Assembly: GCA_040954595.2 (NCBI GenBank)
Contig: CM082577.2
Location: 15,569,903-15,633,902 of the forward strand
Length of the DNA: 64,000 nucleotides
Source: Balanoglossus misakiensis
Taxonomy: Eukaryota; Animalia; Hemichordata
Reading direction: 5' to 3'
Numbering within the stretch: position 1 is the stretch's first letter; every line of letters begins with the position of its first letter. Shown piece after piece: positions 1 to 64,000 of the stretch. The notes under the pieces are model-generated. The model did no database searches and was not told the origin of the DNA. It saw nothing but the letters and a program-made list of their open reading frames with translations. Both the position numbers and the translations under genes were made by a program.

Positions 1-305
1 AGTGTAATTGCAAATTTGCCTATTCTAGAATCTTACGTGCCATTGGAGAGCTCCATTGACTGGTCATTCATACTGTTTTCATTCATTCATTGCGGCATCA
101 ATATATTTTATCTATTCTAGCCGAAGAGCTTGGCACCTGTTGAAATGAACTCATCTGCTGTGGGCCAGTTTATTGGTGGCAGTTGAGCTGAGGAGAGCAC
201 CTTCCTTCCCGGCACGCCACCAAGTAAAGTTCCACGCCGCCCACCACAGATGCCAGCATTCATTCATGCGAGTGAGTGTAATTGCAAATTTGCCTATTCT
301 AGATC

Positions 306-480
306 TGTAATGGAAATGGAGAAAGTACCTTATATTTTCTGTAAAATAGACATTTAATTGGCAAGCCGTCCTGCATCAATTATTAATTGTGTACATGCAC
401 TAAAGCGCCCTCACTGCTGGGTGTGTTGTATGGTCTTTAACCCTGTTTCAAATTAGAGTACTTTCTGCAATTTCAAGACA
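306..480. mobile_element. 175-bp MITE-like module (first copy; present in every 452-bp unit), TGT...ACA termini, flanked by GATC direct repeats
   Basis: Left end tctgtaatggaaatggagaaagtac vs reverse complement of right end tctgtcttgaaattgcagaaagtac (20/25 identical); GATC at 302-305 and 481-484. TGT..ACA with a 4-bp TSD is typical of Ginger-type elements, but the family is uncertain. Confidence 0.65.
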
Positions 481-3400
481 GATCTTACGTGCCATTGGAG
501 AGCTCCATTGACTGGTCATTCATACTGTTTTCATTCATTCATTGCGGCATCAATATATTTTATCTATTCTAGCCAAAGAGCTTGGCACCTGTTGAAATGA
601 ACTCATCTGCTGTGGGCCAGTTTATTGGTGGCAGTTGAGCTGAGGAGAGCACCTTCTTTCCCGGCACGCCACCAAGTAAAGTTCCACGCCGCCCACCACA
701 GATGCCAGCATTCATTCATGCGAGTGAGTGTAATTGCAAATTTGCCTATTCTAGAATCTTACGTGCCATTGGAGAGCTCCATTGACTGGTCATTCATACT
801 GTTTTCATTCATTCATTGCGGCATCAATATATTTTATCTATTCTAGCCAAAGAGCTTGGCACCTGTTGAAATGAACTCATCTGCTGTGGGCCAGTTTATT
901 GGTGGCAGTTGAGCTGAGGAGAGCACCTTCTTTCCCGGCACGCCACCAAGTAAAGTTCCACGCCGCCCACCACAGATGCCAGCATTCATTCATGCGAGTG
1001 AGTGTAATTGCAAATTTGCCTATTTACGTGCCATTGGAGAGCTCCATTGACTGGTCATTCATACTGTTTTCATTCATTCATTGCGGCATCAATATATTTT
1101 ATCTATTCTAGCCAAAGAGCTTGGCACCTGTTGAAATGAACTCATCTGCTGTGGGCCAGTTTATTGGTGGCAGTTGAGCTGAGGAGAGCACCTTCCTTCC
1201 CGGCACGCCACCAAGTAAAGTTCCACGCCGCCCACCACAGATGCCAGCATTCATTCATGCGAGTGAGTGTAATTGCAAATTTGCCTATTCTAGAATCTTA
1301 CGTGCCATTGGAGAGCTCCATTGACTGGTCATTCATACTGTTTTCATTCATTCATTGCGGCATCAATATATTTTATCTATTCTAGCCGAAGAGCTTGGCA
1401 CCTGTTGAAATGAACTCATCTGCTGTGGGCCAGTTTATTGGTGGCAGTTGAGCTGAGGAGAGCACCTTCCTTCCCGGCACGCCACCAAGTAAAGTTCCAC
1501 GCCGCCCACCACAGATGCCAGCATTCATTCATGCGAGTGAGTGTAATTGCAAATTTGCCTATTCTAGATCTGTAATGGAAATGGAGAAAGTACCTTATAT
1601 TTTCTGTAAAATAGACATTTAATTGGCAAGCCGTCCTGCATCAATTATTAATTGTGTACATGCACTAAAGCGCCCTCACTGCTGGGTGTGTTGTATGGTC
1701 TTTAACCCTGTTTCAAATTAGAGTACTTTCTGCAATTTCAAGACAGATCTTACGTGCCATTGGAGAGCTCCATTGACTGGTCATTCATACTGTTTTCATT
1801 CATTCATTGCGGCATCAATATATTTTATCTATTCTAGCCAAAGAGCTTGGCACCTGTTGAAATGAACTCATCTGCTGTGGGCCAGTTTATTGGTGGCAGT
1901 TGAGCTGAGGAGAGCACCTTCCTTCCCGGCACGCCACCAAGTAAAGTTCCACGCCGCCCACCACAGATGCCAGCATTCATTCATGCGAGTGAGTGTAATT
2001 GCAAATTTGCCTATTCTAGATCTGTAATGGAAATGGAGAAAGTACCTTATATTTTCTGTAAAATAGACATTTAATTGGCAAGCCGTCCTGCATCAATTAT
2101 TAATTGTGTACATGCACTAAAGCGCCCTCACTGCTGGGTGTGTTGTATGGTCTTTAACCCTGTTTCAAATTAGAGTACTTTCTGCAATTTCAAGACAGAT
2201 CTTACGTGCCATTGGAGAGCTCCATTGACTGGTCATTCATACTGTTTTCATTCATTCATTGCGGCATCAATATATTTTATCTATTCTAGCCAAAGAGCTT
2301 GGCACCTGTTGAAATGAACTCATCTGCTGTGGGCCAGTTTATTGGTGGCAGTTGAGCTGAGGAGAGCACCTTCTTTCCCGGCACGCCACCAAGTAAAGTT
2401 CCACGCCGCCCACCACAGATGCCAGCATTCATTCATGCGAGTGAGTGTAATTGCAAATTTGCCTATTCTAGATCTGTAATGGAAATGGAGAAAGTACCTT
2501 ATATTTTCTGTAAAATAGACATTTAATTGGCAAGCCGTCCTGCATCAATTATTAATTGTGTACATGCACTAAAGCGCCCTCACTGCTGGGTGTGTTGTAT
2601 GGTCTTTAACCCTGTTTCAAATTAGAGTACTTTCTGCAATTTCAAGACAGATCTTACGTGCCATTGGAGAGCTCCATTGACTGGTCATTCATACTGTTTT
2701 CATTCATTCATTGCGGCATCAATATATTTTATCTATTCTAGCCAAAGAGCTTGGCACCTGTTGAAATGAACTCATCTGCTGTGGGCCAGTTTATTGGTGG
2801 CAGTTGAGCTGAGGAGAGCACCTTCCTTCCCGGCACGCCACCAAGTAAAGTTCCACGCCGCCCACCACAGATGCCAGCATTCATTCATGCGAGTGAGTGT
2901 AATTGCAAATTTGCCTATTCTAGATCTGTAATGGAAATGGAGAAAGTACCTTATATTTTCTGTAAAATAGACATTTAATTGGCAAGCCGTCCTGCATCAA
3001 TTATTAATTGTGTACATGCACTAAAGCGCCCTCACTGCTGGGTGTGTTGTATGGTCTTTAACCCTGTTTCAAATTAGAGTACTTTCTGCAATTTCAAGAC
3101 AGATCTTACGTGCCATTGGAGAGCTCCATTGACTGGTCATTCATACTGTTTTCATTCATTCATTGCGGCATCAATATATTTTATCTATTCTAGCCAAAGA
3201 GCTTGGCACCTGTTGAAATGAACTCATCTGCTGTGGGCCAGTTTATTGGTGGCAGTTGAGCTGAGGAGAGCACCTTCCTTCCCGGCACGCCACCAAGTAA
3301 AGTTCCACGCCGCCCACCACAGATGCCAGCATTCATTCATGCGAGTGAGTGTAATTGCAAATTTGCCTATTCTAGAATTCTTACGTGCCATTGGAGAGCT

Positions 3401-6400
3401 CCATTGACTGGTCATTCATACTGTTTTCATTCATTCATTGCGGCATCAATATATTTTATCTATTCTAGCCAAAGAGCTTGGCACCTGTTGAAATGAACTC
3501 ATCTGCTGTGGGCCAGTTTATTGGTGGCAGTTGAGCTGAGGAGAGCACCTTCCTTCCCGGCACGCCACCAAGTAAAGTTCCACGCCGCCCACCACAGATG
3601 CCAGCATTCATTCATGCGAGTGAGTGTAATTGCAAATTTGCCTATTCTAGATCTGTAATGGAAATGGAGAAAGTACCTTATATTTTCTGTAAAATAGACA
3701 TTTAATTGGCAAGCCGTCCTGCATCAATTATTAATTGTGTACATGCACTAAAGCGCCCTCACTGCTGGGTGTGTTGTATGGTCTTTAACCCTGTTTCAAA
3801 TTAGAGTACTTTCTGCAATTTCAAGACAGATCTTACGTGCCATTGGAGAGCTCCATTGACTGGTCATTCATACTGTTTTCATTCATTCATTGCGGCATCA
3901 ATATATTTTATCTATTCTAGCCAAAGAGCTTGGCACCTGTTGAAATGAACTCATCTGCTGTGGGCCAGTTTATTGGTGGCAGTTGAGCTGAGGAGAGCAC
4001 CTTCTTTCCCGGCACGCCACCAAGTAAAGTTCCACGCCGCCCACCACAGATGCCAGCATTCATTCATGCGAGTGAGTGTAATTGCAAATTTGCCTATTCT
4101 AGAATCTTACGTGCCATTGGAGAGCTCCATTGACTGGTCATTCATACTGTTTTCATTCATTCATTGCGGCATCAATATATTTTATCTATTCTAGCCAAAG
4201 AGCTTGGCACCTGTTGAAATGAACTCATCTGCTGTGGGCCAGTTTATTGGTGGCAGTTGAGCTGAGGAGAGCACCTTCTTTCCCGGCACGCCACCAAGTA
4301 AAGTTCCACGCCGCCCACCACAGATGCCAGCATTCATTCATGCGAGTGAGTGTAATTGCAAATTTGCCTATTTACGTGCCATTGGAGAGCTCCATTGACT
4401 GGTCATTCATACTGTTTTCATTCATTCATTGCGGCATCAATATATTTTATCTATTCTAGCCAAAGAGCTTGGCACCTGTTGAAATGAACTCATCTGCTGT
4501 GGGCCAGTTTATTGGTGGCAGTTGAGCTGAGGAGAGCACCTTCCTTCCCGGCACGCCACCAAGTAAAGTTCCACGCCGCCCACCACAGATGCCAGCATTC
4601 ATTCATGCGAGTGAGTGTAATTGCAAATTTGCCTATTCTAGATCTGTAATGGAAATGGAGAAAGTACCTTATATTTTCTGTAAAATAGACATTTAATTGG
4701 CAAGCCGTCCTGCATCAATTATTAATTGTGTACATGCACTAAAGCGCCCTCACTGCTGGGTGTGTTGTATGGTCTTTAACCCTGTTTCAAATTAGAGTAC
4801 TTTCTGCAATTTCAAGACAGATCTTACGTGCCATTGGAGAGCTCCATTGACTGGTCATTCATACTGTTTTCATTCATTCATTGCGGCATCAATATATTTT
4901 ATCTATTCTAGCCAAAGAGCTTGGCACCTGTTGAAATGAACTCATCTGCTGTGGGCCAGTTTATTGGTGGCAGTTGAGCTGAGGAGAGCACCTTCTTTCC
5001 CGGCACGCCACCAAGTAAAGTTCCACGCCGCCCACCACAGATGCCAGCATTCATTCATGCGAGTGAGTGTAATTGCAAATTTGCCTATTCTAGAATCTTA
5101 CGTGCCATTGGAGAGCTCCATTGACTGGTCATTCATACTGTTTTCATTTATTCATTGCGGCATCAATATATTTTATCTATTCTAGCCAAAGAGCTTGGCA
5201 CCTGTTGAAATGAACTCATCTGCTGTGGGCCAGTTTATTGGTGGCAGTTGAGCTGAGGAGAGCACCTTCTTTCCCGGCACGCCACCAAGTAAAGTTCCAC
5301 GCCGCCCACCACAGATGCCAGCATTCATTCATGCGAGTGAGTGTAATTGCAAATTTGCCTATTCTAGAATCTTACGTGCCATTGGAGAGCTCCATTGACT
5401 GGTCATTCATACTGTTTTCATTCATTCATTGCAGCATCAATATATTTTATCTATTCTAGCCAAAGAGCTTGGCACCTGTTGAAATGAACTCATCTGCTGT
5501 GGGCCAGTTTATTGGTGGCAGTTGAGCTGAGGAGAGCACCTTCCTTCCCGGCACGCCACCAAGTAAAGTTCCACGCCGCCCACCACAGATGCCAGCATTC
5601 ATTCATGCGAGTGAGTGTAATTGCAAATTTGCCTATTCTAGAATCTTACGTGCCATTGGAGAGCTCCATTGACTGGTCATTCATACTGTTTTCATTCATT
5701 CATTGCGGCATCAATATATTTTATCTATTCTAGCCAAAGAGCTTGGCACCTGTTGAAATGAACTCATCTGCTGTGGGCCAGTTTATTGGTGGCAGTTGAG
5801 CTGAGGAGAGCACCTTCCTTCCCGGCACGCCACCAAGTAAAGTTCCACGCCGCCCACCACAGATGCCAGCATTCATTCATGCGAGTGAGTGTAATTGCAA
5901 ATTTGCCTATTCTAGAATCTTACGTGCCATTGGAGAGCTCCATTGACTGGTCATTCATACTGTTTTCATTCATTCATTGCGGCATCAATATATTTTATCT
6001 ATTCTAGCCGAAGAGCTTGGCACCTGTTGAAATGAACTCATCTGCTGTGGGCCAGTTTATTGGTGGCAGTTGAGCTGAGGAGAGCACCTTCCTTCCCGGC
6101 ACGCCACCAAGTAAAGTTCCACGCCGCCCACCACAGATGCCAGCATTCATTCATGCGAGTGAGTGTAATTGCAAATTTGCCTATTCTAGATCTGTAATGG
6201 AAATGGAGAAAGTACCTTATATTTTCTGTAAAATAGACATTTAATTGGCAAGCCGTCCTGCATCAATTATTAATTGTGTACATGCACTAAAGCGCCCTCA
6301 CTGCTGGGTGTGTTGTATGGTCTTTAACCCTGTTTCAAATTAGAGTACTTTCTGCAATTTCAAGACAGATCTTACGTGCCATTGGAGAGCTCCATTGACT

Positions 6401-9400
6401 GGTCATTCATACTGTTTTCATTCATTCATTGCGGCATCAATATATTTTATCTATTCTAGCCAAAGAGCTTGGCACCTGTTGAAATGAACTCATCTGCTGT
6501 GGGCCAGTTTATTGGTGGCAGTTGAGCTGAGGAGAGCACCTTCCTTCCCGGCACGCCACCAAGTAAAGTTCCACGCCGCCCACCACAGATGCCAGCATTC
6601 ATTCATGCGAGTGAGTGTAATTGCAAATTTGCCTATTCTAGATTCTTACGTGCCATTGGAGAGCTCCATTGACTGGTCATTCATACTGTTTTCATTCATT
6701 CATTGCGGCATCAATATATTTTATCTATTCTAGCCAAAGAGCTTGGCACCTGTTGAAATGAACTCATCTGCTGTGGGCCAGTTTATTGGTGGCAGTTGAG
6801 CTGAGGAGAGCACCTTCCTTCCCGGCACGCCACCAAGTAAAGTTCCACGCCGCCCACCACAGATGCCAGCATTCATTCATGCGAGTGAGTGTAATTGCAA
6901 ATTTGCCTATTCTAGAATCTTACGTGCCATTGGAGAGCTCCATTGACTGGTCATTCATACTGTTTTCATTCATTCATTGCGGCATCAATATATTTTATCT
7001 ATTCTAGCCAAAGAGCTTGGCACCTGTTGAAATGAACTCATCTGCTGTGGGCCAGTTTATTGGTGGCAGTTGAGCTGAGGAGAGCACCTTCCTTCCCGGC
7101 ACGCCACCAAGTAAAGTTCCACGCCGCCCACCACAGATGCCAGCATTCATTCATGCGAGTGAGTGTAATTGCAAATTTGCCTATTCTAGATCTGTAATGG
7201 AAATGGAGAAAGTACCTTATATTTTCTGTAAAATAGACATTTAATTGGCAAGCCGTCCTGCATCAATTATTAATTGTGTACATGCACTAAAGCGCCCTCA
7301 CTGCTGGGTGTGTTGTATGGTCTTTAACCCTGTTTCAAATTAGAGTACTTTCTGCAATTTCAAGACAGATCTTACGTGCCATTGGAGAGCTCCATTGACT
7401 GGTCATTCATACTGTTTTCATTCATTCATTGCGGCATCAATATATTTTATCTATTCTAGCCAAAGAGCTTGGCACCTGTTGAAATGAACTCATCTGCTGT
7501 GGGCCAGTTTATTGGTGGCAGTTGAGCTGAGGAGAGCACCTTCCTTCCCGGCACGCCACCAAGTAAAGTTCCACGCCGCCCACCACAGATGCCAGCATTC
7601 ATTCATGCGAGTGAGTGTAATTGCAAATTTGCCTATTCTAGATCTGTAATGGAAATGGAGAAAGTACCTTATATTTTCTGTAAAATAGACATTTAATTGG
7701 CAAGCCGTCCTGCATCAATTATTAATTGTGTACATGCACTAAAGCGCCCTCACTGCTGGGTGTGTTGTATGGTCTTTAACCCTGTTTCAAATTAGAGTAC
7801 TTTCTGCAATTTCAAGACAGATCTTACGTGCCATTGGAGAGCTCCATTGACTGGTCATTCATACTGTTTTCATTCATTCATTGCGGCATCAATATATTTT
7901 ATCTATTCTAGCCAAAGAGCTTGGCACCTGTTGAAATGAACTCATCTGCTGTGGGCCAGTTTATTGGTGGCAGTTGAGCTGAGGAGAGCACCTTCCTTCC
8001 CGGCACGCCACCAAGTAAAGTTCCACGCCGCCCACCACAGATGCCAGCATTCATTCATGCGAGTGAGTGTAATTGCAAATTTGCCTATTCTAGATCTGTA
8101 ATGGAAATGGAGAAAGTACCTTATATTTTCTGTAAAATAGACATTTAATTGGCAAGCCGTCCTGCATCAATTATTAATTGTGTACATGCACTAAAGCGCC
8201 CTCACTGCTGGGTGTGTTGTATGGTCTTTAACCCTGTTTCAAATTAGAGTACTTTCTGCAATTTCAAGACAGATCTTACGTGCCATTGGAGAGCTCCATT
8301 GACTGGTCATTCATACTGTTTTCATTCATTCATTGCGGCATCAATATATTTTATCTATTCTAGCCAAAGAGCTTGGCACCTGTTGAAATGAACTCATCTG
8401 CTGTGGGCCAGTTTATTGGTGGCAGTTGAGCTGAGGAGAGCACCTTCCTTCCCGGCACGCCACCAAGTAAAGTTCCACGCCGCCCACCACAGATGCCAGC
8501 ATTCATTCATGCGAGTGAGTGTAATTGCAAATTTGCCTATTCTAGATCTGTAATGGAAATGGAGAAAGTACCTTATATTTTCTGTAAAATAGACATTTAA
8601 TTGGCAAGCCGTCCTGCATCAATTATTAATTGTGTACATGCACTAAAGCGCCCTCACTGCTGGGTGTGTTGTATGGTCTTTAACCCTGTTTCAAATTAGA
8701 GTACTTTCTGCAATTTCAAGACAGATCTTACGTGCCATTGGAGAGCTCCATTGACTGGTCATTCATACTGTTTTCATTCATTCATTGCGGCATCAATATA
8801 TTTTATCTATTCTAGCCAAAGAGCTTGGCACCTGTTGAAATGAACTCATCTGCTGTGGGCCAGTTTATTGGTGGCAGTTGAGCTGAGGAGAGCACCTTCC
8901 TTCCCGGCACGCCACCAAGTAAAGTTCCACGCCGCCCACCACAGATGCCAGCATTCATTCATGCGAGTGAGTGTAATTGCAAATTTGCCTATTCTAGATC
9001 TGTAATGGAAATGGAGAAAGTACCTTATATTTTCTGTAAAATAGACATTTAATTGGCAAGCCGTCCTGCATCAATTATTAATTGTGTACATGCACTAAAG
9101 CGCCCTCACTGCTGGGTGTGTTGTATGGTCTTTAACCCTGTTTCAAATTAGAGTACTTTCTGCAATTTCAAGACAGATCTTACGTGCCATTGGAGAGCTC
9201 CATTGACTGGTCATTCATACTGTTTTCATTCATTCATTGCGGCATCAATATATTTTATCTATTCTAGCCAAAGAGCTTGGCACCTGTTGAAATGAACTCA
9301 TCTGCTGTGGGCCAGTTTATTGGTGGCAGTTGAGCTGAGGAGAGCACCTTCCTTCCCGGCACGCCACCAAGTAAAGTTCCACGCCGCCCACCACAGATGC

Positions 9401-12400
9401 CAGCATTCATTCATGCGAGTGAGTGTAATTGCAAATTTGCCTATTCTAGATCTGTAATGGAAATGGAGAAAGTACCTTATATTTTCTGTAAAATAGACAT
9501 TTAATTGGCAAGCCGTCCTGCATCAATTATTAATTGTGTACATGCACTAAAGCGCCCTCACTGCTGGGTGTGTTGTATGGTCTTTAACCCTGTTTCAAAT
9601 TAGAGTACTTTCTGCAATTTCAAGACAGATCTTACGTGCCATTGGAGAGCTCCATTGACTGGTCATTCATACTGTTTTCATTCATTCATTGCGGCATCAA
9701 TATATTTTATCTATTCTAGCCAAAGAGCTTGGCACCTGTTGAAATGAACTCATCTGCTGTGGGCCAGTTTATTGGTGGCAGTTGAGCTGAGGAGAGCACC
9801 TTCTTTCCCGGCACGCCACCAAGTAAAGTTCCACGCCGCCCACCACAGATGCCAGCATTCATTCATGCGAGTGAGTGTAATTGCAAATTTGCCTATTTAC
9901 GTGCCATTGGAGAGCTCCATTGACTGGTCATTCATACTGTTTTCATTCATTCATTGCGGCATCAATATATTTTATCTATTCTAGCCAAAGAGCTTGGCAC
10001 CTGTTGAAATGAACTCATCTGCTGTGGGCCAGTTTATTGGTGGCAGTTGAGCTGAGGAGAGCACCTTCCTTCCCGGCACGCCACCAAGTAAAGTTCCACG
10101 CCGCCCACCACAGATGCCAGCATTCATTCATGCGAGTGAGTGTAATTGCAAATTTGCCTATTCTAGATCTGTAATGGAAATGGAGAAAGTACCTTATATT
10201 TTCTGTAAAATAGACATTTAATTGGCAAGCCGTCCTGCATCAATTATTAATTGTGTACATGCACTAAAGCGCCCTCACTGCTGGGTGTGTTGTATGGTCT
10301 TTAACCCTGTTTCAAATTAGAGTACTTTCTGCAATTTCAAGACAGATCTTACGTGCCATTGGAGAGCTCCATTGACTGGTCATTCATACTGTTTTCATTC
10401 ATTCATTGCGGCATCAATATATTTTATCTATTCTAGCCAAAGAGCTTGGCACCTGTTGAAATGAACTCATCTGCTGTGGGCCAGTTTATTGGTGGCAGTT
10501 GAGCTGAGGAGAGCACCTTCCTTCCCGGCACGCCACCAAGTAAAGTTCCACGCCGCCCACCACAGATGCCAGCATTCATTCATGCGAGTGAGTGTAATTG
10601 CAAATTTGCCTATTCTAGAATTCTTACGTGCCATTGGAGAGCTCCATTGACTGGTCATTCATACTGTTTTCATTCATTCATTGCGGCATCAATATATTTT
10701 ATCTATTCTAGCCAAAGAGCTTGGCACCTGTTGAAATGAACTCATCTGCTGTGGGCCAGTTTATTGGTGGCAGTTGAGCTGAGGAGAGCACCTTCCTTCC
10801 CGGCACGCCACCAAGTAAAGTTCCACGCCGCCCACCACAGATGCCAGCATTCATTCATGCGAGTGAGTGTAATTGCAAATTTGCCTATTCTAGATCTGTA
10901 ATGGAAATGGAGAAAGTACCTTATATTTTCTGTAAAATAGACATTTAATTGGCAAGCCGTCCTGCATCAATTATTAATTGTGTACATGCACTAAAGCGCC
11001 CTCACTGCTGGGTGTGTTGTATGGTCTTTAACCCTGTTTCAAATTAGAGTACTTTCTGCAATTTCAAGACAGATCTTACGTGCCATTGGAGAGCTCCATT
11101 GACTGGTCATTCATACTGTTTTCATTCATTCATTGCGGCATCAATATATTTTATCTATTCTAGCCAAAGAGCTTGGCACCTGTTGAAATGAACTCATCTG
11201 CTGTGGGCCAGTTTATTGGTGGCAGTTGAGCTGAGGAGAGCACCTTCTTTCCCGGCACGCCACCAAGTAAAGTTCCACGCCGCCCACCACAGATGCCAGC
11301 ATTCATTCATGCGAGTGAGTGTAATTGCAAATTTGCCTATTCTAGAATCTTACGTGCCATTGGAGAGCTCCATTGACTGGTCATTCATACTGTTTTCATT
11401 CATTCATTGCGGCATCAATATATTTTATCTATTCTAGCCAAAGAGCTTGGCACCTGTTGAAATGAACTCATCTGCTGTGGGCCAGTTTATTGGTGGCAGT
11501 TGAGCTGAGGAGAGCACCTTCTTTCCCGGCACGCCACCAAGTAAAGTTCCACGCCGCCCACCACAGATGCCAGCATTCATTCATGCGAGTGAGTGTAATT
11601 GCAAATTTGCCTATTTACGTGCCATTGGAGAGCTCCATTGACTGGTCATTCATACTGTTTTCATTCATTCATTGCGGCATCAATATATTTTATCTATTCT
11701 AGCCAAAGAGCTTGGCACCTGTTGAAATGAACTCATCTGCTGTGGGCCAGTTTATTGGTGGCAGTTGAGCTGAGGAGAGCACCTTCCTTCCCGGCACGCC
11801 ACCAAGTAAAGTTCCACGCCGCCCACCACAGATGCCAGCATTCATTCATGCGAGTGAGTGTAATTGCAAATTTGCCTATTCTAGATCTGTAATGGAAATG
11901 GAGAAAGTACCTTATATTTTCTGTAAAATAGACATTTAATTGGCAAGCCGTCCTGCATCAATTATTAATTGTGTACATGCACTAAAGCGCCCTCACTGCT
12001 GGGTGTGTTGTATGGTCTTTAACCCTGTTTCAAATTAGAGTACTTTCTGCAATTTCAAGACAGATCTTACGTGCCATTGGAGAGCTCCATTGACTGGTCA
12101 TTCATACTGTTTTCATTCATTCATTGCGGCATCAATATATTTTATCTATTCTAGCCAAAGAGCTTGGCACCTGTTGAAATGAACTCATCTGCTGTGGGCC
12201 AGTTTATTGGTGGCAGTTGAGCTGAGGAGAGCACCTTCTTTCCCGGCACGCCACCAAGTAAAGTTCCACGCCGCCCACCACAGATGCCAGCATTCATTCA
12301 TGCGAGTGAGTGTAATTGCAAATTTGCCTATTCTAGAATCTTACGTGCCATTGGAGAGCTCCATTGACTGGTCATTCATACTGTTTTCATTCATTCATTG

Positions 12401-15400
12401 CGGCATCAATATATTTTATCTATTCTAGCCAAAGAGCTTGGCACCTGTTGAAATGAACTCATCTGCTGTGGGCCAGTTTATTGGTGGCAGTTGAGCTGAG
12501 GAGAGCACCTTCTTTCCCGGCACGCCACCAAGTAAAGTTCCACGCCGCCCACCACAGATGCCAGCATTCATTCATGCGAGTGAGTGTAATTGCAAATTTG
12601 CCTATTCTAGAATCTTACGTGCCATTGGAGAGCTCCATTGACTGGTCATTCATACTGTTTTCATTCATTCATTGCGGCATCAATATATTTTATCTATTCT
12701 AGCCAAAGAGCTTGGCACCTGTTGAAATGAACTCATCTGCTGTGGGCCAGTTTATTGGTGGCAGTTGAGCTGAGGAGAGCACCTTCCTTCCCGGCACGCC
12801 ACCAAGTAAAGTTCCACGCCGCCCACCACAGATGCCAGCATTCATTCATGCGAGTGAGTGTAATTGCAAATTTGCCTATTCTAGAATCTTACGTGCCATT
12901 GGAGAGCTCCATTGACTGGTCATTCATACTGTTTTCATTCATTCATTGCGGCATCAATATATTTTATCTATTCTAGCCAAAGAGCTTGGCACCTGTTGAA
13001 ATGAACTCATCTGCTGTGGGCCAGTTTATTGGTGGCAGTTGAGCTGAGGAGAGCACCTTCCTTCCCGGCACGCCACCAAGTAAAGTTCCACGCCGCCCAC
13101 CACAGATGCCAGCATTCATTCATGCGAGTGAGTGTAATTGCAAATTTGCCTATTCTAGAATCTTACGTGCCATTGGAGAGCTCCATTGACTGGTCATTCA
13201 TACTGTTTTCATTCATTCATTGCGGCATCAATATATTTTATCTATTCTAGCCGAAGAGCTTGGCACCTGTTGAAATGAACTCATCTGCTGTGGGCCAGTT
13301 TATTGGTGGCAGTTGAGCTGAGGAGAGCACCTTCCTTCCCGGCACGCCACCAAGTAAAGTTCCACGCCGCCCACCACAGATGCCAGCATTCATTCATGCG
13401 AGTGAGTGTAATTGCAAATTTGCCTATTCTAGATCTGTAATGGAAATGGAGAAAGTACCTTATATTTTCTGTAAAATAGACATTTAATTGGCAAGCCGTC
13501 CTGCATCAATTATTAATTGTGTACATGCACTAAAGCGCCCTCACTGCTGGGTGTGTTGTATGGTCTTTAACCCTGTTTCAAATTAGAGTACTTTCTGCAA
13601 TTTCAAGACAGATCTTACGTGCCATTGGAGAGCTCCATTGACTGGTCATTCATACTGTTTTCATTCATTCATTGCGGCATCAATATATTTTATCTATTCT
13701 AGCCAAAGAGCTTGGCACCTGTTGAAATGAACTCATCTGCTGTGGGCCAGTTTATTGGTGGCAGTAGAGCTGAGGAGAGCACCTTCCTTCCCGGCACGCC
13801 ACCAAGTAAAGTTCCACGCCGCCCACCACAGATGCCAGCATTCATTCATGCGAGTGAGTGTAATTGCAAATTTGCCTATTCTAGATTCTTACGTGCCATT
13901 GGAGAGCTCCATTGACTGGTCATTCATACTGTTTTCATTCATTCATTGCGGCATCAATATATTTTATCTATTCTAGCCAAAGAGCTTGGCACCTGTTGAA
14001 ATGAACTCATCTGCTGTGGGCCAGTTTATTGGTGGCAGTTGAGCTGAGGAGAGCACCTTCCTTCCCGGCACGCCACCAAGTAAAGTTCCACGCCGCCCAC
14101 CACAGATGCCAGCATTCATTCATGCGAGTGAGTGTAATTGCAAATTTGCCTATTCTAGAATCTTACGTGCCATTGGAGAGCTCCATTGACTGGTCATTCA
14201 TACTGTTTTCATTCATTCATTGCGGCATCAATATATTTTATCTATTCTAGCCAAAGAGCTTGGCACCTGTTGAAATGAACTCATCTGCTGTGGGCCAGTT
14301 TATTGGTGGCAGTTGAGCTGAGGAGAGCACCTTCCTTCCCGGCACGCCACCAAGTAAAGTTCCACGCCGCCCACCACAGATGCCAGCATTCATTCATGCG
14401 AGTGAGTGTAATTGCAAATTTGCCTATTCTAGATCTGTAATGGAAATGGAGAAAGTACCTTATATTTTCTGTAAAATAGACATTTAATTGGCAAGCCGTC
14501 CTGCATCAATTATTAATTGTGTACATGCACTAAAGCGCCCTCACTGCTGGGTGTGTTGTATGGTCTTTAACCCTGTTTCAAATTAGAGTACTTTCTGCAA
14601 TTTCAAGACAGATCTTACGTGCCATTGGAGAGCTCCATTGACTGGTCATTCATACTGTTTTCATTCATTCATTGCGGCATCAATATATTTTATCTATTCT
14701 AGCCAAAGAGCTTGGCACCTGTTGAAATGAACTCATCTGCTGTGGGCCAGTTTATTGGTGGCAGTTGAGCTGAGGAGAGCACCTTCCTTCCCGGCACGCC
14801 ACCAAGTAAAGTTCCACGCCGCCCACCACAGATGCCAGCATTCATTCATGCGAGTGAGTGTAATTGCAAATTTGCCTATTCTAGATCTGTAATGGAAATG
14901 GAGAAAGTACCTTATATTTTCTGTAAAATAGACATTTAATTGGCAAGCCGTCCTGCATCAATTATTAATTGTGTACATGCACTAAAGCGCCCTCACTGCT
15001 GGGTGTGTTGTATGGTCTTTAACCCTGTTTCAAATTAGAGTACTTTCTGCAATTTCAAGACAGATCTTACGTGCCATTGGAGAGCTCCATTGACTGGTCA
15101 TTCATACTGTTTTCATTCATTCATTGCGGCATCAATATATTTTATCTATTCTAGCCAAAGAGCTTGGCACCTGTTGAAATGAACTCATCTGCTGTGGGCC
15201 AGTTTATTGGTGGCAGTTGAGCTGAGGAGAGCACCTTCCTTCCCGGCACGCCACCAAGTAAAGTTCCACGCCGCCCACCACAGATGCCAGCATTCATTCA
15301 TGCGAGTGAGTGTAATTGCAAATTTGCCTATTCTAGATCTGTAATGGAAATGGAGAAAGTACCTTATATTTTCTGTAAAATAGACATTTAATTGGCAAGC

Positions 15401-17669
15401 CGTCCTGCATCAATTATTAATTGTGTACATGCACTAAAGCGCCCTCACTGCTGGGTGTGTTGTATGGTCTTTAACCCTGTTTCAAATTAGAGTACTTTCT
15501 GCAATTTCAAGACAGATCTTACGTGCCATTGGAGAGCTCCATTGACTGGTCATTCATACTGTTTTCATTCATTCATTGCGGCATCAATATATTTTATCTA
15601 TTCTAGCCAAAGAGCTTGGCACCTGTTGAAATGAACTCATCTGCTGTGGGCCAGTTTATTGGTGGCAGTTGAGCTGAGGAGAGCACCTTCCTTCCCGGCA
15701 CGCCACCAAGTAAAGTTCCACGCCGCCCACCACAGATGCCAGCATTCATTCATGCGAGTGAGTGTAATTGCAAATTTGCCTATTCTAGAATTCTTACGTG
15801 CCATTGGAGAGCTCCATTGACTGGTCATTCATACTGTTTTCATTCATTCATTGCGGCATCAATATATTTTATCTATTCTAGCCAAATAAAGCGCCCTCAC
15901 TGCTGGGTGTGTTGTATGGTCTTTAACCCTGTTTCAAATTAGAGTACTTTCTGCAATTTCAAGACAGATCTTACGTGCCATTGGAGAGCTCCATTGACTG
16001 GTCATTCATACTGTTTTCATTCATTCATTGCGGCATCAATATATTTTATCTATTCTAGCCAAAGAGCTTGGCACCTGTTGAAATGAACTCATCTGCTGTG
16101 GGCCAGTTTATTGGTGGCAGTTGAGCTGAGGAGAGCACCTTCCTTCCCGGCACGCCACCAAGTAAAGTTCCACGCCGCCCACCACAGATGCCAGCATTCA
16201 TTCATGCGAGTGAGTGTAATTGCAAATTTGCCTATTCTAGATCTGTAATGGAAATGGAGAAAGTACCTTATATTTTCTGTAAAATAGACATTTAATTGGC
16301 AAGCCGTCCTGCATCAATTATTAATTGTGTACATGCACTAAAGCGCCCTCACTGCTGGGTGTGTTGTATGGTCTTTAACCCTGTTTCAAATTAGAGTACT
16401 TTCTGCAATTTCAAGACAGATCTTACGTGCCATTGGAGAGCTCCATTGACTGGTCATTCATACTGTTTTCATTCATTCATTGCGGCATCAATATATTTTA
16501 TCTATTCTAGCCAAAGAGCTTGGCACCTGTTGAAATGAACTCATCTGCTGTGGGCCAGTTTATTGGTGGCAGTTGAGCTGAGGAGAGCACCTTCCTTCCC
16601 GGCACGCCACCAAGTAAAGTTCCACGCCGCCCACCACAGATGCCAGCATTCATTCATGCGAGTGAGTGTAATTGCAAATTTGCCTATTCTAGATCTGTAA
16701 TGGAAATGGAGAAAGTACCTTATATTTTCTGTAAAATAGACATTTAATTGGCAAGCCGTCCTGCATCAATTATTAATTGTGTACATGCACTAAAGCGCCC
16801 TCACTGCTGGGTGTGTTGTATGGTCTTTAACCCTGTTTCAAATTAGAGTACTTTCTGCAATTTCAAGACAGATCTTACGTGCCATTGGAGAGCTCCATTG
16901 ACTGGTCATTCATACTGTTTTCATTCATTCATTGCGGCATCAATATATTTTATCTATTCTAGCCAAAGAGCTTGGCACCTGTTGAAATGAACTCATCTGC
17001 TGTGGGCCAGTTTATTGGTGGCAGTTGAGCTGAGGAGAGCACCTTCTTTCCCGGCACGCCACCAAGTAAAGTTCCACGCCGCCCACCACAGATGCCAGCA
17101 TTCATTCATGCGAGTGAGTGTAATTGCAAATTTGCCTATTTACGTGCCATTGGAGAGCTCCATTGACTGGTCATTCATACTGTTTTCATTCATTCATTGC
17201 GGCATCAATATATTTTATCTATTCTAGCCAAAGAGCTTGGCACCTGTTGAAATGAACTCATCTGCTGTGGGCCAGTTTATTGGTGGCAGTTGAGCTGAGG
17301 AGAGCACCTTCCTTCCCGGCACGCCACCAAGTAAAGTTCCACGCCGCCCACCACAGATGCCAGCATTCATTCATGCGAGTGAGTGTAATTGCAAATTTGC
17401 CTATTCTAGATCTGTAATGGAAATGGAGAAAGTACCTTATATTTTCTGTAAAATAGACATTTAATTGGCAAGCCGTCCTGCATCAATTATTAATTGTGTA
17501 CATGCACTAAAGCGCCCTCACTGCTGGGTGTGTTGTATGGTCTTTAACCCTGTTTCAAATTAGAGTACTTTCTGCAATTTCAAGACAGATCTTACGTGCC
17601 ATTGGAGAGCTCCATTGACTGGTCATTCATACTGTTTTCATTCATTCATTGCGGCATCAATATATTTTA

Positions 17670-18093
17670 CAGCCGAAATTATGAAAGGTCGCCGATTCAA
17701 TATGTGATCTAGACGTCCTGTGTGCACTGAACACACGATGTGTTTATCTAACACAAACAACAGAACCTCTCATAAAAGAGATGCGGTATCATTAGACTAA
17801 TTACAGATGGTAGTCTGGAAACACGCTCCCCCTCAGAGAGAGTTGTTTACTTGGGTACGATGTCAAAGTTTAATCTCAAAGTGTATACGCTTTATGTTGA
17901 GAGTGTACCCAAGTAAACAACTCTCTCTGAGGGGGAGCGTGTTTCCAGACTACCATCTGTAATTAGTCTAATGATACCGCATCTCTTTTATGAGAGGTTC
18001 TGTTGTTTGTGTTAGATAAACACATCGTGTGTTCAGTGCACACAGGACGTCTAGATCACATATTGAATCGGCGACCTTTCATAATTTCGGCTG
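17670..18093. mobile_element. 424-bp foldback MITE (Tc1/mariner-like): 189-bp TIRs, 46-bp spacer, TA target duplication
   Basis: 17670-17858 (cagccgaaatt...gggtac) is the reverse complement of 17905-18093; inserted in satellite tattttTAtctatt with TA on both sides (17668-9, 18094-5); CAG termini. Confidence 0.93.
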
Positions 18094-18207
18094 TATCTAT
18101 TCTAGCCAAAGAGCTTGGCACCTGTTGAAATGAACTCATCTGCTGTGGGCCAGTTTATTGGTGGCAGTTGAGCTGAGGAGAGCACCTTCCTTCCCGGCAC
18201 GCCACCA

Positions 18208-20014
18208 AGTACAGTTCCACGTGCATTCCTGGCCCTGGTTTTATTTATGTTTACAGACAATATTGCATTTTTGTACAAGTATTTTAATCAACTATAAATT
18301 TTGAATGTGTCATTTACCTGAACCGGTCATGTTGACCAGAATGATACATTTCTGCCTTCACTCACCCTATAAATATGTGATTGAGACATAGGTCATTTGC
18401 ATAAGCTAACATACCAGAAAGTAAGCATATCTGTTGTTTTCCCTGTGTCACTGCCATCAAAGTAAAAATTAGACGTTGTGTAGAGCAAACTCCAATTTTT
18501 TGTTCTCAATAAACATGGATGAATTACATAGAATGTGTTTGTTGTTTACAGTCTTTAAATGACACATTAGATTATGCACTTTACAAAACGTTTCTGAGAA
18601 ACAAGTGACTAACTAGTTTCTTTCCACTGTGGCCAACGTGGTTCACTGTTTGTGTCAGAATCTCTCTGTTTTGCAAGGATTTTGAAATCATAGTGGTGAC
18701 ATGCATAGTGAAAATCAGCTACTTTCAAATGTCCGTCATGTTCATGCTGTAATTGAATTTTCAAAGCTGGGCTGGCGTGTTTTTTCTTATTTACATAAGT
18801 ATCACACTTTATACATGTATCTTCATGGGGTTTTTTGAGTCCCGTATTTAGGTCCTCTCTCACAATTTTACGAAATATCGTATAACTGACAGTTGTTCTT
18901 CCCAGAAGAGATTGGTTGGTTATGAACTCTCGGTGTAACTGCGATATACTGTGGGCCGGCGCCAGGTACGGTTTAAATCGAGGATTCCTGCAGTAGTGAG
19001 ATTCTACAATTCTGTGCCTGCGTACGTGTTCAGTGATATCAGTCAGCAAATTTGGATTGAGTTTCCGACGATGCCCTTTGTGTCGGCCCCTTGCATCTGG
19101 CATCAGACCAGTAAAGTTCCATGTGCATTCCTGGCCCTGGTTTTATTTATGTTTACAGACAATATTGCATTTTTGTACAAGTATTTTAATCAACTATAAA
19201 TTTTGAATGTGTCATTTACCTGAACCGGTCATGTTGACCAGAATGATACATTTCTGCCTTCACTCACCCTATAAATATGTGATTGAGACATAGGTCATTT
19301 GCATAAGCTAACATACCAGAAAGTAAGCATATCTGATGTTTTCCCTGTGTCACTGCCATCAAAGTAAAAATTAGACGTTGTGTAGAGCAAACTCCAATTT
19401 TTTGTTCTCAATAAACATGGATGAATTACATAGAATGTGTTTGTTGTTTACAGTCTTTAAATGACACATTAGATTATGCACTTTACAAAACGTTTCTGAG
19501 AAACAAGTGACTAACTAGTTTCTTTCCACTGTGGCCAACGTGGTTCACTGTTTGTGTCAGAATCTCTCTGTTTTGCAAGGATTTTGAAATCATAGTGGTG
19601 ACATGCATAGTGAAAATCAGCTACTTTCAAATGTCCGTCATGTTCATGCTGTAATTGAATTTTCAAAGCTGGGCTGGCGTGTTTTTTCTTATTTACATAA
19701 GTATCACACTTTATACATGTATCTTCATGGGGTTTTCTGAGTCCCGTATTTAGGTCCTCTCTCACAATTTTACGAAATATCGTATAACTGACAGTTGTTC
19801 TTCCCAGAAGAGATTGGTTGGTTATGAACTCTCGGTGTAACTGCGATATACTGTGGTCCGGTGCCAGGTACGGTTTAAATCGAGGATTCCTGCAGTAGTG
19901 AGATTCTACAATTCTGTGCCTGCGTACGTGTTCAGTGATATCAGTCAGCAAATTTGGATTGAGTTTCCGACGATGCCCTTTGTGTCGGCCCCTTGCATCT
20001 GGCATCAGACCAGT
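18208..20014. repeat. 902-bp direct tandem duplication of the 3' half and downstream region of the transposase N-terminal gene
   Basis: 18208-19112 matches 19110-20014 with few SNPs; ORF stops at 18609 and 19511 are 902 bp apart; the junction uses (cc)agt microhomology. Confidence 0.95.
18609..19103 (-). pseudogene. 5'-truncated duplicate of the transposase N-terminal gene (164 aa)
   Basis: Identical to the last 164 aa of 19511..20473 except PAH/PDH and LKK/LRK; produced by the 902-bp duplication. Confidence 0.75.
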
Positions 20015-20467
20015 TGAACAGTGCATCATTTTGCTTAGAACGGTTCTAGTCCGCCTCTCACTAATGCCAAATAATTTCAGGAATGCATTTTTGCAGACAG
20101 TAACCGTTTCACCGCCTTCATTCACCAGGTGATAACGAACCGATTTCTTGTGTGACTTCATCTGTATATCCATCAGTTTGTAGAGCATCAAGTTCTGTTC
20201 ATTATACACGCGACCATCAAAATATTTTCTCGTGGTGCCTAAAACATGCGTACTCCCAAGCTTCCGCATACAATTCCCTTGAACGCAGGCGCATTCCAAG
20301 GAAAGACTGTCAATATCTGGAAAAGGGCGATTTTTCCTTGGTTTTTGTCTCGGACACGTCTTTTTAGAATTCCTACGTGGCTTGTTGGCTCGAGCTGACA
20401 GTTCGGTTCTGCGTTGCTGCCACACAGGAATGGGTTCCCACGCATAAGCAACTCCCCGGCAGGCCAT
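19511..20467 (-). CDS. Sola1-like transposase, N-terminal DNA-binding/Cys-His region only
   Basis: Motifs VCKNAFLKLFGIS, DARGRH, ESHYCR, YL..HSISQLHREF, KPHEDTCIKC, HLKVA match the N-terminal half of Sola1-type transposases; accATGg start at 20467; candidate AATAAA (- strand) near 19142. Confidence 0.75.
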   Translation of the reverse strand: MACRGVAYAWEPIPVWQQRRTELSARANKPRRNSKKTCPRQKPRKNRPFPDIDSLSLECACVQGNCMRKLGSTHVLGTTRKYFDGRVYNEQNLMLYKLMDIQMKSHKKSVRYHLVNEGGETVTVCKNAFLKLFGISERRTRTVLSKMMHCSTGLMPDARGRHKGHRRKLNPNLLTDITEHVRRHRIVESHYCRNPRFKPYLAPDHSISQLHREFITNQSLLGRTTVSYTIFRKIVREDLNTGLRKPHEDTCIKCDTYVNKKKHASPALKIQLQHEHDGHLKVADFHYACHHYDFKILAKQRDSDTNSEPRWPQWKETS

Positions 20468-20514
20468 GGTCACAGCTGAAGTATTTGTTCAAGTACTGAC
20501 TGACTAAACGCGGC

Positions 20515-21648
20515 ATGGAACAAACGAACGAACGACTTCACGTTCGGAAAAAAAATCGTTGCGAGCTGTTGGGTGCATGCCTCTATAGTTGTCGGCAACC
20601 GTTCTTTTTTATTGCTAAACAATGCTGTCAGAGCATGGAAGGTGTGGTGGAAAACGAACAGAGGTTTTGTACGACCAACGATTGGATGGTGCTACATATG
20701 GACTTCCACAAGTCATTGCCGGTTCCTAAACTCAGCTCTGAAGACTTTTACTTTAAATCGAAATTGCAAATGAAGCTCCTTGGAATTTACAACGGGACAA
20801 CGGAAAAGATGCATTGTTATGTATGGACAGAGCTCGATAGCAGAAAGTCTCCCGATGAAGTTATTACCTGTCTAAATCACTTTTTTTATAACTCGGGTGT
20901 GACCAGCAGACATGCAGTTATTTACAGCGACAACTGCCGTGCCGAATTCAAGTGTGGGAAGTTAATGTTTTACTATGACTATCTGTTACGAAAGGGCGTG
21001 TTTCGACGAATTGACTATAAAACTCTTGTGGCTGGACACACGTACTCCACCTGTGACCGAGTTTTTGCGTCCATTGAAAGGCATGCAAGTCGTTTCCAGA
21101 GTATAGAGACACCTCACGATTGGACATCTGTGATTCGAGGATCTTCTCTGAATGGGAACATTGGAGTTACGGAGATGACTCACAGAGACTTTTTCAATTA
21201 TTCTGATTTCCTGAAAAATGAGTACGTTGTGCGTTATGCAGATACAAACAATGTAACTTTTTACTACCAAGCCATGCACTATTTTAATTTTGGAGAAGGA
21301 GAAAGGCTTGATACCGACGGCAACCTCAGAACATTTAGTCATGCAGATAAAGTTTGGGTGAGAACATCTCTAGATCCAAGCGAGACCCCGATTGTAGTCG
21401 ACTTTAGAAAGAAGAAGCAGAACCGGCGTTTACAAGATTGTACGCTGAACAAACTTTATCAGGAACGTCGACCACTGGCGAGCAAAGTTTGGCGGGATCT
21501 TCAGAGTTTAGCCAAAAATTACCTGTCTCCGGAGGCAATAGAATTTTATAGGAATCTACCGCTTCAGGAGAGTAGTGGCACCTCTGCAGACCCGTACGCC
21601 TTTCATGATGATGACGACGACGATGATGATGATATGGGCGGTGGTTGA
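20515..21648 (+). CDS. Sola1-like DDD transposase catalytic domain (likely start ATG 20635)
   Basis: HMDFHKSLPVPKL..FYFKSKL..GIYN..CYVWTE..EVITCL..IYSDNC..LVAGHTYSTCDRVFASIER; the three expected Asp residues are present; AATAAA overlaps the stop codon. Confidence 0.8.
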   Translation: MEQTNERLHVRKKNRCELLGACLYSCRQPFFFIAKQCCQSMEGVVENEQRFCTTNDWMVLHMDFHKSLPVPKLSSEDFYFKSKLQMKLLGIYNGTTEKMHCYVWTELDSRKSPDEVITCLNHFFYNSGVTSRHAVIYSDNCRAEFKCGKLMFYYDYLLRKGVFRRIDYKTLVAGHTYSTCDRVFASIERHASRFQSIETPHDWTSVIRGSSLNGNIGVTEMTHRDFFNYSDFLKNEYVVRYADTNNVTFYYQAMHYFNFGEGERLDTDGNLRTFSHADKVWVRTSLDPSETPIVVDFRKKKQNRRLQDCTLNKLYQERRPLASKVWRDLQSLAKNYLSPEAIEFYRNLPLQESSGTSADPYAFHDDDDDDDDDMGGG

Positions 21649-21808
21649 ATAAACTGTCCTTTTCATGACGACAGTGATTTTGGATATTTGATGTGCGTGC
21701 ACAGTTTATATGTAATATTTTCACACGAACGAGTTTTGACTGAATTTGATTAAAGAATGTACTCGATAATTAACAAATGTGCTGAATCGTGGTTATTATG
21801 TTGTTAAT

Positions 21809-21850
21809 TTTTGTTTGTTTGTTTGTTTGTTTGTTTGTTTGTTTGTTTGT
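21809..21850. repeat. (TTTG)n microsatellite
   Basis: About 10 tttg units seen directly. Confidence 0.95.
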
Positions 21851-22147
21851 AAACAATTTCCGTTCATTCAACTGGCTACAAAGTTGGATTTTTGTACTGG
21901 GAAGCGATAAACTCGCACATCAAAACCGGGGAGACTCGATCATTTTTCCCTGCAGGTAGCCTGAAAAGCACCCGGGCAGAGATTACGTCATATATGGTCC
22001 ACTTTAATACGAAATTATGCAAATGTGACATTTCACGGAAACGGCGTATATAAAAGCGACCCTGGGCTATTGTTCGGAATGCGTCATCGACGAGAGAGTG
22101 ACTGATAATTCTTCTACCTCGAGTCAACCATTCTGTATATACTGAAC

Positions 22148-23485
22148 ATGGCTAGCTGGCGCAGGAAGAGACAAGGCAATGTGCGGTCTGTAATCAACGA
22201 ACGGCACCGCTCAGTTCAGTGTCCCTTTCTTCAAAAGTGGATCGGTGAGCAATTGGTATTTTCAGGTCGTTCAGAGGATGAAGTCCAGTCCAGTACTGTA
22301 TTTGAGAGCTACAAATGTTGGGTTGAAAACTATTCGTCGGCGGACAATCAAGTAATGATTATGGTTACTAAAGCTCGATTTTTCAAGGTGAGAATGATCG
22401 CATTTTTCTTTCCCCCCCCCCCCCTCCCTCCCTCCCTCCCCCAAGGGACTCGTTTTCTGTCTCTTTTAAACCTGTAACTTAACGAAAAGGAAGTTTTTCA
22501 CATATCTCTTCGTTGACACTATAGCAATTTGGAGCGCGGATGCTTCAAGAGAAGAGCGTTACCAAATCAAAGTCGGCCGGGGTTAATATTTATAGAGGTG
22601 TTCGTCTGAAAGCTGGTTCGCGAAGAATCTCAACGGGGAAACCTGAGCACAGTGTACTTCAGACCAGGGCAAGGGCATTTCTTGATGACGCCAGCGTGAC
22701 CGTTCCGATCGAGGTAAGAATGGTGTTTTGTTTGGACTAGGACAATAGAACGTTGCAATGAGTGTGTCAATGGGTGTCCAAGTGCAAACGTGGTCTGCTT
22801 CTGTCCACAAATGCCATTAATTTTTGGCAGGATTTATAAAATTGTCAATGAAGAATACAAAAATGAAAAACAACAGTTAATAGCAAACTGGTAGGATTGC
22901 AAGGGCTTGTAAAACGGTACACACTGTACCAGGAAGTTTGCAACACTAATGAAGAATGTATATGATATATTTAGGTGAGAACTGTTCGCGATCGCCGGGA
23001 CGCAGGACGGTGCGCGTTTTCGACGAGGGATATTCAAGCCTGGGACGTCGTCTGCGAATACCGGGGCACGGTTATTAGCGTTGAAGAAGCTAGTCGGCGT
23101 GATGAGCTTTACAGGGCAGAGGGGAAACGACCACGCATGTTCCATCTCTACATTGGAAAGAGACACGTTGTGTGAGTGTATCACTTAGTCGAATATATGG
23201 TCATATATTGCAAAGCATCTGTCGAAATAGAAAACGTAATATTGTCTATATTTTCCTCATTAACGCAGCATTGACGGATACGATGTCCCAGCCGGTGAAG
23301 AAAATTTAGCAGGCCTAATAAATCACAGTCAGCAGAACGCCAACTTGGTACCGGTTCGGATCGGAGAGCGCCTGGTTTTCTTTGCAACCAGGAATCTTTG
23401 TCAGGGAGTAGAGCTTTTGTATGATTACGGTGACGGGGGTGAAGAGGATTTCTTCAGTGGTTCTCAAACTTTTCCTGAAAATTAA
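22148..23485 (+). CDS. Spliced 4-exon gene: N-terminal D5/RFX-like winged helix + SET domain (SETD8/PR-Set7-like lysine methyltransferase); exons 22148-22387, 22525-22713, 22975-23171, 23269-23485
   Basis: All three GT-AG introns join in frame. The spliced product contains GRCAFSTRDIQAWDVVCEYRG, IDG, GLINHS and ELLYDYG (SET motifs). FLQKWI..VFESYKCW..KARFFKQFG..IYRGVRLK resembles a D5-type winged helix. Confidence 0.85.
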
Positions 23486-24387
23486 GGCATTAACACATCA
23501 ACGCTTCGGGGTGTCGTAACGGCGGCGCGGCGGGGGGGGGGGGACGTGAAAATGTTTGTATCAGGAACAAAATTCCCGTGCAAATCACCTTGATCCGGGT
23601 GGGTGGACTATTCGCGACAAATGTTGAAATCATACAAAGCATTTTACTTAATTAACCCATTTTTTTCATTTATTTGTTTACAGTTTACAACGTCATAGAG
23701 AAGTTGAACTAGAGACTGGATCAGCGTGGGTGACACCATAGTACACCAATGTTTTCTTCAGTTTGATTCAATTGTAATTTAAAACTGAGATTGCCTAACG
23801 CTTTCCCAGATTTTTTTAACCACTGAGAAACTGTGGGTTTTTTTCTGGGTTTTGGTGCGAGGTGATCTCAGTCAGTGGTGTTAATTTAATTAATCATTTT
23901 CTTTTCCTATTTACGTCGACTGAAATGTATTTTGATAGGTGATAGTCATACCATAAAAAAAATCTTACGGCGCGACTGCCAAAATGTACATTTATTTGTC
24001 CGTTCCAAGTTATTTTGTGTATGTGTGATGGGTGCCGGTGACTGTGCAGGGTTGATTTCCCTAGAGCGACTGTTATATTCGTTTTCCAACGATGATGAAT
24101 TTACATGTTATTTGCTTGGCATTTTGACGCAGAGACACTTCTGAAAACACAAACCTATTAATTATGCCACGGGTGTAAATTGATCACATTAAAAGAGGCT
24201 TTAGACGTTTGCCGCGAGCTCCTGGTGGGCAGAATCTTGTCAGCCCAAATTTGACTATAAGTACATAGCCAATGATGTGACGCTCTCCCACATCCTTCGC
24301 CGCGCCTTTTCGCTGATTTACAGCATCTTGCGTAAACACTGTCATTTGATCTTGCTTGGCAGAAGTCAACTTGCTCTATACTACATT

Positions 24388-24753
24388 ATGGCGGCCAAGC
24401 TCAACTGCATATCAGATAATGCCAAGGAGCGTTTGAGAGGCATCCTCGCCAGAAGGAGTCGCGTTTCCGGTGACTGTGTGCTCTGGACGGGTGCAGCTTG
24501 TCGAAACGGCTATGGCTCTATTACGTTCAGAGATGAGAACACTCTAACCGCCTATGTCCATCACATTGCACTCCTAATTAACGGAGTGCAATTGGTGGGC
24601 AGGCGGTTAGAGTGTTCTCATCTTTGCAACGAAAAGCTATGCATCCGCCCAGAGCACATTGTCCAGGAAACGCGACTCCTAAACATTTCACGAAAGACGT
24701 GCTTTAAATCCCCAAAAGGGGAGTGTCACCACGATCCCAGGTGCCTAAGGTGA
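24388..24753 (+). CDS. His-Me finger (His-Cys box, I-PpoI-like zinc-binding loop) endonuclease
   Basis: CVLWTGA..GYG..YVHH..ECSHLCNEKLCIRPEHIVQE..N..R..C..C.H.P.C; TATA-like and CCAAT motifs at ~24256-24273. Confidence 0.85.
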   Translation: MAAKLNCISDNAKERLRGILARRSRVSGDCVLWTGAACRNGYGSITFRDENTLTAYVHHIALLINGVQLVGRRLECSHLCNEKLCIRPEHIVQETRLLNISRKTCFKSPKGECHHDPRCLR

Positions 24754-25019
24754 GTAATCCTCTTCTCATTTGATATGTATTGTGTGACCCTGCAGTTGAA
24801 ACGCTTTCATCAATAATTTGCGGCGCGTGGGTAATCTCGGTGTTATTGACAATGCAGCCGGCCCAAACATTTTTAAATTAACACTGTTTCTGACTGTATT
24901 AACGAAATGTCCAATTTGCAAGTAGCCTATAGACAACCCTTTTGAATGAGTTTTGTCTCGTTGAGATTTTATACATAAGGAACAATCTAGATTTATTTTA
25001 GAAGACACTGTTCTTTTAA

Positions 25020-25421
25020 AACAGCTAGCATAATACAGCTAAATTTCGGAATTTCCGGACAATTTTCGGAATTCCTTTTAAATTTGAGAAATTTTTCATC
25101 AGATATAAGTGTTACTATTTATTGGACATGTTTTTATCATTGTTTACTTTTTAAGGTCATTCTCATCCCCCCCCCCCCAAAAAAAAAGCCGCTTTAGGCT
25201 TCATGTTCAGTAAAAAATCTGGAAAGTTCAGCTGAATTTTACACTGATCACACATTTTTGGGAAGGTCTGGCGCAAAATAAAGGATGACAAATGTAAATC
25301 TAATGTCACATTTGTAAACCTCTAAGTATTGTACACTCATTCTATTAAGTATATGCAAATAGTACGGATAATTTTTTCGGAATGTGGAATTCCGAAATTA
25401 GTTCGGAACGTGTTAGCAGTG
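25020..25421. repeat. Possible decayed MITE with imperfect terminal inverted repeats
   Basis: Left cagctagca..ctaaatttcggaatt vs right reverse complement ctgctaaca..ctaatttcggaatt; no TSD confirmed. Confidence 0.3.
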
Positions 25422-25731
25422 AAGAGATCACCACTGAGGGTTGGAAGGCCTTGCCAGAAATTAACGCGTAAAGTACGCCCTCACAGGCCATGTAAACAAG
25501 GTCAAATAAGGCCGTCTGGCAAACGAATGATTAATTCAACGCGCCATTTGAGCCGAGCTGAGTTGGTCTGAGTTGCGTATCACACAGACTTAGGCTGAAT
25601 GTCAGTGGAGTAACCAGTCCGTTTTAGATTTACCAATGATGTGAATTTAATTTCTTCACCCAGAAAAACAGAACACAACTTGTCTGCAACATGATGCTGG
25701 AGGTGACACATGACAGAGAAGTGGATCCGCG

Positions 25732-26070
25732 TTGTCAACACAGATGCCAGCATTCAAAAGGGGAGTGCCACCTGCTAAAATCAACTCATCTGCTGTTGGC
25801 CCATTTTACCTGTGGCAACTGTTCAGAGGAGACAACGTTTATTCCGTGCAAGCCAACATGCAATGTTGGGGTCTACCTGTCAACACAGATGCAAGCATTC
25901 ATGTGAGTGAGTATCAGGACTGACCTTGTATTTGCTGAATAATTCATAATGCCTATTTTAGAATTCTTAGAGGCATTTGGAGTTCATTGCCTGGTCAACC
26001 AAACTACACCCCTTAACAGCTGAAACAAAATGCGTATTGTGTTCATTCATTCATTGCATCAATATATATA
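25732..26070 (+). repeat. Single diverged homolog of the satellite unit inside the gene cassette
   Basis: Colinear blocks cacctg..aactcatctgctgt..gtggca..gaggaga..cacagatgc.agcattcat..gagtgagt..gcctatt.tagaattctta..ctggtca..ttcattcattcattgc.atcaatatat. Confidence 0.85.
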
Positions 26071-26374
26071 GGCAACATGAGTATCAAGTAGCACTATTTG
26101 TTTACGATTGTATTCATGAAAACTTCCCACTAACAATTCCACAGTTAATATTGAACACATTTATCCAACAAGGTCAAAAGAAAAAGGGAATCTTCTGGTT
26201 CCAAAATACGCCACAAATGTGGGTCAACATACAGTGAAATATTATGGTGCTCAAATATGCAACATATCAAATCTGTCTCATCAAAGTCATGCTTTAAAAA
26301 AGAATTGAAAAGGTATTATTTATCCATTTGACTGCTGTATTTTCAGAAGGAAAACAAACTGAATTTGGTTTTTC

Positions 26375-29300
26375 AAGTACCTTATATTTTCTGTAAAATA
26401 GACATTTAATTGGCAAGCCGTCCTGCATCAATTATTAATTGTGTACATGCACTAAAGCGCCCTCACTGCTGGGTGTGTTGTATGGTCTTTAACCCTGTTT
26501 CAAATTAGAGTACTTTCTGCAATTTCAAGACAGATCTTACGTGCCATTGGAGAGCTCCATTGACTGGTCATTCATACTGTTTTCATTCATTCATTGCGGC
26601 ATCAATATATTTTATCTATTCTAGCCAAAGAGCTTGGCACCTGTTGAAATGAACTCATCTGCTGTGGGCCAGTTTATTGGTGGCAGTTGAGCTGAGGAGA
26701 GCACCTTCCTTCCCGGCACGCCACCAAGTAAAGTTCCACGCCGCCCACCACAGATGCCAGCATTCATTCATGCGAGTGAGTGTAATTGCAAATTTGCCTA
26801 TTCTAGATCTGTAATGGAAATGGAGAAAGTACCTTATATTTTCTGTAAAATAGACATTTAATTGGCAAGCCGTCCTGCATCAATTATTAATTGTGTACAT
26901 GCACTAAAGCGCCCTCACTGCTGGGTGTGTTGTATGGTCTTTAACCCTGTTTCAAATTAGAGTACTTTCTGCAATTTCAAGACAGATCTTACGTGCCATT
27001 GGAGAGCTCCATTGACTGGTCATTCATACTGTTTTCATTCATTCATTGCGGCATCAATATATTTTATCTATTCTAGCCAAAGAGCTTGGCACCTGTTGAA
27101 ATGAACTCATCTGCTGTGGGCCAGTTTATTGGTGGCAGTTGAGCTGAGGAGAGCACCTTCCTTCCCGGCACGCCACCAAGTAAAGTTCCACGCCGCCCAC
27201 CACAGATGCCAGCATTCATTCATGCGAGTGAGTGTAATTGCAAATTTGCCTATTCTAGATCTGTAATGGAAATGGAGAAAGTACCTTATATTTTCTGTAA
27301 AATAGACATTTAATTGGCAAGCCGTCCTGCATCAATTATTAATTGTGTACATGCACTAAAGCGCCCTCACTGCTGGGTGTGTTGTATGGTCTTTAACCCT
27401 GTTTCAAATTAGAGTACTTTCTGCAATTTCAAGACAGATCTTACGTGCCATTGGAGAGCTCCATTGACTGGTCATTCATACTGTTTTCATTCATTCATTG
27501 CGGCATCAATATATTTTATCTATTCTAGCCAAAGAGCTTGGCACCTGTTGAAATGAACTCATCTGCTGTGGGCCAGTTTATTGGTGGCAGTTGAGCTGAG
27601 GAGAGCACCTTCCTTCCCGGCACGCCACCAAGTAAAGTTCCACGCCGCCCACCACAGATGCCAGCATTCATTCATGCGAGTGAGTGTAATTGCAAATTTG
27701 CCTATTCTAGATCTGTAATGGAAATGGAGAAAGTACCTTATATTTTCTGTAAAATAGACATTTAATTGGCAAGCCGTCCTGCATCAATTATTAATTGTGT
27801 ACATGCACTAAAGCGCCCTCACTGCTGGGTGTGTTGTATGGTCTTTAACCCTGTTTCAAATTAGAGTACTTTCTGCAATTTCAAGACAGATCTTACGTGC
27901 CATTGGAGAGCTCCATTGACTGGTCATTCATACTGTTTTCATTCATTCATTGCGGCATCAATATATTTTATCTATTCTAGCCAAAGAGCTTGGCACCTGT
28001 TGAAATGAACTCATCTGCTGTGGGCCAGTTTATTGGTGGCAGTTGAGCTGAGGAGAGCACCTTCTTTCCCGGCACGCCACCAAGTAAAGTTCCACGCCGC
28101 CCACCACAGATGCCAGCATTCATTCATGCGAGTGAGTGTAATTGCAAATTTGCCTATTCTAGATCTGTAATGGAAATGGAGAAAGTACCTTATATTTTCT
28201 GTAAAATAGACATTTAATTGGCAAGCCGTCCTGCATCAATTATTAATTGTGTACATGCACTAAAGCGCCCTCACTGCTGGGTGTGTTGTATGGTCTTTAA
28301 CCCTGTTTCAAATTAGAGTACTTTCTGCAATTTCAAGACAGATCTTACGTGCCATTGGAGAGCTCCATTGACTGGTCATTCATACTGTTTTCATTCATTC
28401 ATTGCGGCATCAATATATTTTATCTATTCTAGCCAAAGAGCTTGGCACCTGTTGAAATGAACTCATCTGCTGTGGGCCAGTTTATTGGTGGCAGTTGAGC
28501 TGAGGAGAGCACCTTCCTTCCCGGCACGCCACCAAGTAAAGTTCCACGCCGCCCACCACAGATGCCAGCATTCATTCATGCGAGTGAGTGTAATTGCAAA
28601 TTTGCCTATTCTAGAATTCTTACGTGCCATTGGAGAGCTCCATTGACTGGTCATTCATACTGTTTTCATTCATTCATTGCGGCATCAATATATTTTATCT
28701 ATTCTAGCCAAAGAGCTTGGCACCTGTTGAAATGAACTCATCTGCTGTGGGCCAGTTTATTGGTGGCAGTTGAGCTGAGGAGAGCACCTTCCTTCCCGGC
28801 ACGCCACCAAGTAAAGTTCCACGCCGCCCACCACAGATGCCAGCATTCATTCATGCGAGTGAGTGTAATTGCAAATTTGCCTATTCTAGATCTGTAATGG
28901 AAATGGAGAAAGTACCTTATATTTTCTGTAAAATAGACATTTAATTGGCAAGCCGTCCTGCATCAATTATTAATTGTGTACATGCACTAAAGCGCCCTCA
29001 CTGCTGGGTGTGTTGTATGGTCTTTAACCCTGTTTCAAATTAGAGTACTTTCTGCAATTTCAAGACAGATCTTACGTGCCATTGGAGAGCTCCATTGACT
29101 GGTCATTCATACTGTTTTCATTCATTCATTGCGGCATCAATATATTTTATCTATTCTAGCCAAAGAGCTTGGCACCTGTTGAAATGAACTCATCTGCTGT
29201 GGGCCAGTTTATTGGTGGCAGTTGAGCTGAGGAGAGCACCTTCTTTCCCGGCACGCCACCAAGTAAAGTTCCACGCCGCCCACCACAGATGCCAGCATTC

Positions 29301-32300
29301 ATTCATGCGAGTGAGTGTAATTGCAAATTTGCCTATTCTAGAATCTTACGTGCCATTGGAGAGCTCCATTGACTGGTCATTCATACTGTTTTCATTCATT
29401 CATTGCGGCATCAATATATTTTATCTATTCTAGCCAAAGAGCTTGGCACCTGTTGAAATGAACTCATCTGCTGTGGGCCAGTTTATTGGTGGCAGTTGAG
29501 CTGAGGAGAGCACCTTCTTTCCCGGCACGCCACCAAGTAAAGTTCCACGCCGCCCACCACAGATGCCAGCATTCATTCATGCGAGTGAGTGTAATTGCAA
29601 ATTTGCCTATTCTAGATTCTTACGTGCCATTGGAGAGCTCCATTGACTGGTCATTCATACTGTTTTCATTCATTCATTGCGGCATCAATATATTTTATCT
29701 ATTCTAGCCAAAGAGCTTGGCACCTGTTGAAATGAACTCATCTGCTGTGGGCCAGTTTATTGGTGGCAGTTGAGCTGAGGAGAGCACCTTCCTTCCCGGC
29801 ACGCCACCAAGTAAAGTTCCACGCCGCCCACCACAGATGCCAGCATTCATTCATGCGAGTGAGTGTAATTGCAAATTTGCCTATTCTAGAATCTTACGTG
29901 CCATTGGAGAGCTCCATTGACTGGTCATTCATACTGTTTTCATTCATTCATTGCGGCATCAATATATTTTATCTATTCTAGCCAAAGAGCTTGGCACCTG
30001 TTGAAATGAACTCATCTGCTGTGGGCCAGTTTATTGGTGGCAGTTGAGCTGAGGAGAGCACCTTCCTTCCCGGCACGCCACCAAGTAAAGTTCCACGCCG
30101 CCCACCACAGATGCCAGCATTCATTCATGCGAGTGAGTGTAATTGCAAATTTGCCTATTCTAGAATCTTACGTGCCATTGGAGAGCTCCATTGACTGGTC
30201 ATTCATACTGTTTTCATTCATTCATTGCGGCATCAATATATTTTATCTATTCTAGCCGAAGAGCTTGGCACCTGTTGAAATGAACTCATCTGCTGTGGGC
30301 CAGTTTATTGGTGGCAGTTGAGCTGAGGAGAGCACCTTCCTTCCCGGCACGCCACCAAGTAAAGTTCCACGCCGCCCACCACAGATGCCAGCATTCATTC
30401 ATGCGAGTGAGTGTAATTGCAAATTTGCCTATTCTAGATCTGTAATGGAAATGGAGAAAGTACCTTATATTTTCTGTAAAATAGACATTTAATTGGCAAG
30501 CCGTCCTGCATCAATTATTAATTGTGTACATGCACTAAAGCGCCCCCACTGCTGGGTGTGTTGTATGGTCTTTAACCCTGTTTCAAATTAGAGTACTTTC
30601 TGCAATTTCAAGACAGATCTTACGTGCCATTGGAGAGCTCCATTGACTGGTCATTCATACTGTTTTCATTCATTCATTGCGGCATCAATATATTTTATCT
30701 ATTCTAGCCAAAGAGCTTGGCACCTGTTGAAATGAACTCATCTGCTGTGGGCCAGTTTATTGGTGGCAGTTGAGCTGAGGAGAGCACCTTCCTTCCCGGC
30801 ACGCCACCAAGTAAAGTTCCACGCCGCCCACCACAGATGCCAGCATTCATTCATGCGAGTGAGTGTAATTGCAAATTTGCCTATTCTAGATCTGTAATGG
30901 AAATGGAGAAAGTACCTTATATTTTCTGTAAAATAGACATTTAATTGGCAAGCCGTCCTGCATCAATTATTAATTGTGTACATGCACTAAAGCGCCCTCA
31001 CTGCTGGGTGTGTTGTATGGTCTTTAACCCTGTTTCAAATTAGAGTACTTTCTGCAATTTCAAGACAGATCTTACGTGCCATTGGAGAGCTCCATTGACT
31101 GGTCATTCATACTGTTTTCATTCATTCATTGCGGCATCAATATATTTTATCTATTCTAGCCAAAGAGCTTGGCACCTGTTGAAATGAACTCATCTGCTGT
31201 GGGCCAGTTTATTGGTGGCAGTTGAGCTGAGGAGAGCACCTTCCTTCCCGGCACGCCACCAAGTAAAGTTCCACGCCGCCCACCACAGATGCCAGCATTC
31301 ATTCATGCGAGTGAGTGTAATTGCAAATTTGCCTATTCTAGAATCTTACGTGCCATTGGAGAGCTCCATTGACTGGTCATTCATACTGTTTTCATTCATT
31401 CATTGCGGCATCAATATATTTTATCTATTCTAGCCGAAGAGCTTGGCACCTGTTGAAATGAACTCATCTGCTGTGGGCCAGTTTATTGGTGGCAGTTGAG
31501 CTGAGGAGAGCACCTTCCTTCCCGGCACGCCACCAAGTAAAGTTCCACGCCGCCCACCACAGATGCCAGCATTCATTCATGCGAGTGAGTGTAATTGCAA
31601 ATTTGCCTATTCTAGATCTGTAATGGAAATGGAGAAAGTACCTTATATTTTCTGTAAAATAGACATTTAATTGGCAAGCCGTCCTGCATCAATTATTAAT
31701 TGTGTACATGCACTAAAGCGCCCTCACTGCTGGGTGTGTTGTATGGTCTTTAACCCTGTTTCAAATTAGAGTACTTTCTGCAATTTCAAGACAGATCTTA
31801 CGTGCCATTGGAGAGCTCCATTGACTGGTCATTCATACTGTTTTCATTCATTCATTGCGGCATCAATATATTTTATCTATTCTAGCCAAAGAGCTTGGCA
31901 CCTGTTGAAATGAACTCATCTGCTGTGGGCCAGTTTATTGGTGGCAGTTGAGCTGAGGAGAGCACCTTCCTTCCCGGCACGCCACCAAGTAAAGTTCCAC
32001 GCCGCCCACCACAGATGCCAGCATTCATTCATGCGAGTGAGTGTAATTGCAAATTTGCCTATTCTAGATCTGTAATGGAAATGGAGAAAGTACCTTATAT
32101 TTTCTGTAAAATAGACATTTAATTGGCAAGCCGTCCTGCATCAATTATTAATTGTGTACATGCACTAAAGCGCCCTCACTGCTGGGTGTGTTGTATGGTC
32201 TTTAACCCTGTTTCAAATTAGAGTACTTTCTGCAATTTCAAGACAGATCTTACGTGCCATTGGAGAGCTCCATTGACTGGTCATTCATACTGTTTTCATT

Positions 32301-35300
32301 CATTCATTGCGGCATCAATATATTTTATCTATTCTAGCCAAAGAGCTTGGCACCTGTTGAAATGAACTCATCTGCTGTGGGCCAGTTTATTGGTGGCAGT
32401 TGAGCTGAGGAGAGCACCTTCCTTCCCGGCACGCCACCAAGTAAAGTTCCACGCCGCCCACCACAGATGCCAGCATTCATTCATGCGAGTGAGTGTAATT
32501 GCAAATTTGCCTATTCTAGAATTCTTACGTGCCATTGGAGAGCTCCATTGACTGGTCATTCATACTGTTTTCATTCATTCATTGCGGCATCAATATATTT
32601 TATCTATTCTAGCCAAAGAGCTTGGCACCTGTTGAAATGAACTCATCTGCTGTGGGCCAGTTTATTGGTGGCAGTTGAGCTGAGGAGAGCACCTTCCTTC
32701 CCGGCACGCCACCAAGTAAAGTTCCACGCCGCCCACCACAGATGCCAGCATTCATTCATGCGAGTGAGTGTAATTGCAAATTTGCCTATTCTAGATCTGT
32801 AATGGAAATGGAGAAAGTACCTTATATTTTCTGTAAAATAGACATTTAATTGGCAAGCCGTCCTGCATCAATTATTAATTGTGTACATGCACTAAAGCGC
32901 CCTCACTGCTGGGTGTGTTGTATGGTCTTTAACCCTGTTTCAAATTAGAGTACTTTCTGCAATTTCAAGACAGATCTTACGTGCCATTGGAGAGCTCCAT
33001 TGACTGGTCATTCATACTGTTTTCATTCATTCATTGCGGCATCAATATATTTTATCTATTCTAGCCAAAGAGCTTGGCACCTGTTGAAATGAACTCATCT
33101 GCTGTGGGCCAGTTTATTGGTGGCAGTTGAGCTGAGGAGAGCACCTTCTTTCCCGGCACGCCACCAAGTAAAGTTCCACGCCGCCCACCACAGATGCCAG
33201 CATTCATTCATGCGAGTGAGTGTAATTGCAAATTTGCCTATTCTAGAATCTTACGTGCCATTGGAGAGCTCCATTGACTGGTCATTCATACTGTTTTCAT
33301 TCATTCATTGCGGCATCAATATATTTTATCTATTCTAGCCAAAGAGCTTGGCACCTGTTGAAATGAACTCATCTGCTGTGGGCCAGTTTATTGGTGGCAG
33401 TTGAGCTGAGGAGAGCACCTTCTTTCCCGGCACGCCACCAAGTAAAGTTCCACGCCGCCCACCACAGATGCCAGCATTCATTCATGCGAGTGAGTGTAAT
33501 TGCAAATTTGCCTATTCTAGAATCTTACGTGCCATTGGAGAGCTCCATTGACTGGTCATTCATACTGTTTTCATTCATTCATTGCGGCATCAATATATTT
33601 TATCTATTCTAGCCAAAGAGCTTGGCACCTGTTGAAATGAACTCATCTGCTGTGGGCCAGTTTATTGGTGGCAGTTGAGCTGAGGAGAGCACCTTCCTTC
33701 CCGGCACGCCACCAAGTAAAGTTCCACGCCGCCCACCACAGATGCCAGCATTCATTCATGCGAGTGAGTGTAATTGCAAATTTGCCTATTCTAGAATCTT
33801 ACGTGCCATTGGAGAGCTCCATTGACTGGTCATTCATACTGTTTTCATTCATTCATTGCGGCATCAATATATTTTATCTATTCTAGCCAAAGAGCTTGGC
33901 ACCTGTTGAAATGAACTCATCTGCTGTGGGCCAGTTTATTGGTGGCAGTTGAGCTGAGGAGAGCACCTTCCTTCCCGGCACGCCACCAAGTAAAGTTCCA
34001 CGCCGCCCACCACAGATGCCAGCATTCATTCATGCGAGTGAGTGTAATTGCAAATTTGCCTATTCTAGAATCTTACGTGCCATTGGAGAGCTCCATTGAC
34101 TGGTCATTCATACTGTTTTCATTCATTCATTGCGGCATCAATATATTTTATCTATTCTAGCCGAAGAGCTTGGCACCTGTTGAAATGAACTCATCTGCTG
34201 TGGGCCAGTTTATTGGTGGCAGTTGAGCTGAGGAGAGCACCTTCCTTCCCGGCACGCCACCAAGTAAAGTTCCACGCCGCCCACCACAGATGCCAGCATT
34301 CATTCATGCGAGTGAGTGTAATTGCAAATTTGCCTATTCTAGATCTGTAATGGAAATGGAGAAAGTACCTTATATTTTCTGTAAAATAGACATTTAATTG
34401 GCAAGCCGTCCTGCATCAATTATTAATTGTGTACATGCACTAAAGCGCCCTCACTGCTGGGTGTGTTGTATGGTCTTTAACCCTGTTTCAAATTAGAGTA
34501 CTTTCTGCAATTTCAAGACAGATCTTACGTGCCATTGGAGAGCTCCATTGACTGGTCATTCATACTGTTTTCATTCATTCATTGCGGCATCAATATATTT
34601 TATCTATTCTAGCCAAAGAGCTTGGCACCTGTTGAAATGAACTCATCTGCTGTGGGCCAGTTTATTGGTGGCAGTTGAGCTGAGGAGAGCACCTTCCTTC
34701 CCGGCACGCCACCAAGTAAAGTTCCACGCCGCCCACCACAGATGCCAGCATTCATTCATGCGAGTGAGTGTAATTGCAAATTTGCCTATTCTAGATTCTT
34801 ACGTGCCATTGGAGAGCTCCATTGACTGGTCATTCATACTGTTTTCATTCATTCATTGCGGCATCAATATATTTTATCTATTCTAGCCAAAGAGCTTGGC
34901 ACCTGTTGAAATGAACTCATCTGCTGTGGGCCAGTTTATTGGTGGCAGTTGAGCTGAGGAGAGCACCTTCCTTCCCGGCACGCCACCAAGTAAAGTTCCA
35001 CGCCGCCCACCACAGATGCCAGCATTCATTCATGCGAGTGAGTGTAATTGCAAATTTGCCTATTCTAGAATCTTACGTGCCATTGGAGAGCTCCATTGAC
35101 TGGTCATTCATACTGTTTTCATTCATTCATTGCGGCATCAATATATTTTATCTATTCTAGCCAAAGAGCTTGGCACCTGTTGAAATGAACTCATCTGCTG
35201 TGGGCCAGTTTATTGGTGGCAGTTGAGCTGAGGAGAGCACCTTCCTTCCCGGCACGCCACCAAGTAAAGTTCCACGCCGCCCACCACAGATGCCAGCATT

Positions 35301-38300
35301 CATTCATGCGAGTGAGTGTAATTGCAAATTTGCCTATTCTAGATCTGTAATGGAAATGGAGAAAGTACCTTATATTTTCTGTAAAATAGACATTTAATTG
35401 GCAAGCCGTCCTGCATCAATTATTAATTGTGTACATGCACTAAAGCGCCCTCACTGCTGGGTGTGTTGTATGGTCTTTAACCCTGTTTCAAATTAGAGTA
35501 CTTTCTGCAATTTCAAGACAGATCTTACGTGCCATTGGAGAGCTCCATTGACTGGTCATTCATACTGTTTTCATTCATTCATTGCGGCATCAATATATTT
35601 TATCTATTCTAGCCAAAGAGCTTGGCACCTGTTGAAATGAACTCATCTGCTGTGGGCCAGTTTATTGGTGGCAGTTGAGCTGAGGAGAGCACCTTCCTTC
35701 CCGGCACGCCACCAAGTAAAGTTCCACGCCGCCCACCACAGATGCCAGCATTCATTCATGCGAGTGAGTGTAATTGCAAATTTGCCTATTCTAGAATTCT
35801 TACGTGCCATTGGAGAGCTCCATTGACTGGTCATTCATACTGTTTTCATTCATTCATTGCGGCATCAATATATTTTATCTATTCTAGCCAAAGAGCTTGG
35901 CACCTGTTGAAATGAACTCATCTGCTGTGGGCCAGTTTATTGGTGGCAGTTGAGCTGAGAAGAGCACCTTCCTTCCCGGCACGCCACCAAGTAAAGTTCC
36001 ACGCCGCCCACCACAGATGCCAGCATTCATTCATGCGAGTGAGTGTAATTGCAAATTTGCCTATTCTAGATCTGTAATGGAAATGGAGAAAGTACCTTAT
36101 ATTTTCTGTAAAATAGACATTTAATTGGCAAGCCGTCCTGCATCAATTATGAATTGTGTACATGCACTAAAGCGCCCTCACTGCTGGGTGTGTTGTATGG
36201 TCTTTAACCCTGTTTCAAATTAGAGTACTTTCTGCAATTTCAAGACAGATCTTACGTGCCATTGGAGAGCTCCATTGACTGGTCATTCATACTGTTTTCA
36301 TTCATTCATTGCGGCATCAATATATTTTATCTATTCTAGCCAAAGAGCTTGGCACCTGTTGAAATGAACTCATCTGCTGTGGGCCAGTTTATTGGTGGCA
36401 GTTGAGCTGAGAAGAGCACCTTCCTTCCCGGCACGCCACCAAGTAAAGTTCCACGCCGCCCACCACAGATGCCAGCATTCATTCATGCGAGTGAGTGTAA
36501 TTGCAAATTTGCCTATTCTAGATCTGTAATGGAAATGGAGAAAGTACCTTATATTTTCTGTAAAATAGACATTTAATTGGCAAGCCGTCCTGCATCAATT
36601 ATGAATTGTGTACATGCACTAAAGCGCCCTCACTGCTGGGTGTGTTGTATGGTCTTTAACCCTGTTTCAAATTAGAGTACTTTCTGCAATTTCAAGACAG
36701 ATCTTACGTGCCATTGGAGAGCTCCATTGACTGGTCATTCATACTGTTTTCATTCATTCATTGCGGCATCAATATATTTTATCTATTCTAGCCAAAGAGC
36801 TTGGCACCTGTTGAAATGAACTCATCTGCTGTGGGCCAGTTTATTGGTGGCAGTTGAGCTGAGGAGAGCACCTTCCTTCCCGGCACGCCACCAAGTAAAG
36901 TTCCACGCCGCCCACCACAGATGCCAGCATTCATTCATGCGAGTGAGTGTAATTGCAAATTTGCCTATTCTAGAATTCTTACGTGCCATTGGAGAGCTCC
37001 ATTGACTGGTCATTCATACTGTTTTCATTCATTCATTGCGGCATCAATATATTTTATCTATTCTAGCCAAAGAGCTTGGCACCTGTTGAAATGAACTCAT
37101 CTGCTGTGGGCCAGTTTATTGGTGGCAGTTGAGCTGAGAAGAGCACCTTCCTTCCCGGCACGCCACCAAGTAAAGTTCCACGCCGCCCACCACAGATGCC
37201 AGCATTCATTCATGCGAGTGAGTGTAATTGCAAATTTGCCTATTCTAGATCTGTAATGGAAATGGAGAAAGTACCTTATATTTTCTGTAAAATAGACATT
37301 TAATTGGCAAGCCGTCCTGCATCAATTATGAATTGTGTACATGCACTAAAGCGCCCTCACTGCTGGGTGTGTTGTATGGTCTTTAACCCTGTTTCAAATT
37401 AGAGTACTTTCTGCAATTTCAAGACAGATCTTACGTGCCATTGGAGAGCTCCATTGACTGGTCATTCATACTGTTTTCATTCATTCATTGCGGCATCAAT
37501 ATATTTTATCTATTCTAGCCAAAGAGCTTGGCACCTGTTGAAATGAACTCATCTGCTGTGGGCCAGTTTATTGGTGGCAGTTGAGCTGAGAAGAGCACCT
37601 TCCTTCCCGGCACGCCACCAAGTAAAGTTCCACGCCGCCCACCACAGATGCCAGCATTCATTCATGCGAGTGAGTGTAATTGCAAATTTGCCTATTCTAG
37701 AATTCTTACGTGCCATTGGAGAGCTCCATTGACTGGTCATTCATACTGTTTTCATTCATTCATTGCGGCATCAATATATTTTATCTATTCTAGCCAAAGA
37801 GCTTGGCACCTGTTGAAATGAACTCATCTGCTGTGGGCCAGTTTATTGGTGGCAGTTGAGCTGAGAAGAGCACCTTCCTTCCCGGCACGCCACCAAGTAA
37901 AGTTCCACGCCGCCCACCACAGATGCCAGCATTCATTCATGCGAGTGAGTGTAATTGCAAATTTGCCTATTCTAGAATTCTTACGTGCCATTGGAGAGCT
38001 CCATTGACTGGTCATTCATACTGTTTTCATTCATTCATTGCGGCATCAATATATTTTATCTATTCTAGCCAAAGAGCTTGGCACCTGTTGAAATGAACTC
38101 ATCTGCTGTGGGCCAGTTTATTGGTGGCAGTTGAGCTGAGAAGAGCACCTTCCTTCCCGGCACGCCACCAAGTAAAGTTCCACGCCGCCCACCACAGATG
38201 CCAGCATTCATTCATGCGAGTGAGTGTAATTGCAAATTTGCCTATTCTAGATCTGTAATGGAAATGGAGAAAGTACCTTATATTTTCTGTAAAATAGACA

Positions 38301-38431
38301 TTTAATTGGCAAGCCGTCCTGCATCAATTATGAATTGTGTACATGCACTAAAGCGCCCTCACTGCTGGGTGTGTTGTATGGTCTTTAACCCTGTTTCAAA
38401 TTAGAGTACTTTCTGCAATTTCAAGACAGAT
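26375..38431. repeat. Tandem satellite array, right arm (same unit family and orientation)
   Basis: Starts inside the MITE module left TIR (aagtaccttat) and ends at its right terminus (caagacagat), followed by an (AT)n tract. Confidence 0.98.
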
Positions 38432-38481
38432 ATAGATATATATATATATATATTAATATTAAGCAGTGTATTTACGCCAAC

Positions 38482-38711
38482 TTATTAGTTGCTAAACACT
38501 ACGTCATGTATATGGGATAATAAATATTAATCATTCCCGGTACGGCGACGTATTAGTCGCTAAACATTACGTCATGTATATGGTATAATGAATATTAATC
38601 ATTCCCGGTACGGCGACGTATTAGTCGCTAAACATTACGTCATGTCTATGGGGTAATGAATATTAATCAGTCCCGGTGCGCCGACGTATAAGTCGATAAA
38701 CATGACGTCAT
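38482..38711. repeat. 68-bp tandem repeat x~3.4 with CRE-like (T/C)TACGTCA/TGACGTCA motifs, upstream of the first viral-like ORF
   Basis: g(c/a)taaaca..acgtcat at 38491, 38559, 38627 and 38695. Confidence 0.9.
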
Positions 38712-38762
38712 ACTTTGTTCTTTTATATTGGACTCGCACGTCGAGTGCCGTCAATCAGCACC

Positions 38763-39614
38763 ATGACTAGCACACGTGCACAAACGAGGGAAAAACGGAA
38801 AGCCAGCATCCGTAATTGCATGTCAGTGTTTAAGCGCTGTGAATTATACAGTTCTGCCAGTGGGATGATCGTCAAAACATTGTTTAATCGGAACAGCGCA
38901 CCAGGCTTGGACACAAAGAACTGGGTGTTATCTATTCCCGAAGCTCCGGTTAGCCCTGATATGGAATTTGCCAGAGATGCCATTCCCCAGTCCTATTATC
39001 TCAATGACGCTGGACTAGGCTGCATTCTCCATCACTGGTTGAGACGGTTCCCTGTCTGCTTCAGGCATGGCATGGGGAGGCCACGCACCATAGACCTGTT
39101 TCTCAACACTATCCAAAACCGGTTGAGACTGCCGTTCATATGGTGTGTAAAAGCTGATTTCGTACGTGATCAACAACTTTCTGAGACCACGAGTAAACAC
39201 ACCGTGAGATCCGTTCATATCAATAATGCCAGGCTTTACATCAACGCGGTCGTGCAAAACTCATTGGATGAGAAAGTACCCTTGCGCTCTCTCCTGGCCT
39301 TACCGGAAATGAAACTGATCGATCGGAATAGGGACCCGGACGAAAACGCCGCCATTCTGGACGCATTTCAGAATGTGTTCCGAGAGGTCTATGCCAGAAG
39401 CAAGAAGGAACATCCGTACCCTATGGTTGCAGAGGTCTCCGACAAGAAATACAAAGTCACGGTGAGTGAGTACTTTGTACCATTAACACGGAATGAAGAT
39501 CCTAACAACTGTACGGCGATTTCAGAAGAGTACAGAGAACTTCGTTCGTACGATGACTCCAAGGATGTACAGTGCTTGGTGTTTGACACGGGACATGGCA
39601 CTAATGGACAGTAA
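38763..39614 (+). CDS. Hypothetical protein (~283 aa)
   Basis: Long ORF with accATG start; no recognised motif. Confidence 0.7.
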   Translation: MTSTRAQTREKRKASIRNCMSVFKRCELYSSASGMIVKTLFNRNSAPGLDTKNWVLSIPEAPVSPDMEFARDAIPQSYYLNDAGLGCILHHWLRRFPVCFRHGMGRPRTIDLFLNTIQNRLRLPFIWCVKADFVRDQQLSETTSKHTVRSVHINNARLYINAVVQNSLDEKVPLRSLLALPEMKLIDRNRDPDENAAILDAFQNVFREVYARSKKEHPYPMVAEVSDKKYKVTVSEYFVPLTRNEDPNNCTAISEEYRELRSYDDSKDVQCLVFDTGHGTNGQ

Positions 39615-40045
39615 CATGGCGTACTTACAAGATGTGATTATCCCACATCTGTGTTGGGACAGTTGGAACTTTTGATTAGAACTTAATTCACAACTTGTAA
39701 AGCACATAGGCAATAATTCACTTTAGTTTATTTTATTCCATTTTATCGTTCAATACTGAGCACGTTTGCATGCGCCAGTTTTTGTTGACGTTACTTATCC
39801 GAGCTATTTACATAATTGTTTTGTTTGGTTTGTTTATATTATTGTCTGTGCGACGTACACTGTTTACCATATTATGTTGGTTACTTTTTATTATTTAAAA
39901 AGGGGCAATAGCAAAAGTGGTGTATATTTGACTGATTTGTTAAATGTAGGTTTATTAGATGCATTTTATTAGATAAATGACATTCCAAATATAATCGCCT
40001 TGTTCTGTTTGTCACTTTTTTTAAAAATAGACATGGGAATGCCTG

Positions 40046-41131
40046 TCATGCATTTTTGTGTTGAACTAGGTGGGTAAAGTCGATCCGATGAGGCTCTCCA
40101 CCACCCAAATGCGTCCAAGTGAGGAAGTTAATGATTTTGGGAACATTGAGGGACCGATATTTTATGCGTACACCTGTCTCTTTTATCAACAGTTCAAATA
40201 ACAGAGTATGATCGTCATCGATGTCCACAAAATGGAAGGAAAACATTTCTAAATAATCCATCATTGTCACGATATTCTGTCCTAACGGGTTCAAGCAAAA
40301 CTGGGTCGCTTTCAACGCCCTACACAGCATGCAATGGTGTTGTCCAAATTGTTGATAACTTGTATTACATTTTTGCAATTCACCCGACACCAGTTTTTTT
40401 ATAGCGTCTGCATTTAGACATTCGCTCAGGATCAACTGATCGTCACAATCACAACGTTTGCTGATGTAGGTACTGATACAGTTAGTACCGCTTGAGCACG
40501 GACGGGTCGCAAAGTTGTGAAATTCGCGAGGGGTGAAACAACATTCATTCATCATCGAAAGCGACCAGACGTCCGGCTGGAGCATTTCGTTGGGAATGCT
40601 TTTCATTCTGTCCACAATTGTCGCACATTTCAAGATATCCGACGTGACTTTCCTCTGGATGTACCGTCTAAGCGACACGTCACTATCCTCGCGATGACCG
40701 CGAGACTTGACGAATTGATCAAACATGTCTGAGTCACAGCATGTCACGTCCCACGCCGCCTCGCCCTTTCCTACAACGCGTTTCCTAAACCGCGTAGCAG
40801 AACTTTTACTGGACGCGTGACAAGTATCGGCAATGACTCGTGGACTGTGATCCCAATGTCTCAGTATCCTCTTTCTACTGATGGCATTTTGAAATGTATT
40901 GTCTTCGTCTGACGACAAGCAAAATGCATCGTCCTCTTGGGAGGCTTTTACTGACTGTACGGAGTCTTGATCAGTGGGTGCTGTTCTTTGTGGCATTTCA
41001 GTAAATAACTCTGGTATGGTCTTTTGTTTTTTGGCCGACATCTCTCTATCCCTATCAAATGGTAGTGTGGCTTTAGGCGCGTCGCTTATGCCGTTAAATA
41101 CACAGGCTGAACTGGTGTTCACGGTAACCAC
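40046..41131 (-). CDS. Hypothetical Cys-rich protein (361 aa), possible Zn-binding
   Basis: Long ORF; PCSSGTNC..LSECL..HCMLCR motifs. Confidence 0.75.
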   Translation of the reverse strand: MVTVNTSSACVFNGISDAPKATLPFDRDREMSAKKQKTIPELFTEMPQRTAPTDQDSVQSVKASQEDDAFCLSSDEDNTFQNAISRKRILRHWDHSPRVIADTCHASSKSSATRFRKRVVGKGEAAWDVTCCDSDMFDQFVKSRGHREDSDVSLRRYIQRKVTSDILKCATIVDRMKSIPNEMLQPDVWSLSMMNECCFTPREFHNFATRPCSSGTNCISTYISKRCDCDDQLILSECLNADAIKKLVSGELQKCNTSYQQFGQHHCMLCRALKATQFCLNPLGQNIVTMMDYLEMFSFHFVDIDDDHTLLFELLIKETGVRIKYRSLNVPKIINFLTWTHLGGGEPHRIDFTHLVQHKNA

Positions 41132-41367
41132 GACTGTATTTTATCCTTGACTGTGTGTCCGATACTTTTAAATAATGTCAAATCTGAAAGAATCACTAAA
41201 GAGATTAGGATGACCAACAGAAATACAGTGCAAACGCTAGCACACAGGTTACACATGCCTCTGTCCACATTTCTGTCATTATGTCTACGTTAATGTCGCG
41301 TGTATGTTATTTTTACATCGATAGAGCTCTGATTATCAGAGATTAATTTGTCTTTATTATTATTGCT

Positions 41368-42846
41368 ATGAGTGATCCAAAGTGTACCATCAGGAGCGCA
41401 GAAGATTACAGACAGTGGGTCGAAACACGTAAAAGCGAAACGATGAAGGCGGCTTGTAAAGAGTTTGAGAAAGGCGGTCACACTCAACTTTTTCTTCTGG
41501 ATCAGGAACACATGGAAGTACTGCGAGACAGTTTTCACAACAATCCGATCTGTCACTGCGTTCTCACTCGAATTTCGGACAGTATTTCGGTGTCTGCTAT
41601 GTTTGAATCAGGTTTAGAATCGTGTGGCCTTCCAGGACACCAGAAAGATGACCCGCTTGTTTCGTGTAGAGTGGGTATACTGAACGACTTTGAAAAATCG
41701 TTGAAAGGGAAATTGCAGTCATTTATTCGTTCTGTAATCCGATCTGTGTGGATATATGGTTTTGTCGTCATAAGGGATTACACAGACGGTACATTTCCCG
41801 ATGTGCTTGACGACGACAGCTATGTTATTTTTCGAGGCGAGAGCGGAGAACTGTACGCGCGCGAAGTCACTGGTAAGGATGGGATACGAGTCGTATGCAG
41901 GGACCAGCCCGACATGAACGGTCGCGTCAGAGGTGCCATGTCTTATTTATATGATAGAAATTTGAAACTATTAAACTTGCACAGGTGCAGAGATATGAGC
42001 ATTCGAAATGCGTGTCGCCATTTTTTCGTGACAGGTTACAGAGATGATGAAGATGAAAAGGACTCCAAACGCAAACGCTTGGATGCGGATGAACTCGAAA
42101 ACAAATTAACTCAAAGCGCTATTCAAGCAGTTCTTCGTGCCAGGCTTGGTGTAAGTTCTTCTACCGCCCCAAATTCGAGTATATTAAACGAAGAACGTGA
42201 TAACATGTGTAATATACACGAAAAGTCTAAACTCATAGAGGAATTAGAACAAACTAAAACGCGAAATGCCACCTTGATGCGATGTCTGGGTGAGATAAAA
42301 CTGGGACAGTTATTCAACGGGCACGCCCGTTCTTCACAGGCGACTCTCGATAGTGAAGACGCATCCGACCACGTTGTCCAAAATCTTGGTGAAGACAAAA
42401 AACTCGAGGCCTATTCATTAAACGTTCGTCCACTCGATACAAGTGTGTATGAAGACAACTTCAACCAGCAGGTTCGCAACACTCTGTTGGGTAGTATCAC
42501 GCTTAAAAATAACGGTGATCCTGGACGAAGACATTGGGGAAAGCACGGTGCGCACGACGGTGTGTCCGGGAAGGAAAATGTGCAGTTGCTGGTTGACGCG
42601 TGCTCTCTGGCTTGGCAAGATTTTATAATAAATGCAGCTCTTGCCCCGTGGATTGAAAAAACGGGCGTTCGTTTGATACCTAAAAGAAGTAAACGCATCG
42701 AAGACTTACATTCAATTATCCCTTTCATGAAATATATAAAGAAGGACAGATTCACGAAAATACTCGCAGAAACGCTCGACGTACCAATGGACGATTTTGA
42801 TACGGGTGTAGAACAAAATTTGGATATATTTAAAGAGTTTGATTAA
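41368..42846 (+). CDS. 492-aa protein, candidate portal protein
   Basis: Long ORF; SFIRSVIRSVWIYGFVVI resembles the portal helix-Gly-strand motif; central coiled coil; size and context fit. The function is inference. Confidence 0.45.
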   Translation: MSDPKCTIRSAEDYRQWVETRKSETMKAACKEFEKGGHTQLFLLDQEHMEVLRDSFHNNPICHCVLTRISDSISVSAMFESGLESCGLPGHQKDDPLVSCRVGILNDFEKSLKGKLQSFIRSVIRSVWIYGFVVIRDYTDGTFPDVLDDDSYVIFRGESGELYAREVTGKDGIRVVCRDQPDMNGRVRGAMSYLYDRNLKLLNLHRCRDMSIRNACRHFFVTGYRDDEDEKDSKRKRLDADELENKLTQSAIQAVLRARLGVSSSTAPNSSILNEERDNMCNIHEKSKLIEELEQTKTRNATLMRCLGEIKLGQLFNGHARSSQATLDSEDASDHVVQNLGEDKKLEAYSLNVRPLDTSVYEDNFNQQVRNTLLGSITLKNNGDPGRRHWGKHGAHDGVSGKENVQLLVDACSLAWQDFIINAALAPWIEKTGVRLIPKRSKRIEDLHSIIPFMKYIKKDRFTKILAETLDVPMDDFDTGVEQNLDIFKEFD

Positions 42847-42849
42847 CAT

Positions 42850-43743
42850 ATGTTTATAGAAGTCAAAATGGTCGACAGTGACAGACGGATCGTGTCCACG
42901 CACGACATTATTTCGAATCGGTTCCTGAGATGCCGATTGAAAATTTACTTGCCTGGTTTAGTCTTATCCACAACCGTTATCAGTTCCGTTGATATGTGGC
43001 GAATTGGAATGCGTGAAATGAAGAAGGTCATGGATCAACGTGGTAAAACGCTAAACAAGAATATCATGCAGATGACGAAGTGTCCTCTGACATATTTATC
43101 CCATGAATTTCGCGATAATGGCGTTAAACGCGAATATTCAAGGGTAATAGCTAATTATAAAACGAGGGAACGTAAGAGATTAGAGGCAAAGGGGATTCGC
43201 GCGCTTGTGCATAGATTAACAGAATCGACGTACAATGACAAAGAGTCAATCGCAGCTTTAAGGTCTGATTTGACTAAAAGGGAACAGCGTATTTCGAGAC
43301 TCGACCTTAAAACACACACACAAGCGCCAATGTTACCATCGGTTAACCAGGTATGTCAATGTGCAAAAGCGGATATCTTGTATGATGGGGAACAAATGCC
43401 ACCGCGTGAAATTAACACTGGATCATCAGATAGTGAAGAAGAATATCAGACTGGTCACACCAGTGACAGCGATGGATACAACCACGACAATGAAGATAGT
43501 TCGGATGAGGAAGACATTGACGGTGACAGTGCGTTCGCACCCACACATAGAGAAAAACTGTGCAGTATGGCCTTCTTGAGACACAACCCTTATGGGGTTG
43601 TAGGGTTTAACACAAGGCACGATGAAGAGAGGTTACACTGGTATAGGCTAGTAAAAAAGAACGAGAAAAATAGGATAAACAGTGTTAAACATCTCAGTAT
43701 ACACGACGTGCGTCAATTATGGGCCAGAAAGCGTGTAAAGTAA
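42850..43743 (+). CDS. Hypothetical protein (297 aa), basic with an acidic Ser/Asp linker
   Basis: Long ORF starting 3 bp after the preceding stop. Confidence 0.7.
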   Translation: MFIEVKMVDSDRRIVSTHDIISNRFLRCRLKIYLPGLVLSTTVISSVDMWRIGMREMKKVMDQRGKTLNKNIMQMTKCPLTYLSHEFRDNGVKREYSRVIANYKTRERKRLEAKGIRALVHRLTESTYNDKESIAALRSDLTKREQRISRLDLKTHTQAPMLPSVNQVCQCAKADILYDGEQMPPREINTGSSDSEEEYQTGHTSDSDGYNHDNEDSSDEEDIDGDSAFAPTHREKLCSMAFLRHNPYGVVGFNTRHDEERLHWYRLVKKNEKNRINSVKHLSIHDVRQLWARKRVK

Positions 43744-43786
43744 ACTGTATATTAACGGGGTGGTTATGTCAATGGCATGATTGACG

Positions 43787-44332
43787 ATGATCAAATATTT
43801 CGCGTTCTATTTGGCATTTGTGTGCGTCGTAAGCGGCGTTACAACCGGTTACGGCATGACATTGTTAGACATTAGGAAGTGTACCAATGAAACAATTCCG
43901 TGGTACTGTGCAGACCATAGTTACTGTCCACCATGTAATGAATCTAAAACATATACGCGTGTTTGTTCTGATATCATAACAATAGGAAAATCTGACGACG
44001 ATCAGACTGTGTCTGTTGTCGGTAACATTTGCAACTGTACTTGCGGCAACATCACATGCGGCCGCATAAATTCCACATTCCATTTATACATTCGACAGCC
44101 ATCCGAATGTCAACTACCTGTAGATTGGAATGATTATCCATCTGTTGGTGATGATGTAACGCCCAATGACCGGTACGCACCAAAACAAGTTCAACAGAAC
44201 GTGCATACGTCAAATGACGGCCGCATCAGTATCTGTCCAATGTTTGGAGTGAACACAGCTGATTCTCCCATATCTTCAAGGTCGTCATTGATAACAGTTA
44301 TTCTCACATTGAGTGCGGTTGCTTTTCAATAA
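43787..44332 (+). CDS. Cys-rich secreted or GPI-anchored glycoprotein
   Basis: N-terminal signal peptide, ~10 Cys, sequons NET/NES/NCT/NIT/NST, hydrophobic C-terminus without a cytosolic tail; AATAAA at the stop. Confidence 0.75.
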   Translation: MIKYFAFYLAFVCVVSGVTTGYGMTLLDIRKCTNETIPWYCADHSYCPPCNESKTYTRVCSDIITIGKSDDDQTVSVVGNICNCTCGNITCGRINSTFHLYIRQPSECQLPVDWNDYPSVGDDVTPNDRYAPKQVQQNVHTSNDGRISICPMFGVNTADSPISSRSSLITVILTLSAVAFQ

Positions 44333-44751
44333 AATCACCCACTTCTTATTCACATACTTTTTCGTCTGAACTTTTATCAACATGCACAAGCACTTCTGGT
44401 TATAACAACAATGTTTTATTACGAAATTACATATACATGTATTTATATATATATATATATATATTTCTACAGCGATAATTGTGGAGTTCACACGGATATA
44501 TAGAGTACTGCTCTCCTGTTATTACGTAACATTTAAATACACGCCAAAAGCAGATACACACAATGGCCTCAAGAGGGCGTCCTAACACGGTGTACTTTTA
44601 GACAATGGTAAGTATTTAGCACGGACACTACAATAATCATATGATTTTAATAAAAGCATAAAATCGGATCTGATCGTTCAGAATACGTGTGGTGACGTGC
44701 TACACTTTATAAGTGTAGAACTCTGGATAGTGTAGATTATACACCCACGCG

Positions 44752-45315
44752 TCATGATTTCTTTTGTTTGTACTTTTCATGTTCTTTGCATATTAACCGT
44801 AACTCGCCGCAGATTGACCTTAACAATCTAAGGGTTTCCATAGTTATCGTTTTTATCCCAGAGTCCGGATCACATGCCTGTGTTTCTACCATCAACAGTA
44901 ATGTTCGGAACAGCCGGATCTGTTCGGCGTGCAGACGCTCCGCCGATGGAATCACGTGTAAAACAAAATGTATGTTAATTTCATCTTTTGTCAACCGCTT
45001 CAGGCTACATTTCAATGCATGCATGTCGGGTGATGACTCAGGAAAGGCGTTCGCGTAATCCGTCAAACATTCTTGAACATCGTCGACAAGGTTGGCATCT
45101 GGGACGTACCCTGATTCGGCATATTGTCTTTCAGCCCATGCGATGGGGTTAAGAGAAGGAGCGTTTCGTTGTTCGTTAGTGAGTTTAATCTTACATAATG
45201 GACAGGGGTTCTTATTCACTCCCATCCAATCCAGTTTGATCGTGGCTATTGGAGACAAATCGGATCGATTTGTACCGCCGTTTATCACGTCAATGAAGTC
45301 AATGCTACTGTTCAT
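44752..45315 (-). CDS. Hypothetical protein (187 aa) with CxxC...HxxxH putative Zn site
   Basis: CPLC ... INIHFVLH followed by a helical C-terminus. Confidence 0.7.
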   Translation of the reverse strand: MNSSIDFIDVINGGTNRSDLSPIATIKLDWMGVNKNPCPLCKIKLTNEQRNAPSLNPIAWAERQYAESGYVPDANLVDDVQECLTDYANAFPESSPDMHALKCSLKRLTKDEINIHFVLHVIPSAERLHAEQIRLFRTLLLMVETQACDPDSGIKTITMETLRLLRSICGELRLICKEHEKYKQKKS

Positions 45316-45545
45316 TGTTATGCCAATTACAAATTATGAAATATTAAAGATGTAATTACATGGTGTTTTTGTTCGATACAGACAGCTACTATTGTATAGA
45401 CTTTCTCTCGGCTGAATCCTCGGACAAGCGCACCTATGGATTATAACGAAATTGCGTAGTAAAGTCCCACTACATTTAATTACCTGCTACATTACATTAA
45501 TACATACAAAAATGAGTATAATACTTGCGAGGGGGGGTGGTGTGA

Positions 45546-45920
45546 TCAAAATACGACAAAATCTTTGTCATCAAGTATTAATTCTGTCCGGACATGCGTC
45601 TTTTGTAGGGGCTGGTCTATGCAATAATGTTCAGTTGTGGGACTAATGTGGCTTGAGGTAAACAGTGAGCTACCAAAATCCTCATCGATTAGTATGCTAC
45701 TGCCGGCGTCGCTATTGTCAACGTCTGATGGGGTCGTGATACCAACATTTTCAGGCGGGTGTGAGTGGTCTGTTTTATCATAGTCGCCAACTAACGTGCT
45801 GTCATCACTGTCAGAGTCTGACAAGAGTTTGTTACCACCATCTTGAAAGGAAGACAGTTCGTCTGCATTTGGTGATCTAGGCTCGTCGCCATGGTCCATG
45901 TATCCACTATGTTCAGACAT
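45546..45920 (-). CDS. Acidic Ser/Asp-rich low-complexity protein (124 aa)
   Basis: ATG-initiated ORF with biased composition, divergent from the 45988/46166 ORFs. Confidence 0.55.
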   Translation of the reverse strand: MSEHSGYMDHGDEPRSPNADELSSFQDGGNKLLSDSDSDDSTLVGDYDKTDHSHPPENVGITTPSDVDNSDAGSSILIDEDFGSSLFTSSHISPTTEHYCIDQPLQKTHVRTELILDDKDFVVF

Positions 45921-46165
45921 TCGATACTCTGTACAATCCTCTTATATTTAAGTCCACTCTTGACGCTAATACGTTTAAGTATATACCATGAGCCAACAGG
46001 GTACTGAAGAGTCCCCTGCTCCCGTGCAGCGACCTCCTTCTTCGCCCAAATCTTCAAAATCACCTCTGTCTAATGTCAGAGAAGCCGCAGATATCTTTAT
46101 GAGGATGTTACAGATTACAGTGCTTAACGTAACCGATTCAAACCCTGAAGGCAACAACGAAAGCC

Positions 46166-47686
46166 ATGACGACAGGAAGCACAAACAACTTGTATCTAGT
46201 CTCTCATGACTGTTCTTTGACACACATTGTTGGCACGCTCGAAGCACAATGTTCATTGGCGTGGCTTCGGTTCCTATACGAAAACAGACTGAGGCCATCG
46301 GCACCCAGAGAGACTGCCTCACTGACAACTGACTTATATGACATGGGAAAAACAATTGACAGGCACTATGTTAATGTCTATCCACCTCTATCGGAAGATA
46401 TTGCGCAAACACTACAACCCCTCCTACTCTGGTGCAAAACTCAACTCTCATTTCTGGAGCTGGTGAAACAAGGTCAACTACGGGCGACCTTGAACGGGTT
46501 AGCGAAGGGCCGTTGTACCGACCTGAAACTATTCGACAAGACGCTAAATGAACACATCCGTTTCCAATGGGCAGAAAAGGAGACAGATGAACTCTGTCAA
46601 CTCGCAGATGTGGTGATGGATTTTTTAATAATGTTCGGAACCATGCCCGCCCTTCCAAGAGACGTTATACACTCCTCATATGCCTGTTGGGAATGTCGTT
46701 TCGAAAATGCTTTACTGCCAAGAAATAGGGAGGAATTAGAGGTTGGTTGTTGCCATTTATATCGCGCGGTGTCATGCTCGGAGCAAGAAGACGACCCTAT
46801 ACCATGCCAAGCAACCAATAAACCGGAAATTATCGATACATCGGACGTTTCTGTATATCCGCTGGATGTACAGATGAGAGTTAGACAAGTGGCCCGTGAA
46901 AAGCAGCGACAGACACTCATACTACAAGAGATTGAAAAAGAAATCCAGACGTTAAACGTTCGATTGGAGTACCAATTGGCGCCGAAAGTACTATCTCTCG
47001 ACGTTTTCAACAAGGTAAAACGAGTGTGTGATGGTTTGGAACTAAGAAAGTCAGCGGCAGCTTTTTTCACAGATACCACACAACCAGTCCATATAGACAA
47101 TGCATGTTGTCGCAGATTGATGTATTTGATGGAACAGGTTACATGGAGCGAGATGCTACAAAATCGTGCGTTAGATCTATACTTTTGGTTGACGATGGAC
47201 CCTCTTACTCTAAGTAATAGCTCGTGGAGACTCGAGACCACATATAGAATGTGGAATGATGCCGCGGGTATGGACATTTTTAAAGTATGTACATTTATAG
47301 ACCAACTGAAAAAAACCCGCCCAGCCGACGTACTACGCGATGAAGGTGGTCCATGCAACCTATTATTCCGAAGTTGTTACATGCAGTGTCTACTGAAGGA
47401 ACTAGGACAAATCCATCACTTTCAAGCCCCTACAGCACACCGTGCAGATACCTGGGATAATACTTCCGACGGCATGATATTTTACTATGATAATGACTCG
47501 TTTGGTCTGTACATTACTGGTCGCGGTATACATTCTTTCCAGTACAAAGAGTCCGCAATCGCATTCACCGTGTGGTTATATCATACCACAATGAAAAATC
47601 AACCTATACATAGACATGTTTTTCAAGGCTGTCCACTAAAACCGGAACAACCGCTCTTTTATAGCGTACCCACCACAAAGTCATAG
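46166..47686 (+). CDS. Hypothetical protein (506 aa)
   Basis: Long ORF; CWEC..CCH motif and a coiled-coil segment; AATAAA at ~47810. Confidence 0.8.
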   Translation: MTTGSTNNLYLVSHDCSLTHIVGTLEAQCSLAWLRFLYENRLRPSAPRETASLTTDLYDMGKTIDRHYVNVYPPLSEDIAQTLQPLLLWCKTQLSFLELVKQGQLRATLNGLAKGRCTDLKLFDKTLNEHIRFQWAEKETDELCQLADVVMDFLIMFGTMPALPRDVIHSSYACWECRFENALLPRNREELEVGCCHLYRAVSCSEQEDDPIPCQATNKPEIIDTSDVSVYPLDVQMRVRQVAREKQRQTLILQEIEKEIQTLNVRLEYQLAPKVLSLDVFNKVKRVCDGLELRKSAAAFFTDTTQPVHIDNACCRRLMYLMEQVTWSEMLQNRALDLYFWLTMDPLTLSNSSWRLETTYRMWNDAAGMDIFKVCTFIDQLKKTRPADVLRDEGGPCNLLFRSCYMQCLLKELGQIHHFQAPTAHRADTWDNTSDGMIFYYDNDSFGLYITGRGIHSFQYKESAIAFTVWLYHTTMKNQPIHRHVFQGCPLKPEQPLFYSVPTTKS

Positions 47687-47869
47687 GACGGAATGAAAAT
47701 AGAGTGTGCATATAAGTTGATTCTGAATTTCATTCAATTCAAGACACGGTACACGTCTATGGCTTACGAAAAAAAATACTCACTGGTTGTGCATGTTTGT
47801 TTTATCATCAATAAATAACAAGTGACACATTTTCGATGTATTTGTTCATTACTTCGTTTTATTTTTTTC

Positions 47870-48466
47870 CTAAACTCTCTTCTTAGTGTCGCGAATGACT
47901 CTCCAGTTTACATCCAACTGTTTGTGAACATAAGGAAAAGTCCAGTCTTCACTTTTAATATTTTCGTCCCTGATTGTAGTCATCGCTTGAATAAATTCCT
48001 TATATTCTCTCCGGATAGATTCTATGGGATGGTCTAACTCCATGACAGTTGTGCGACCCCAAACAACAACCATGTTCTCTAGTTCCTTTAGTCTACTTCC
48101 TGCTTTGATGTGCATACTCATTTTCTTTTGTGGAGATTGGTCTGAATTATTTAGTATCATCACAAGTGACAGCACGATCGAGAAAACGGACAACTGGAGG
48201 ACAAACAGACATTGAAACGGTCGCTGATGGGAACTTACGTAGTCATTGAGTACGCTTCCGACATTTATCATACATCCACTGATTATTATTATCGATATAA
48301 ATCTCAAAAACCTTGTCCAAGTCTCGTATCGGTCAGCGCTCAGATAGTGCGATACACAGTGAAAATGCAACGAATGTGTAAAGTTTTCCGCCATATCGCG
48401 GAAATTCCTTCTGACATCTAATGCGTCGATTGGCCGATTTAAACCACAATGGCTTGAGTTTTCCAT
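47870..48466 (-). CDS. SLATT-like 2TM domain protein (~198 aa from MENSSH)
   Basis: SHYLSADRYETW + TM1, TM2, then PQKKMSMHIKAGSRLKEL: the H..a..Y / 2TM / P....H..a...l pattern of SLATT domains. Confidence 0.6.
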   Translation of the reverse strand: MENSSHCGLNRPIDALDVRRNFRDMAENFTHSLHFHCVSHYLSADRYETWTRFLRFISIIIISGCMINVGSVLNDYVSSHQRPFQCLFVLQLSVFSIVLSLVMILNNSDQSPQKKMSMHIKAGSRLKELENMVVVWGRTTVMELDHPIESIRREYKEFIQAMTTIRDENIKSEDWTFPYVHKQLDVNWRVIRDTKKRV

Positions 48467-48571
48467 AATTATTATACAAACTGTACTAACGTTCGCAAAT
48501 TGTGACCGCGTTCTTCTGTTTTCTCGCACGCATGGCTGGGTACTTGGTGTGCCTTTAATATCAATATATCC

Positions 48572-48844
48572 GTGGAAGGCATCTATGCAAACATTGACTT
48601 TGAAGACAGACTCTGTGGAATATGTACAGGAGGTGTGGAGGATGAATTTCATGTAATATTTTTATGCCCATTGTTTCAGAGCTTAAGATATTCATTACCA
48701 CACGACAACTCCGAGTCTCTTTATGAAGAGAAATTTGTAACACTGATGAGGTCAAAGTCGCCAGCAGTGTTAAGAAACCTTGGCAAATTTGTACATGTCT
48801 ATATCTCGTCGGTAAATCACCATCTTACATGTACTTCGATATAA
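48572..48844 (+). mobile_element. 3' fragment of a non-LTR retrotransposon ORF2 (C-terminal CCHC finger)
   Basis: EDRLCGICTGGVEDEFHVIFLCPLFQSLR matches the R.C..C...EDE.H....CP....R LINE motif; no RT domain nearby. Confidence 0.75.
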
Positions 48845-48851
48845 CCTTAAG

Positions 48852-49394
48852 CTATGCGAACCCCTTTACAACCTGAGCGACTTTATCTTCTAATTCACCC
48901 AGGCGCTGTCTCAAATTGTTTGTTTCTTGGCCGTGTACAGTACGGTGATTATGTAATACCCGAGCATTGGATATTGCATTGTACCTATTATACAGTGCCA
49001 TCAAGACAACGGACATCATATCTCCTACGTGAATACACAATCTGGCGTGGAAATCAGTTTCGGATATTTGTCGAAATCTTAAATCGAGCAAAGATAGACT
49101 GGCTAGACGAATAAAAGATTCCGCCAGAAAATATGAAAAGGTATCCGTTGAGTCATAAACACGAGATAGAATCCCCACCAATGTCCACTTTAGCCCGCAA
49201 AACAAAGCGGCAAAAAACAATTGGAAATTAATTCCGACTGAAGATATATAGTTATAACGATCATCCCCAAAAGTCTTGGCGATACTACCGTTGACTTCAA
49301 GATGGGAAATAGACAGATAAGTTCCTATTATATAGGCCAACGATGCAAACACTAACGTGGAATATTTAGCAAATCGACTTTCTAACCGTCGCAT
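48852..49394 (-). CDS. Multi-pass membrane protein (180 aa) with C-terminal coiled coil
   Basis: Three to four hydrophobic segments; NLRQRLGELEDKV tail. Confidence 0.65.
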   Translation of the reverse strand: MRRLESRFAKYSTLVFASLAYIIGTYLSISHLEVNGSIAKTFGDDRYNYISSVGINFQLFFAALFCGLKWTLVGILSRVYDSTDTFSYFLAESFIRLASLSLLDLRFRQISETDFHARLCIHVGDMMSVVLMALYNRYNAISNARVLHNHRTVHGQETNNLRQRLGELEDKVAQVVKGFA

Positions 49395-49459
49395 ATTGGC
49401 ACTTATGGGTTATTTACGTCAACACGATGCACAAGCAACGTTATTAAGTTCTCATAGAT

Positions 49460-50101
49460 ATGTGGTTATTTCGGAACAAACGAGCAGAAAGCAAGGAAGA
49501 AGAAGCGCGTAAGAAACGCATTGAAAAACAGAGGGAGATCGCATTGCTGATCAAATCAAACGAACAGAAAGCCAACGACCTAGGTAAAAAAATTGTGTCG
49601 CTAGCGCTGGATAATACCGCCCCCACGCGTCGCTTTTCTACAGCCTACAAAGAAAAACTAGCCGCAGTGAATGCCACACTCCTCGAGAAAGTAACCACTG
49701 GATTAGTCAAGTTAGAAAGTCTGTCAGTGGATATCCAACTAGAAGATCTCCGCGTCCAACAAAGTCGTTTTCAACAGTCCCGATATAAACTACTTCAAGA
49801 GGAAGAACGAGTGTTGGCGCGTAATTTGAATAAGTGCCCACCAAAGAGAATTAGAGCACAGTCCAATCGTTTAAACCGACTACGAGAAGCCAACCGTTAC
49901 AGAGACGAAATTATACAAGACTTGTACGAAGACAGTGATGAAGACTGTCAAGATTCGGCCTTTTGTCAAGCCGGTCTCGAAACTGTTGAAGAATTGCGCA
50001 ATCAATTCACGGAGTCATCGTTGCTGGAGGCACCTAACGTTGTTTTAGGCAGCCTATCTTTAGAAGACAACGATACAGCAACACGCACCAAGCACAGTTA
50101 A
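49460..50101 (+). CDS. ESCRT-III/Snf7-like helical protein (213 aa)
   Basis: MWLF-basic N-terminus, long basic helices, acidic C-terminal region and LLEAPNV segment; size matches CHMP proteins. The family call is inference. Confidence 0.45.
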   Translation: MWLFRNKRAESKEEEARKKRIEKQREIALLIKSNEQKANDLGKKIVSLALDNTAPTRRFSTAYKEKLAAVNATLLEKVTTGLVKLESLSVDIQLEDLRVQQSRFQQSRYKLLQEEERVLARNLNKCPPKRIRAQSNRLNRLREANRYRDEIIQDLYEDSDEDCQDSAFCQAGLETVEELRNQFTESSLLEAPNVVLGSLSLEDNDTATRTKHS

Positions 50102-50748
50102 TTGCGACTATTAAAATAAAACCTCCTCAATTAGTTCTAACTTTTATTGACTCACGCATTTACTTCACACCGTGATGTACACGCCCCACAGCGAACAGAA
50201 GACAACGATACAGCAACTCGCACCAAGCACAGTTAATTGCGACTATTAAAATAAAGCCTCCTCAATTAGTTCTAACTTTTATTGACTCACGCATTTACTT
50301 CACACCGTGATGTACACGCCCCACAGCGAACAGAAGACAACGATACAGCAACTCGCACCAAGCACAGTTAATTGCGACTATTAAAATAAAGCCTCCTCAA
50401 TTAGTTCTAACTTTTATTGACTCACGCATTTACTTCACACCGTGATGTACACGCCCCACAGCGAACAGAAGACAACGATACAGCAACTCGCACCAAGCAC
50501 AGTTAATTGCGACTATTAAAATAAAGCCTCCTCAATTAGTTCTAACTTTTATTGACTCACGCATTTACTTCACACCGTGATGTACACGCCCCACAGCGAA
50601 CAGAAGACAACGATACAGCAACTCGCACCAAGCACAGTTAATTGCGACTATTAAAATAAAGCCTCCTCAATTAGTTCTAACTTTTATTGACTCACGCATT
50701 TACTTCACACCGTGATGTACACGCCCCACAGCGAACAGAAGACAACGA
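50062..50748. repeat. 135-bp tandem repeat x5 covering the gene 3' end and polyA signal
   Basis: agaagacaacga at 50062, 50197, 50332, 50467, 50602 and 50737; each unit contains the stop codon and AATAAA. Confidence 0.97.
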
Positions 50749-50884
50749 GGAAGAAACACGCAAGAAACGCATTGAGAAATAGAGGGGCCATAAAATTGTT
50801 GTCGATAGTGCTGGATAATGCAGCCTCAACACGTAGATTTTCTACAACATACAGAGAAACACTAGCTGTCGTGAATGCCACACC
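50745..50884 (+). pseudogene. Decayed duplicate of the 5' part of the 49460 gene
   Basis: KLLSIVLDNAASTRRFSTTYRETLAVVNAT vs KIVSLALDNTAPTRRFSTAYKEKLAAVNAT; aagaaacgcattga is shared in a shifted frame. Confidence 0.85.
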
Positions 50885-52073
50885 GTGGGGTACACATCCC
50901 ACAGAGGCCATCTTCAAAAGCAGTCAAATTGTAACATTCTTGTGACCCGCCTCTGCAAACGCGGATGGTTGGAAAATCTGGCTGATCAATGTATAATGCC
51001 ACACCATGACTAGGATATAACAGCGGTATTTTTACCAATCTATATGAATGACAGAGACCACACCTCGGAGTTAACGTGTCTTGTTCTAAATAGTACGTAT
51101 ATCCCGGAGCTCTGTTTTTTATATGCAAACAGGTTAGCACGCCGTAGCAATGTCGACAAAAAATAACGCTGGTGCGGTGAGCGATTGTAAACTGGACCTC
51201 TTCGCGGACATTGATCGCGCGTTTTAGTTTGGCGAGAATCAATCTATCCATGTCGTAAAAGAATTTAACCTGTCCCGCTCGGCCGTGTAGTAATAGTATC
51301 GCCTTGATAAGCCTCTTTTGCCACAGGCCTAACCGACGTATGAGACCGTTTACTGATTTTGAATTGTAATCAGTCAACTGTTGTCGAAGAAGGTGCAGGC
51401 GTGTCAAGAAGTGTCTATCGTTTGCAGATTCTCTATGGAAAGCCACGAGATTCAATGGCCAAGACCATACCATTCGCTCATAAACATGTTTGAGGGTGGT
51501 AGGTAGATGGGCGGCCGAAATCCGAGGCATCCTATTCAGAATAATTTTACATAATTGTCTATGGGTGGGTGTCCTGAGCTTGGGAATACATCGTTTCAAT
51601 TTTGCTTTGAAAGAATCAGAGTCACACGTGCTTAGATGAAGGACAGTCGAGAGTCTCTTCACCGAACAAACATTCCCTTGGTAGTTGTGGAACAATGAGC
51701 CACTCCATTGCATCGTTGGCTCGGCTAGCTTGTCATAAAAGTGGATTAACACGAGTAACCTAATCCAGTTAGGATGTTGCAGGCACCATTCAGTGGTTAA
51801 CGACAACCGTGTTATACGGTTGTGTACCCGCTGCAATATAGAAAGAATATCTGTCCATTGATTTTCTCTCACTAGATTATTTAGTCCGTGCGTGTCTTTA
51901 CAATCAATCGCAAACGTCACAAAGTCATTTACAAAATCCCTCGTATTGGGTGTCTGCACTCCGGGGAAAGTGATGCTTGCGCGATTGAAGCAAGACTGGA
52001 ATAAGTCCATACCTAATGCGCGGGGGGGAGCTAATGCGTCGATTTTATGAATGTCGTGTGTTAAATATGTCAT
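50862..52073 (-). CDS. ~400-aa protein with C-terminal multi-Cys Zn domain; resembles the herpesvirus UL49/ORF66/BFRF2 late-transcription factor pattern
   Basis: IFCRHC..RCGLCHSYRLVKIPLL..VCRGGSQEC..LCGMC after a Leu/Arg-rich helical region. The ORF is solid; the homology is tentative. Confidence 0.5.
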   Translation of the reverse strand: MTYLTHDIHKIDALAPPRALGMDLFQSCFNRASITFPGVQTPNTRDFVNDFVTFAIDCKDTHGLNNLVRENQWTDILSILQRVHNRITRLSLTTEWCLQHPNWIRLLVLIHFYDKLAEPTMQWSGSLFHNYQGNVCSVKRLSTVLHLSTCDSDSFKAKLKRCIPKLRTPTHRQLCKIILNRMPRISAAHLPTTLKHVYERMVWSWPLNLVAFHRESANDRHFLTRLHLLRQQLTDYNSKSVNGLIRRLGLWQKRLIKAILLLHGRAGQVKFFYDMDRLILAKLKRAINVREEVQFTIAHRTSVIFCRHCYGVLTCLHIKNRAPGYTYYLEQDTLTPRCGLCHSYRLVKIPLLYPSHGVALYIDQPDFPTIRVCRGGSQECYNLTAFEDGLCGMCTPRCGIHDS

Positions 52074-52378
52074 ACACAGCGTGCGTGTACAGTTCAAAGT
52101 TCCCTTATGTGAGAACAGAAATACCACAAGTAAACATGCAATGGACGTGAATACAAGAACGCTCTTTTATTCGCTCGTTCAGGTATACATTTTCTTGTTA
52201 TGTTTCAACCTCGTACAAACAAAAATACCACAAGTAAACATGCAATACCGCAAAAGAAATATTGGACGGTACGCTGGCAAACCGCCCTCTACCGGCGGAT
52301 TTAGAATTACTGTCTGAATGAGGGTAAGTGATTGTGCTTAGTTGAGTAAGTAGAGGTCTGCTATGTGTCGACGCCCTT

Positions 52379-53341
52379 TTAAATTAACTGCACCGCTAAA
52401 TATATACTCATGAATATGGAAGAACAAATACATAAAGGGTAAACTACCGACGACCACCGCCACAGGGCAGACTTGGACACATCAGGAATGACTTCAAATG
52501 TTAGGTCAACCGCCGGATCTTTGTAAGCAGCATCGCATTCTGGGGGTTCGCAACAACTTAAGTATATTGTCAACGTTGAATGATCGTCACTCGCCCAGTC
52601 TTCGACCAGACAACAAGTATAATTGTACTCGTAATAAGTGTACAAAATCTCGTGTAACATGCATAACCGTTTGTACAAATGATACGTCTCGAAAGAATCT
52701 TGCAATTTCGCAACTATCTTATAACAATGAGTCAAATGACCAACTGGGTCATCCACACTGTCGTATCTGGTGATCTGTCCATTCACACAGTTTTCGATAG
52801 TCTGGTACATGTCTGTCCCTTTCATATCTTCTTTCTCTTGACTATAATAACATGTACTCGCCCTTGCGTTGAAATCTGCTTCCAAGCGTATCACCAACCT
52901 CCTGTATAATTTTGACTTTAGAACTGTTACATCGAAGCACATACTGTAGGTTCTTTCAAACATTTTCAAAGAATAGACTAGACTTCCTATGTCACATCTG
53001 TCAACTTGTCGCTGATCGCTACTACACATTATAAAATACATGGTATACAGACCGTCTTCGTTTGCACAAAGAGAGTGATCTCTTCCCGACAACAATTTTA
53101 AATTGAACGGGTGCCGGGCCAGTCCAAATATCAAAACGTCCATTATATCACGGTCTGATACAACGTCGGTTTCCGGAAGTTTTTCAAACCAGACGGGCCA
53201 TGTTGACACGCTTAAGTTAGATTTGGCAACGTGTACATCGTCTAACATATATTCCGTGTTCGGATGTTGTTTAGATTGGGAATCACTTGAAACTGCGTCT
53301 GAAATCGCATAGGCTCTATTCGACCACGCAGGGTTGTCCAT
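52379..53341 (-). CDS. Tail-anchored membrane protein (320 aa)
   Basis: No signal peptide; single hydrophobic helix at the extreme C-terminus. Confidence 0.7.
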   Translation of the reverse strand: MDNPAWSNRAYAISDAVSSDSQSKQHPNTEYMLDDVHVAKSNLSVSTWPVWFEKLPETDVVSDRDIMDVLIFGLARHPFNLKLLSGRDHSLCANEDGLYTMYFIMCSSDQRQVDRCDIGSLVYSLKMFERTYSMCFDVTVLKSKLYRRLVIRLEADFNARASTCYYSQEKEDMKGTDMYQTIENCVNGQITRYDSVDDPVGHLTHCYKIVAKLQDSFETYHLYKRLCMLHEILYTYYEYNYTCCLVEDWASDDHSTLTIYLSCCEPPECDAAYKDPAVDLTFEVIPDVSKSALWRWSSVVYPLCICSSIFMSIYLAVQLI

Positions 53342-53540
53342 GTTGGGTTCCCCTCTTGAGAGAATGCGACCACGGCAGGTGTTACGTCACCCAACTGAAG
53401 ACCATTCACAGACATTAATAACATCAAAAGAAAAGGGGTCGTCATTGTCACCAGCATGTGTATGTGTGTTGGTAGAGTACGATTGTAGATAACGTATAAA
53501 TTAATATATGCACATTAATAATTCGGGAGGTGTTATTCTT

Positions 53541-54866
53541 TTACAGGCAACAACACAGCGATGCAAGCGGTGAACACAGGTCGTTACACAATTGTTTAGC
53601 CTTAGAAGGAAATTGTTGATGAATGTCTTTAACTATGGATTTTTCAACCACAAAATGTATAGGTTCCCTGGACGATTTTATCCCAATATCCTTTTTTTTA
53701 ATTGGTTGTAAATTGGCCATGTCCTGAGACGATGGTTTACAAGTCTTGTATGACGTCAAAGACACAACATTATCTATATGATCCAAAAGGCTACCGTTGT
53801 TGTTTTTGTGTAATATTTGTGCGTGTGCATCATCTTGCTCGAAAAGATAGAATGTTACCGACGAAGAATAAATGTCACTTTCGTGAAGATGTGCACGGTC
53901 TGGTCCGATTTCAAAATGTTTTTCGATGACTATTGCGACTCTATCATTACAGTGGTTTTTCATCGCCCTTAACACGGACGGTTGCAGTTGCTGCAGACGC
54001 AACGAATCTTTACGGCTGAAATTCCGTGGGGTCAGAGGATCATCCAAAACAGAGGTTGTGGCGGAACACATGACTGCAACGACTTGTTTTAACAGAGGCA
54101 GTAAACCGTCTTCCGGTGACATTAGGCGATGGATGTAATTTCTGTACGCAGACCGAGTGATGAATGGGTTATTCGTAGACATGCATACTTCATGAATAAA
54201 CCTCTTTATCCGCACATACAATTGATCAAACTCTATATATTTTGATTCTTGGGTGATACCAGCGATTATGTTTTTCACCAGAGCAAACAATAGTTGTAGA
54301 TGTCTTTCCAGACAACTTATTGCAAATAATGCTGAATAAAAATTGGCCGACAACCACTGTGGTGTAGATTGAATCCAGAAAGGGTCGTCAAAGTCACTGC
54401 GTGTACTCAGTCCATGGCCCGCGAAAGTTTCCACGTCCGTTCTACACTTGACAGCACGTGGTACTTGTAAATGTTTCAGCGAATTCTCGATGGTTACCTT
54501 CCATTTTCTCAACCTCGCATTGTTTATAACATCCACCGTAACGAACGAATGGCATATTCTCCGCAGTGTCCTCATTAATATTTCGTAGAAAGGGTTGTCA
54601 CTAACATACGTAACTCCGTCAAATGTCCATGAAAATACGTAGTAATCAAACCGTTCATATTGAATGTATTCCTCCCAATTCCCTTTCAACGTGTCGTCAA
54701 ATAGCGAAGTTATAAGTTCTTCATCCTCGACGTCCTTTAACAGAATGTAAACATCTCGCCTATCCCGACAAGTTCCTAAATTGATAATACTTTCCCACTC
54801 TTGACAGTTTTCTTTGCAAGGAACAGGGCCTACTATGAGTTCGGGAGGTTGTTTGACAATATCCAT
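53541..54866 (-). CDS. Hypothetical protein (~440 aa) with Cys-rich C-terminus (LCCCL)
   Basis: Long ORF; ATG at MDIVKQ. Confidence 0.75.
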   Translation of the reverse strand: MDIVKQPPELIVGPVPCKENCQEWESIINLGTCRDRRDVYILLKDVEDEELITSLFDDTLKGNWEEYIQYERFDYYVFSWTFDGVTYVSDNPFYEILMRTLRRICHSFVTVDVINNARLRKWKVTIENSLKHLQVPRAVKCRTDVETFAGHGLSTRSDFDDPFWIQSTPQWLSANFYSALFAISCLERHLQLLFALVKNIIAGITQESKYIEFDQLYVRIKRFIHEVCMSTNNPFITRSAYRNYIHRLMSPEDGLLPLLKQVVAVMCSATTSVLDDPLTPRNFSRKDSLRLQQLQPSVLRAMKNHCNDRVAIVIEKHFEIGPDRAHLHESDIYSSSVTFYLFEQDDAHAQILHKNNNGSLLDHIDNVVSLTSYKTCKPSSQDMANLQPIKKKDIGIKSSREPIHFVVEKSIVKDIHQQFPSKAKQLCNDLCSPLASLCCCL

Positions 54867-55124
54867 AGTCAATTCAAAGACTCTCAAAGCAGTCTGTTAA
54901 TGGTCTCATATTGACGCAAAGTAGAATTACGGCTATGAATAAAAGAATTACTGTTAAATTGATTGTTTTGTCCAAAACGTTTTGAATCTGATATCAACGT
55001 GACAGGCGAACCATGTCGGGCGAAACTGGCTGATATCAGTAATGTTTACAGTTGTTGCTGATTGGTTGAACCATCTTCAATCATCTGCTCACTTGCAAAA
55101 CAGAATAACAAACTGAACAGTATC

Positions 55125-55156
55125 GGGAATTTCAGAGTTTGGGTGGGAAATTTTCC
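55125..55156. promoter_or_regulatory. Paired NF-kB-like sites upstream of the A20-finger gene
   Basis: GGGAATTTCA (55125) and GGGAAATTTTCC (55145); CCAAT boxes at ~55060 and ~55321. Confidence 0.3.
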
Positions 55157-55705
55157 AACAACATTGTATTGTAGACACACAGAGACACGATTAGAACAGA
55201 ATATTGAAGGAGATTGATTATTGATGCGTGTGACATTGCAGAGGGCGTTCAGTTGACTTCAAATACACGGTAGCCACCATGCAAATTTAGTCACCGTTTC
55301 CATGGAAAGTTGAGATGAAGCCAATCACATATTTTGGCGGGGTGGCCGAATGATCGGGGAATACACTATAAAAAAAACAAGACAGTGAACACCCATGTGT
55401 TTTCTTTATTTACATACATTTAAATGCGAACTAAAGACCCCGAACCCAGATAGCCCTTCTATAGACCGGACTTTGAAACAGCCATGCCCCTAATTGTTCT
55501 GACCCTAAAAGATGTACAAGTTGGCACGTTTGTCCTTGAATTAGCTCGTGGATGACATCGACTGTAGTATCATGTCGCGAGTTCGACAGGTATGTTCACG
55601 GTGTACCTACTTAAACGAGTAGGTTTAATTAAAAGTCACCACAACGCTCAACTACTTTCTACGTAAACGATCGGCGTTCATACTGTTCGAGAAGCTATCA
55701 GCAAA

Positions 55706-56143
55706 ATGACAGAACGGGCCTCTGTTCGAAACGGACAAGTATTTTATGTGTGCACAACGCTAGACTGCGAAGCTGTCGGTTTCAAATCTCTCGATGGACT
55801 CTGTTGTAGGTGTTACGCACTGAAGGCCCCGAACCCAGATAATCCTTGTACAGACCGGACTTTGCAACAGCCACCGGGTAATGCCACCCACTGTTCTTAC
55901 CCTGCTTGTTCCAACGTCGCCGTATCGGAAAATATCCTATTATGCCGTGTATGTCTAACCATCTTAGACGAAAAGGGAAAGACACCCGGCAAAGAAAGAC
56001 GCATGTCAACAATCAAAGAATCCACCACAGAAGACAATCCCTCTGTACCCAAAACTCTGTGCAGGTTTCCGGCTTGTACCCACTTCGGCAACGAAGATTG
56101 CGTGGGATATTGTAACGAATGTTATAAAGTGTTGACGAAATAA
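55706..56143 (+). CDS. A20-type zinc-finger-only protein (3 fingers; the last resembles TNFAIP3 ZnF7)
   Basis: CTTLDC..GLCCRCY; CSYPAC..LLCRVCL; CRFPACTHFGNEDCVGYCNECY vs recalled human A20 ZnF7 [22 protein letters not shown]; intronless, no OTU domain. Confidence 0.85.
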   Translation: MTERASVRNGQVFYVCTTLDCEAVGFKSLDGLCCRCYALKAPNPDNPCTDRTLQQPPGNATHCSYPACSNVAVSENILLCRVCLTILDEKGKTPGKERRMSTIKESTTEDNPSVPKTLCRFPACTHFGNEDCVGYCNECYKVLTK

Positions 56144-56288
56144 TAGGATTTGACGCTTCCATAGTTTCGTTGTGGACACACTTGACAGCATTCAAAAACT
56201 GGCAATAAAATGACCAACATAACTAATATTTTTTTCGTCTATTGTCTTTTGTAGTAAGGTCGCAATGCTTTCCCAGCATGCACGTGTC

Positions 56289-57203
56289 TCATTTGATCCC
56301 CGTGCATGACTTGTTAAAGACATGTCTTCGACGACAGTATGTGGACTTCCCATATTTATGTGCTGTTATCTTCGGATTTAGTTTGTGAAGATGGTATTTA
56401 AGTTCGCAGTAAAATAATGCAATTTCTGATTCCATAATTTTTAGAACAGTCTTCAGTAGTGGCCAACATCTCGTTAAAACAACCACTAATATTATTCCTT
56501 TATACAAGAGAAATTCGAACACGTATTGGAGGCCAGCCACGGCGCAAATATCGGTCATGACAGTAGGGTTGCAATCTCCACGAAGTGACACCCAAAAAAG
56601 TAACTGAAGTGGGTAGTACATGACATATCTCGAAAGTGTAATACTTTTGTACCACTGCAAATCTGCACACAACCCACCGGCCCCGACACCTCTCTGTATC
56701 CAATAAATGACATCTTGCCACCAATTGCGGATGTTCGCGCAACCACCACGTGTGTTGAGAGCTGCCATGGCATCGAATATGTCCATATGCCAAGCGATTT
56801 CCGAATGAATAGGTTTTCCAGAAAAACAATGTCCTTCAAAACACCTTTTGAATTTCTCAAAACCTACGGCTAAAGGATCTATGATTCCTCTCAAATCTTT
56901 CACAATAGCGCTCAAAACAACACCTAAACCACCAGTGATTTCCTTGAACAACTTCACGAGAAACAATCCTATGATTGAAACGACAGCTGTTGCCAGCGCG
57001 ATGTACAAATATGAATTCCAAGGTGCAAATCTGTAAAGAGTCCGACATACAGCTTTTGTGAGATGCCAAGCGGAAAGCTGGTGTTTCACAGTATCCTTAT
57101 GTCTGTATATCTGAGCCTCGTACTGGTACACGACTTTATCGTCTGCCTTGTGCCCTAAAACCATGGCGCCCAGTGGTATCTCAAGATATAATATATTTAT
57201 CAC
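56289..57203 (-). CDS. Multi-pass membrane protein (304 aa), Cys-containing
   Basis: Several hydrophobic segments and an amphipathic stretch; head-to-head with terminase. Confidence 0.7.
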   Translation of the reverse strand: MINILYLEIPLGAMVLGHKADDKVVYQYEAQIYRHKDTVKHQLSAWHLTKAVCRTLYRFAPWNSYLYIALATAVVSIIGLFLVKLFKEITGGLGVVLSAIVKDLRGIIDPLAVGFEKFKRCFEGHCFSGKPIHSEIAWHMDIFDAMAALNTRGGCANIRNWWQDVIYWIQRGVGAGGLCADLQWYKSITLSRYVMYYPLQLLFWVSLRGDCNPTVMTDICAVAGLQYVFEFLLYKGIILVVVLTRCWPLLKTVLKIMESEIALFYCELKYHLHKLNPKITAHKYGKSTYCRRRHVFNKSCTGIK

Positions 57204-57236
57204 GTTATTAATGTGTAAAAATATTCTCTACCGGTC

Positions 57237-57941
57237 ATGGAGGCAGACAAGCTCAGCCCATTTGTCAGAGATGCCCAGAGAATGGACGCTCTCATTACAC
57301 AGTGTAGACAACAACAAGACCAACTTAGGGGTGTGTTTTTAAGAAAACACGCGTACAAGGAAAACTATATGTTTTCTCGCGTTGAAGACGTAGACGCGAG
57401 ACTGTCTTTAATGAAAAGGGCTATACAAACCATCCGATTGTTATGCAAGGGGAAACAATTTACGTTCGAACCTTTCCAGGAGGAGATGTGTAGGGCCATA
57501 ATGTTAAGTCGCTTACGACATTTTTTTGGTGAGGAATCTAAAAAGTTTTTCTTGCCTGTGATGAAATACCTAGGTATAATTTCAGCACACTTTGACGAGC
57601 GAACATGCGACAGAATCAACCTATCGAGAGTACGTAGCCAAATAGAAGAATATAACCATAAGTTTATCGTTGTCATGGTACCGAGACGCTCTGGTAAAAA
57701 TGCCACCGCGCAAATTATTGCCACGACACTTTTATTGTACGAACCAAATTGTTCAATCATAGTTTGGGCTCAAGACATGAACTGTGCGTTACTGAACAAA
57801 GAAGGTATATGTGAAAATCTATCGCTGCTCAAGACAATATCTGACATACCATTCGATTTTCGCGTTTCCGGGGATACGGTGACAGTCGTAAGATGTGATG
57901 GTAGTAAAGGCACTCTGCGCGTAAAGCCTAATTCGCCTAAT
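57237..57941 (+). CDS. DNA packaging terminase ATPase subunit, exon 1 (herpesvirus UL15-like)
   Basis: Q motif FEPFQ and Walker A IVVMVPRRSGKN (herpes LExFQ and VFLVPRRHGKT); phase-0 donor AAT|gtaagt after KPNSPN; Walker B and nuclease exon(s) not found in the window. Confidence 0.8.
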
Positions 57942-58518
57942 GTAAGTGTAAACACATTCCATCTACTATTATGTATTTGCATTGTATCCAGTTTACATTT
58001 TGTGTTCAATATTTATTTCATTATTGCGTACACTTGGATGGTCATCTCAATGTAGTTGTATTTGTAGAGGCCTATGGCAACTGGCCATGGCGAAAAGATA
58101 AAGGTGCCACGCTCGACACTCTATCACTATTTGATTTACGTTTGTGTATGGGTTCGAATGGCACAAAAGTCACAGGACGCAAATGTTTAGATCACAGTGT
58201 ATCATTTTATTGCGTGTCATACCGATATACAAAGTTAGTACGTACAATTAAACGCTTTCTTAAAGAGTCAGTCAGTGTACTAATCTCAAAATGTGGTCGC
58301 TATCCATTCACACATGGATCATGCTTCCTTTGTCCCAATGATCGTAAAATTCATCCCATCACACCTGTTTAGATGTGTACAAATCAGCCGTCGAGAGTTC
58401 ACAAATACTATTCTACTTAATCGCCATATAATGGTCACGAGAGGGCGCCGTCGCTTGCTGTTTTGTTAGTACAGCACAGGTCAATCAAGGTCATCTATTG
58501 TGTTCTGTCACAGTCCGT

Positions 58519-60591
58519 TCAATTGGCAAATGCGAGGCAATTCATTCTTCGCGCTTGGCTGGCACACGACACTGCGTCAGTGGGTAGTTTAAGATGATCA
58601 TATATTTCATCAAATCGACGTTTAAACGACTCTTGCATCACCGCTACATTTCTTTGGTGCATTTCCATTTGCCTGGCCTGGGACGCGACCGTCTGCGTTA
58701 ACTCATCTACTTTCGAATTGAGCTGTGCCTTATCAGACTCCAATTGGACTATGCGCATTTCTCGCTCTTTTAGCATAGCCATTACATTCTCCGCGGCTGC
58801 TGATTGCTCCCTACAGTTTTCCAACTCGGAACGGAGCGACTCGATAGCAGCTGCTTGTTCCGCACTATGTTCTTGGTGACGTGAAATGGCATTGTACAGA
58901 CAAGCGCCCTGTTTCGAGTTGAGAAACTGTACGATAGCTTGAAAGTTCTCATGACTATTCCTTGTACGGGGGCTGTCTTTCACAAATTCTTTCAATAGTT
59001 GACATTCTATAGTGGCGATCGTGATATCGCGTTCTGTTTTCTTGAGTAGGCGACTACCGACCTTTTTCGACATGCCTGATGTGATCTCGTCAACGCCGAA
59101 TACAACAGTGGCGCCTGCCAACACCGAGGACATGGCAGTGACGTAGCAACCTAACACAGTATAGCCGAATTTATCATACTGTGTGCACAAGTCGACGCGT
59201 GAAGAGTTGGAATATTGCGGTTTTGAGCGAATGATTCGGGCCACGGTGGAAACAATCGCACTATTCTGACATGGTTCGTTGTTTTGACCGGATAATCCTA
59301 ACGGACACTTGAATTTAGTTCCAGATCTGCTTTCTATCAGTTTTATTGCGATTCGTTTTGTTGGGCCAGACGATTCGATTACTTCAATGGTTGGGTTGTC
59401 CGGGATAATTGCGTCGTTAGAAACGGTTACATTTATCACTTTGCAATCTTCTAAGGGTTTCATAATCTTAAACCAATAAATTGTCGCTGGATACACTTGT
59501 TCACCAACGTGCATGTAGTACAAATTGTTCTTTAATTGTGGGGGCAATTTATCGCAATCTCCATACAGCACAGGCATCCCAACCACAGCCGCGGCAGAAT
59601 TTATGTCATCCTCTGTCGACAGTTGAATCAAAGGAGGGGTTTTCGAGTCCAAGAAATCGCATACATAATTCTTGTTCCGTTTACAGTCTTTCATTCGCTT
59701 GCGCTTGGCAGTTACCGAAGTATTGTCTCCCAACAGCGAAAACTGATCGTTTCCACATTGCACAGTAATAAGGTTCCAGGCCTCTTTCGGAGATAGCACG
59801 TGATAATGCCCGTCTTTCATTAAAGCGATGCACGGAAAATCATTGCTTTGACCTTTCTGTAACATGTATGATATAGGTGTTCTGATTGCGTCGTGAAACT
59901 CTTTCATACAGTCATTATCGCTTGTGTATAATGACAGAATAGCACCAAAATTGCCGCGAATGGTCAAATGGCGTTCCGCGTCGTTCGATTGGTCTGGTAT
60001 TAAATCCTGAGTATAAGACATCGGACTTTGTGCGTCGAGCGGGGGGTGAATTTCAGCGGCAGATGCGCGAATTTCCTCTGGAACTTGATAACTGGTGCAT
60101 GGATGAGAAACTGCAGTGGCATTCTCTGACGGCCCCGGGTTATATTGTTCAGTGTGGTTGTCGGATCCACCGTGCCGGTCCGCGTGATAGAACGGAGAAG
60201 AGTCTATCGAACTGGGTTCATTATGGACTAAGAATTCGGTCGTTGCCTCTGTGGCATTCACGCTCGGGGCCTGACGGGTATGATCTGATACGCCTAGCAA
60301 CAAATCTATGATGTTTGGAGACTCGTTCACCATTTCGGCCGAAAAATCTTGTTCAATATCGTCTCCAAATAAAAAGTCTTGGACGGTGGTATAAGGCTCA
60401 TCGCTCGATATATCAGGAGCCATTTCTACATCACAAGCCTGTATGACAAAAAATGAGGAAATGTATTAACAGTTGTGCGAAGACACAGTGGGTTAACAAA
60501 CAAAATGCGTTTAATGTGTATATGTACTCACGGGAATTTGAACCTGTCGGAGTACCGTCTGTAGAAAATCACTATAATCGGTTTGAGCCAT
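58519..60591 (-). CDS. ~659-aa protein, 2 exons (60591-60532; 60438-58519): disordered N-terminus, GMPVL..WFK domain, C-terminal coiled coil
   Basis: Exon 1 MAQTDYSDFLQTVLRQVQIP|gtgagt splices at catacag in frame with ATG 60423. Confidence 0.75.
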
Positions 60592-61000
60592 CTTCAATAA
60601 TAAGCTGTACTCGTGGTTGACGTTCGCTTTATACATGTGCAACGTGTGTTCACATCAACATGCATGGGTTAAATTCATGTATGTTGTTGTGTATCCATCC
60701 CAGTTTACGTGTAGGCCGTCGCGATCACGTGACAAAATACGAGGTCATTATTACCACCACAAGCTACATATAAGCTGCCGTGACCACGTTATGTGTATGT
60801 ATTTGTATGTATAAATTACTTCATGTACGTGATGTGTAACTATAAAGGTGATGTAGTTACATCGAGACACCATCTTAGTACACACACACTGCACAACTTG
60901 CATAAAATGTAGTTCATACACGTATACAAGCACGGTGTTTTGTATCAAAAATAGTTTAATAACAGCTATTCTACAATGACTTTAACAACCACTGTAAGTA

Positions 61001-61889
61001 TCATTCTGTCAAGTTCATTTTTTCGTCTAGGCCAGGGACCATCTTACACATTTCGGATAATGCTAGAGCTAATATTCTGTTTTCCAGTTCTATATTGGAT
61101 ATTTTATCTATGGGGTTGTTTTCAAAATCTGTAACGCTTTCGTCATCATGCAACAACAATTTGAACCACAAAATAATCGCTACGTATGAGTCACCTTCGA
61201 AATTGATGACGGATATTGAGTCATTTGCATAATCAGATATATCACATAGTACCGGCATTCCAAACTTCGCATACAACCACCTGTTGGATCCTTCAACAAA
61301 ACGGTCTGTTTTAAGTCTGGGTGTCTGTTCTACAAAATTACCTAACGCACGTGGGTTTGTAGTTAACCCAAGTTCACGAAGGATATCATGGCTATTTTGC
61401 AAAACCATGGATTCTACCGCGTCTAAATAATGCATGGCTTGTACACTGCCATCTTCCCTTAGGAAAAGGGTTGAACACCTATCAACACCAGGAGTAGCTA
61501 AAGCTTCCAGCGAAACAGTACACGCACTGGGGACTGATTGCCAAACTCCTCCACGTTGTTTATAAAAAGCTATGTATTCTTTGAAACACGACCCGTGTGC
61601 TTGTATCGTTTTTATTTTATTTAACAGTATCATTGGATGGTGATTTTGCGACCTCCGGTGTGTTGATTGGTGAACATCCTCAGAGACGACCTAAACAGTT
61701 GCATTGATAGAGAGGAAGATAGAAAGAGTGGTTTAGTGGAAAGTAATATTTAGTCAAATGTTGGCAACCCGATTTACATGTAGAATGACATGTACGTACC
61801 TCAGTTGTATTTTCAGTAGATATATCCCGGGATGAATCGTCGGGTTCATGAATAGGCGTTTCCGTATGTTGTTCTTGGATCACACGAAC
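61001..61889 (-). CDS. Paralog of the GMPVL..WFK domain; exons 61889-61800 and 61690-61001, first exon not located
   Basis: Acceptors ttttgtag and tgtttag and donor gtacgt join in frame with ATG 61633; FGMPVL..FEGDSYVAIILWFKLL vs VGMPVL..VGEQVYPATIYWFKIM. Confidence 0.7.
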
Positions 61890-61973
61890 CTACAAAAAAA
61901 CAAACAAAAGTGTAACATTTTTAACATTGCTTGGGACCACTCCGCTTAATGGTTAGCACACACACACACAATC

Positions 61974-62533
61974 GCTGGCTCGCCGTTGACTGGACCAGCG
62001 CGCCCTCAACCGTTAACAAACAAACGAACACCGCTTCGCAATGTCCCAGCGTAAATCTCTCTTGACAGTAAAGTTTAATTGGCGGTCCACGGGATACTAA
62101 TTAAACAGTTTTCAAAGCAATGAAGCCCTTACACGGAGGCGTGAAAAACTAATTGTCCGCCTCGAGCTAGCTAAGTATTCGGCTTCAACCGACTCGCCAT
62201 TTTTAAGCGCAGCCAGATAGTAGCGCGTGTTAACCCCCCCCCCCCCCCCACCCCAACCAAATCAGCGACGAACCTTCAATGCCGGCTGACTGGTAGCAGA
62301 AAACACAAACGACCTTGAATCACACCACGACAGTAGTCGGGTCTGTGAGCACCCCCAAACGCAAATTTATCGGCGAAAAACTACGGGAGCTTTTTGAAAC
62401 AGCGACACTGGCTCGCTGTTGACTGTACCAGCGCGCCCTCAACCGTTAACAAACAAACGAACACCGCTTCGCAATGTCCCAGCGTAAATCTCTCTTGACA
62501 GTCAAGTTTAATTGGCGGTCCACGGGATACTAA
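61974..62533. repeat. ~125-bp direct repeat pair (about 61974-62099 and 62408-62533)
   Basis: ctggctcgc.gttgact..ccagcgcgccctcaaccgttaac...ccacgggatactaa occurs twice, separated by a spacer containing a poly-C tract. Confidence 0.9.
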
Positions 62534-62551
62534 AATGATCGACCCAGAAGT

Positions 62552-64000
62552 GGCCAGTAACGTTTGAATTCCTAATTTGCATACAGTTCCCCAACTTTGT
62601 TTAGCAATTTGCAACCCATTTCTGACAATAATTCACCCCAGGCACATTACTGGTACTATGAGTTTACTACGTGTGATTTTTCATGAAGTTTTAAGAAATT
62701 CTTTACCTTCACTGACAAAATGTCAACGTGACCTTGAAGTTACAACTTTTGTAAACAAATATCTGCCATACCCACACAAAAATTAACCCCTCATGTTTTA
62801 GAAACATTATTAAAACCCTCTATTCATCATTTTGACACGAATACAATCCCCCCCTCCCCTTCAACTTGAAAGAGTTATCGCTGCCCGAGTTGTAGGTAGA
62901 TCAAAATGCAAGTCATCGAGAGCTATTTGAGCCATAGATAAACAATGCGTAAATTTCTGCTGTATTTAGATAATAATCGCGGTCTCTACGTCAGTCGACA
63001 ACTTTTGCCGGGCCGTTGATACTTGCCATAACGTAATTCGAATTGTATATTTGCCATAGCGCTACAAATCTCATTCACCTGACATGTCTTATTTCGGGCC
63101 ACCAACACGTTTTTGACAAATAGTTTACGATACAAGTCGATTGAAATGTGGCAAATAAATGTTGAATTAAACGTACGTACCAGTTCTGTATCTCCGCCGG
63201 ACAGATATATGTTGAAATCATTGGATCGACAAATCGGTGTTTCCTCTTGCAGTTCACGGAGAAGGCGGTTCTAATAACAACAAATACCATAAAAAAATAT
63301 TTGATAACATTGGATGAAGTTGTTAAATTCTCACAAAATCTATTTTACCTCATTTACATTGACAAGAGTATTTGATACATCTCTGCACACTCTGGTGAGA
63401 ATAAAAAACTTACGTAATCATCTTGCCCTAGTAATGATTCGGATATATTTTCATCCAGCCCAATCAAATCCATGTTGTCTGATAACAGTTTATACCAAGA
63501 AAATGGTAGCAACATGAAGACAACCCTAATATTTATACAAGAACACTTCAGAAGTTAATTAAAATCACATGTAGGCACTTGACGACAATTATTCATGCCA
63601 TCAGACAGAAAATGACATTAGTTGGTCTCTCGTGTATAATTGTTTGACTCGAATATTGAAACTTGACGACAGACATTGGACATGGTGCAACGCAAACGCT
63701 TGAACTTGCCAGTAACGTTTGCATTCCTCATTTGCATACAGTTCTGGCAATTATTTCACCCCGGGCACATTACTGGCACTATGAGTGTACTACATGTGAT
63801 TTTTCATTAAGTTTTATCAAGAAGAATTTCTTTACTTCCACTGACAAAATTGTGAACACGAAATTCAAAGTGACCTTGAAGGTAACAAAAACAAAAAACA
63901 AAGAAAAAAAAAATATCTGCCATACCCACACAAAAATTAACCCCCTCAGGTTTTAGAAACATTATTAAACTCATCTATTCAAAATTTTGACATGAATATA
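62552..64000. repeat. Two diverged ~290-bp copies of a dispersed repeat (about 62552-62843 and 63708-64000), probably host-type
   Basis: Shared gccagtaacgtttg..ggcacattactgg..gtgaccttgaag..atctgccatacccacacaaaaattaaccc..ttttagaaacattattaaa. Confidence 0.85.

What the first reader, a model, noticed from the sequence alone, without database searches (positions are those of the whole stretch)
19511..21648. Sola1-type transposase split into two head-to-head genes
Seen: the N-terminal motifs (VCK..F..IS, D.RG.H, ESHYCR, P..DTC..C) are on the minus strand, and the catalytic part (MDF, SDNC, GHT...CD) is on the plus strand. Both are open, both have good Kozak ATGs (20467, 20635) ~170 bp apart, and each has its own candidate AATAAA. 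Known: in Sola1 elements these regions are one polypeptide. Inference: this is a two-subunit transposase on a bidirectional promoter, loosely recalling RAG1/RAG2 or Harbinger two-gene systems. A weak echo at the break (YACHHYDFKILAKQ vs YSCRQPFFFIAKQ) hints at inverted duplication followed by complementary loss.
Basis: partly seen in the sequence, partly recalled or inferred. Interest (0 to 1): 0.85.

Follow-up and report, generated by a model that had tools for sequence, protein, structure and literature searches.

The report
Transposase split into two divergent genes
In this marine-invertebrate genome, a cut-and-paste transposon enzyme that is normally one protein is encoded as two intact back-to-back genes, and related halves of an acorn worm and corals are cut at the same point, so this lineage likely rebuilds the enzyme from a separate DNA-binding subunit and a separate cutting subunit.

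Summary
Observation confirmed. Two open genes start 167 nt apart on opposite strands: a 318-aa N-half (20467-19511, minus) and a 337-aa catalytic half (20635-21648, plus; DUF7869, intact D23/D99/D141, predicted RNase H transposase fold). In 77 of 150 listed relatives both halves form one protein. The break falls between the last N-half helix and the first catalytic strand, with no residues lost.

The split is a lineage trait. The nearest N-halves form a 100/100 clade holding 0 of 58 fused proteins and end in a new conserved tail; the two nearest catalytic halves are stand-alone and start at the same column. Read-derived contigs match the layout.

Not supported: the 'echo' and the inverted-duplication idea (chance level). 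Not shown: head-to-head layout in relatives (the one relative locus I could read lacks the catalytic half in 3.9 kb upstream), heterodimer formation (job never ran), expression, and TIRs/TSD (none found), so Sola1 membership is open.

The pair sits in an ~8-kb block inside a 452-bp satellite, with an intact SET gene and a His-Cys nuclease gene. Best reading: a two-subunit Sola1-like transposase made by gene fission.

The parts
19511..20467 (-). Gene A: 318-aa N-terminal half of a Sola1-like transposase (Cys/His motifs, likely DNA-binding), ending in a clade-specific W-x-x-P-x-x-W-type tail
20468..20634 (.). 167-nt spacer between the two ATGs; candidate bidirectional promoter (untested); holds a pyrimidine tract and CAG just before the plus ATG, and a 4-nt indel variant at 20574
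20635..21648 (+). Gene B: 337-aa catalytic half, DUF7869 (PF25273), D23/D99/D141 at about 20701, 20929 and 21055, predicted RNase H transposase/integrase fold, acidic tail
19142..19147 (-). candidate polyA signal of gene A, about 20 nt inside the left edge of the block
21648..21653 (+). candidate polyA signal of gene B, overlapping the stop codon
18208..19112 (.). tandem 902-bp copy of 19110-20014 (3' part of gene A and its flank), 6 differences; read depth twice that of the rest of the block
22148..23485 (+). SET-domain gene; four GT-AG exons (22148-22387, 22525-22713, 22975-23171, 23269-23485) give an open 280-aa frame
24388..24753 (+). His-Cys-box (His-Me finger) nuclease gene, PF05551; S/H/H/E/N spacing equals the I-PpoI S97, H98, H110, E114, N119 pattern
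25736..26067 (.). diverged (about 71%) satellite-related unit at the right side of the block
1..18221 (.). left 452/274-bp satellite array (host site of the block)
26375..38431 (.). right 452/274-bp satellite array

Best explanation
The two genes are the front and back halves of one Sola1-like transposase family, cut at the boundary of the catalytic domain, and they likely act together as a two-subunit transposase that arose by an old gene fission shared by a clade of cnidarian and hemichordate elements. Shown: open genes, clean break, intact catalytic triad, a clade with no fused member among the rows tested, a new conserved tail on gene A and a conserved new start on gene B. Inferred: gene A binds the element ends and gene B cuts; the new tail and head would replace the covalent link; the 167-nt spacer would drive both genes at matched levels. 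This copy likely spread within the satellite by unequal crossover, possibly helped by the adjacent His-Cys nuclease, rather than by fresh jumps.
For: (1) Conserved His to first catalytic Asp is a median 30 residues (range 24-34) in 48 of 48 fused proteins aligned; the two halves supply about 21 + 8, so nothing is lost. (2) D23, P31, H135, D141 are invariant in a 51-row alignment and D99 nearly so; AF2 pLDDT 89.3; best folds are integrase and mariner catalytic cores, Z 10.8, rmsd 2.9 over 134 residues for 4bac and Z 9.5, rmsd 3.3 over 142 for Mos1 4mdb. (3) The six best of 150 listed N-half hits are stand-alone 306-347-aa proteins covering the whole query. With tails removed, the window protein, 9 split-type rows and 6 fragments form a 100/100 clade without any of 58 fused rows (99). 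(4) Tails after the break are alike among 7 proteins: 1 of 2000 non-coding and 0 of 2000 shuffled controls reach the score. (5) Both near-length catalytic-half hits are stand-alone and start with Met in the same column, 7 residues from the window's Met; the three form a 100-support clade. (6) NCBI models hold halves alone: Saccoglossus XP_002739486 (catalytic half) and Oculina XP_078355980 (in an N-half cluster, 359 aa). (7) The closest N-half (P0004) and closest catalytic half (P0001) are each recorded on a 2400-nt Logan contig: suggestive of one contig, not shown. (8) Read-derived contigs carry each ATG with its side of the spacer at equal depth (753 and 770), with no strand-changing joint among 15 of 16 joints listed.
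Against: Locus L001 (clade member, about 30% identical) has no catalytic half in 3.9 kb upstream of its N-half gene, and none was found in that incomplete assembly; its gene runs off the contig end, so the partner's place is unknown. No TIR or target-site duplication was found for the block. The 902-bp duplication is at twice the block's depth, so the copies likely descend from one insertion and open frames are weak evidence of current selection. Anemone members (P0011, P0050, P0166) end before the shared break. Gene B differs from the fused family at well-conserved positions near the active site (Q to E at 104, G to A at 103, G to S at 72). Expression is not shown. No listed contig spans both ATGs. 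53 of the 73 non-fused hits and 19 of the 77 fused hits were not placed in any tree.
Confidence: 0.66

Rival explanations
1. The break is an intron in this clade. Relatives are ordinary two-exon transposases miscalled as two proteins, and the window copy is a dead one-off inversion later multiplied inside the satellite.
For: Gene A ends on a donor-like GTTAGT and gene B is preceded by a pyrimidine tract and CAG. Several relatives end in residues compatible with a read-through donor (inference). L001 lacks the head-to-head partner. Copies are young and share one duplication.
Against: No fused clade member among 58 fused rows tested, nor in a search of 591-2000-aa proteins with the catalytic-half profile (the tool calls this weak evidence). 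NCBI models keep the halves apart. Tails are conserved as protein right up to a stop. Met sits in the same column in two relatives. No strand-changing joint to a non-inverted parent is listed. The donor (phase 1) does not match the first acceptor (phase 0) (read from the sequence).
Confidence: 0.12
2. The fission is real, but the two genes no longer form a transposase: they are domesticated or passenger genes that work apart, gene A as a DNA-binding regulator perhaps recruiting the SET enzyme.
For: No TIR or TSD found; a long stem branch for both halves; changes near the active site; L001 shows an N-half without a near upstream partner; SET and nuclease neighbours.
Against: The full catalytic triad is kept in all three catalytic halves. 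Clade members occur as several near-identical and broken copies within single assemblies (P0162/P0163 on one contig length, two Nematostella paralogues), as mobile elements do.
Confidence: 0.15
3. The two opposite-strand transcripts are trans-spliced into one mRNA, so the enzyme is still one polypeptide (like Drosophila mod(mdg4); recalled).
For: Donor-like and acceptor-like sequences flank the break.
Against: The best donor and first acceptor are out of phase; only a weaker AAG acceptor a few bases downstream fits. Both genes have their own start context and polyA signal. Relatives keep their own Met and stop.
Confidence: 0.05
4. Misassembly inside a satellite array produced the inversion.
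For: The block lies in a near-perfect repeat array; no listed contig spans both ATGs.
Against: Contigs built from two read sets each carry one ATG together with its side of the spacer at matching depth, leaving only 22 nt (20556-20577) between them, where a 4-nt indel variant is laid in both runs; no strand switch is listed. Both runs are of one sample, which may be the window's own.
Confidence: 0.02

Closest known systems
Sola1 DNA transposons (Bao et al. 2009, not held; AWWT target site and TIRs as quoted in passages of PMC3845634) and single-chain DUF7869 (PF25273) proteins
   Same: Same two regions in the same family; catalytic D-D-D triad; DUF7869 hit E 1.4e-14; 77 of 150 relatives are single chains.
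   Different: Two genes on opposite strands, a new tail and a new start; no TIR or AWWT duplication found; SET and nuclease genes beside it. The link DUF7869 = Sola1 rests on recalled motifs, not on a Repbase test.
PIF/Harbinger two-gene transposons (recalled; tail-to-tail two-gene layout mentioned in a passage of PMC12477816)
   Same: Likely a catalytic protein plus a separate DNA-binding protein.
   Different: Harbinger's partner is a Myb/SANT-type protein of separate origin (recalled); here the partner is the transposase's own former N-terminus, and the genes are head-to-head.
KolobokP (PMC9587614: abstract, passages, sections 9 and 15 read)
   Same: A DDD/E transposase paired with a His-Cys-box nuclease with the same catalytic spacing; multimers; about 450-bp repeats nearby.
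   Different: KolobokP has a one-piece Kolobok transposase and LTDRs with TIRs. Here the enzyme is DUF7869-type and split, and the 452-bp unit shows no TIR above chance (132 of 200 shuffles as good).
RAG1/RAG2 and ProtoRAG (recalled)
   Same: Two-gene recombinase or transposase.
   Different: RAG2 is unrelated to RAG1 and the genes are convergent (recalled); no RAG1 entry appears among the 50 rows.
IS630/IS3 two-ORF bacterial transposases joined by frameshifting (recalled)
   Same: A break between the DNA-binding and catalytic parts.
   Different: Those ORFs are colinear and give one fusion protein; opposite strands rule out frameshifting here.

Membership tests
DDD/E RNase H transposases | RNase H fold with an acidic triad | tested here: met
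   D23, D99, D141 conserved; model pLDDT 89 matches integrase and mariner cores, Z 9-11
DUF7869 (PF25273) proteins | score above the curated cut-off | tested here: met
   54.6 bits against cut-off 26
Sola1 | transposase groups with Repbase Sola1 proteins | not testable with these tools
   No Repbase or Sola1 profile available; motif resemblance is recalled
Sola1 | terminal inverted repeats | tested here: inconclusive
   Longest exact inverted match between 18191-18700 and 21651-26400 was 11 nt; true ends unknown, only one copy readable
Sola1 | 4-bp AWWT target-site duplication (PMC3845634 passage) | tested here: inconclusive
   None seen at the candidate junctions 18221, 19122, 25467, 25730, 26374; ends not established
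Sola1 | single-polypeptide transposase (recalled; the state of 77 of 150 relatives) | tested here: not met
   Two genes on opposite strands
KolobokP | His-Cys-box nuclease gene | tested here: met
   PF05551 E 6.7e-13; S97/H98/H110/E114/N119 spacing matched
KolobokP | LTDRs of about 450 or 660 bp with their own short TIRs | tested here: not met
   452-bp unit has no TIR above chance; the array stops and resumes at non-adjacent unit positions
KolobokP | Kolobok-type transposase | not tested
   No Kolobok profile was run; the only Pfam hit at E up to 1 is DUF7869
PIF/Harbinger | DDE_Tnp_4/Plant_tran transposase plus Myb/SANT partner | tested here: not met
   No such Pfam hit at E up to 1 for either gene; the partner is homologous to the N-terminus of fused DUF7869 proteins
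Teratorn-like transposon-herpesvirus fusion | transposase and viral genes within one element | tested here: inconclusive
   Virus-like genes begin 17 kb away across satellite; contig depth differs 5-6-fold; terminase hit weak, E 0.0012

The most novel reading that the evidence does not exclude
An undescribed animal transposon lineage runs a naturally split transposase as a heterodimer from one bidirectional promoter, and in this genome forms a composite unit in which a His-Cys nuclease cuts the satellite to drive spread by unequal crossover while the free DNA-binding subunit brings the element's own SET methyltransferase to its chromatin. It would be a direct case of a two-gene transposition system born by fission of a single enzyme, plus a satellite-homing, chromatin-editing cargo.
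Probability: 0.2. Interest if true: 0.85.

Novelty: new variant of a known kind. Interest (0 to 1): 0.63.

Why it matters
Known two-gene eukaryotic cut-and-paste systems (Harbinger, RAG; recalled) pair a transposase with an unrelated protein. A clade whose two genes are the halves of one ancestral enzyme shows a second route, fission, and marks an evolutionarily tested split point between DNA targeting and catalysis. That makes testable how end recognition and cutting are coupled in the little-studied Sola-like enzymes, and suggests modular retargeting. It also means homology-based annotation will score such intact elements as truncated pseudogenes. My searches of the held library found no paper on it (for a virus link), but Repbase reports and the original Sola paper could not be read.

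Tried and rejected
Whole-genome copy search: no genome held. Inverted duplication: echo at chance level against the window's tail (136 of 2000) and against 7 of 8 relatives' tails (140-383 of 500; best P0004, 19 of 500); profiles unrelated. Word-based search with the N-half found nothing; HMMER did. Relative loci: no confirmed hit in viral contigs, JGI metagenomes or GTDB with the catalytic profile; one locus with P0058. P0058 was first counted as a natural split end but is cut by its contig end; it was replaced by cluster mate P0164. A 3-sequence fold was unusable (pLDDT 38); the 51-sequence fold was used. PDB sequence search of the catalytic half: nothing below E 0.36. The N-half was not folded (cap spent). 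Complex prediction: the queue was full at every attempt, so there is no verdict. No RNA holder listed. Runs X3/X4 hold only small pieces and were not used. Satellite unit as a KolobokP LTDR: rejected. Atlas look-ups gave DUF7869 clusters of 318-344 aa for gene B and unnamed clusters for gene A; leads only. One search opened an unrelated paper by a wrong id; not used. No supplements were read; those of PMC9587614 might list related nucleases.
Full report
Observation. The two frames are open as described: 19511-20488 on minus and 20500-21648 on plus. The ATGs at 20467 and 20635 are 167 nt apart, both with A at -3 and G at +4, and each gene has a downstream AATAAA (21648 plus; 19142-19147 minus). 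The products are 318 aa (gene A) and 337 aa (gene B). Gene B hits DUF7869 (E 1.4e-14); gene A hits no Pfam family at E up to 1.

They are halves of one family. HMMER with gene A found 2596 proteins at E up to 0.001 and listed 150. In 77 of these 150 the catalytic half follows in the same chain. In the 48 fused proteins aligned to both halves, the invariant His (H279 of gene A) and the first catalytic Asp (D23 of gene B) are a median 30 residues apart (24-34); gene A supplies about 21 and gene B about 8 of these. The break therefore lies in the loop between the last N-half helix and the first RNase H strand, with nothing lost. Gene B keeps D23, D99 and D141. Its model from a 51-row alignment has pLDDT 89.3, and residues about 10-177 match integrase and mariner cores (4bac Z 10.8, rmsd 2.9, 134 aligned; Mos1 4mdb Z 9.5, rmsd 3.3, 142 aligned; Foldseek agrees at E about 2e-4). 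The name Sola1 rests on recalled motifs; Repbase and the original paper were not available.

The split is a clade trait. The six best N-half hits (P0004-P0009, 306-347 aa) cover nearly the whole query and stop shortly after the same YDF-type motif. A careful tree of 74 rows (window, 9 split-type, 6 clade fragments, 58 of the 77 fused; last 25 residues of split rows removed) gives a 100/100 clade of 16 rows with no fused member; a quick tree of 79 rows with tails gave 99. Five fragments that fell outside the clade were dropped, and 53 other non-fused hits were never placed; they end at scattered positions and look like pseudogene or exon pieces. The tails beyond the break in 7 proteins (3 shorter ones left out) are more alike than stop-free non-coding translations (1 of 2000) or shuffled tails (0 of 2000); these rows were chosen after inspection. 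The two near-length relatives of gene B, P0001 and Saccoglossus XP_002739486, are stand-alone, 47-52% identical, and start with Met in one column; a later Saccoglossus model adds 38 residues in front. The three group at 100 among 45 fused catalytic parts. A search of longer proteins found no fused form (weak by the tool's own note). Named hosts of the N-half clade are Oculina, Nematostella and Actinostola. P0001 and P0004 are each on a 2400-nt Logan contig, which could be one contig; I could not read it.

Layout in relatives is open. The only relative DNA obtained, L001, has its N-half gene at 3917-4963 running off the contig end and no catalytic half on either strand in the 3.9 kb upstream; none was found elsewhere in that incomplete assembly. 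So a tight head-to-head pair is not universal in the clade. An earlier AI note reports the same opposite-strand split in a coral genome (e1-7769614); I could not check it and do not count it as support.

Not an assembly slip, but the copies are young. In run X1, contigs 19985-20555 (depth 753.5) and 20578-21690 (769.7) each carry one ATG with its side of the spacer; X2 has 19915-20555 and 20589-21050. A 4-nt deletion variant at 20574 is laid in both runs, and none of the 15 joints shown (of 16) changes strand. No listed piece spans both ATGs, and both runs are one sample that may be the window's own. Depth over the block is 5-6 times that of the neighbouring 38.6-58 kb region; the tool warns that depth is not copy number. 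The 902-bp duplication runs at 2.08 times the block's depth, so most copies likely share it and derive from one insertion multiplied in the array. The indel variant shifts the frame upstream of 20635, which fits that ATG being the start.

The echo. The proposed resemblance scores 24, reached by 136 of 2000 shuffled translations; the DNA match is reached by 108 of 1000 shuffles; the two family profiles are unrelated. Inverted duplication with complementary loss is not needed; simple fission, with an inversion at some point, explains the data.

Surroundings. The pair lies in a non-satellite block (about 18222-26374) within a 452/274-bp array. The block also holds a four-exon SET gene with an open 280-aa frame and a His-Cys-box nuclease whose catalytic spacing equals that given for I-PpoI and KolobokP nucleases. 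No TIR or TSD was found. A virus-like gene cluster begins 17 kb to the right of gene B; the depth difference argues against one unit. Earlier AI notes call the genome acorn-worm-like, which fits the Saccoglossus homologue but is unchecked.

Mechanism. Shown: two open genes, a clean break, an intact triad, a clade-wide split with a new tail and start. Inferred: gene A binds element ends through its Cys/His motifs, gene B cuts, the new tail and head hold the two together, and the short spacer drives both. By analogy with the model proposed for KolobokP (PMC9587614, section 15), the nuclease may promote unequal crossover in the array. Binding, expression and mobility are untested; the complex prediction could not be run because the queue was full. 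I give this reading 0.66; an intron in relatives plus a local inversion 0.12; decoupled or domesticated halves 0.15; trans-splicing 0.05; misassembly 0.02.

Comparison and novelty. It works like a Harbinger-type two-protein transposase, but the partner is its own former N-terminus. It is DUF7869-type and Sola1-like; it fails the single-chain feature, and TIR/TSD could not be established, so I do not file it as a plain Sola1 member. It shares a nuclease type with KolobokP but lacks LTDRs with TIRs. Papers seen: PMC9587614 (abstract, passages, sections 9 and 15), PMC3845634, PMC5751038, PMC12477816 and bioRxiv 10.1101/2021.09.26.461848 (passages only); others as search listings. Searches for a described split eukaryotic transposase or a DDE + SET + His-Me element listed nothing relevant. 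Verdict: a new variant of a known kind, interest 0.63.

Noticed in passing
window 38700-61700: Gene-dense run of long ORFs with almost no Pfam hits. One ORF (57219-58052) has a terminase-like Walker A motif (recalled) and a weak terminase hit (phrog_9, E 0.0012). Likely an endogenous herpes-like virus next to the satellite; contig depth 126-151 in X1.
   Followed up: partly
window 17668-18095: 428-bp palindromic MITE-like insert in the satellite (199-nt arms, 98%), apparently with a TA duplication; the empty site exists in reads.
   Followed up: partly
window 1-38431: Satellite of 452-, 274/275- and 265-bp units at about 99% identity; shorter units are internal deletions of the long one, and their order recurs at about 7.2-kb spacing.
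   Followed up: no
window 19111 and 25855 (joint in run X2): A contig joins the diverged satellite unit (to 25855) to the block's left end (19111), so the same left end may sit at the matching position of another satellite variant: a hint of site-specific insertion. One contig, 51 letters on the short side, in a run with probable proximity-ligation joints.
   Followed up: no
window 23216-23392 and 24680-24735: Diverged contigs lay on the SET and nuclease genes, and a joint skips 23431-23920, so related SET-plus-nuclease elements likely exist in the same sample; no such diverged contigs are listed on the transposase halves (8 rows not shown).
   Followed up: no
window 26120-26330: Short degraded stretch resembling the 3' end of a LINE reverse-transcriptase gene (recalled motif).
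   Followed up: no
L001 (1-4965): Contig of a bacterial metagenome-assembled genome that looks like animal DNA (37% GC, 3.9 kb without long ORFs, an N-half gene close to coral proteins): likely host contamination.
   Followed up: partly
window 38438-38711 and 50062-50762: 68-bp tandem repeat at the satellite/virus-like boundary and a 135-bp tandem repeat inside the virus-like region.
   Followed up: no

What the first reader, a model, noticed from the sequence alone, without database searches (positions are those of the whole stretch)
18221..61900. Possible Teratorn-like fusion: herpes-like virus genes joined by a repeat array to a DNA-transposase module
Seen: the transposase cassette and a virus-like gene block are linked by the satellite arm with no recognisable host gene in between. 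Known: Teratorn is a piggyBac-alloherpesvirus fusion in fish that integrates using its transposase. Inference: this may be an independent invertebrate analog using Sola1, with the array acting as a viral internal or terminal reiteration.
Basis: inference. Interest (0 to 1): 0.8.

Follow-up and report, generated by a model that had tools for sequence, protein, structure and literature searches.

The report
Composite transposon abutting a herpes-like provirus
A real herpes-like virus sits in this animal genome right next to a repeat-flanked jumping element, but the element's own end lies between the two and its DNA is about five times as abundant as the virus, so it likely jumped into or beside the virus rather than being fused with it as in the fish element Teratorn.

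Summary
The layout is real: transposase cassette (18221-26374), 12 kb of pure repeat array, then 19 virus-like ORFs. The virus is confirmed by a terminase exon 1 whose model matches HSV-1 pUL15 (Z 14.4) and alloherpesvirus terminases. The array is not a viral reiteration. It is built of a 177-bp module with its own inverted ends plus a ~274-bp spacer, lies on both sides of the cassette, and stops exactly on a module end (38429) followed by an (AT)n tract. No module occurs in the 25.6 kb beyond. Contig depth of the cassette is about five times that of the virus (one sample). So the virus lies outside this element's right end, and most cassette copies cannot be paired with it. Best reading (0.68): a composite Sola1-like transposon with a split transposase, SET and His-Me genes inserted into or beside an endogenous herpes-like virus. 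A Teratorn-like unit with a second copy at the far viral end is not excluded (0.2).

The parts
1..18220 (+). Left repeat array of the transposon (177-bp inverted-repeat module plus ~274-bp spacer); runs off the window, so the element's left end is not seen
   Evidence: 97% covered
17668..18095 (.). Unrelated foldback element (199-bp arms, 98% complementary, TA on both sides) nested in the left array
   Evidence: (I1)
18208..19112 (-). 902-bp tandem duplication of the 3' part of the N-half transposase gene; holds a 164-aa partial ORF (18609-19103)
   Evidence: 99.3% identity; about twice the depth and a back-joint in run X1
19511..20467 (-). N-terminal half of a Sola1-like transposase, 318 aa, open frame (identity recalled from motifs; no library hit)
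20515..21648 (+). C-terminal (predicted catalytic) half, 377 aa, head-to-head with the N-half, 47 bp between the first ATGs
   Evidence: DUF7869 E 1.3e-14; Atlas 0.94 to DUF7869 clusters; X1 contig 19985-20555 spans the head-to-head joint at depth 753.5
22148..23485 (+). Spliced SET-domain gene (four exons inferred from frames and GT/AG sites)
   Evidence: SET hits E 1.7e-4 and 1.6e-7 on two exons; splice sites
24388..24753 (+). His-Me finger (His-Cys box) endonuclease ORF, itself an imperfect palindrome
   Evidence: PF05551 E 2e-13; 24454-24680 self-inverted at 71%
25766..26067 (+). Diverged copy of the array spacer inside the cassette
   Evidence: 71-86% identity; tandem joints of this variant in contigs
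26375..38429 (+). Right repeat array of the transposon (the 'satellite arm')
   Evidence: 99.4% module plus spacer; X1 and X2 contigs run from the cassette into it
38253..38429 (+). Last complete 177-bp module; inferred right terminus of the transposon
   Evidence: 41 of 42 module right ends continue into spacer, only this one into an AT tract; shares a variant with the 3 modules before it
38430..38454 (.). (AT)n tract starting ATAT; inferred target site
   Evidence: fits the AWWT preference given for Sola1 in PMC3845634
38483..38711 (+). 3.4 copies of a 68-bp repeat upstream of the first viral ORF
38763..61633 (.). Herpes-like viral gene block, 19 ORFs on both strands, 74% coding
   Evidence: X1 contig depth 128-151 over 38467-50050
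41368..42846 (+). Conserved 492-aa viral ORF; portal-like by eye only, not confirmed
   Evidence: 53% identity over 98% to P0028; model pLDDT 38; best fold hit Allo37, E 5.6e-3, TM 0.09
48571..48799 (+). LINE-like 3' fragment (label recalled from a cysteine-histidine motif) between two TATATC copies, inside the viral block
   Evidence: diverged copies with other flanks in X1 and X3; no Pfam hit
57237..57941 (+). Exon 1 of a herpes-type terminase ATPase subunit; GT donor at 57942; exon 2 not in the window
   Evidence: 23 relatives; shared end point; HSV-1 pUL15 Z 14.4, rmsd 3.4, 171 aligned; BFVD top hits allo- and orthoherpesviruses

Best explanation
A repeat-flanked, multicopy element carrying a split Sola1-like transposase, a SET gene and a His-Me nuclease ends at position 38429 in an AT tract beside a herpes-like gene block, and it likely got there by ordinary cut-and-paste insertion into or next to an already integrated virus. 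Shown: the anatomy, the terminus, the herpes-type terminase and the depth excess. Inferred: the two transposase halves would act together on the outermost module ends and insert at ATAT; the arrays would grow by unequal exchange; the virus would have integrated independently and is a target, not cargo.
For: The array ends on a complete inverted-repeat module followed by ATAT; 41 of 42 module right ends continue into spacer and only the last meets the AT tract. The same array flanks the cassette on the left and has a diverged copy within it. No module or spacer in 38430-64000. In run X1, 7 of 8 listed cassette contigs have depth 693-808 (the eighth, the duplicated stretch, 1564.5), against 128-151 for the 5 listed contigs that follow the unique viral sequence (the 3 others lie on repeated bits): about 5:1. 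In X2 the lowest cassette contigs are 1255 and 1979 against 319-485. An X1 contig shows a module left end in another AT-rich flank (loose end at 38263). The virus has a second AT tract of its own (44444-44463) and holds a LINE-like insert, so it takes insertions. Three unchecked notes of this scan describe the same element at 16-25 kb on other pieces, one in an (AT)n tract.
Against: Depth is from contigs of one sample, which may be the source of the assembly, and the tool warns that it is no copy number; single-copy depth was not measured. The left end of the element and the far end of the virus are outside the window, so no target-site pair was seen. The virus may itself be multicopy (4 places where the window differs from the whole-depth X1 contig; minor contigs at depth 24-55), and what multiplied it is unexplained. 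The one X1 contig at the junction (129 letters, depth 137.2) is compatible with every viral copy carrying the element end, though its 43 letters over the AT tract were not aligned. The Teratorn model expects transposon copies at the viral ends, which would look like this from one side.
Confidence: 0.68

Rival explanations
1. Teratorn-like composite: the virus is bracketed by two copies or end arrays of the element and is moved as one unit by the split transposase, while most element copies also move alone.
For: Every module has both inverted ends, so any outer pair could in principle be used. The review's model starts with a transposon jumping into the viral genome and says most Teratorn-like viruses carry piggyBac at their termini. 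The virus may be multicopy and nearly uniform. Its ORFs look open where testable. A preprint reports mobility genes in deep-branching endogenous Herpesvirales. The junction contig has viral depth.
Against: About 5:1 depth excess of the cassette. No module in the 25.6 kb of the window beyond the junction. The element has its own complete end before the virus. The one related viral contig (L002, 5.8 kb) has no match to the three cassette proteins tested (both transposase halves and His-Me), but it is short. Activity of the split transposase is untested.
Confidence: 0.2
2. The array and cassette are native parts of the viral genome (a viral repeat region), and the extra cassette depth comes from truncated viral derivatives.
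For: Similar GC (41.3% cassette, 42.1% virus). Herpesviruses carry long repeats (established knowledge).
Against: The array ends on a transposon-like terminus in an AT tract; a sister spacer variant is joined to the same cassette end in contigs; the element is noted on three other pieces with no virus mentioned (unchecked).
Confidence: 0.06
3. The join is an assembly artefact: near-identical arrays from different loci were merged, or a free virus was scaffolded in.
For: The 12-kb array is about 99% uniform and shared by many copies; no contig was shown to bridge 38421-38466.
Against: The last four modules share a private variant, as in a real array end; X1 contigs at viral depth cross both borders of the LINE-like insert; the piece continues for at least 1.39 Mb with other elements. 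A merge inside the array would still leave an array end against the virus.
Confidence: 0.06

Closest known systems
Teratorn and Teratorn-like herpesviruses of teleosts (PMC10175614, Introduction parts 1-4 of 5 read; PMC5601938, passages)
   Same: A cut-and-paste transposase gene next to herpes-like genes in a chromosome; the layout matches the first step of the published fusion model.
   Different: No piggyBac, no CCYT ends or TTAA site; the virus is outside this element's right end; cassette and virus differ about fivefold in depth; no co-phylogeny shown.
KolobokP composite-like DNA transposons (PMC9587614, parts 1-2 of 6 read)
   Same: [quoted passage not shown]
   Different: Transposase is DUF7869/Sola1-like and split in two divergent ORFs; extra SET gene; flanks are long arrays of a 177-bp module that begins CT and ends AG, not single 450- or 660-bp repeats with RR..YY ends.
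Integrated herpes-like viruses of invertebrates: amphioxus virus (PMC2994540, passages), BelcheriHV-1 (PMC12373286, passages), starfish and ribbon-worm regions (bioRxiv 10.1101/2025.04.19.649669, passages and section 11)
   Same: Dense block of mostly intronless ORFs (74% coding here, 70-73% for BelcheriHV-1) in repeat-rich chromosomal DNA.
   Different: The terminase here has an intron at a place shared by its relatives, whereas mollusc and amphioxus viruses lack terminase introns. Whether it belongs with the starfish and ribbon-worm lineages was not testable.
Sola1 DNA transposons (features from PMC3845634, passages; protein motifs recalled)
   Same: Motif order of the two halves as recalled for Sola1; right flank ATAT fits the AWWT target.
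   Different: Transposase in two head-to-head genes; cargo genes; terminal arrays.

Membership tests
Teratorn | piggyBac transposase, CCYT ends, TTAA duplication | tested here: not met
   DUF7869 protein; module ends CTG..CAG, flank ATAT
Teratorn | Herpesvirus genes adjacent to the transposase | tested here: met
   Terminase exon 1; only array in between
Teratorn | Whole virus enclosed by transposon ends with a target duplication | tested here: inconclusive
   This element's right end precedes the virus and no module follows within 25.6 kb; far end outside the window; no genome held
Teratorn | Transposase and virus behave as one unit (matching copy number) | tested here: not met
   About 5:1 contig depth in X1, at least about 3:1 in X2; one sample; excess solo copies would not exclude a fused subset
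Teratorn | Full alloherpesvirus core gene set and placement in Alloherpesviridae | not testable with these tools
   Only one core gene identified in the window; 14-18% identity to the top three structural hits; no reference sequences for a tree
Teratorn | Active transposase | not testable with these tools
   Both halves are open frames; activity needs an assay
Herpesvirales | Herpes-type terminase ATPase subunit | tested here: met
   HSV-1 pUL15 Z 14.4 against 8.7 for T4 gp17; 14 of the 17 BFVD hits at E<=0.001 are named herpesvirus proteins
Herpesvirales | HK97-type capsid protein, portal, family B polymerase | tested here: inconclusive
   None identified in the window; portal candidate gave a pLDDT 38 model
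Malacoherpesviridae | Intronless terminase gene (PMC2994540) | tested here: not met
   Homology stops at a GT donor; V236 invariant in 23 of 23 aligned rows; splicing itself not shown by RNA
Sola1 | Sola1-type DDD transposase | tested here: inconclusive
   DUF7869; no named Sola1 reference was available; assignment recalled from motifs
Sola1 | 4-bp AWWT target duplication | tested here: inconclusive
   Right flank ATAT fits; left end outside the window
KolobokP | Direct terminal repeats with own inverted ends, plus His-Me nuclease | tested here: met
KolobokP | Kolobok transposase with RR..YY ends | tested here: not met
   Module begins CT and ends AG; DUF7869 protein

The most novel reading that the evidence does not exclude
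An invertebrate herpes-like virus of an undescribed, intron-bearing-terminase lineage has been captured between end arrays of a composite Sola1-like transposon with a two-gene transposase and spreads in the germ line as one unit: a second, independent origin of the Teratorn way of life, outside fish and without piggyBac.
Probability: 0.2. Interest if true: 0.85.

Novelty: new member of a known kind. Interest (0 to 1): 0.52.

Why it matters
Even without fusion, this is a deeply divergent herpes-like provirus (15-19% identity to HSV-1 terminase by structure) in what earlier notes call a likely acorn worm, with a spliced terminase unlike mollusc and lancelet viruses. The locus also shows a composite DNA transposon end against herpes-like DNA, the proposed first step of Teratorn formation; the 2023 review said transposon insertion into herpesvirus genomes had not been reported. 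One look at the two unseen ends would decide whether the second step happened here.

Tried and rejected
No whole genome is held, so flanks could not be read. Word-based searches found no relative of the terminase among longer proteins and none of the transposase C-half at 167-534 aa; both are weak blanks. Six scans of viral contigs: four protein scans found no relative, one found only an unrelated phage contig (L001), and the module end pattern had 0 matches. Of two metagenome scans, one found nothing and one found L002. Sequence searches of the PDB were blank or chance for the terminase, the 492-aa ORF, the C-half and an L002 ORF; the family profile ranked HSV-1 pUL15 first but only at E 0.12. 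Pfam did not recognise the terminase family. The portal label was not confirmed; Allo37 is listed as of unknown function. No telomere-type repeat doublets in the window. No RNA holder listed; run X3 has contigs over 38790-39900 and 40504-40815 but is not on record as RNA, so no claim of expression is made. One of 23 terminase hits (P0020, 8 short stretches) was left out of the alignment. Literature searches found no report of a Sola-herpesvirus fusion or a split Sola transposase; Rosani et al. 2023 on invertebrate herpesviruses is not held, and the bioRxiv supplements, which I could not see, may already cover this viral lineage and its mobility genes. No complex prediction was run for the two transposase halves.
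Full report
Observation. The window is eukaryotic DNA. Positions 1-18220 and 26375-38429 are one repeat array. A single 177-bp module and a single 274-bp spacer cover 97% of the left part and 99.4% of the right part at 90% identity or more, all on one strand, and 0% of 38430-64000. Between the arrays lies an 8-kb cassette. Right of 38429 lie 19 ORFs of 124-634 aa on both strands, covering 74% of 38430-61900.

The viral block is herpes-like. ORF 57237-58055 has a PRRSGK Walker A motif and only a weak PHROG terminase hit (E 0.0012). A full HMMER scan found 23 relatives at E up to 0.001, the best at 67% and 58% identity. None of the 19 that I looked up carries an informative name. I aligned 22 of the 23. 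Homology ends at the same column in all rows (V236 invariant), where the window has a GTAAGT donor at 57942, so this is likely exon 1 of a spliced gene. The model (pLDDT 87) matches HSV-1 pUL15 at Z 14.4, rmsd 3.4 over 171 residues, well above T4 gp17 at 8.7. In BFVD the top hits are Ranid herpesvirus 3, white sturgeon herpesvirus 2 and Ranid herpesvirus 2 proteins, then HSV-1 UL15. The match ends at pUL15 residue 345, close to where I recall the HSV-1 intron lies. Mollusc and amphioxus herpesviruses lack terminase introns (PMC2994540, passages), so this virus is not of that type. A second ORF (41368-42846) has a 53% identical relative over 98% of its length, but the portal label failed to confirm (pLDDT 38). 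The other 17 ORFs got library scans only and have no strong hit. A 229-bp LINE-like fragment between two TATATC copies sits at 48571-48799 (label recalled). The index places other findings 1.2 and 1.39 Mb further along the same piece, so the block is in a long scaffold. Earlier notes call the host a likely acorn worm; I did not test that.

The cassette is a transposon interior. It has a DUF7869 ORF (20515-21648, E 1.3e-14; Atlas 0.94) and, head-to-head 47 bp away, a 318-aa ORF whose motifs I recall as the N-terminal half of Sola1 transposases. It also has a spliced SET gene and a His-Me endonuclease (E 2e-13). The Sola1 label rests on recall; no named reference was available.

The array belongs to the transposon. 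The module has imperfect inverted ends (28 bp, 82%), begins CTG and ends CAG. All 40 complete copies have AT on both sides. Of 42 module right ends, 41 continue into spacer; the last, at 38429, is followed by ATATAG and an AT run. The last four modules share a private variant, so the terminal module grew out of this array. ATAT fits the AWWT target given for Sola1 (PMC3845634, passages). The cassette holds an older spacer copy (25766-26067), and contigs show that variant in tandem and joined to the cassette's left end, which points to sister elements. One X1 contig shows a module left end in a different AT-rich flank. The design parallels KolobokP (PMC9587614, parts 1-2 of 6) with another transposase. 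I had noted this parallel before seeing three unchecked notes that describe the same element at 16-25 kb on other pieces of this genome, one inserted in an (AT)n tract. No note on a herpes-like virus was returned.

Depth. Three runs of one sample hold the DNA, one possibly the source. All are contigs, and the tool warns that depth is no copy number. In X1, 7 of 8 listed cassette contigs have depth 693-808 and the duplicated stretch 1564.5. Five of 8 listed contigs on the viral stretch follow unique sequence and have 128-151; the other three lie on repeated bits. The ratio is about 5. In X2 the lowest cassette contigs are 1255 and 1979, others 2482-6676, against 319-485 for the virus. Only 38262-50050 of the viral block was laid. 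Minor X1 contigs at 24-28 and 52-55 may mark one and two copies, which would give roughly 5 viral and 29 cassette copies per diploid genome; that baseline is a guess. The window differs from the whole-depth X1 contig at 4 viral places and at 5 cassette places, as expected for one copy among several or for alleles.

Against my reading. The left end of the element and the far end of the virus are outside the window, and no genome is held. The junction contig (129 letters, depth 137.2) was aligned only from its 44th letter. If collinear, it starts six letters inside the module end, which would fit all viral copies carrying the element; a contig leaving a long AT run would start at the same place, so this does not decide. 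The Teratorn review proposes that fusion began with a transposon jumping into the viral genome and says most such viruses carry piggyBac at their termini (PMC10175614). One side of such a unit would look like this locus. [quoted passage not shown]

Mechanism. Shown: anatomy, terminus, terminase fold, depth excess. Inferred: the two transposase halves work together on the outermost module ends and insert at ATAT; arrays expand by unequal exchange; the virus integrated on its own and was hit at an AT tract, of which it has a second at 44444-44463. I give this 0.68, a Teratorn-like composite 0.2, a native viral repeat region 0.06 and an assembly artefact 0.06.

Verdict. It is not a Teratorn member (no piggyBac features) and is not shown to work like one. 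It is a new member of the known class of integrated invertebrate herpes-like viruses (PMC2994540; PMC12373286, passages), from a divergent lineage, abutted by an unusual composite transposon that this scan had already noted elsewhere. Searches for a Sola-herpesvirus fusion or a split Sola transposase found nothing relevant. Interest 0.52.

Noticed in passing
window 19511-21648: Sola1-like transposase split into two open, head-to-head ORFs 47 bp apart; the majority contig has the same layout, so it is not a one-copy accident.
   Followed up: partly
window 26612-26780 and every spacer copy; variant at 25650-25910: Each spacer has a strong AG acceptor and a GTGAGT donor around about 150 non-coding bases, as if the array were repeated non-coding exons downstream of the His-Me gene, which ends on a donor site (read by eye).
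   Followed up: no
window 3106-17405: Higher-order period of 7243 bp in the order of 265/274/275/452-bp units of the left array.
   Followed up: no
window 17668-18095: A 428-bp near-perfect foldback element with TA on both sides is nested in the array.
   Followed up: no
window 47870-48652: Viral ORF with a weak SLATT-domain hit (E 2.8e-5, below the curated cut-off), a two-helix membrane effector type known from defence systems.
   Followed up: partly
window 55706-56143: Viral ORF with three cysteine clusters and an A20-like zinc finger (E 2.9e-4); a partial duplicate lies at 55427-55484.
   Followed up: no
window 49460-50883: Coiled-coil ORF (Snf7-like by recall only, no hit) followed by 5.1 copies of a 135-bp repeat and a decayed partial duplicate of its start.
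   Followed up: no
window 61975-64000: 126-bp direct repeat, a C run, a diverged 270-bp repeat pair and an interrupted minus-strand frame (62986-63554); unclear whether this is the viral end or host DNA.
   Followed up: partly
L002 24-5770: Relative of the terminase exon (59% identity) next to a primase-like ORF and a 1208+ aa P-loop ORF (labels recalled; only a weak AAA hit); gene neighbours differ from the window.
   Followed up: partly
window 38483-38711 and 21980-22060: The 68-bp repeats before the first viral ORF and the region before the SET gene both carry a TTACGTCAT (CRE-like, recalled) motif.
   Followed up: no
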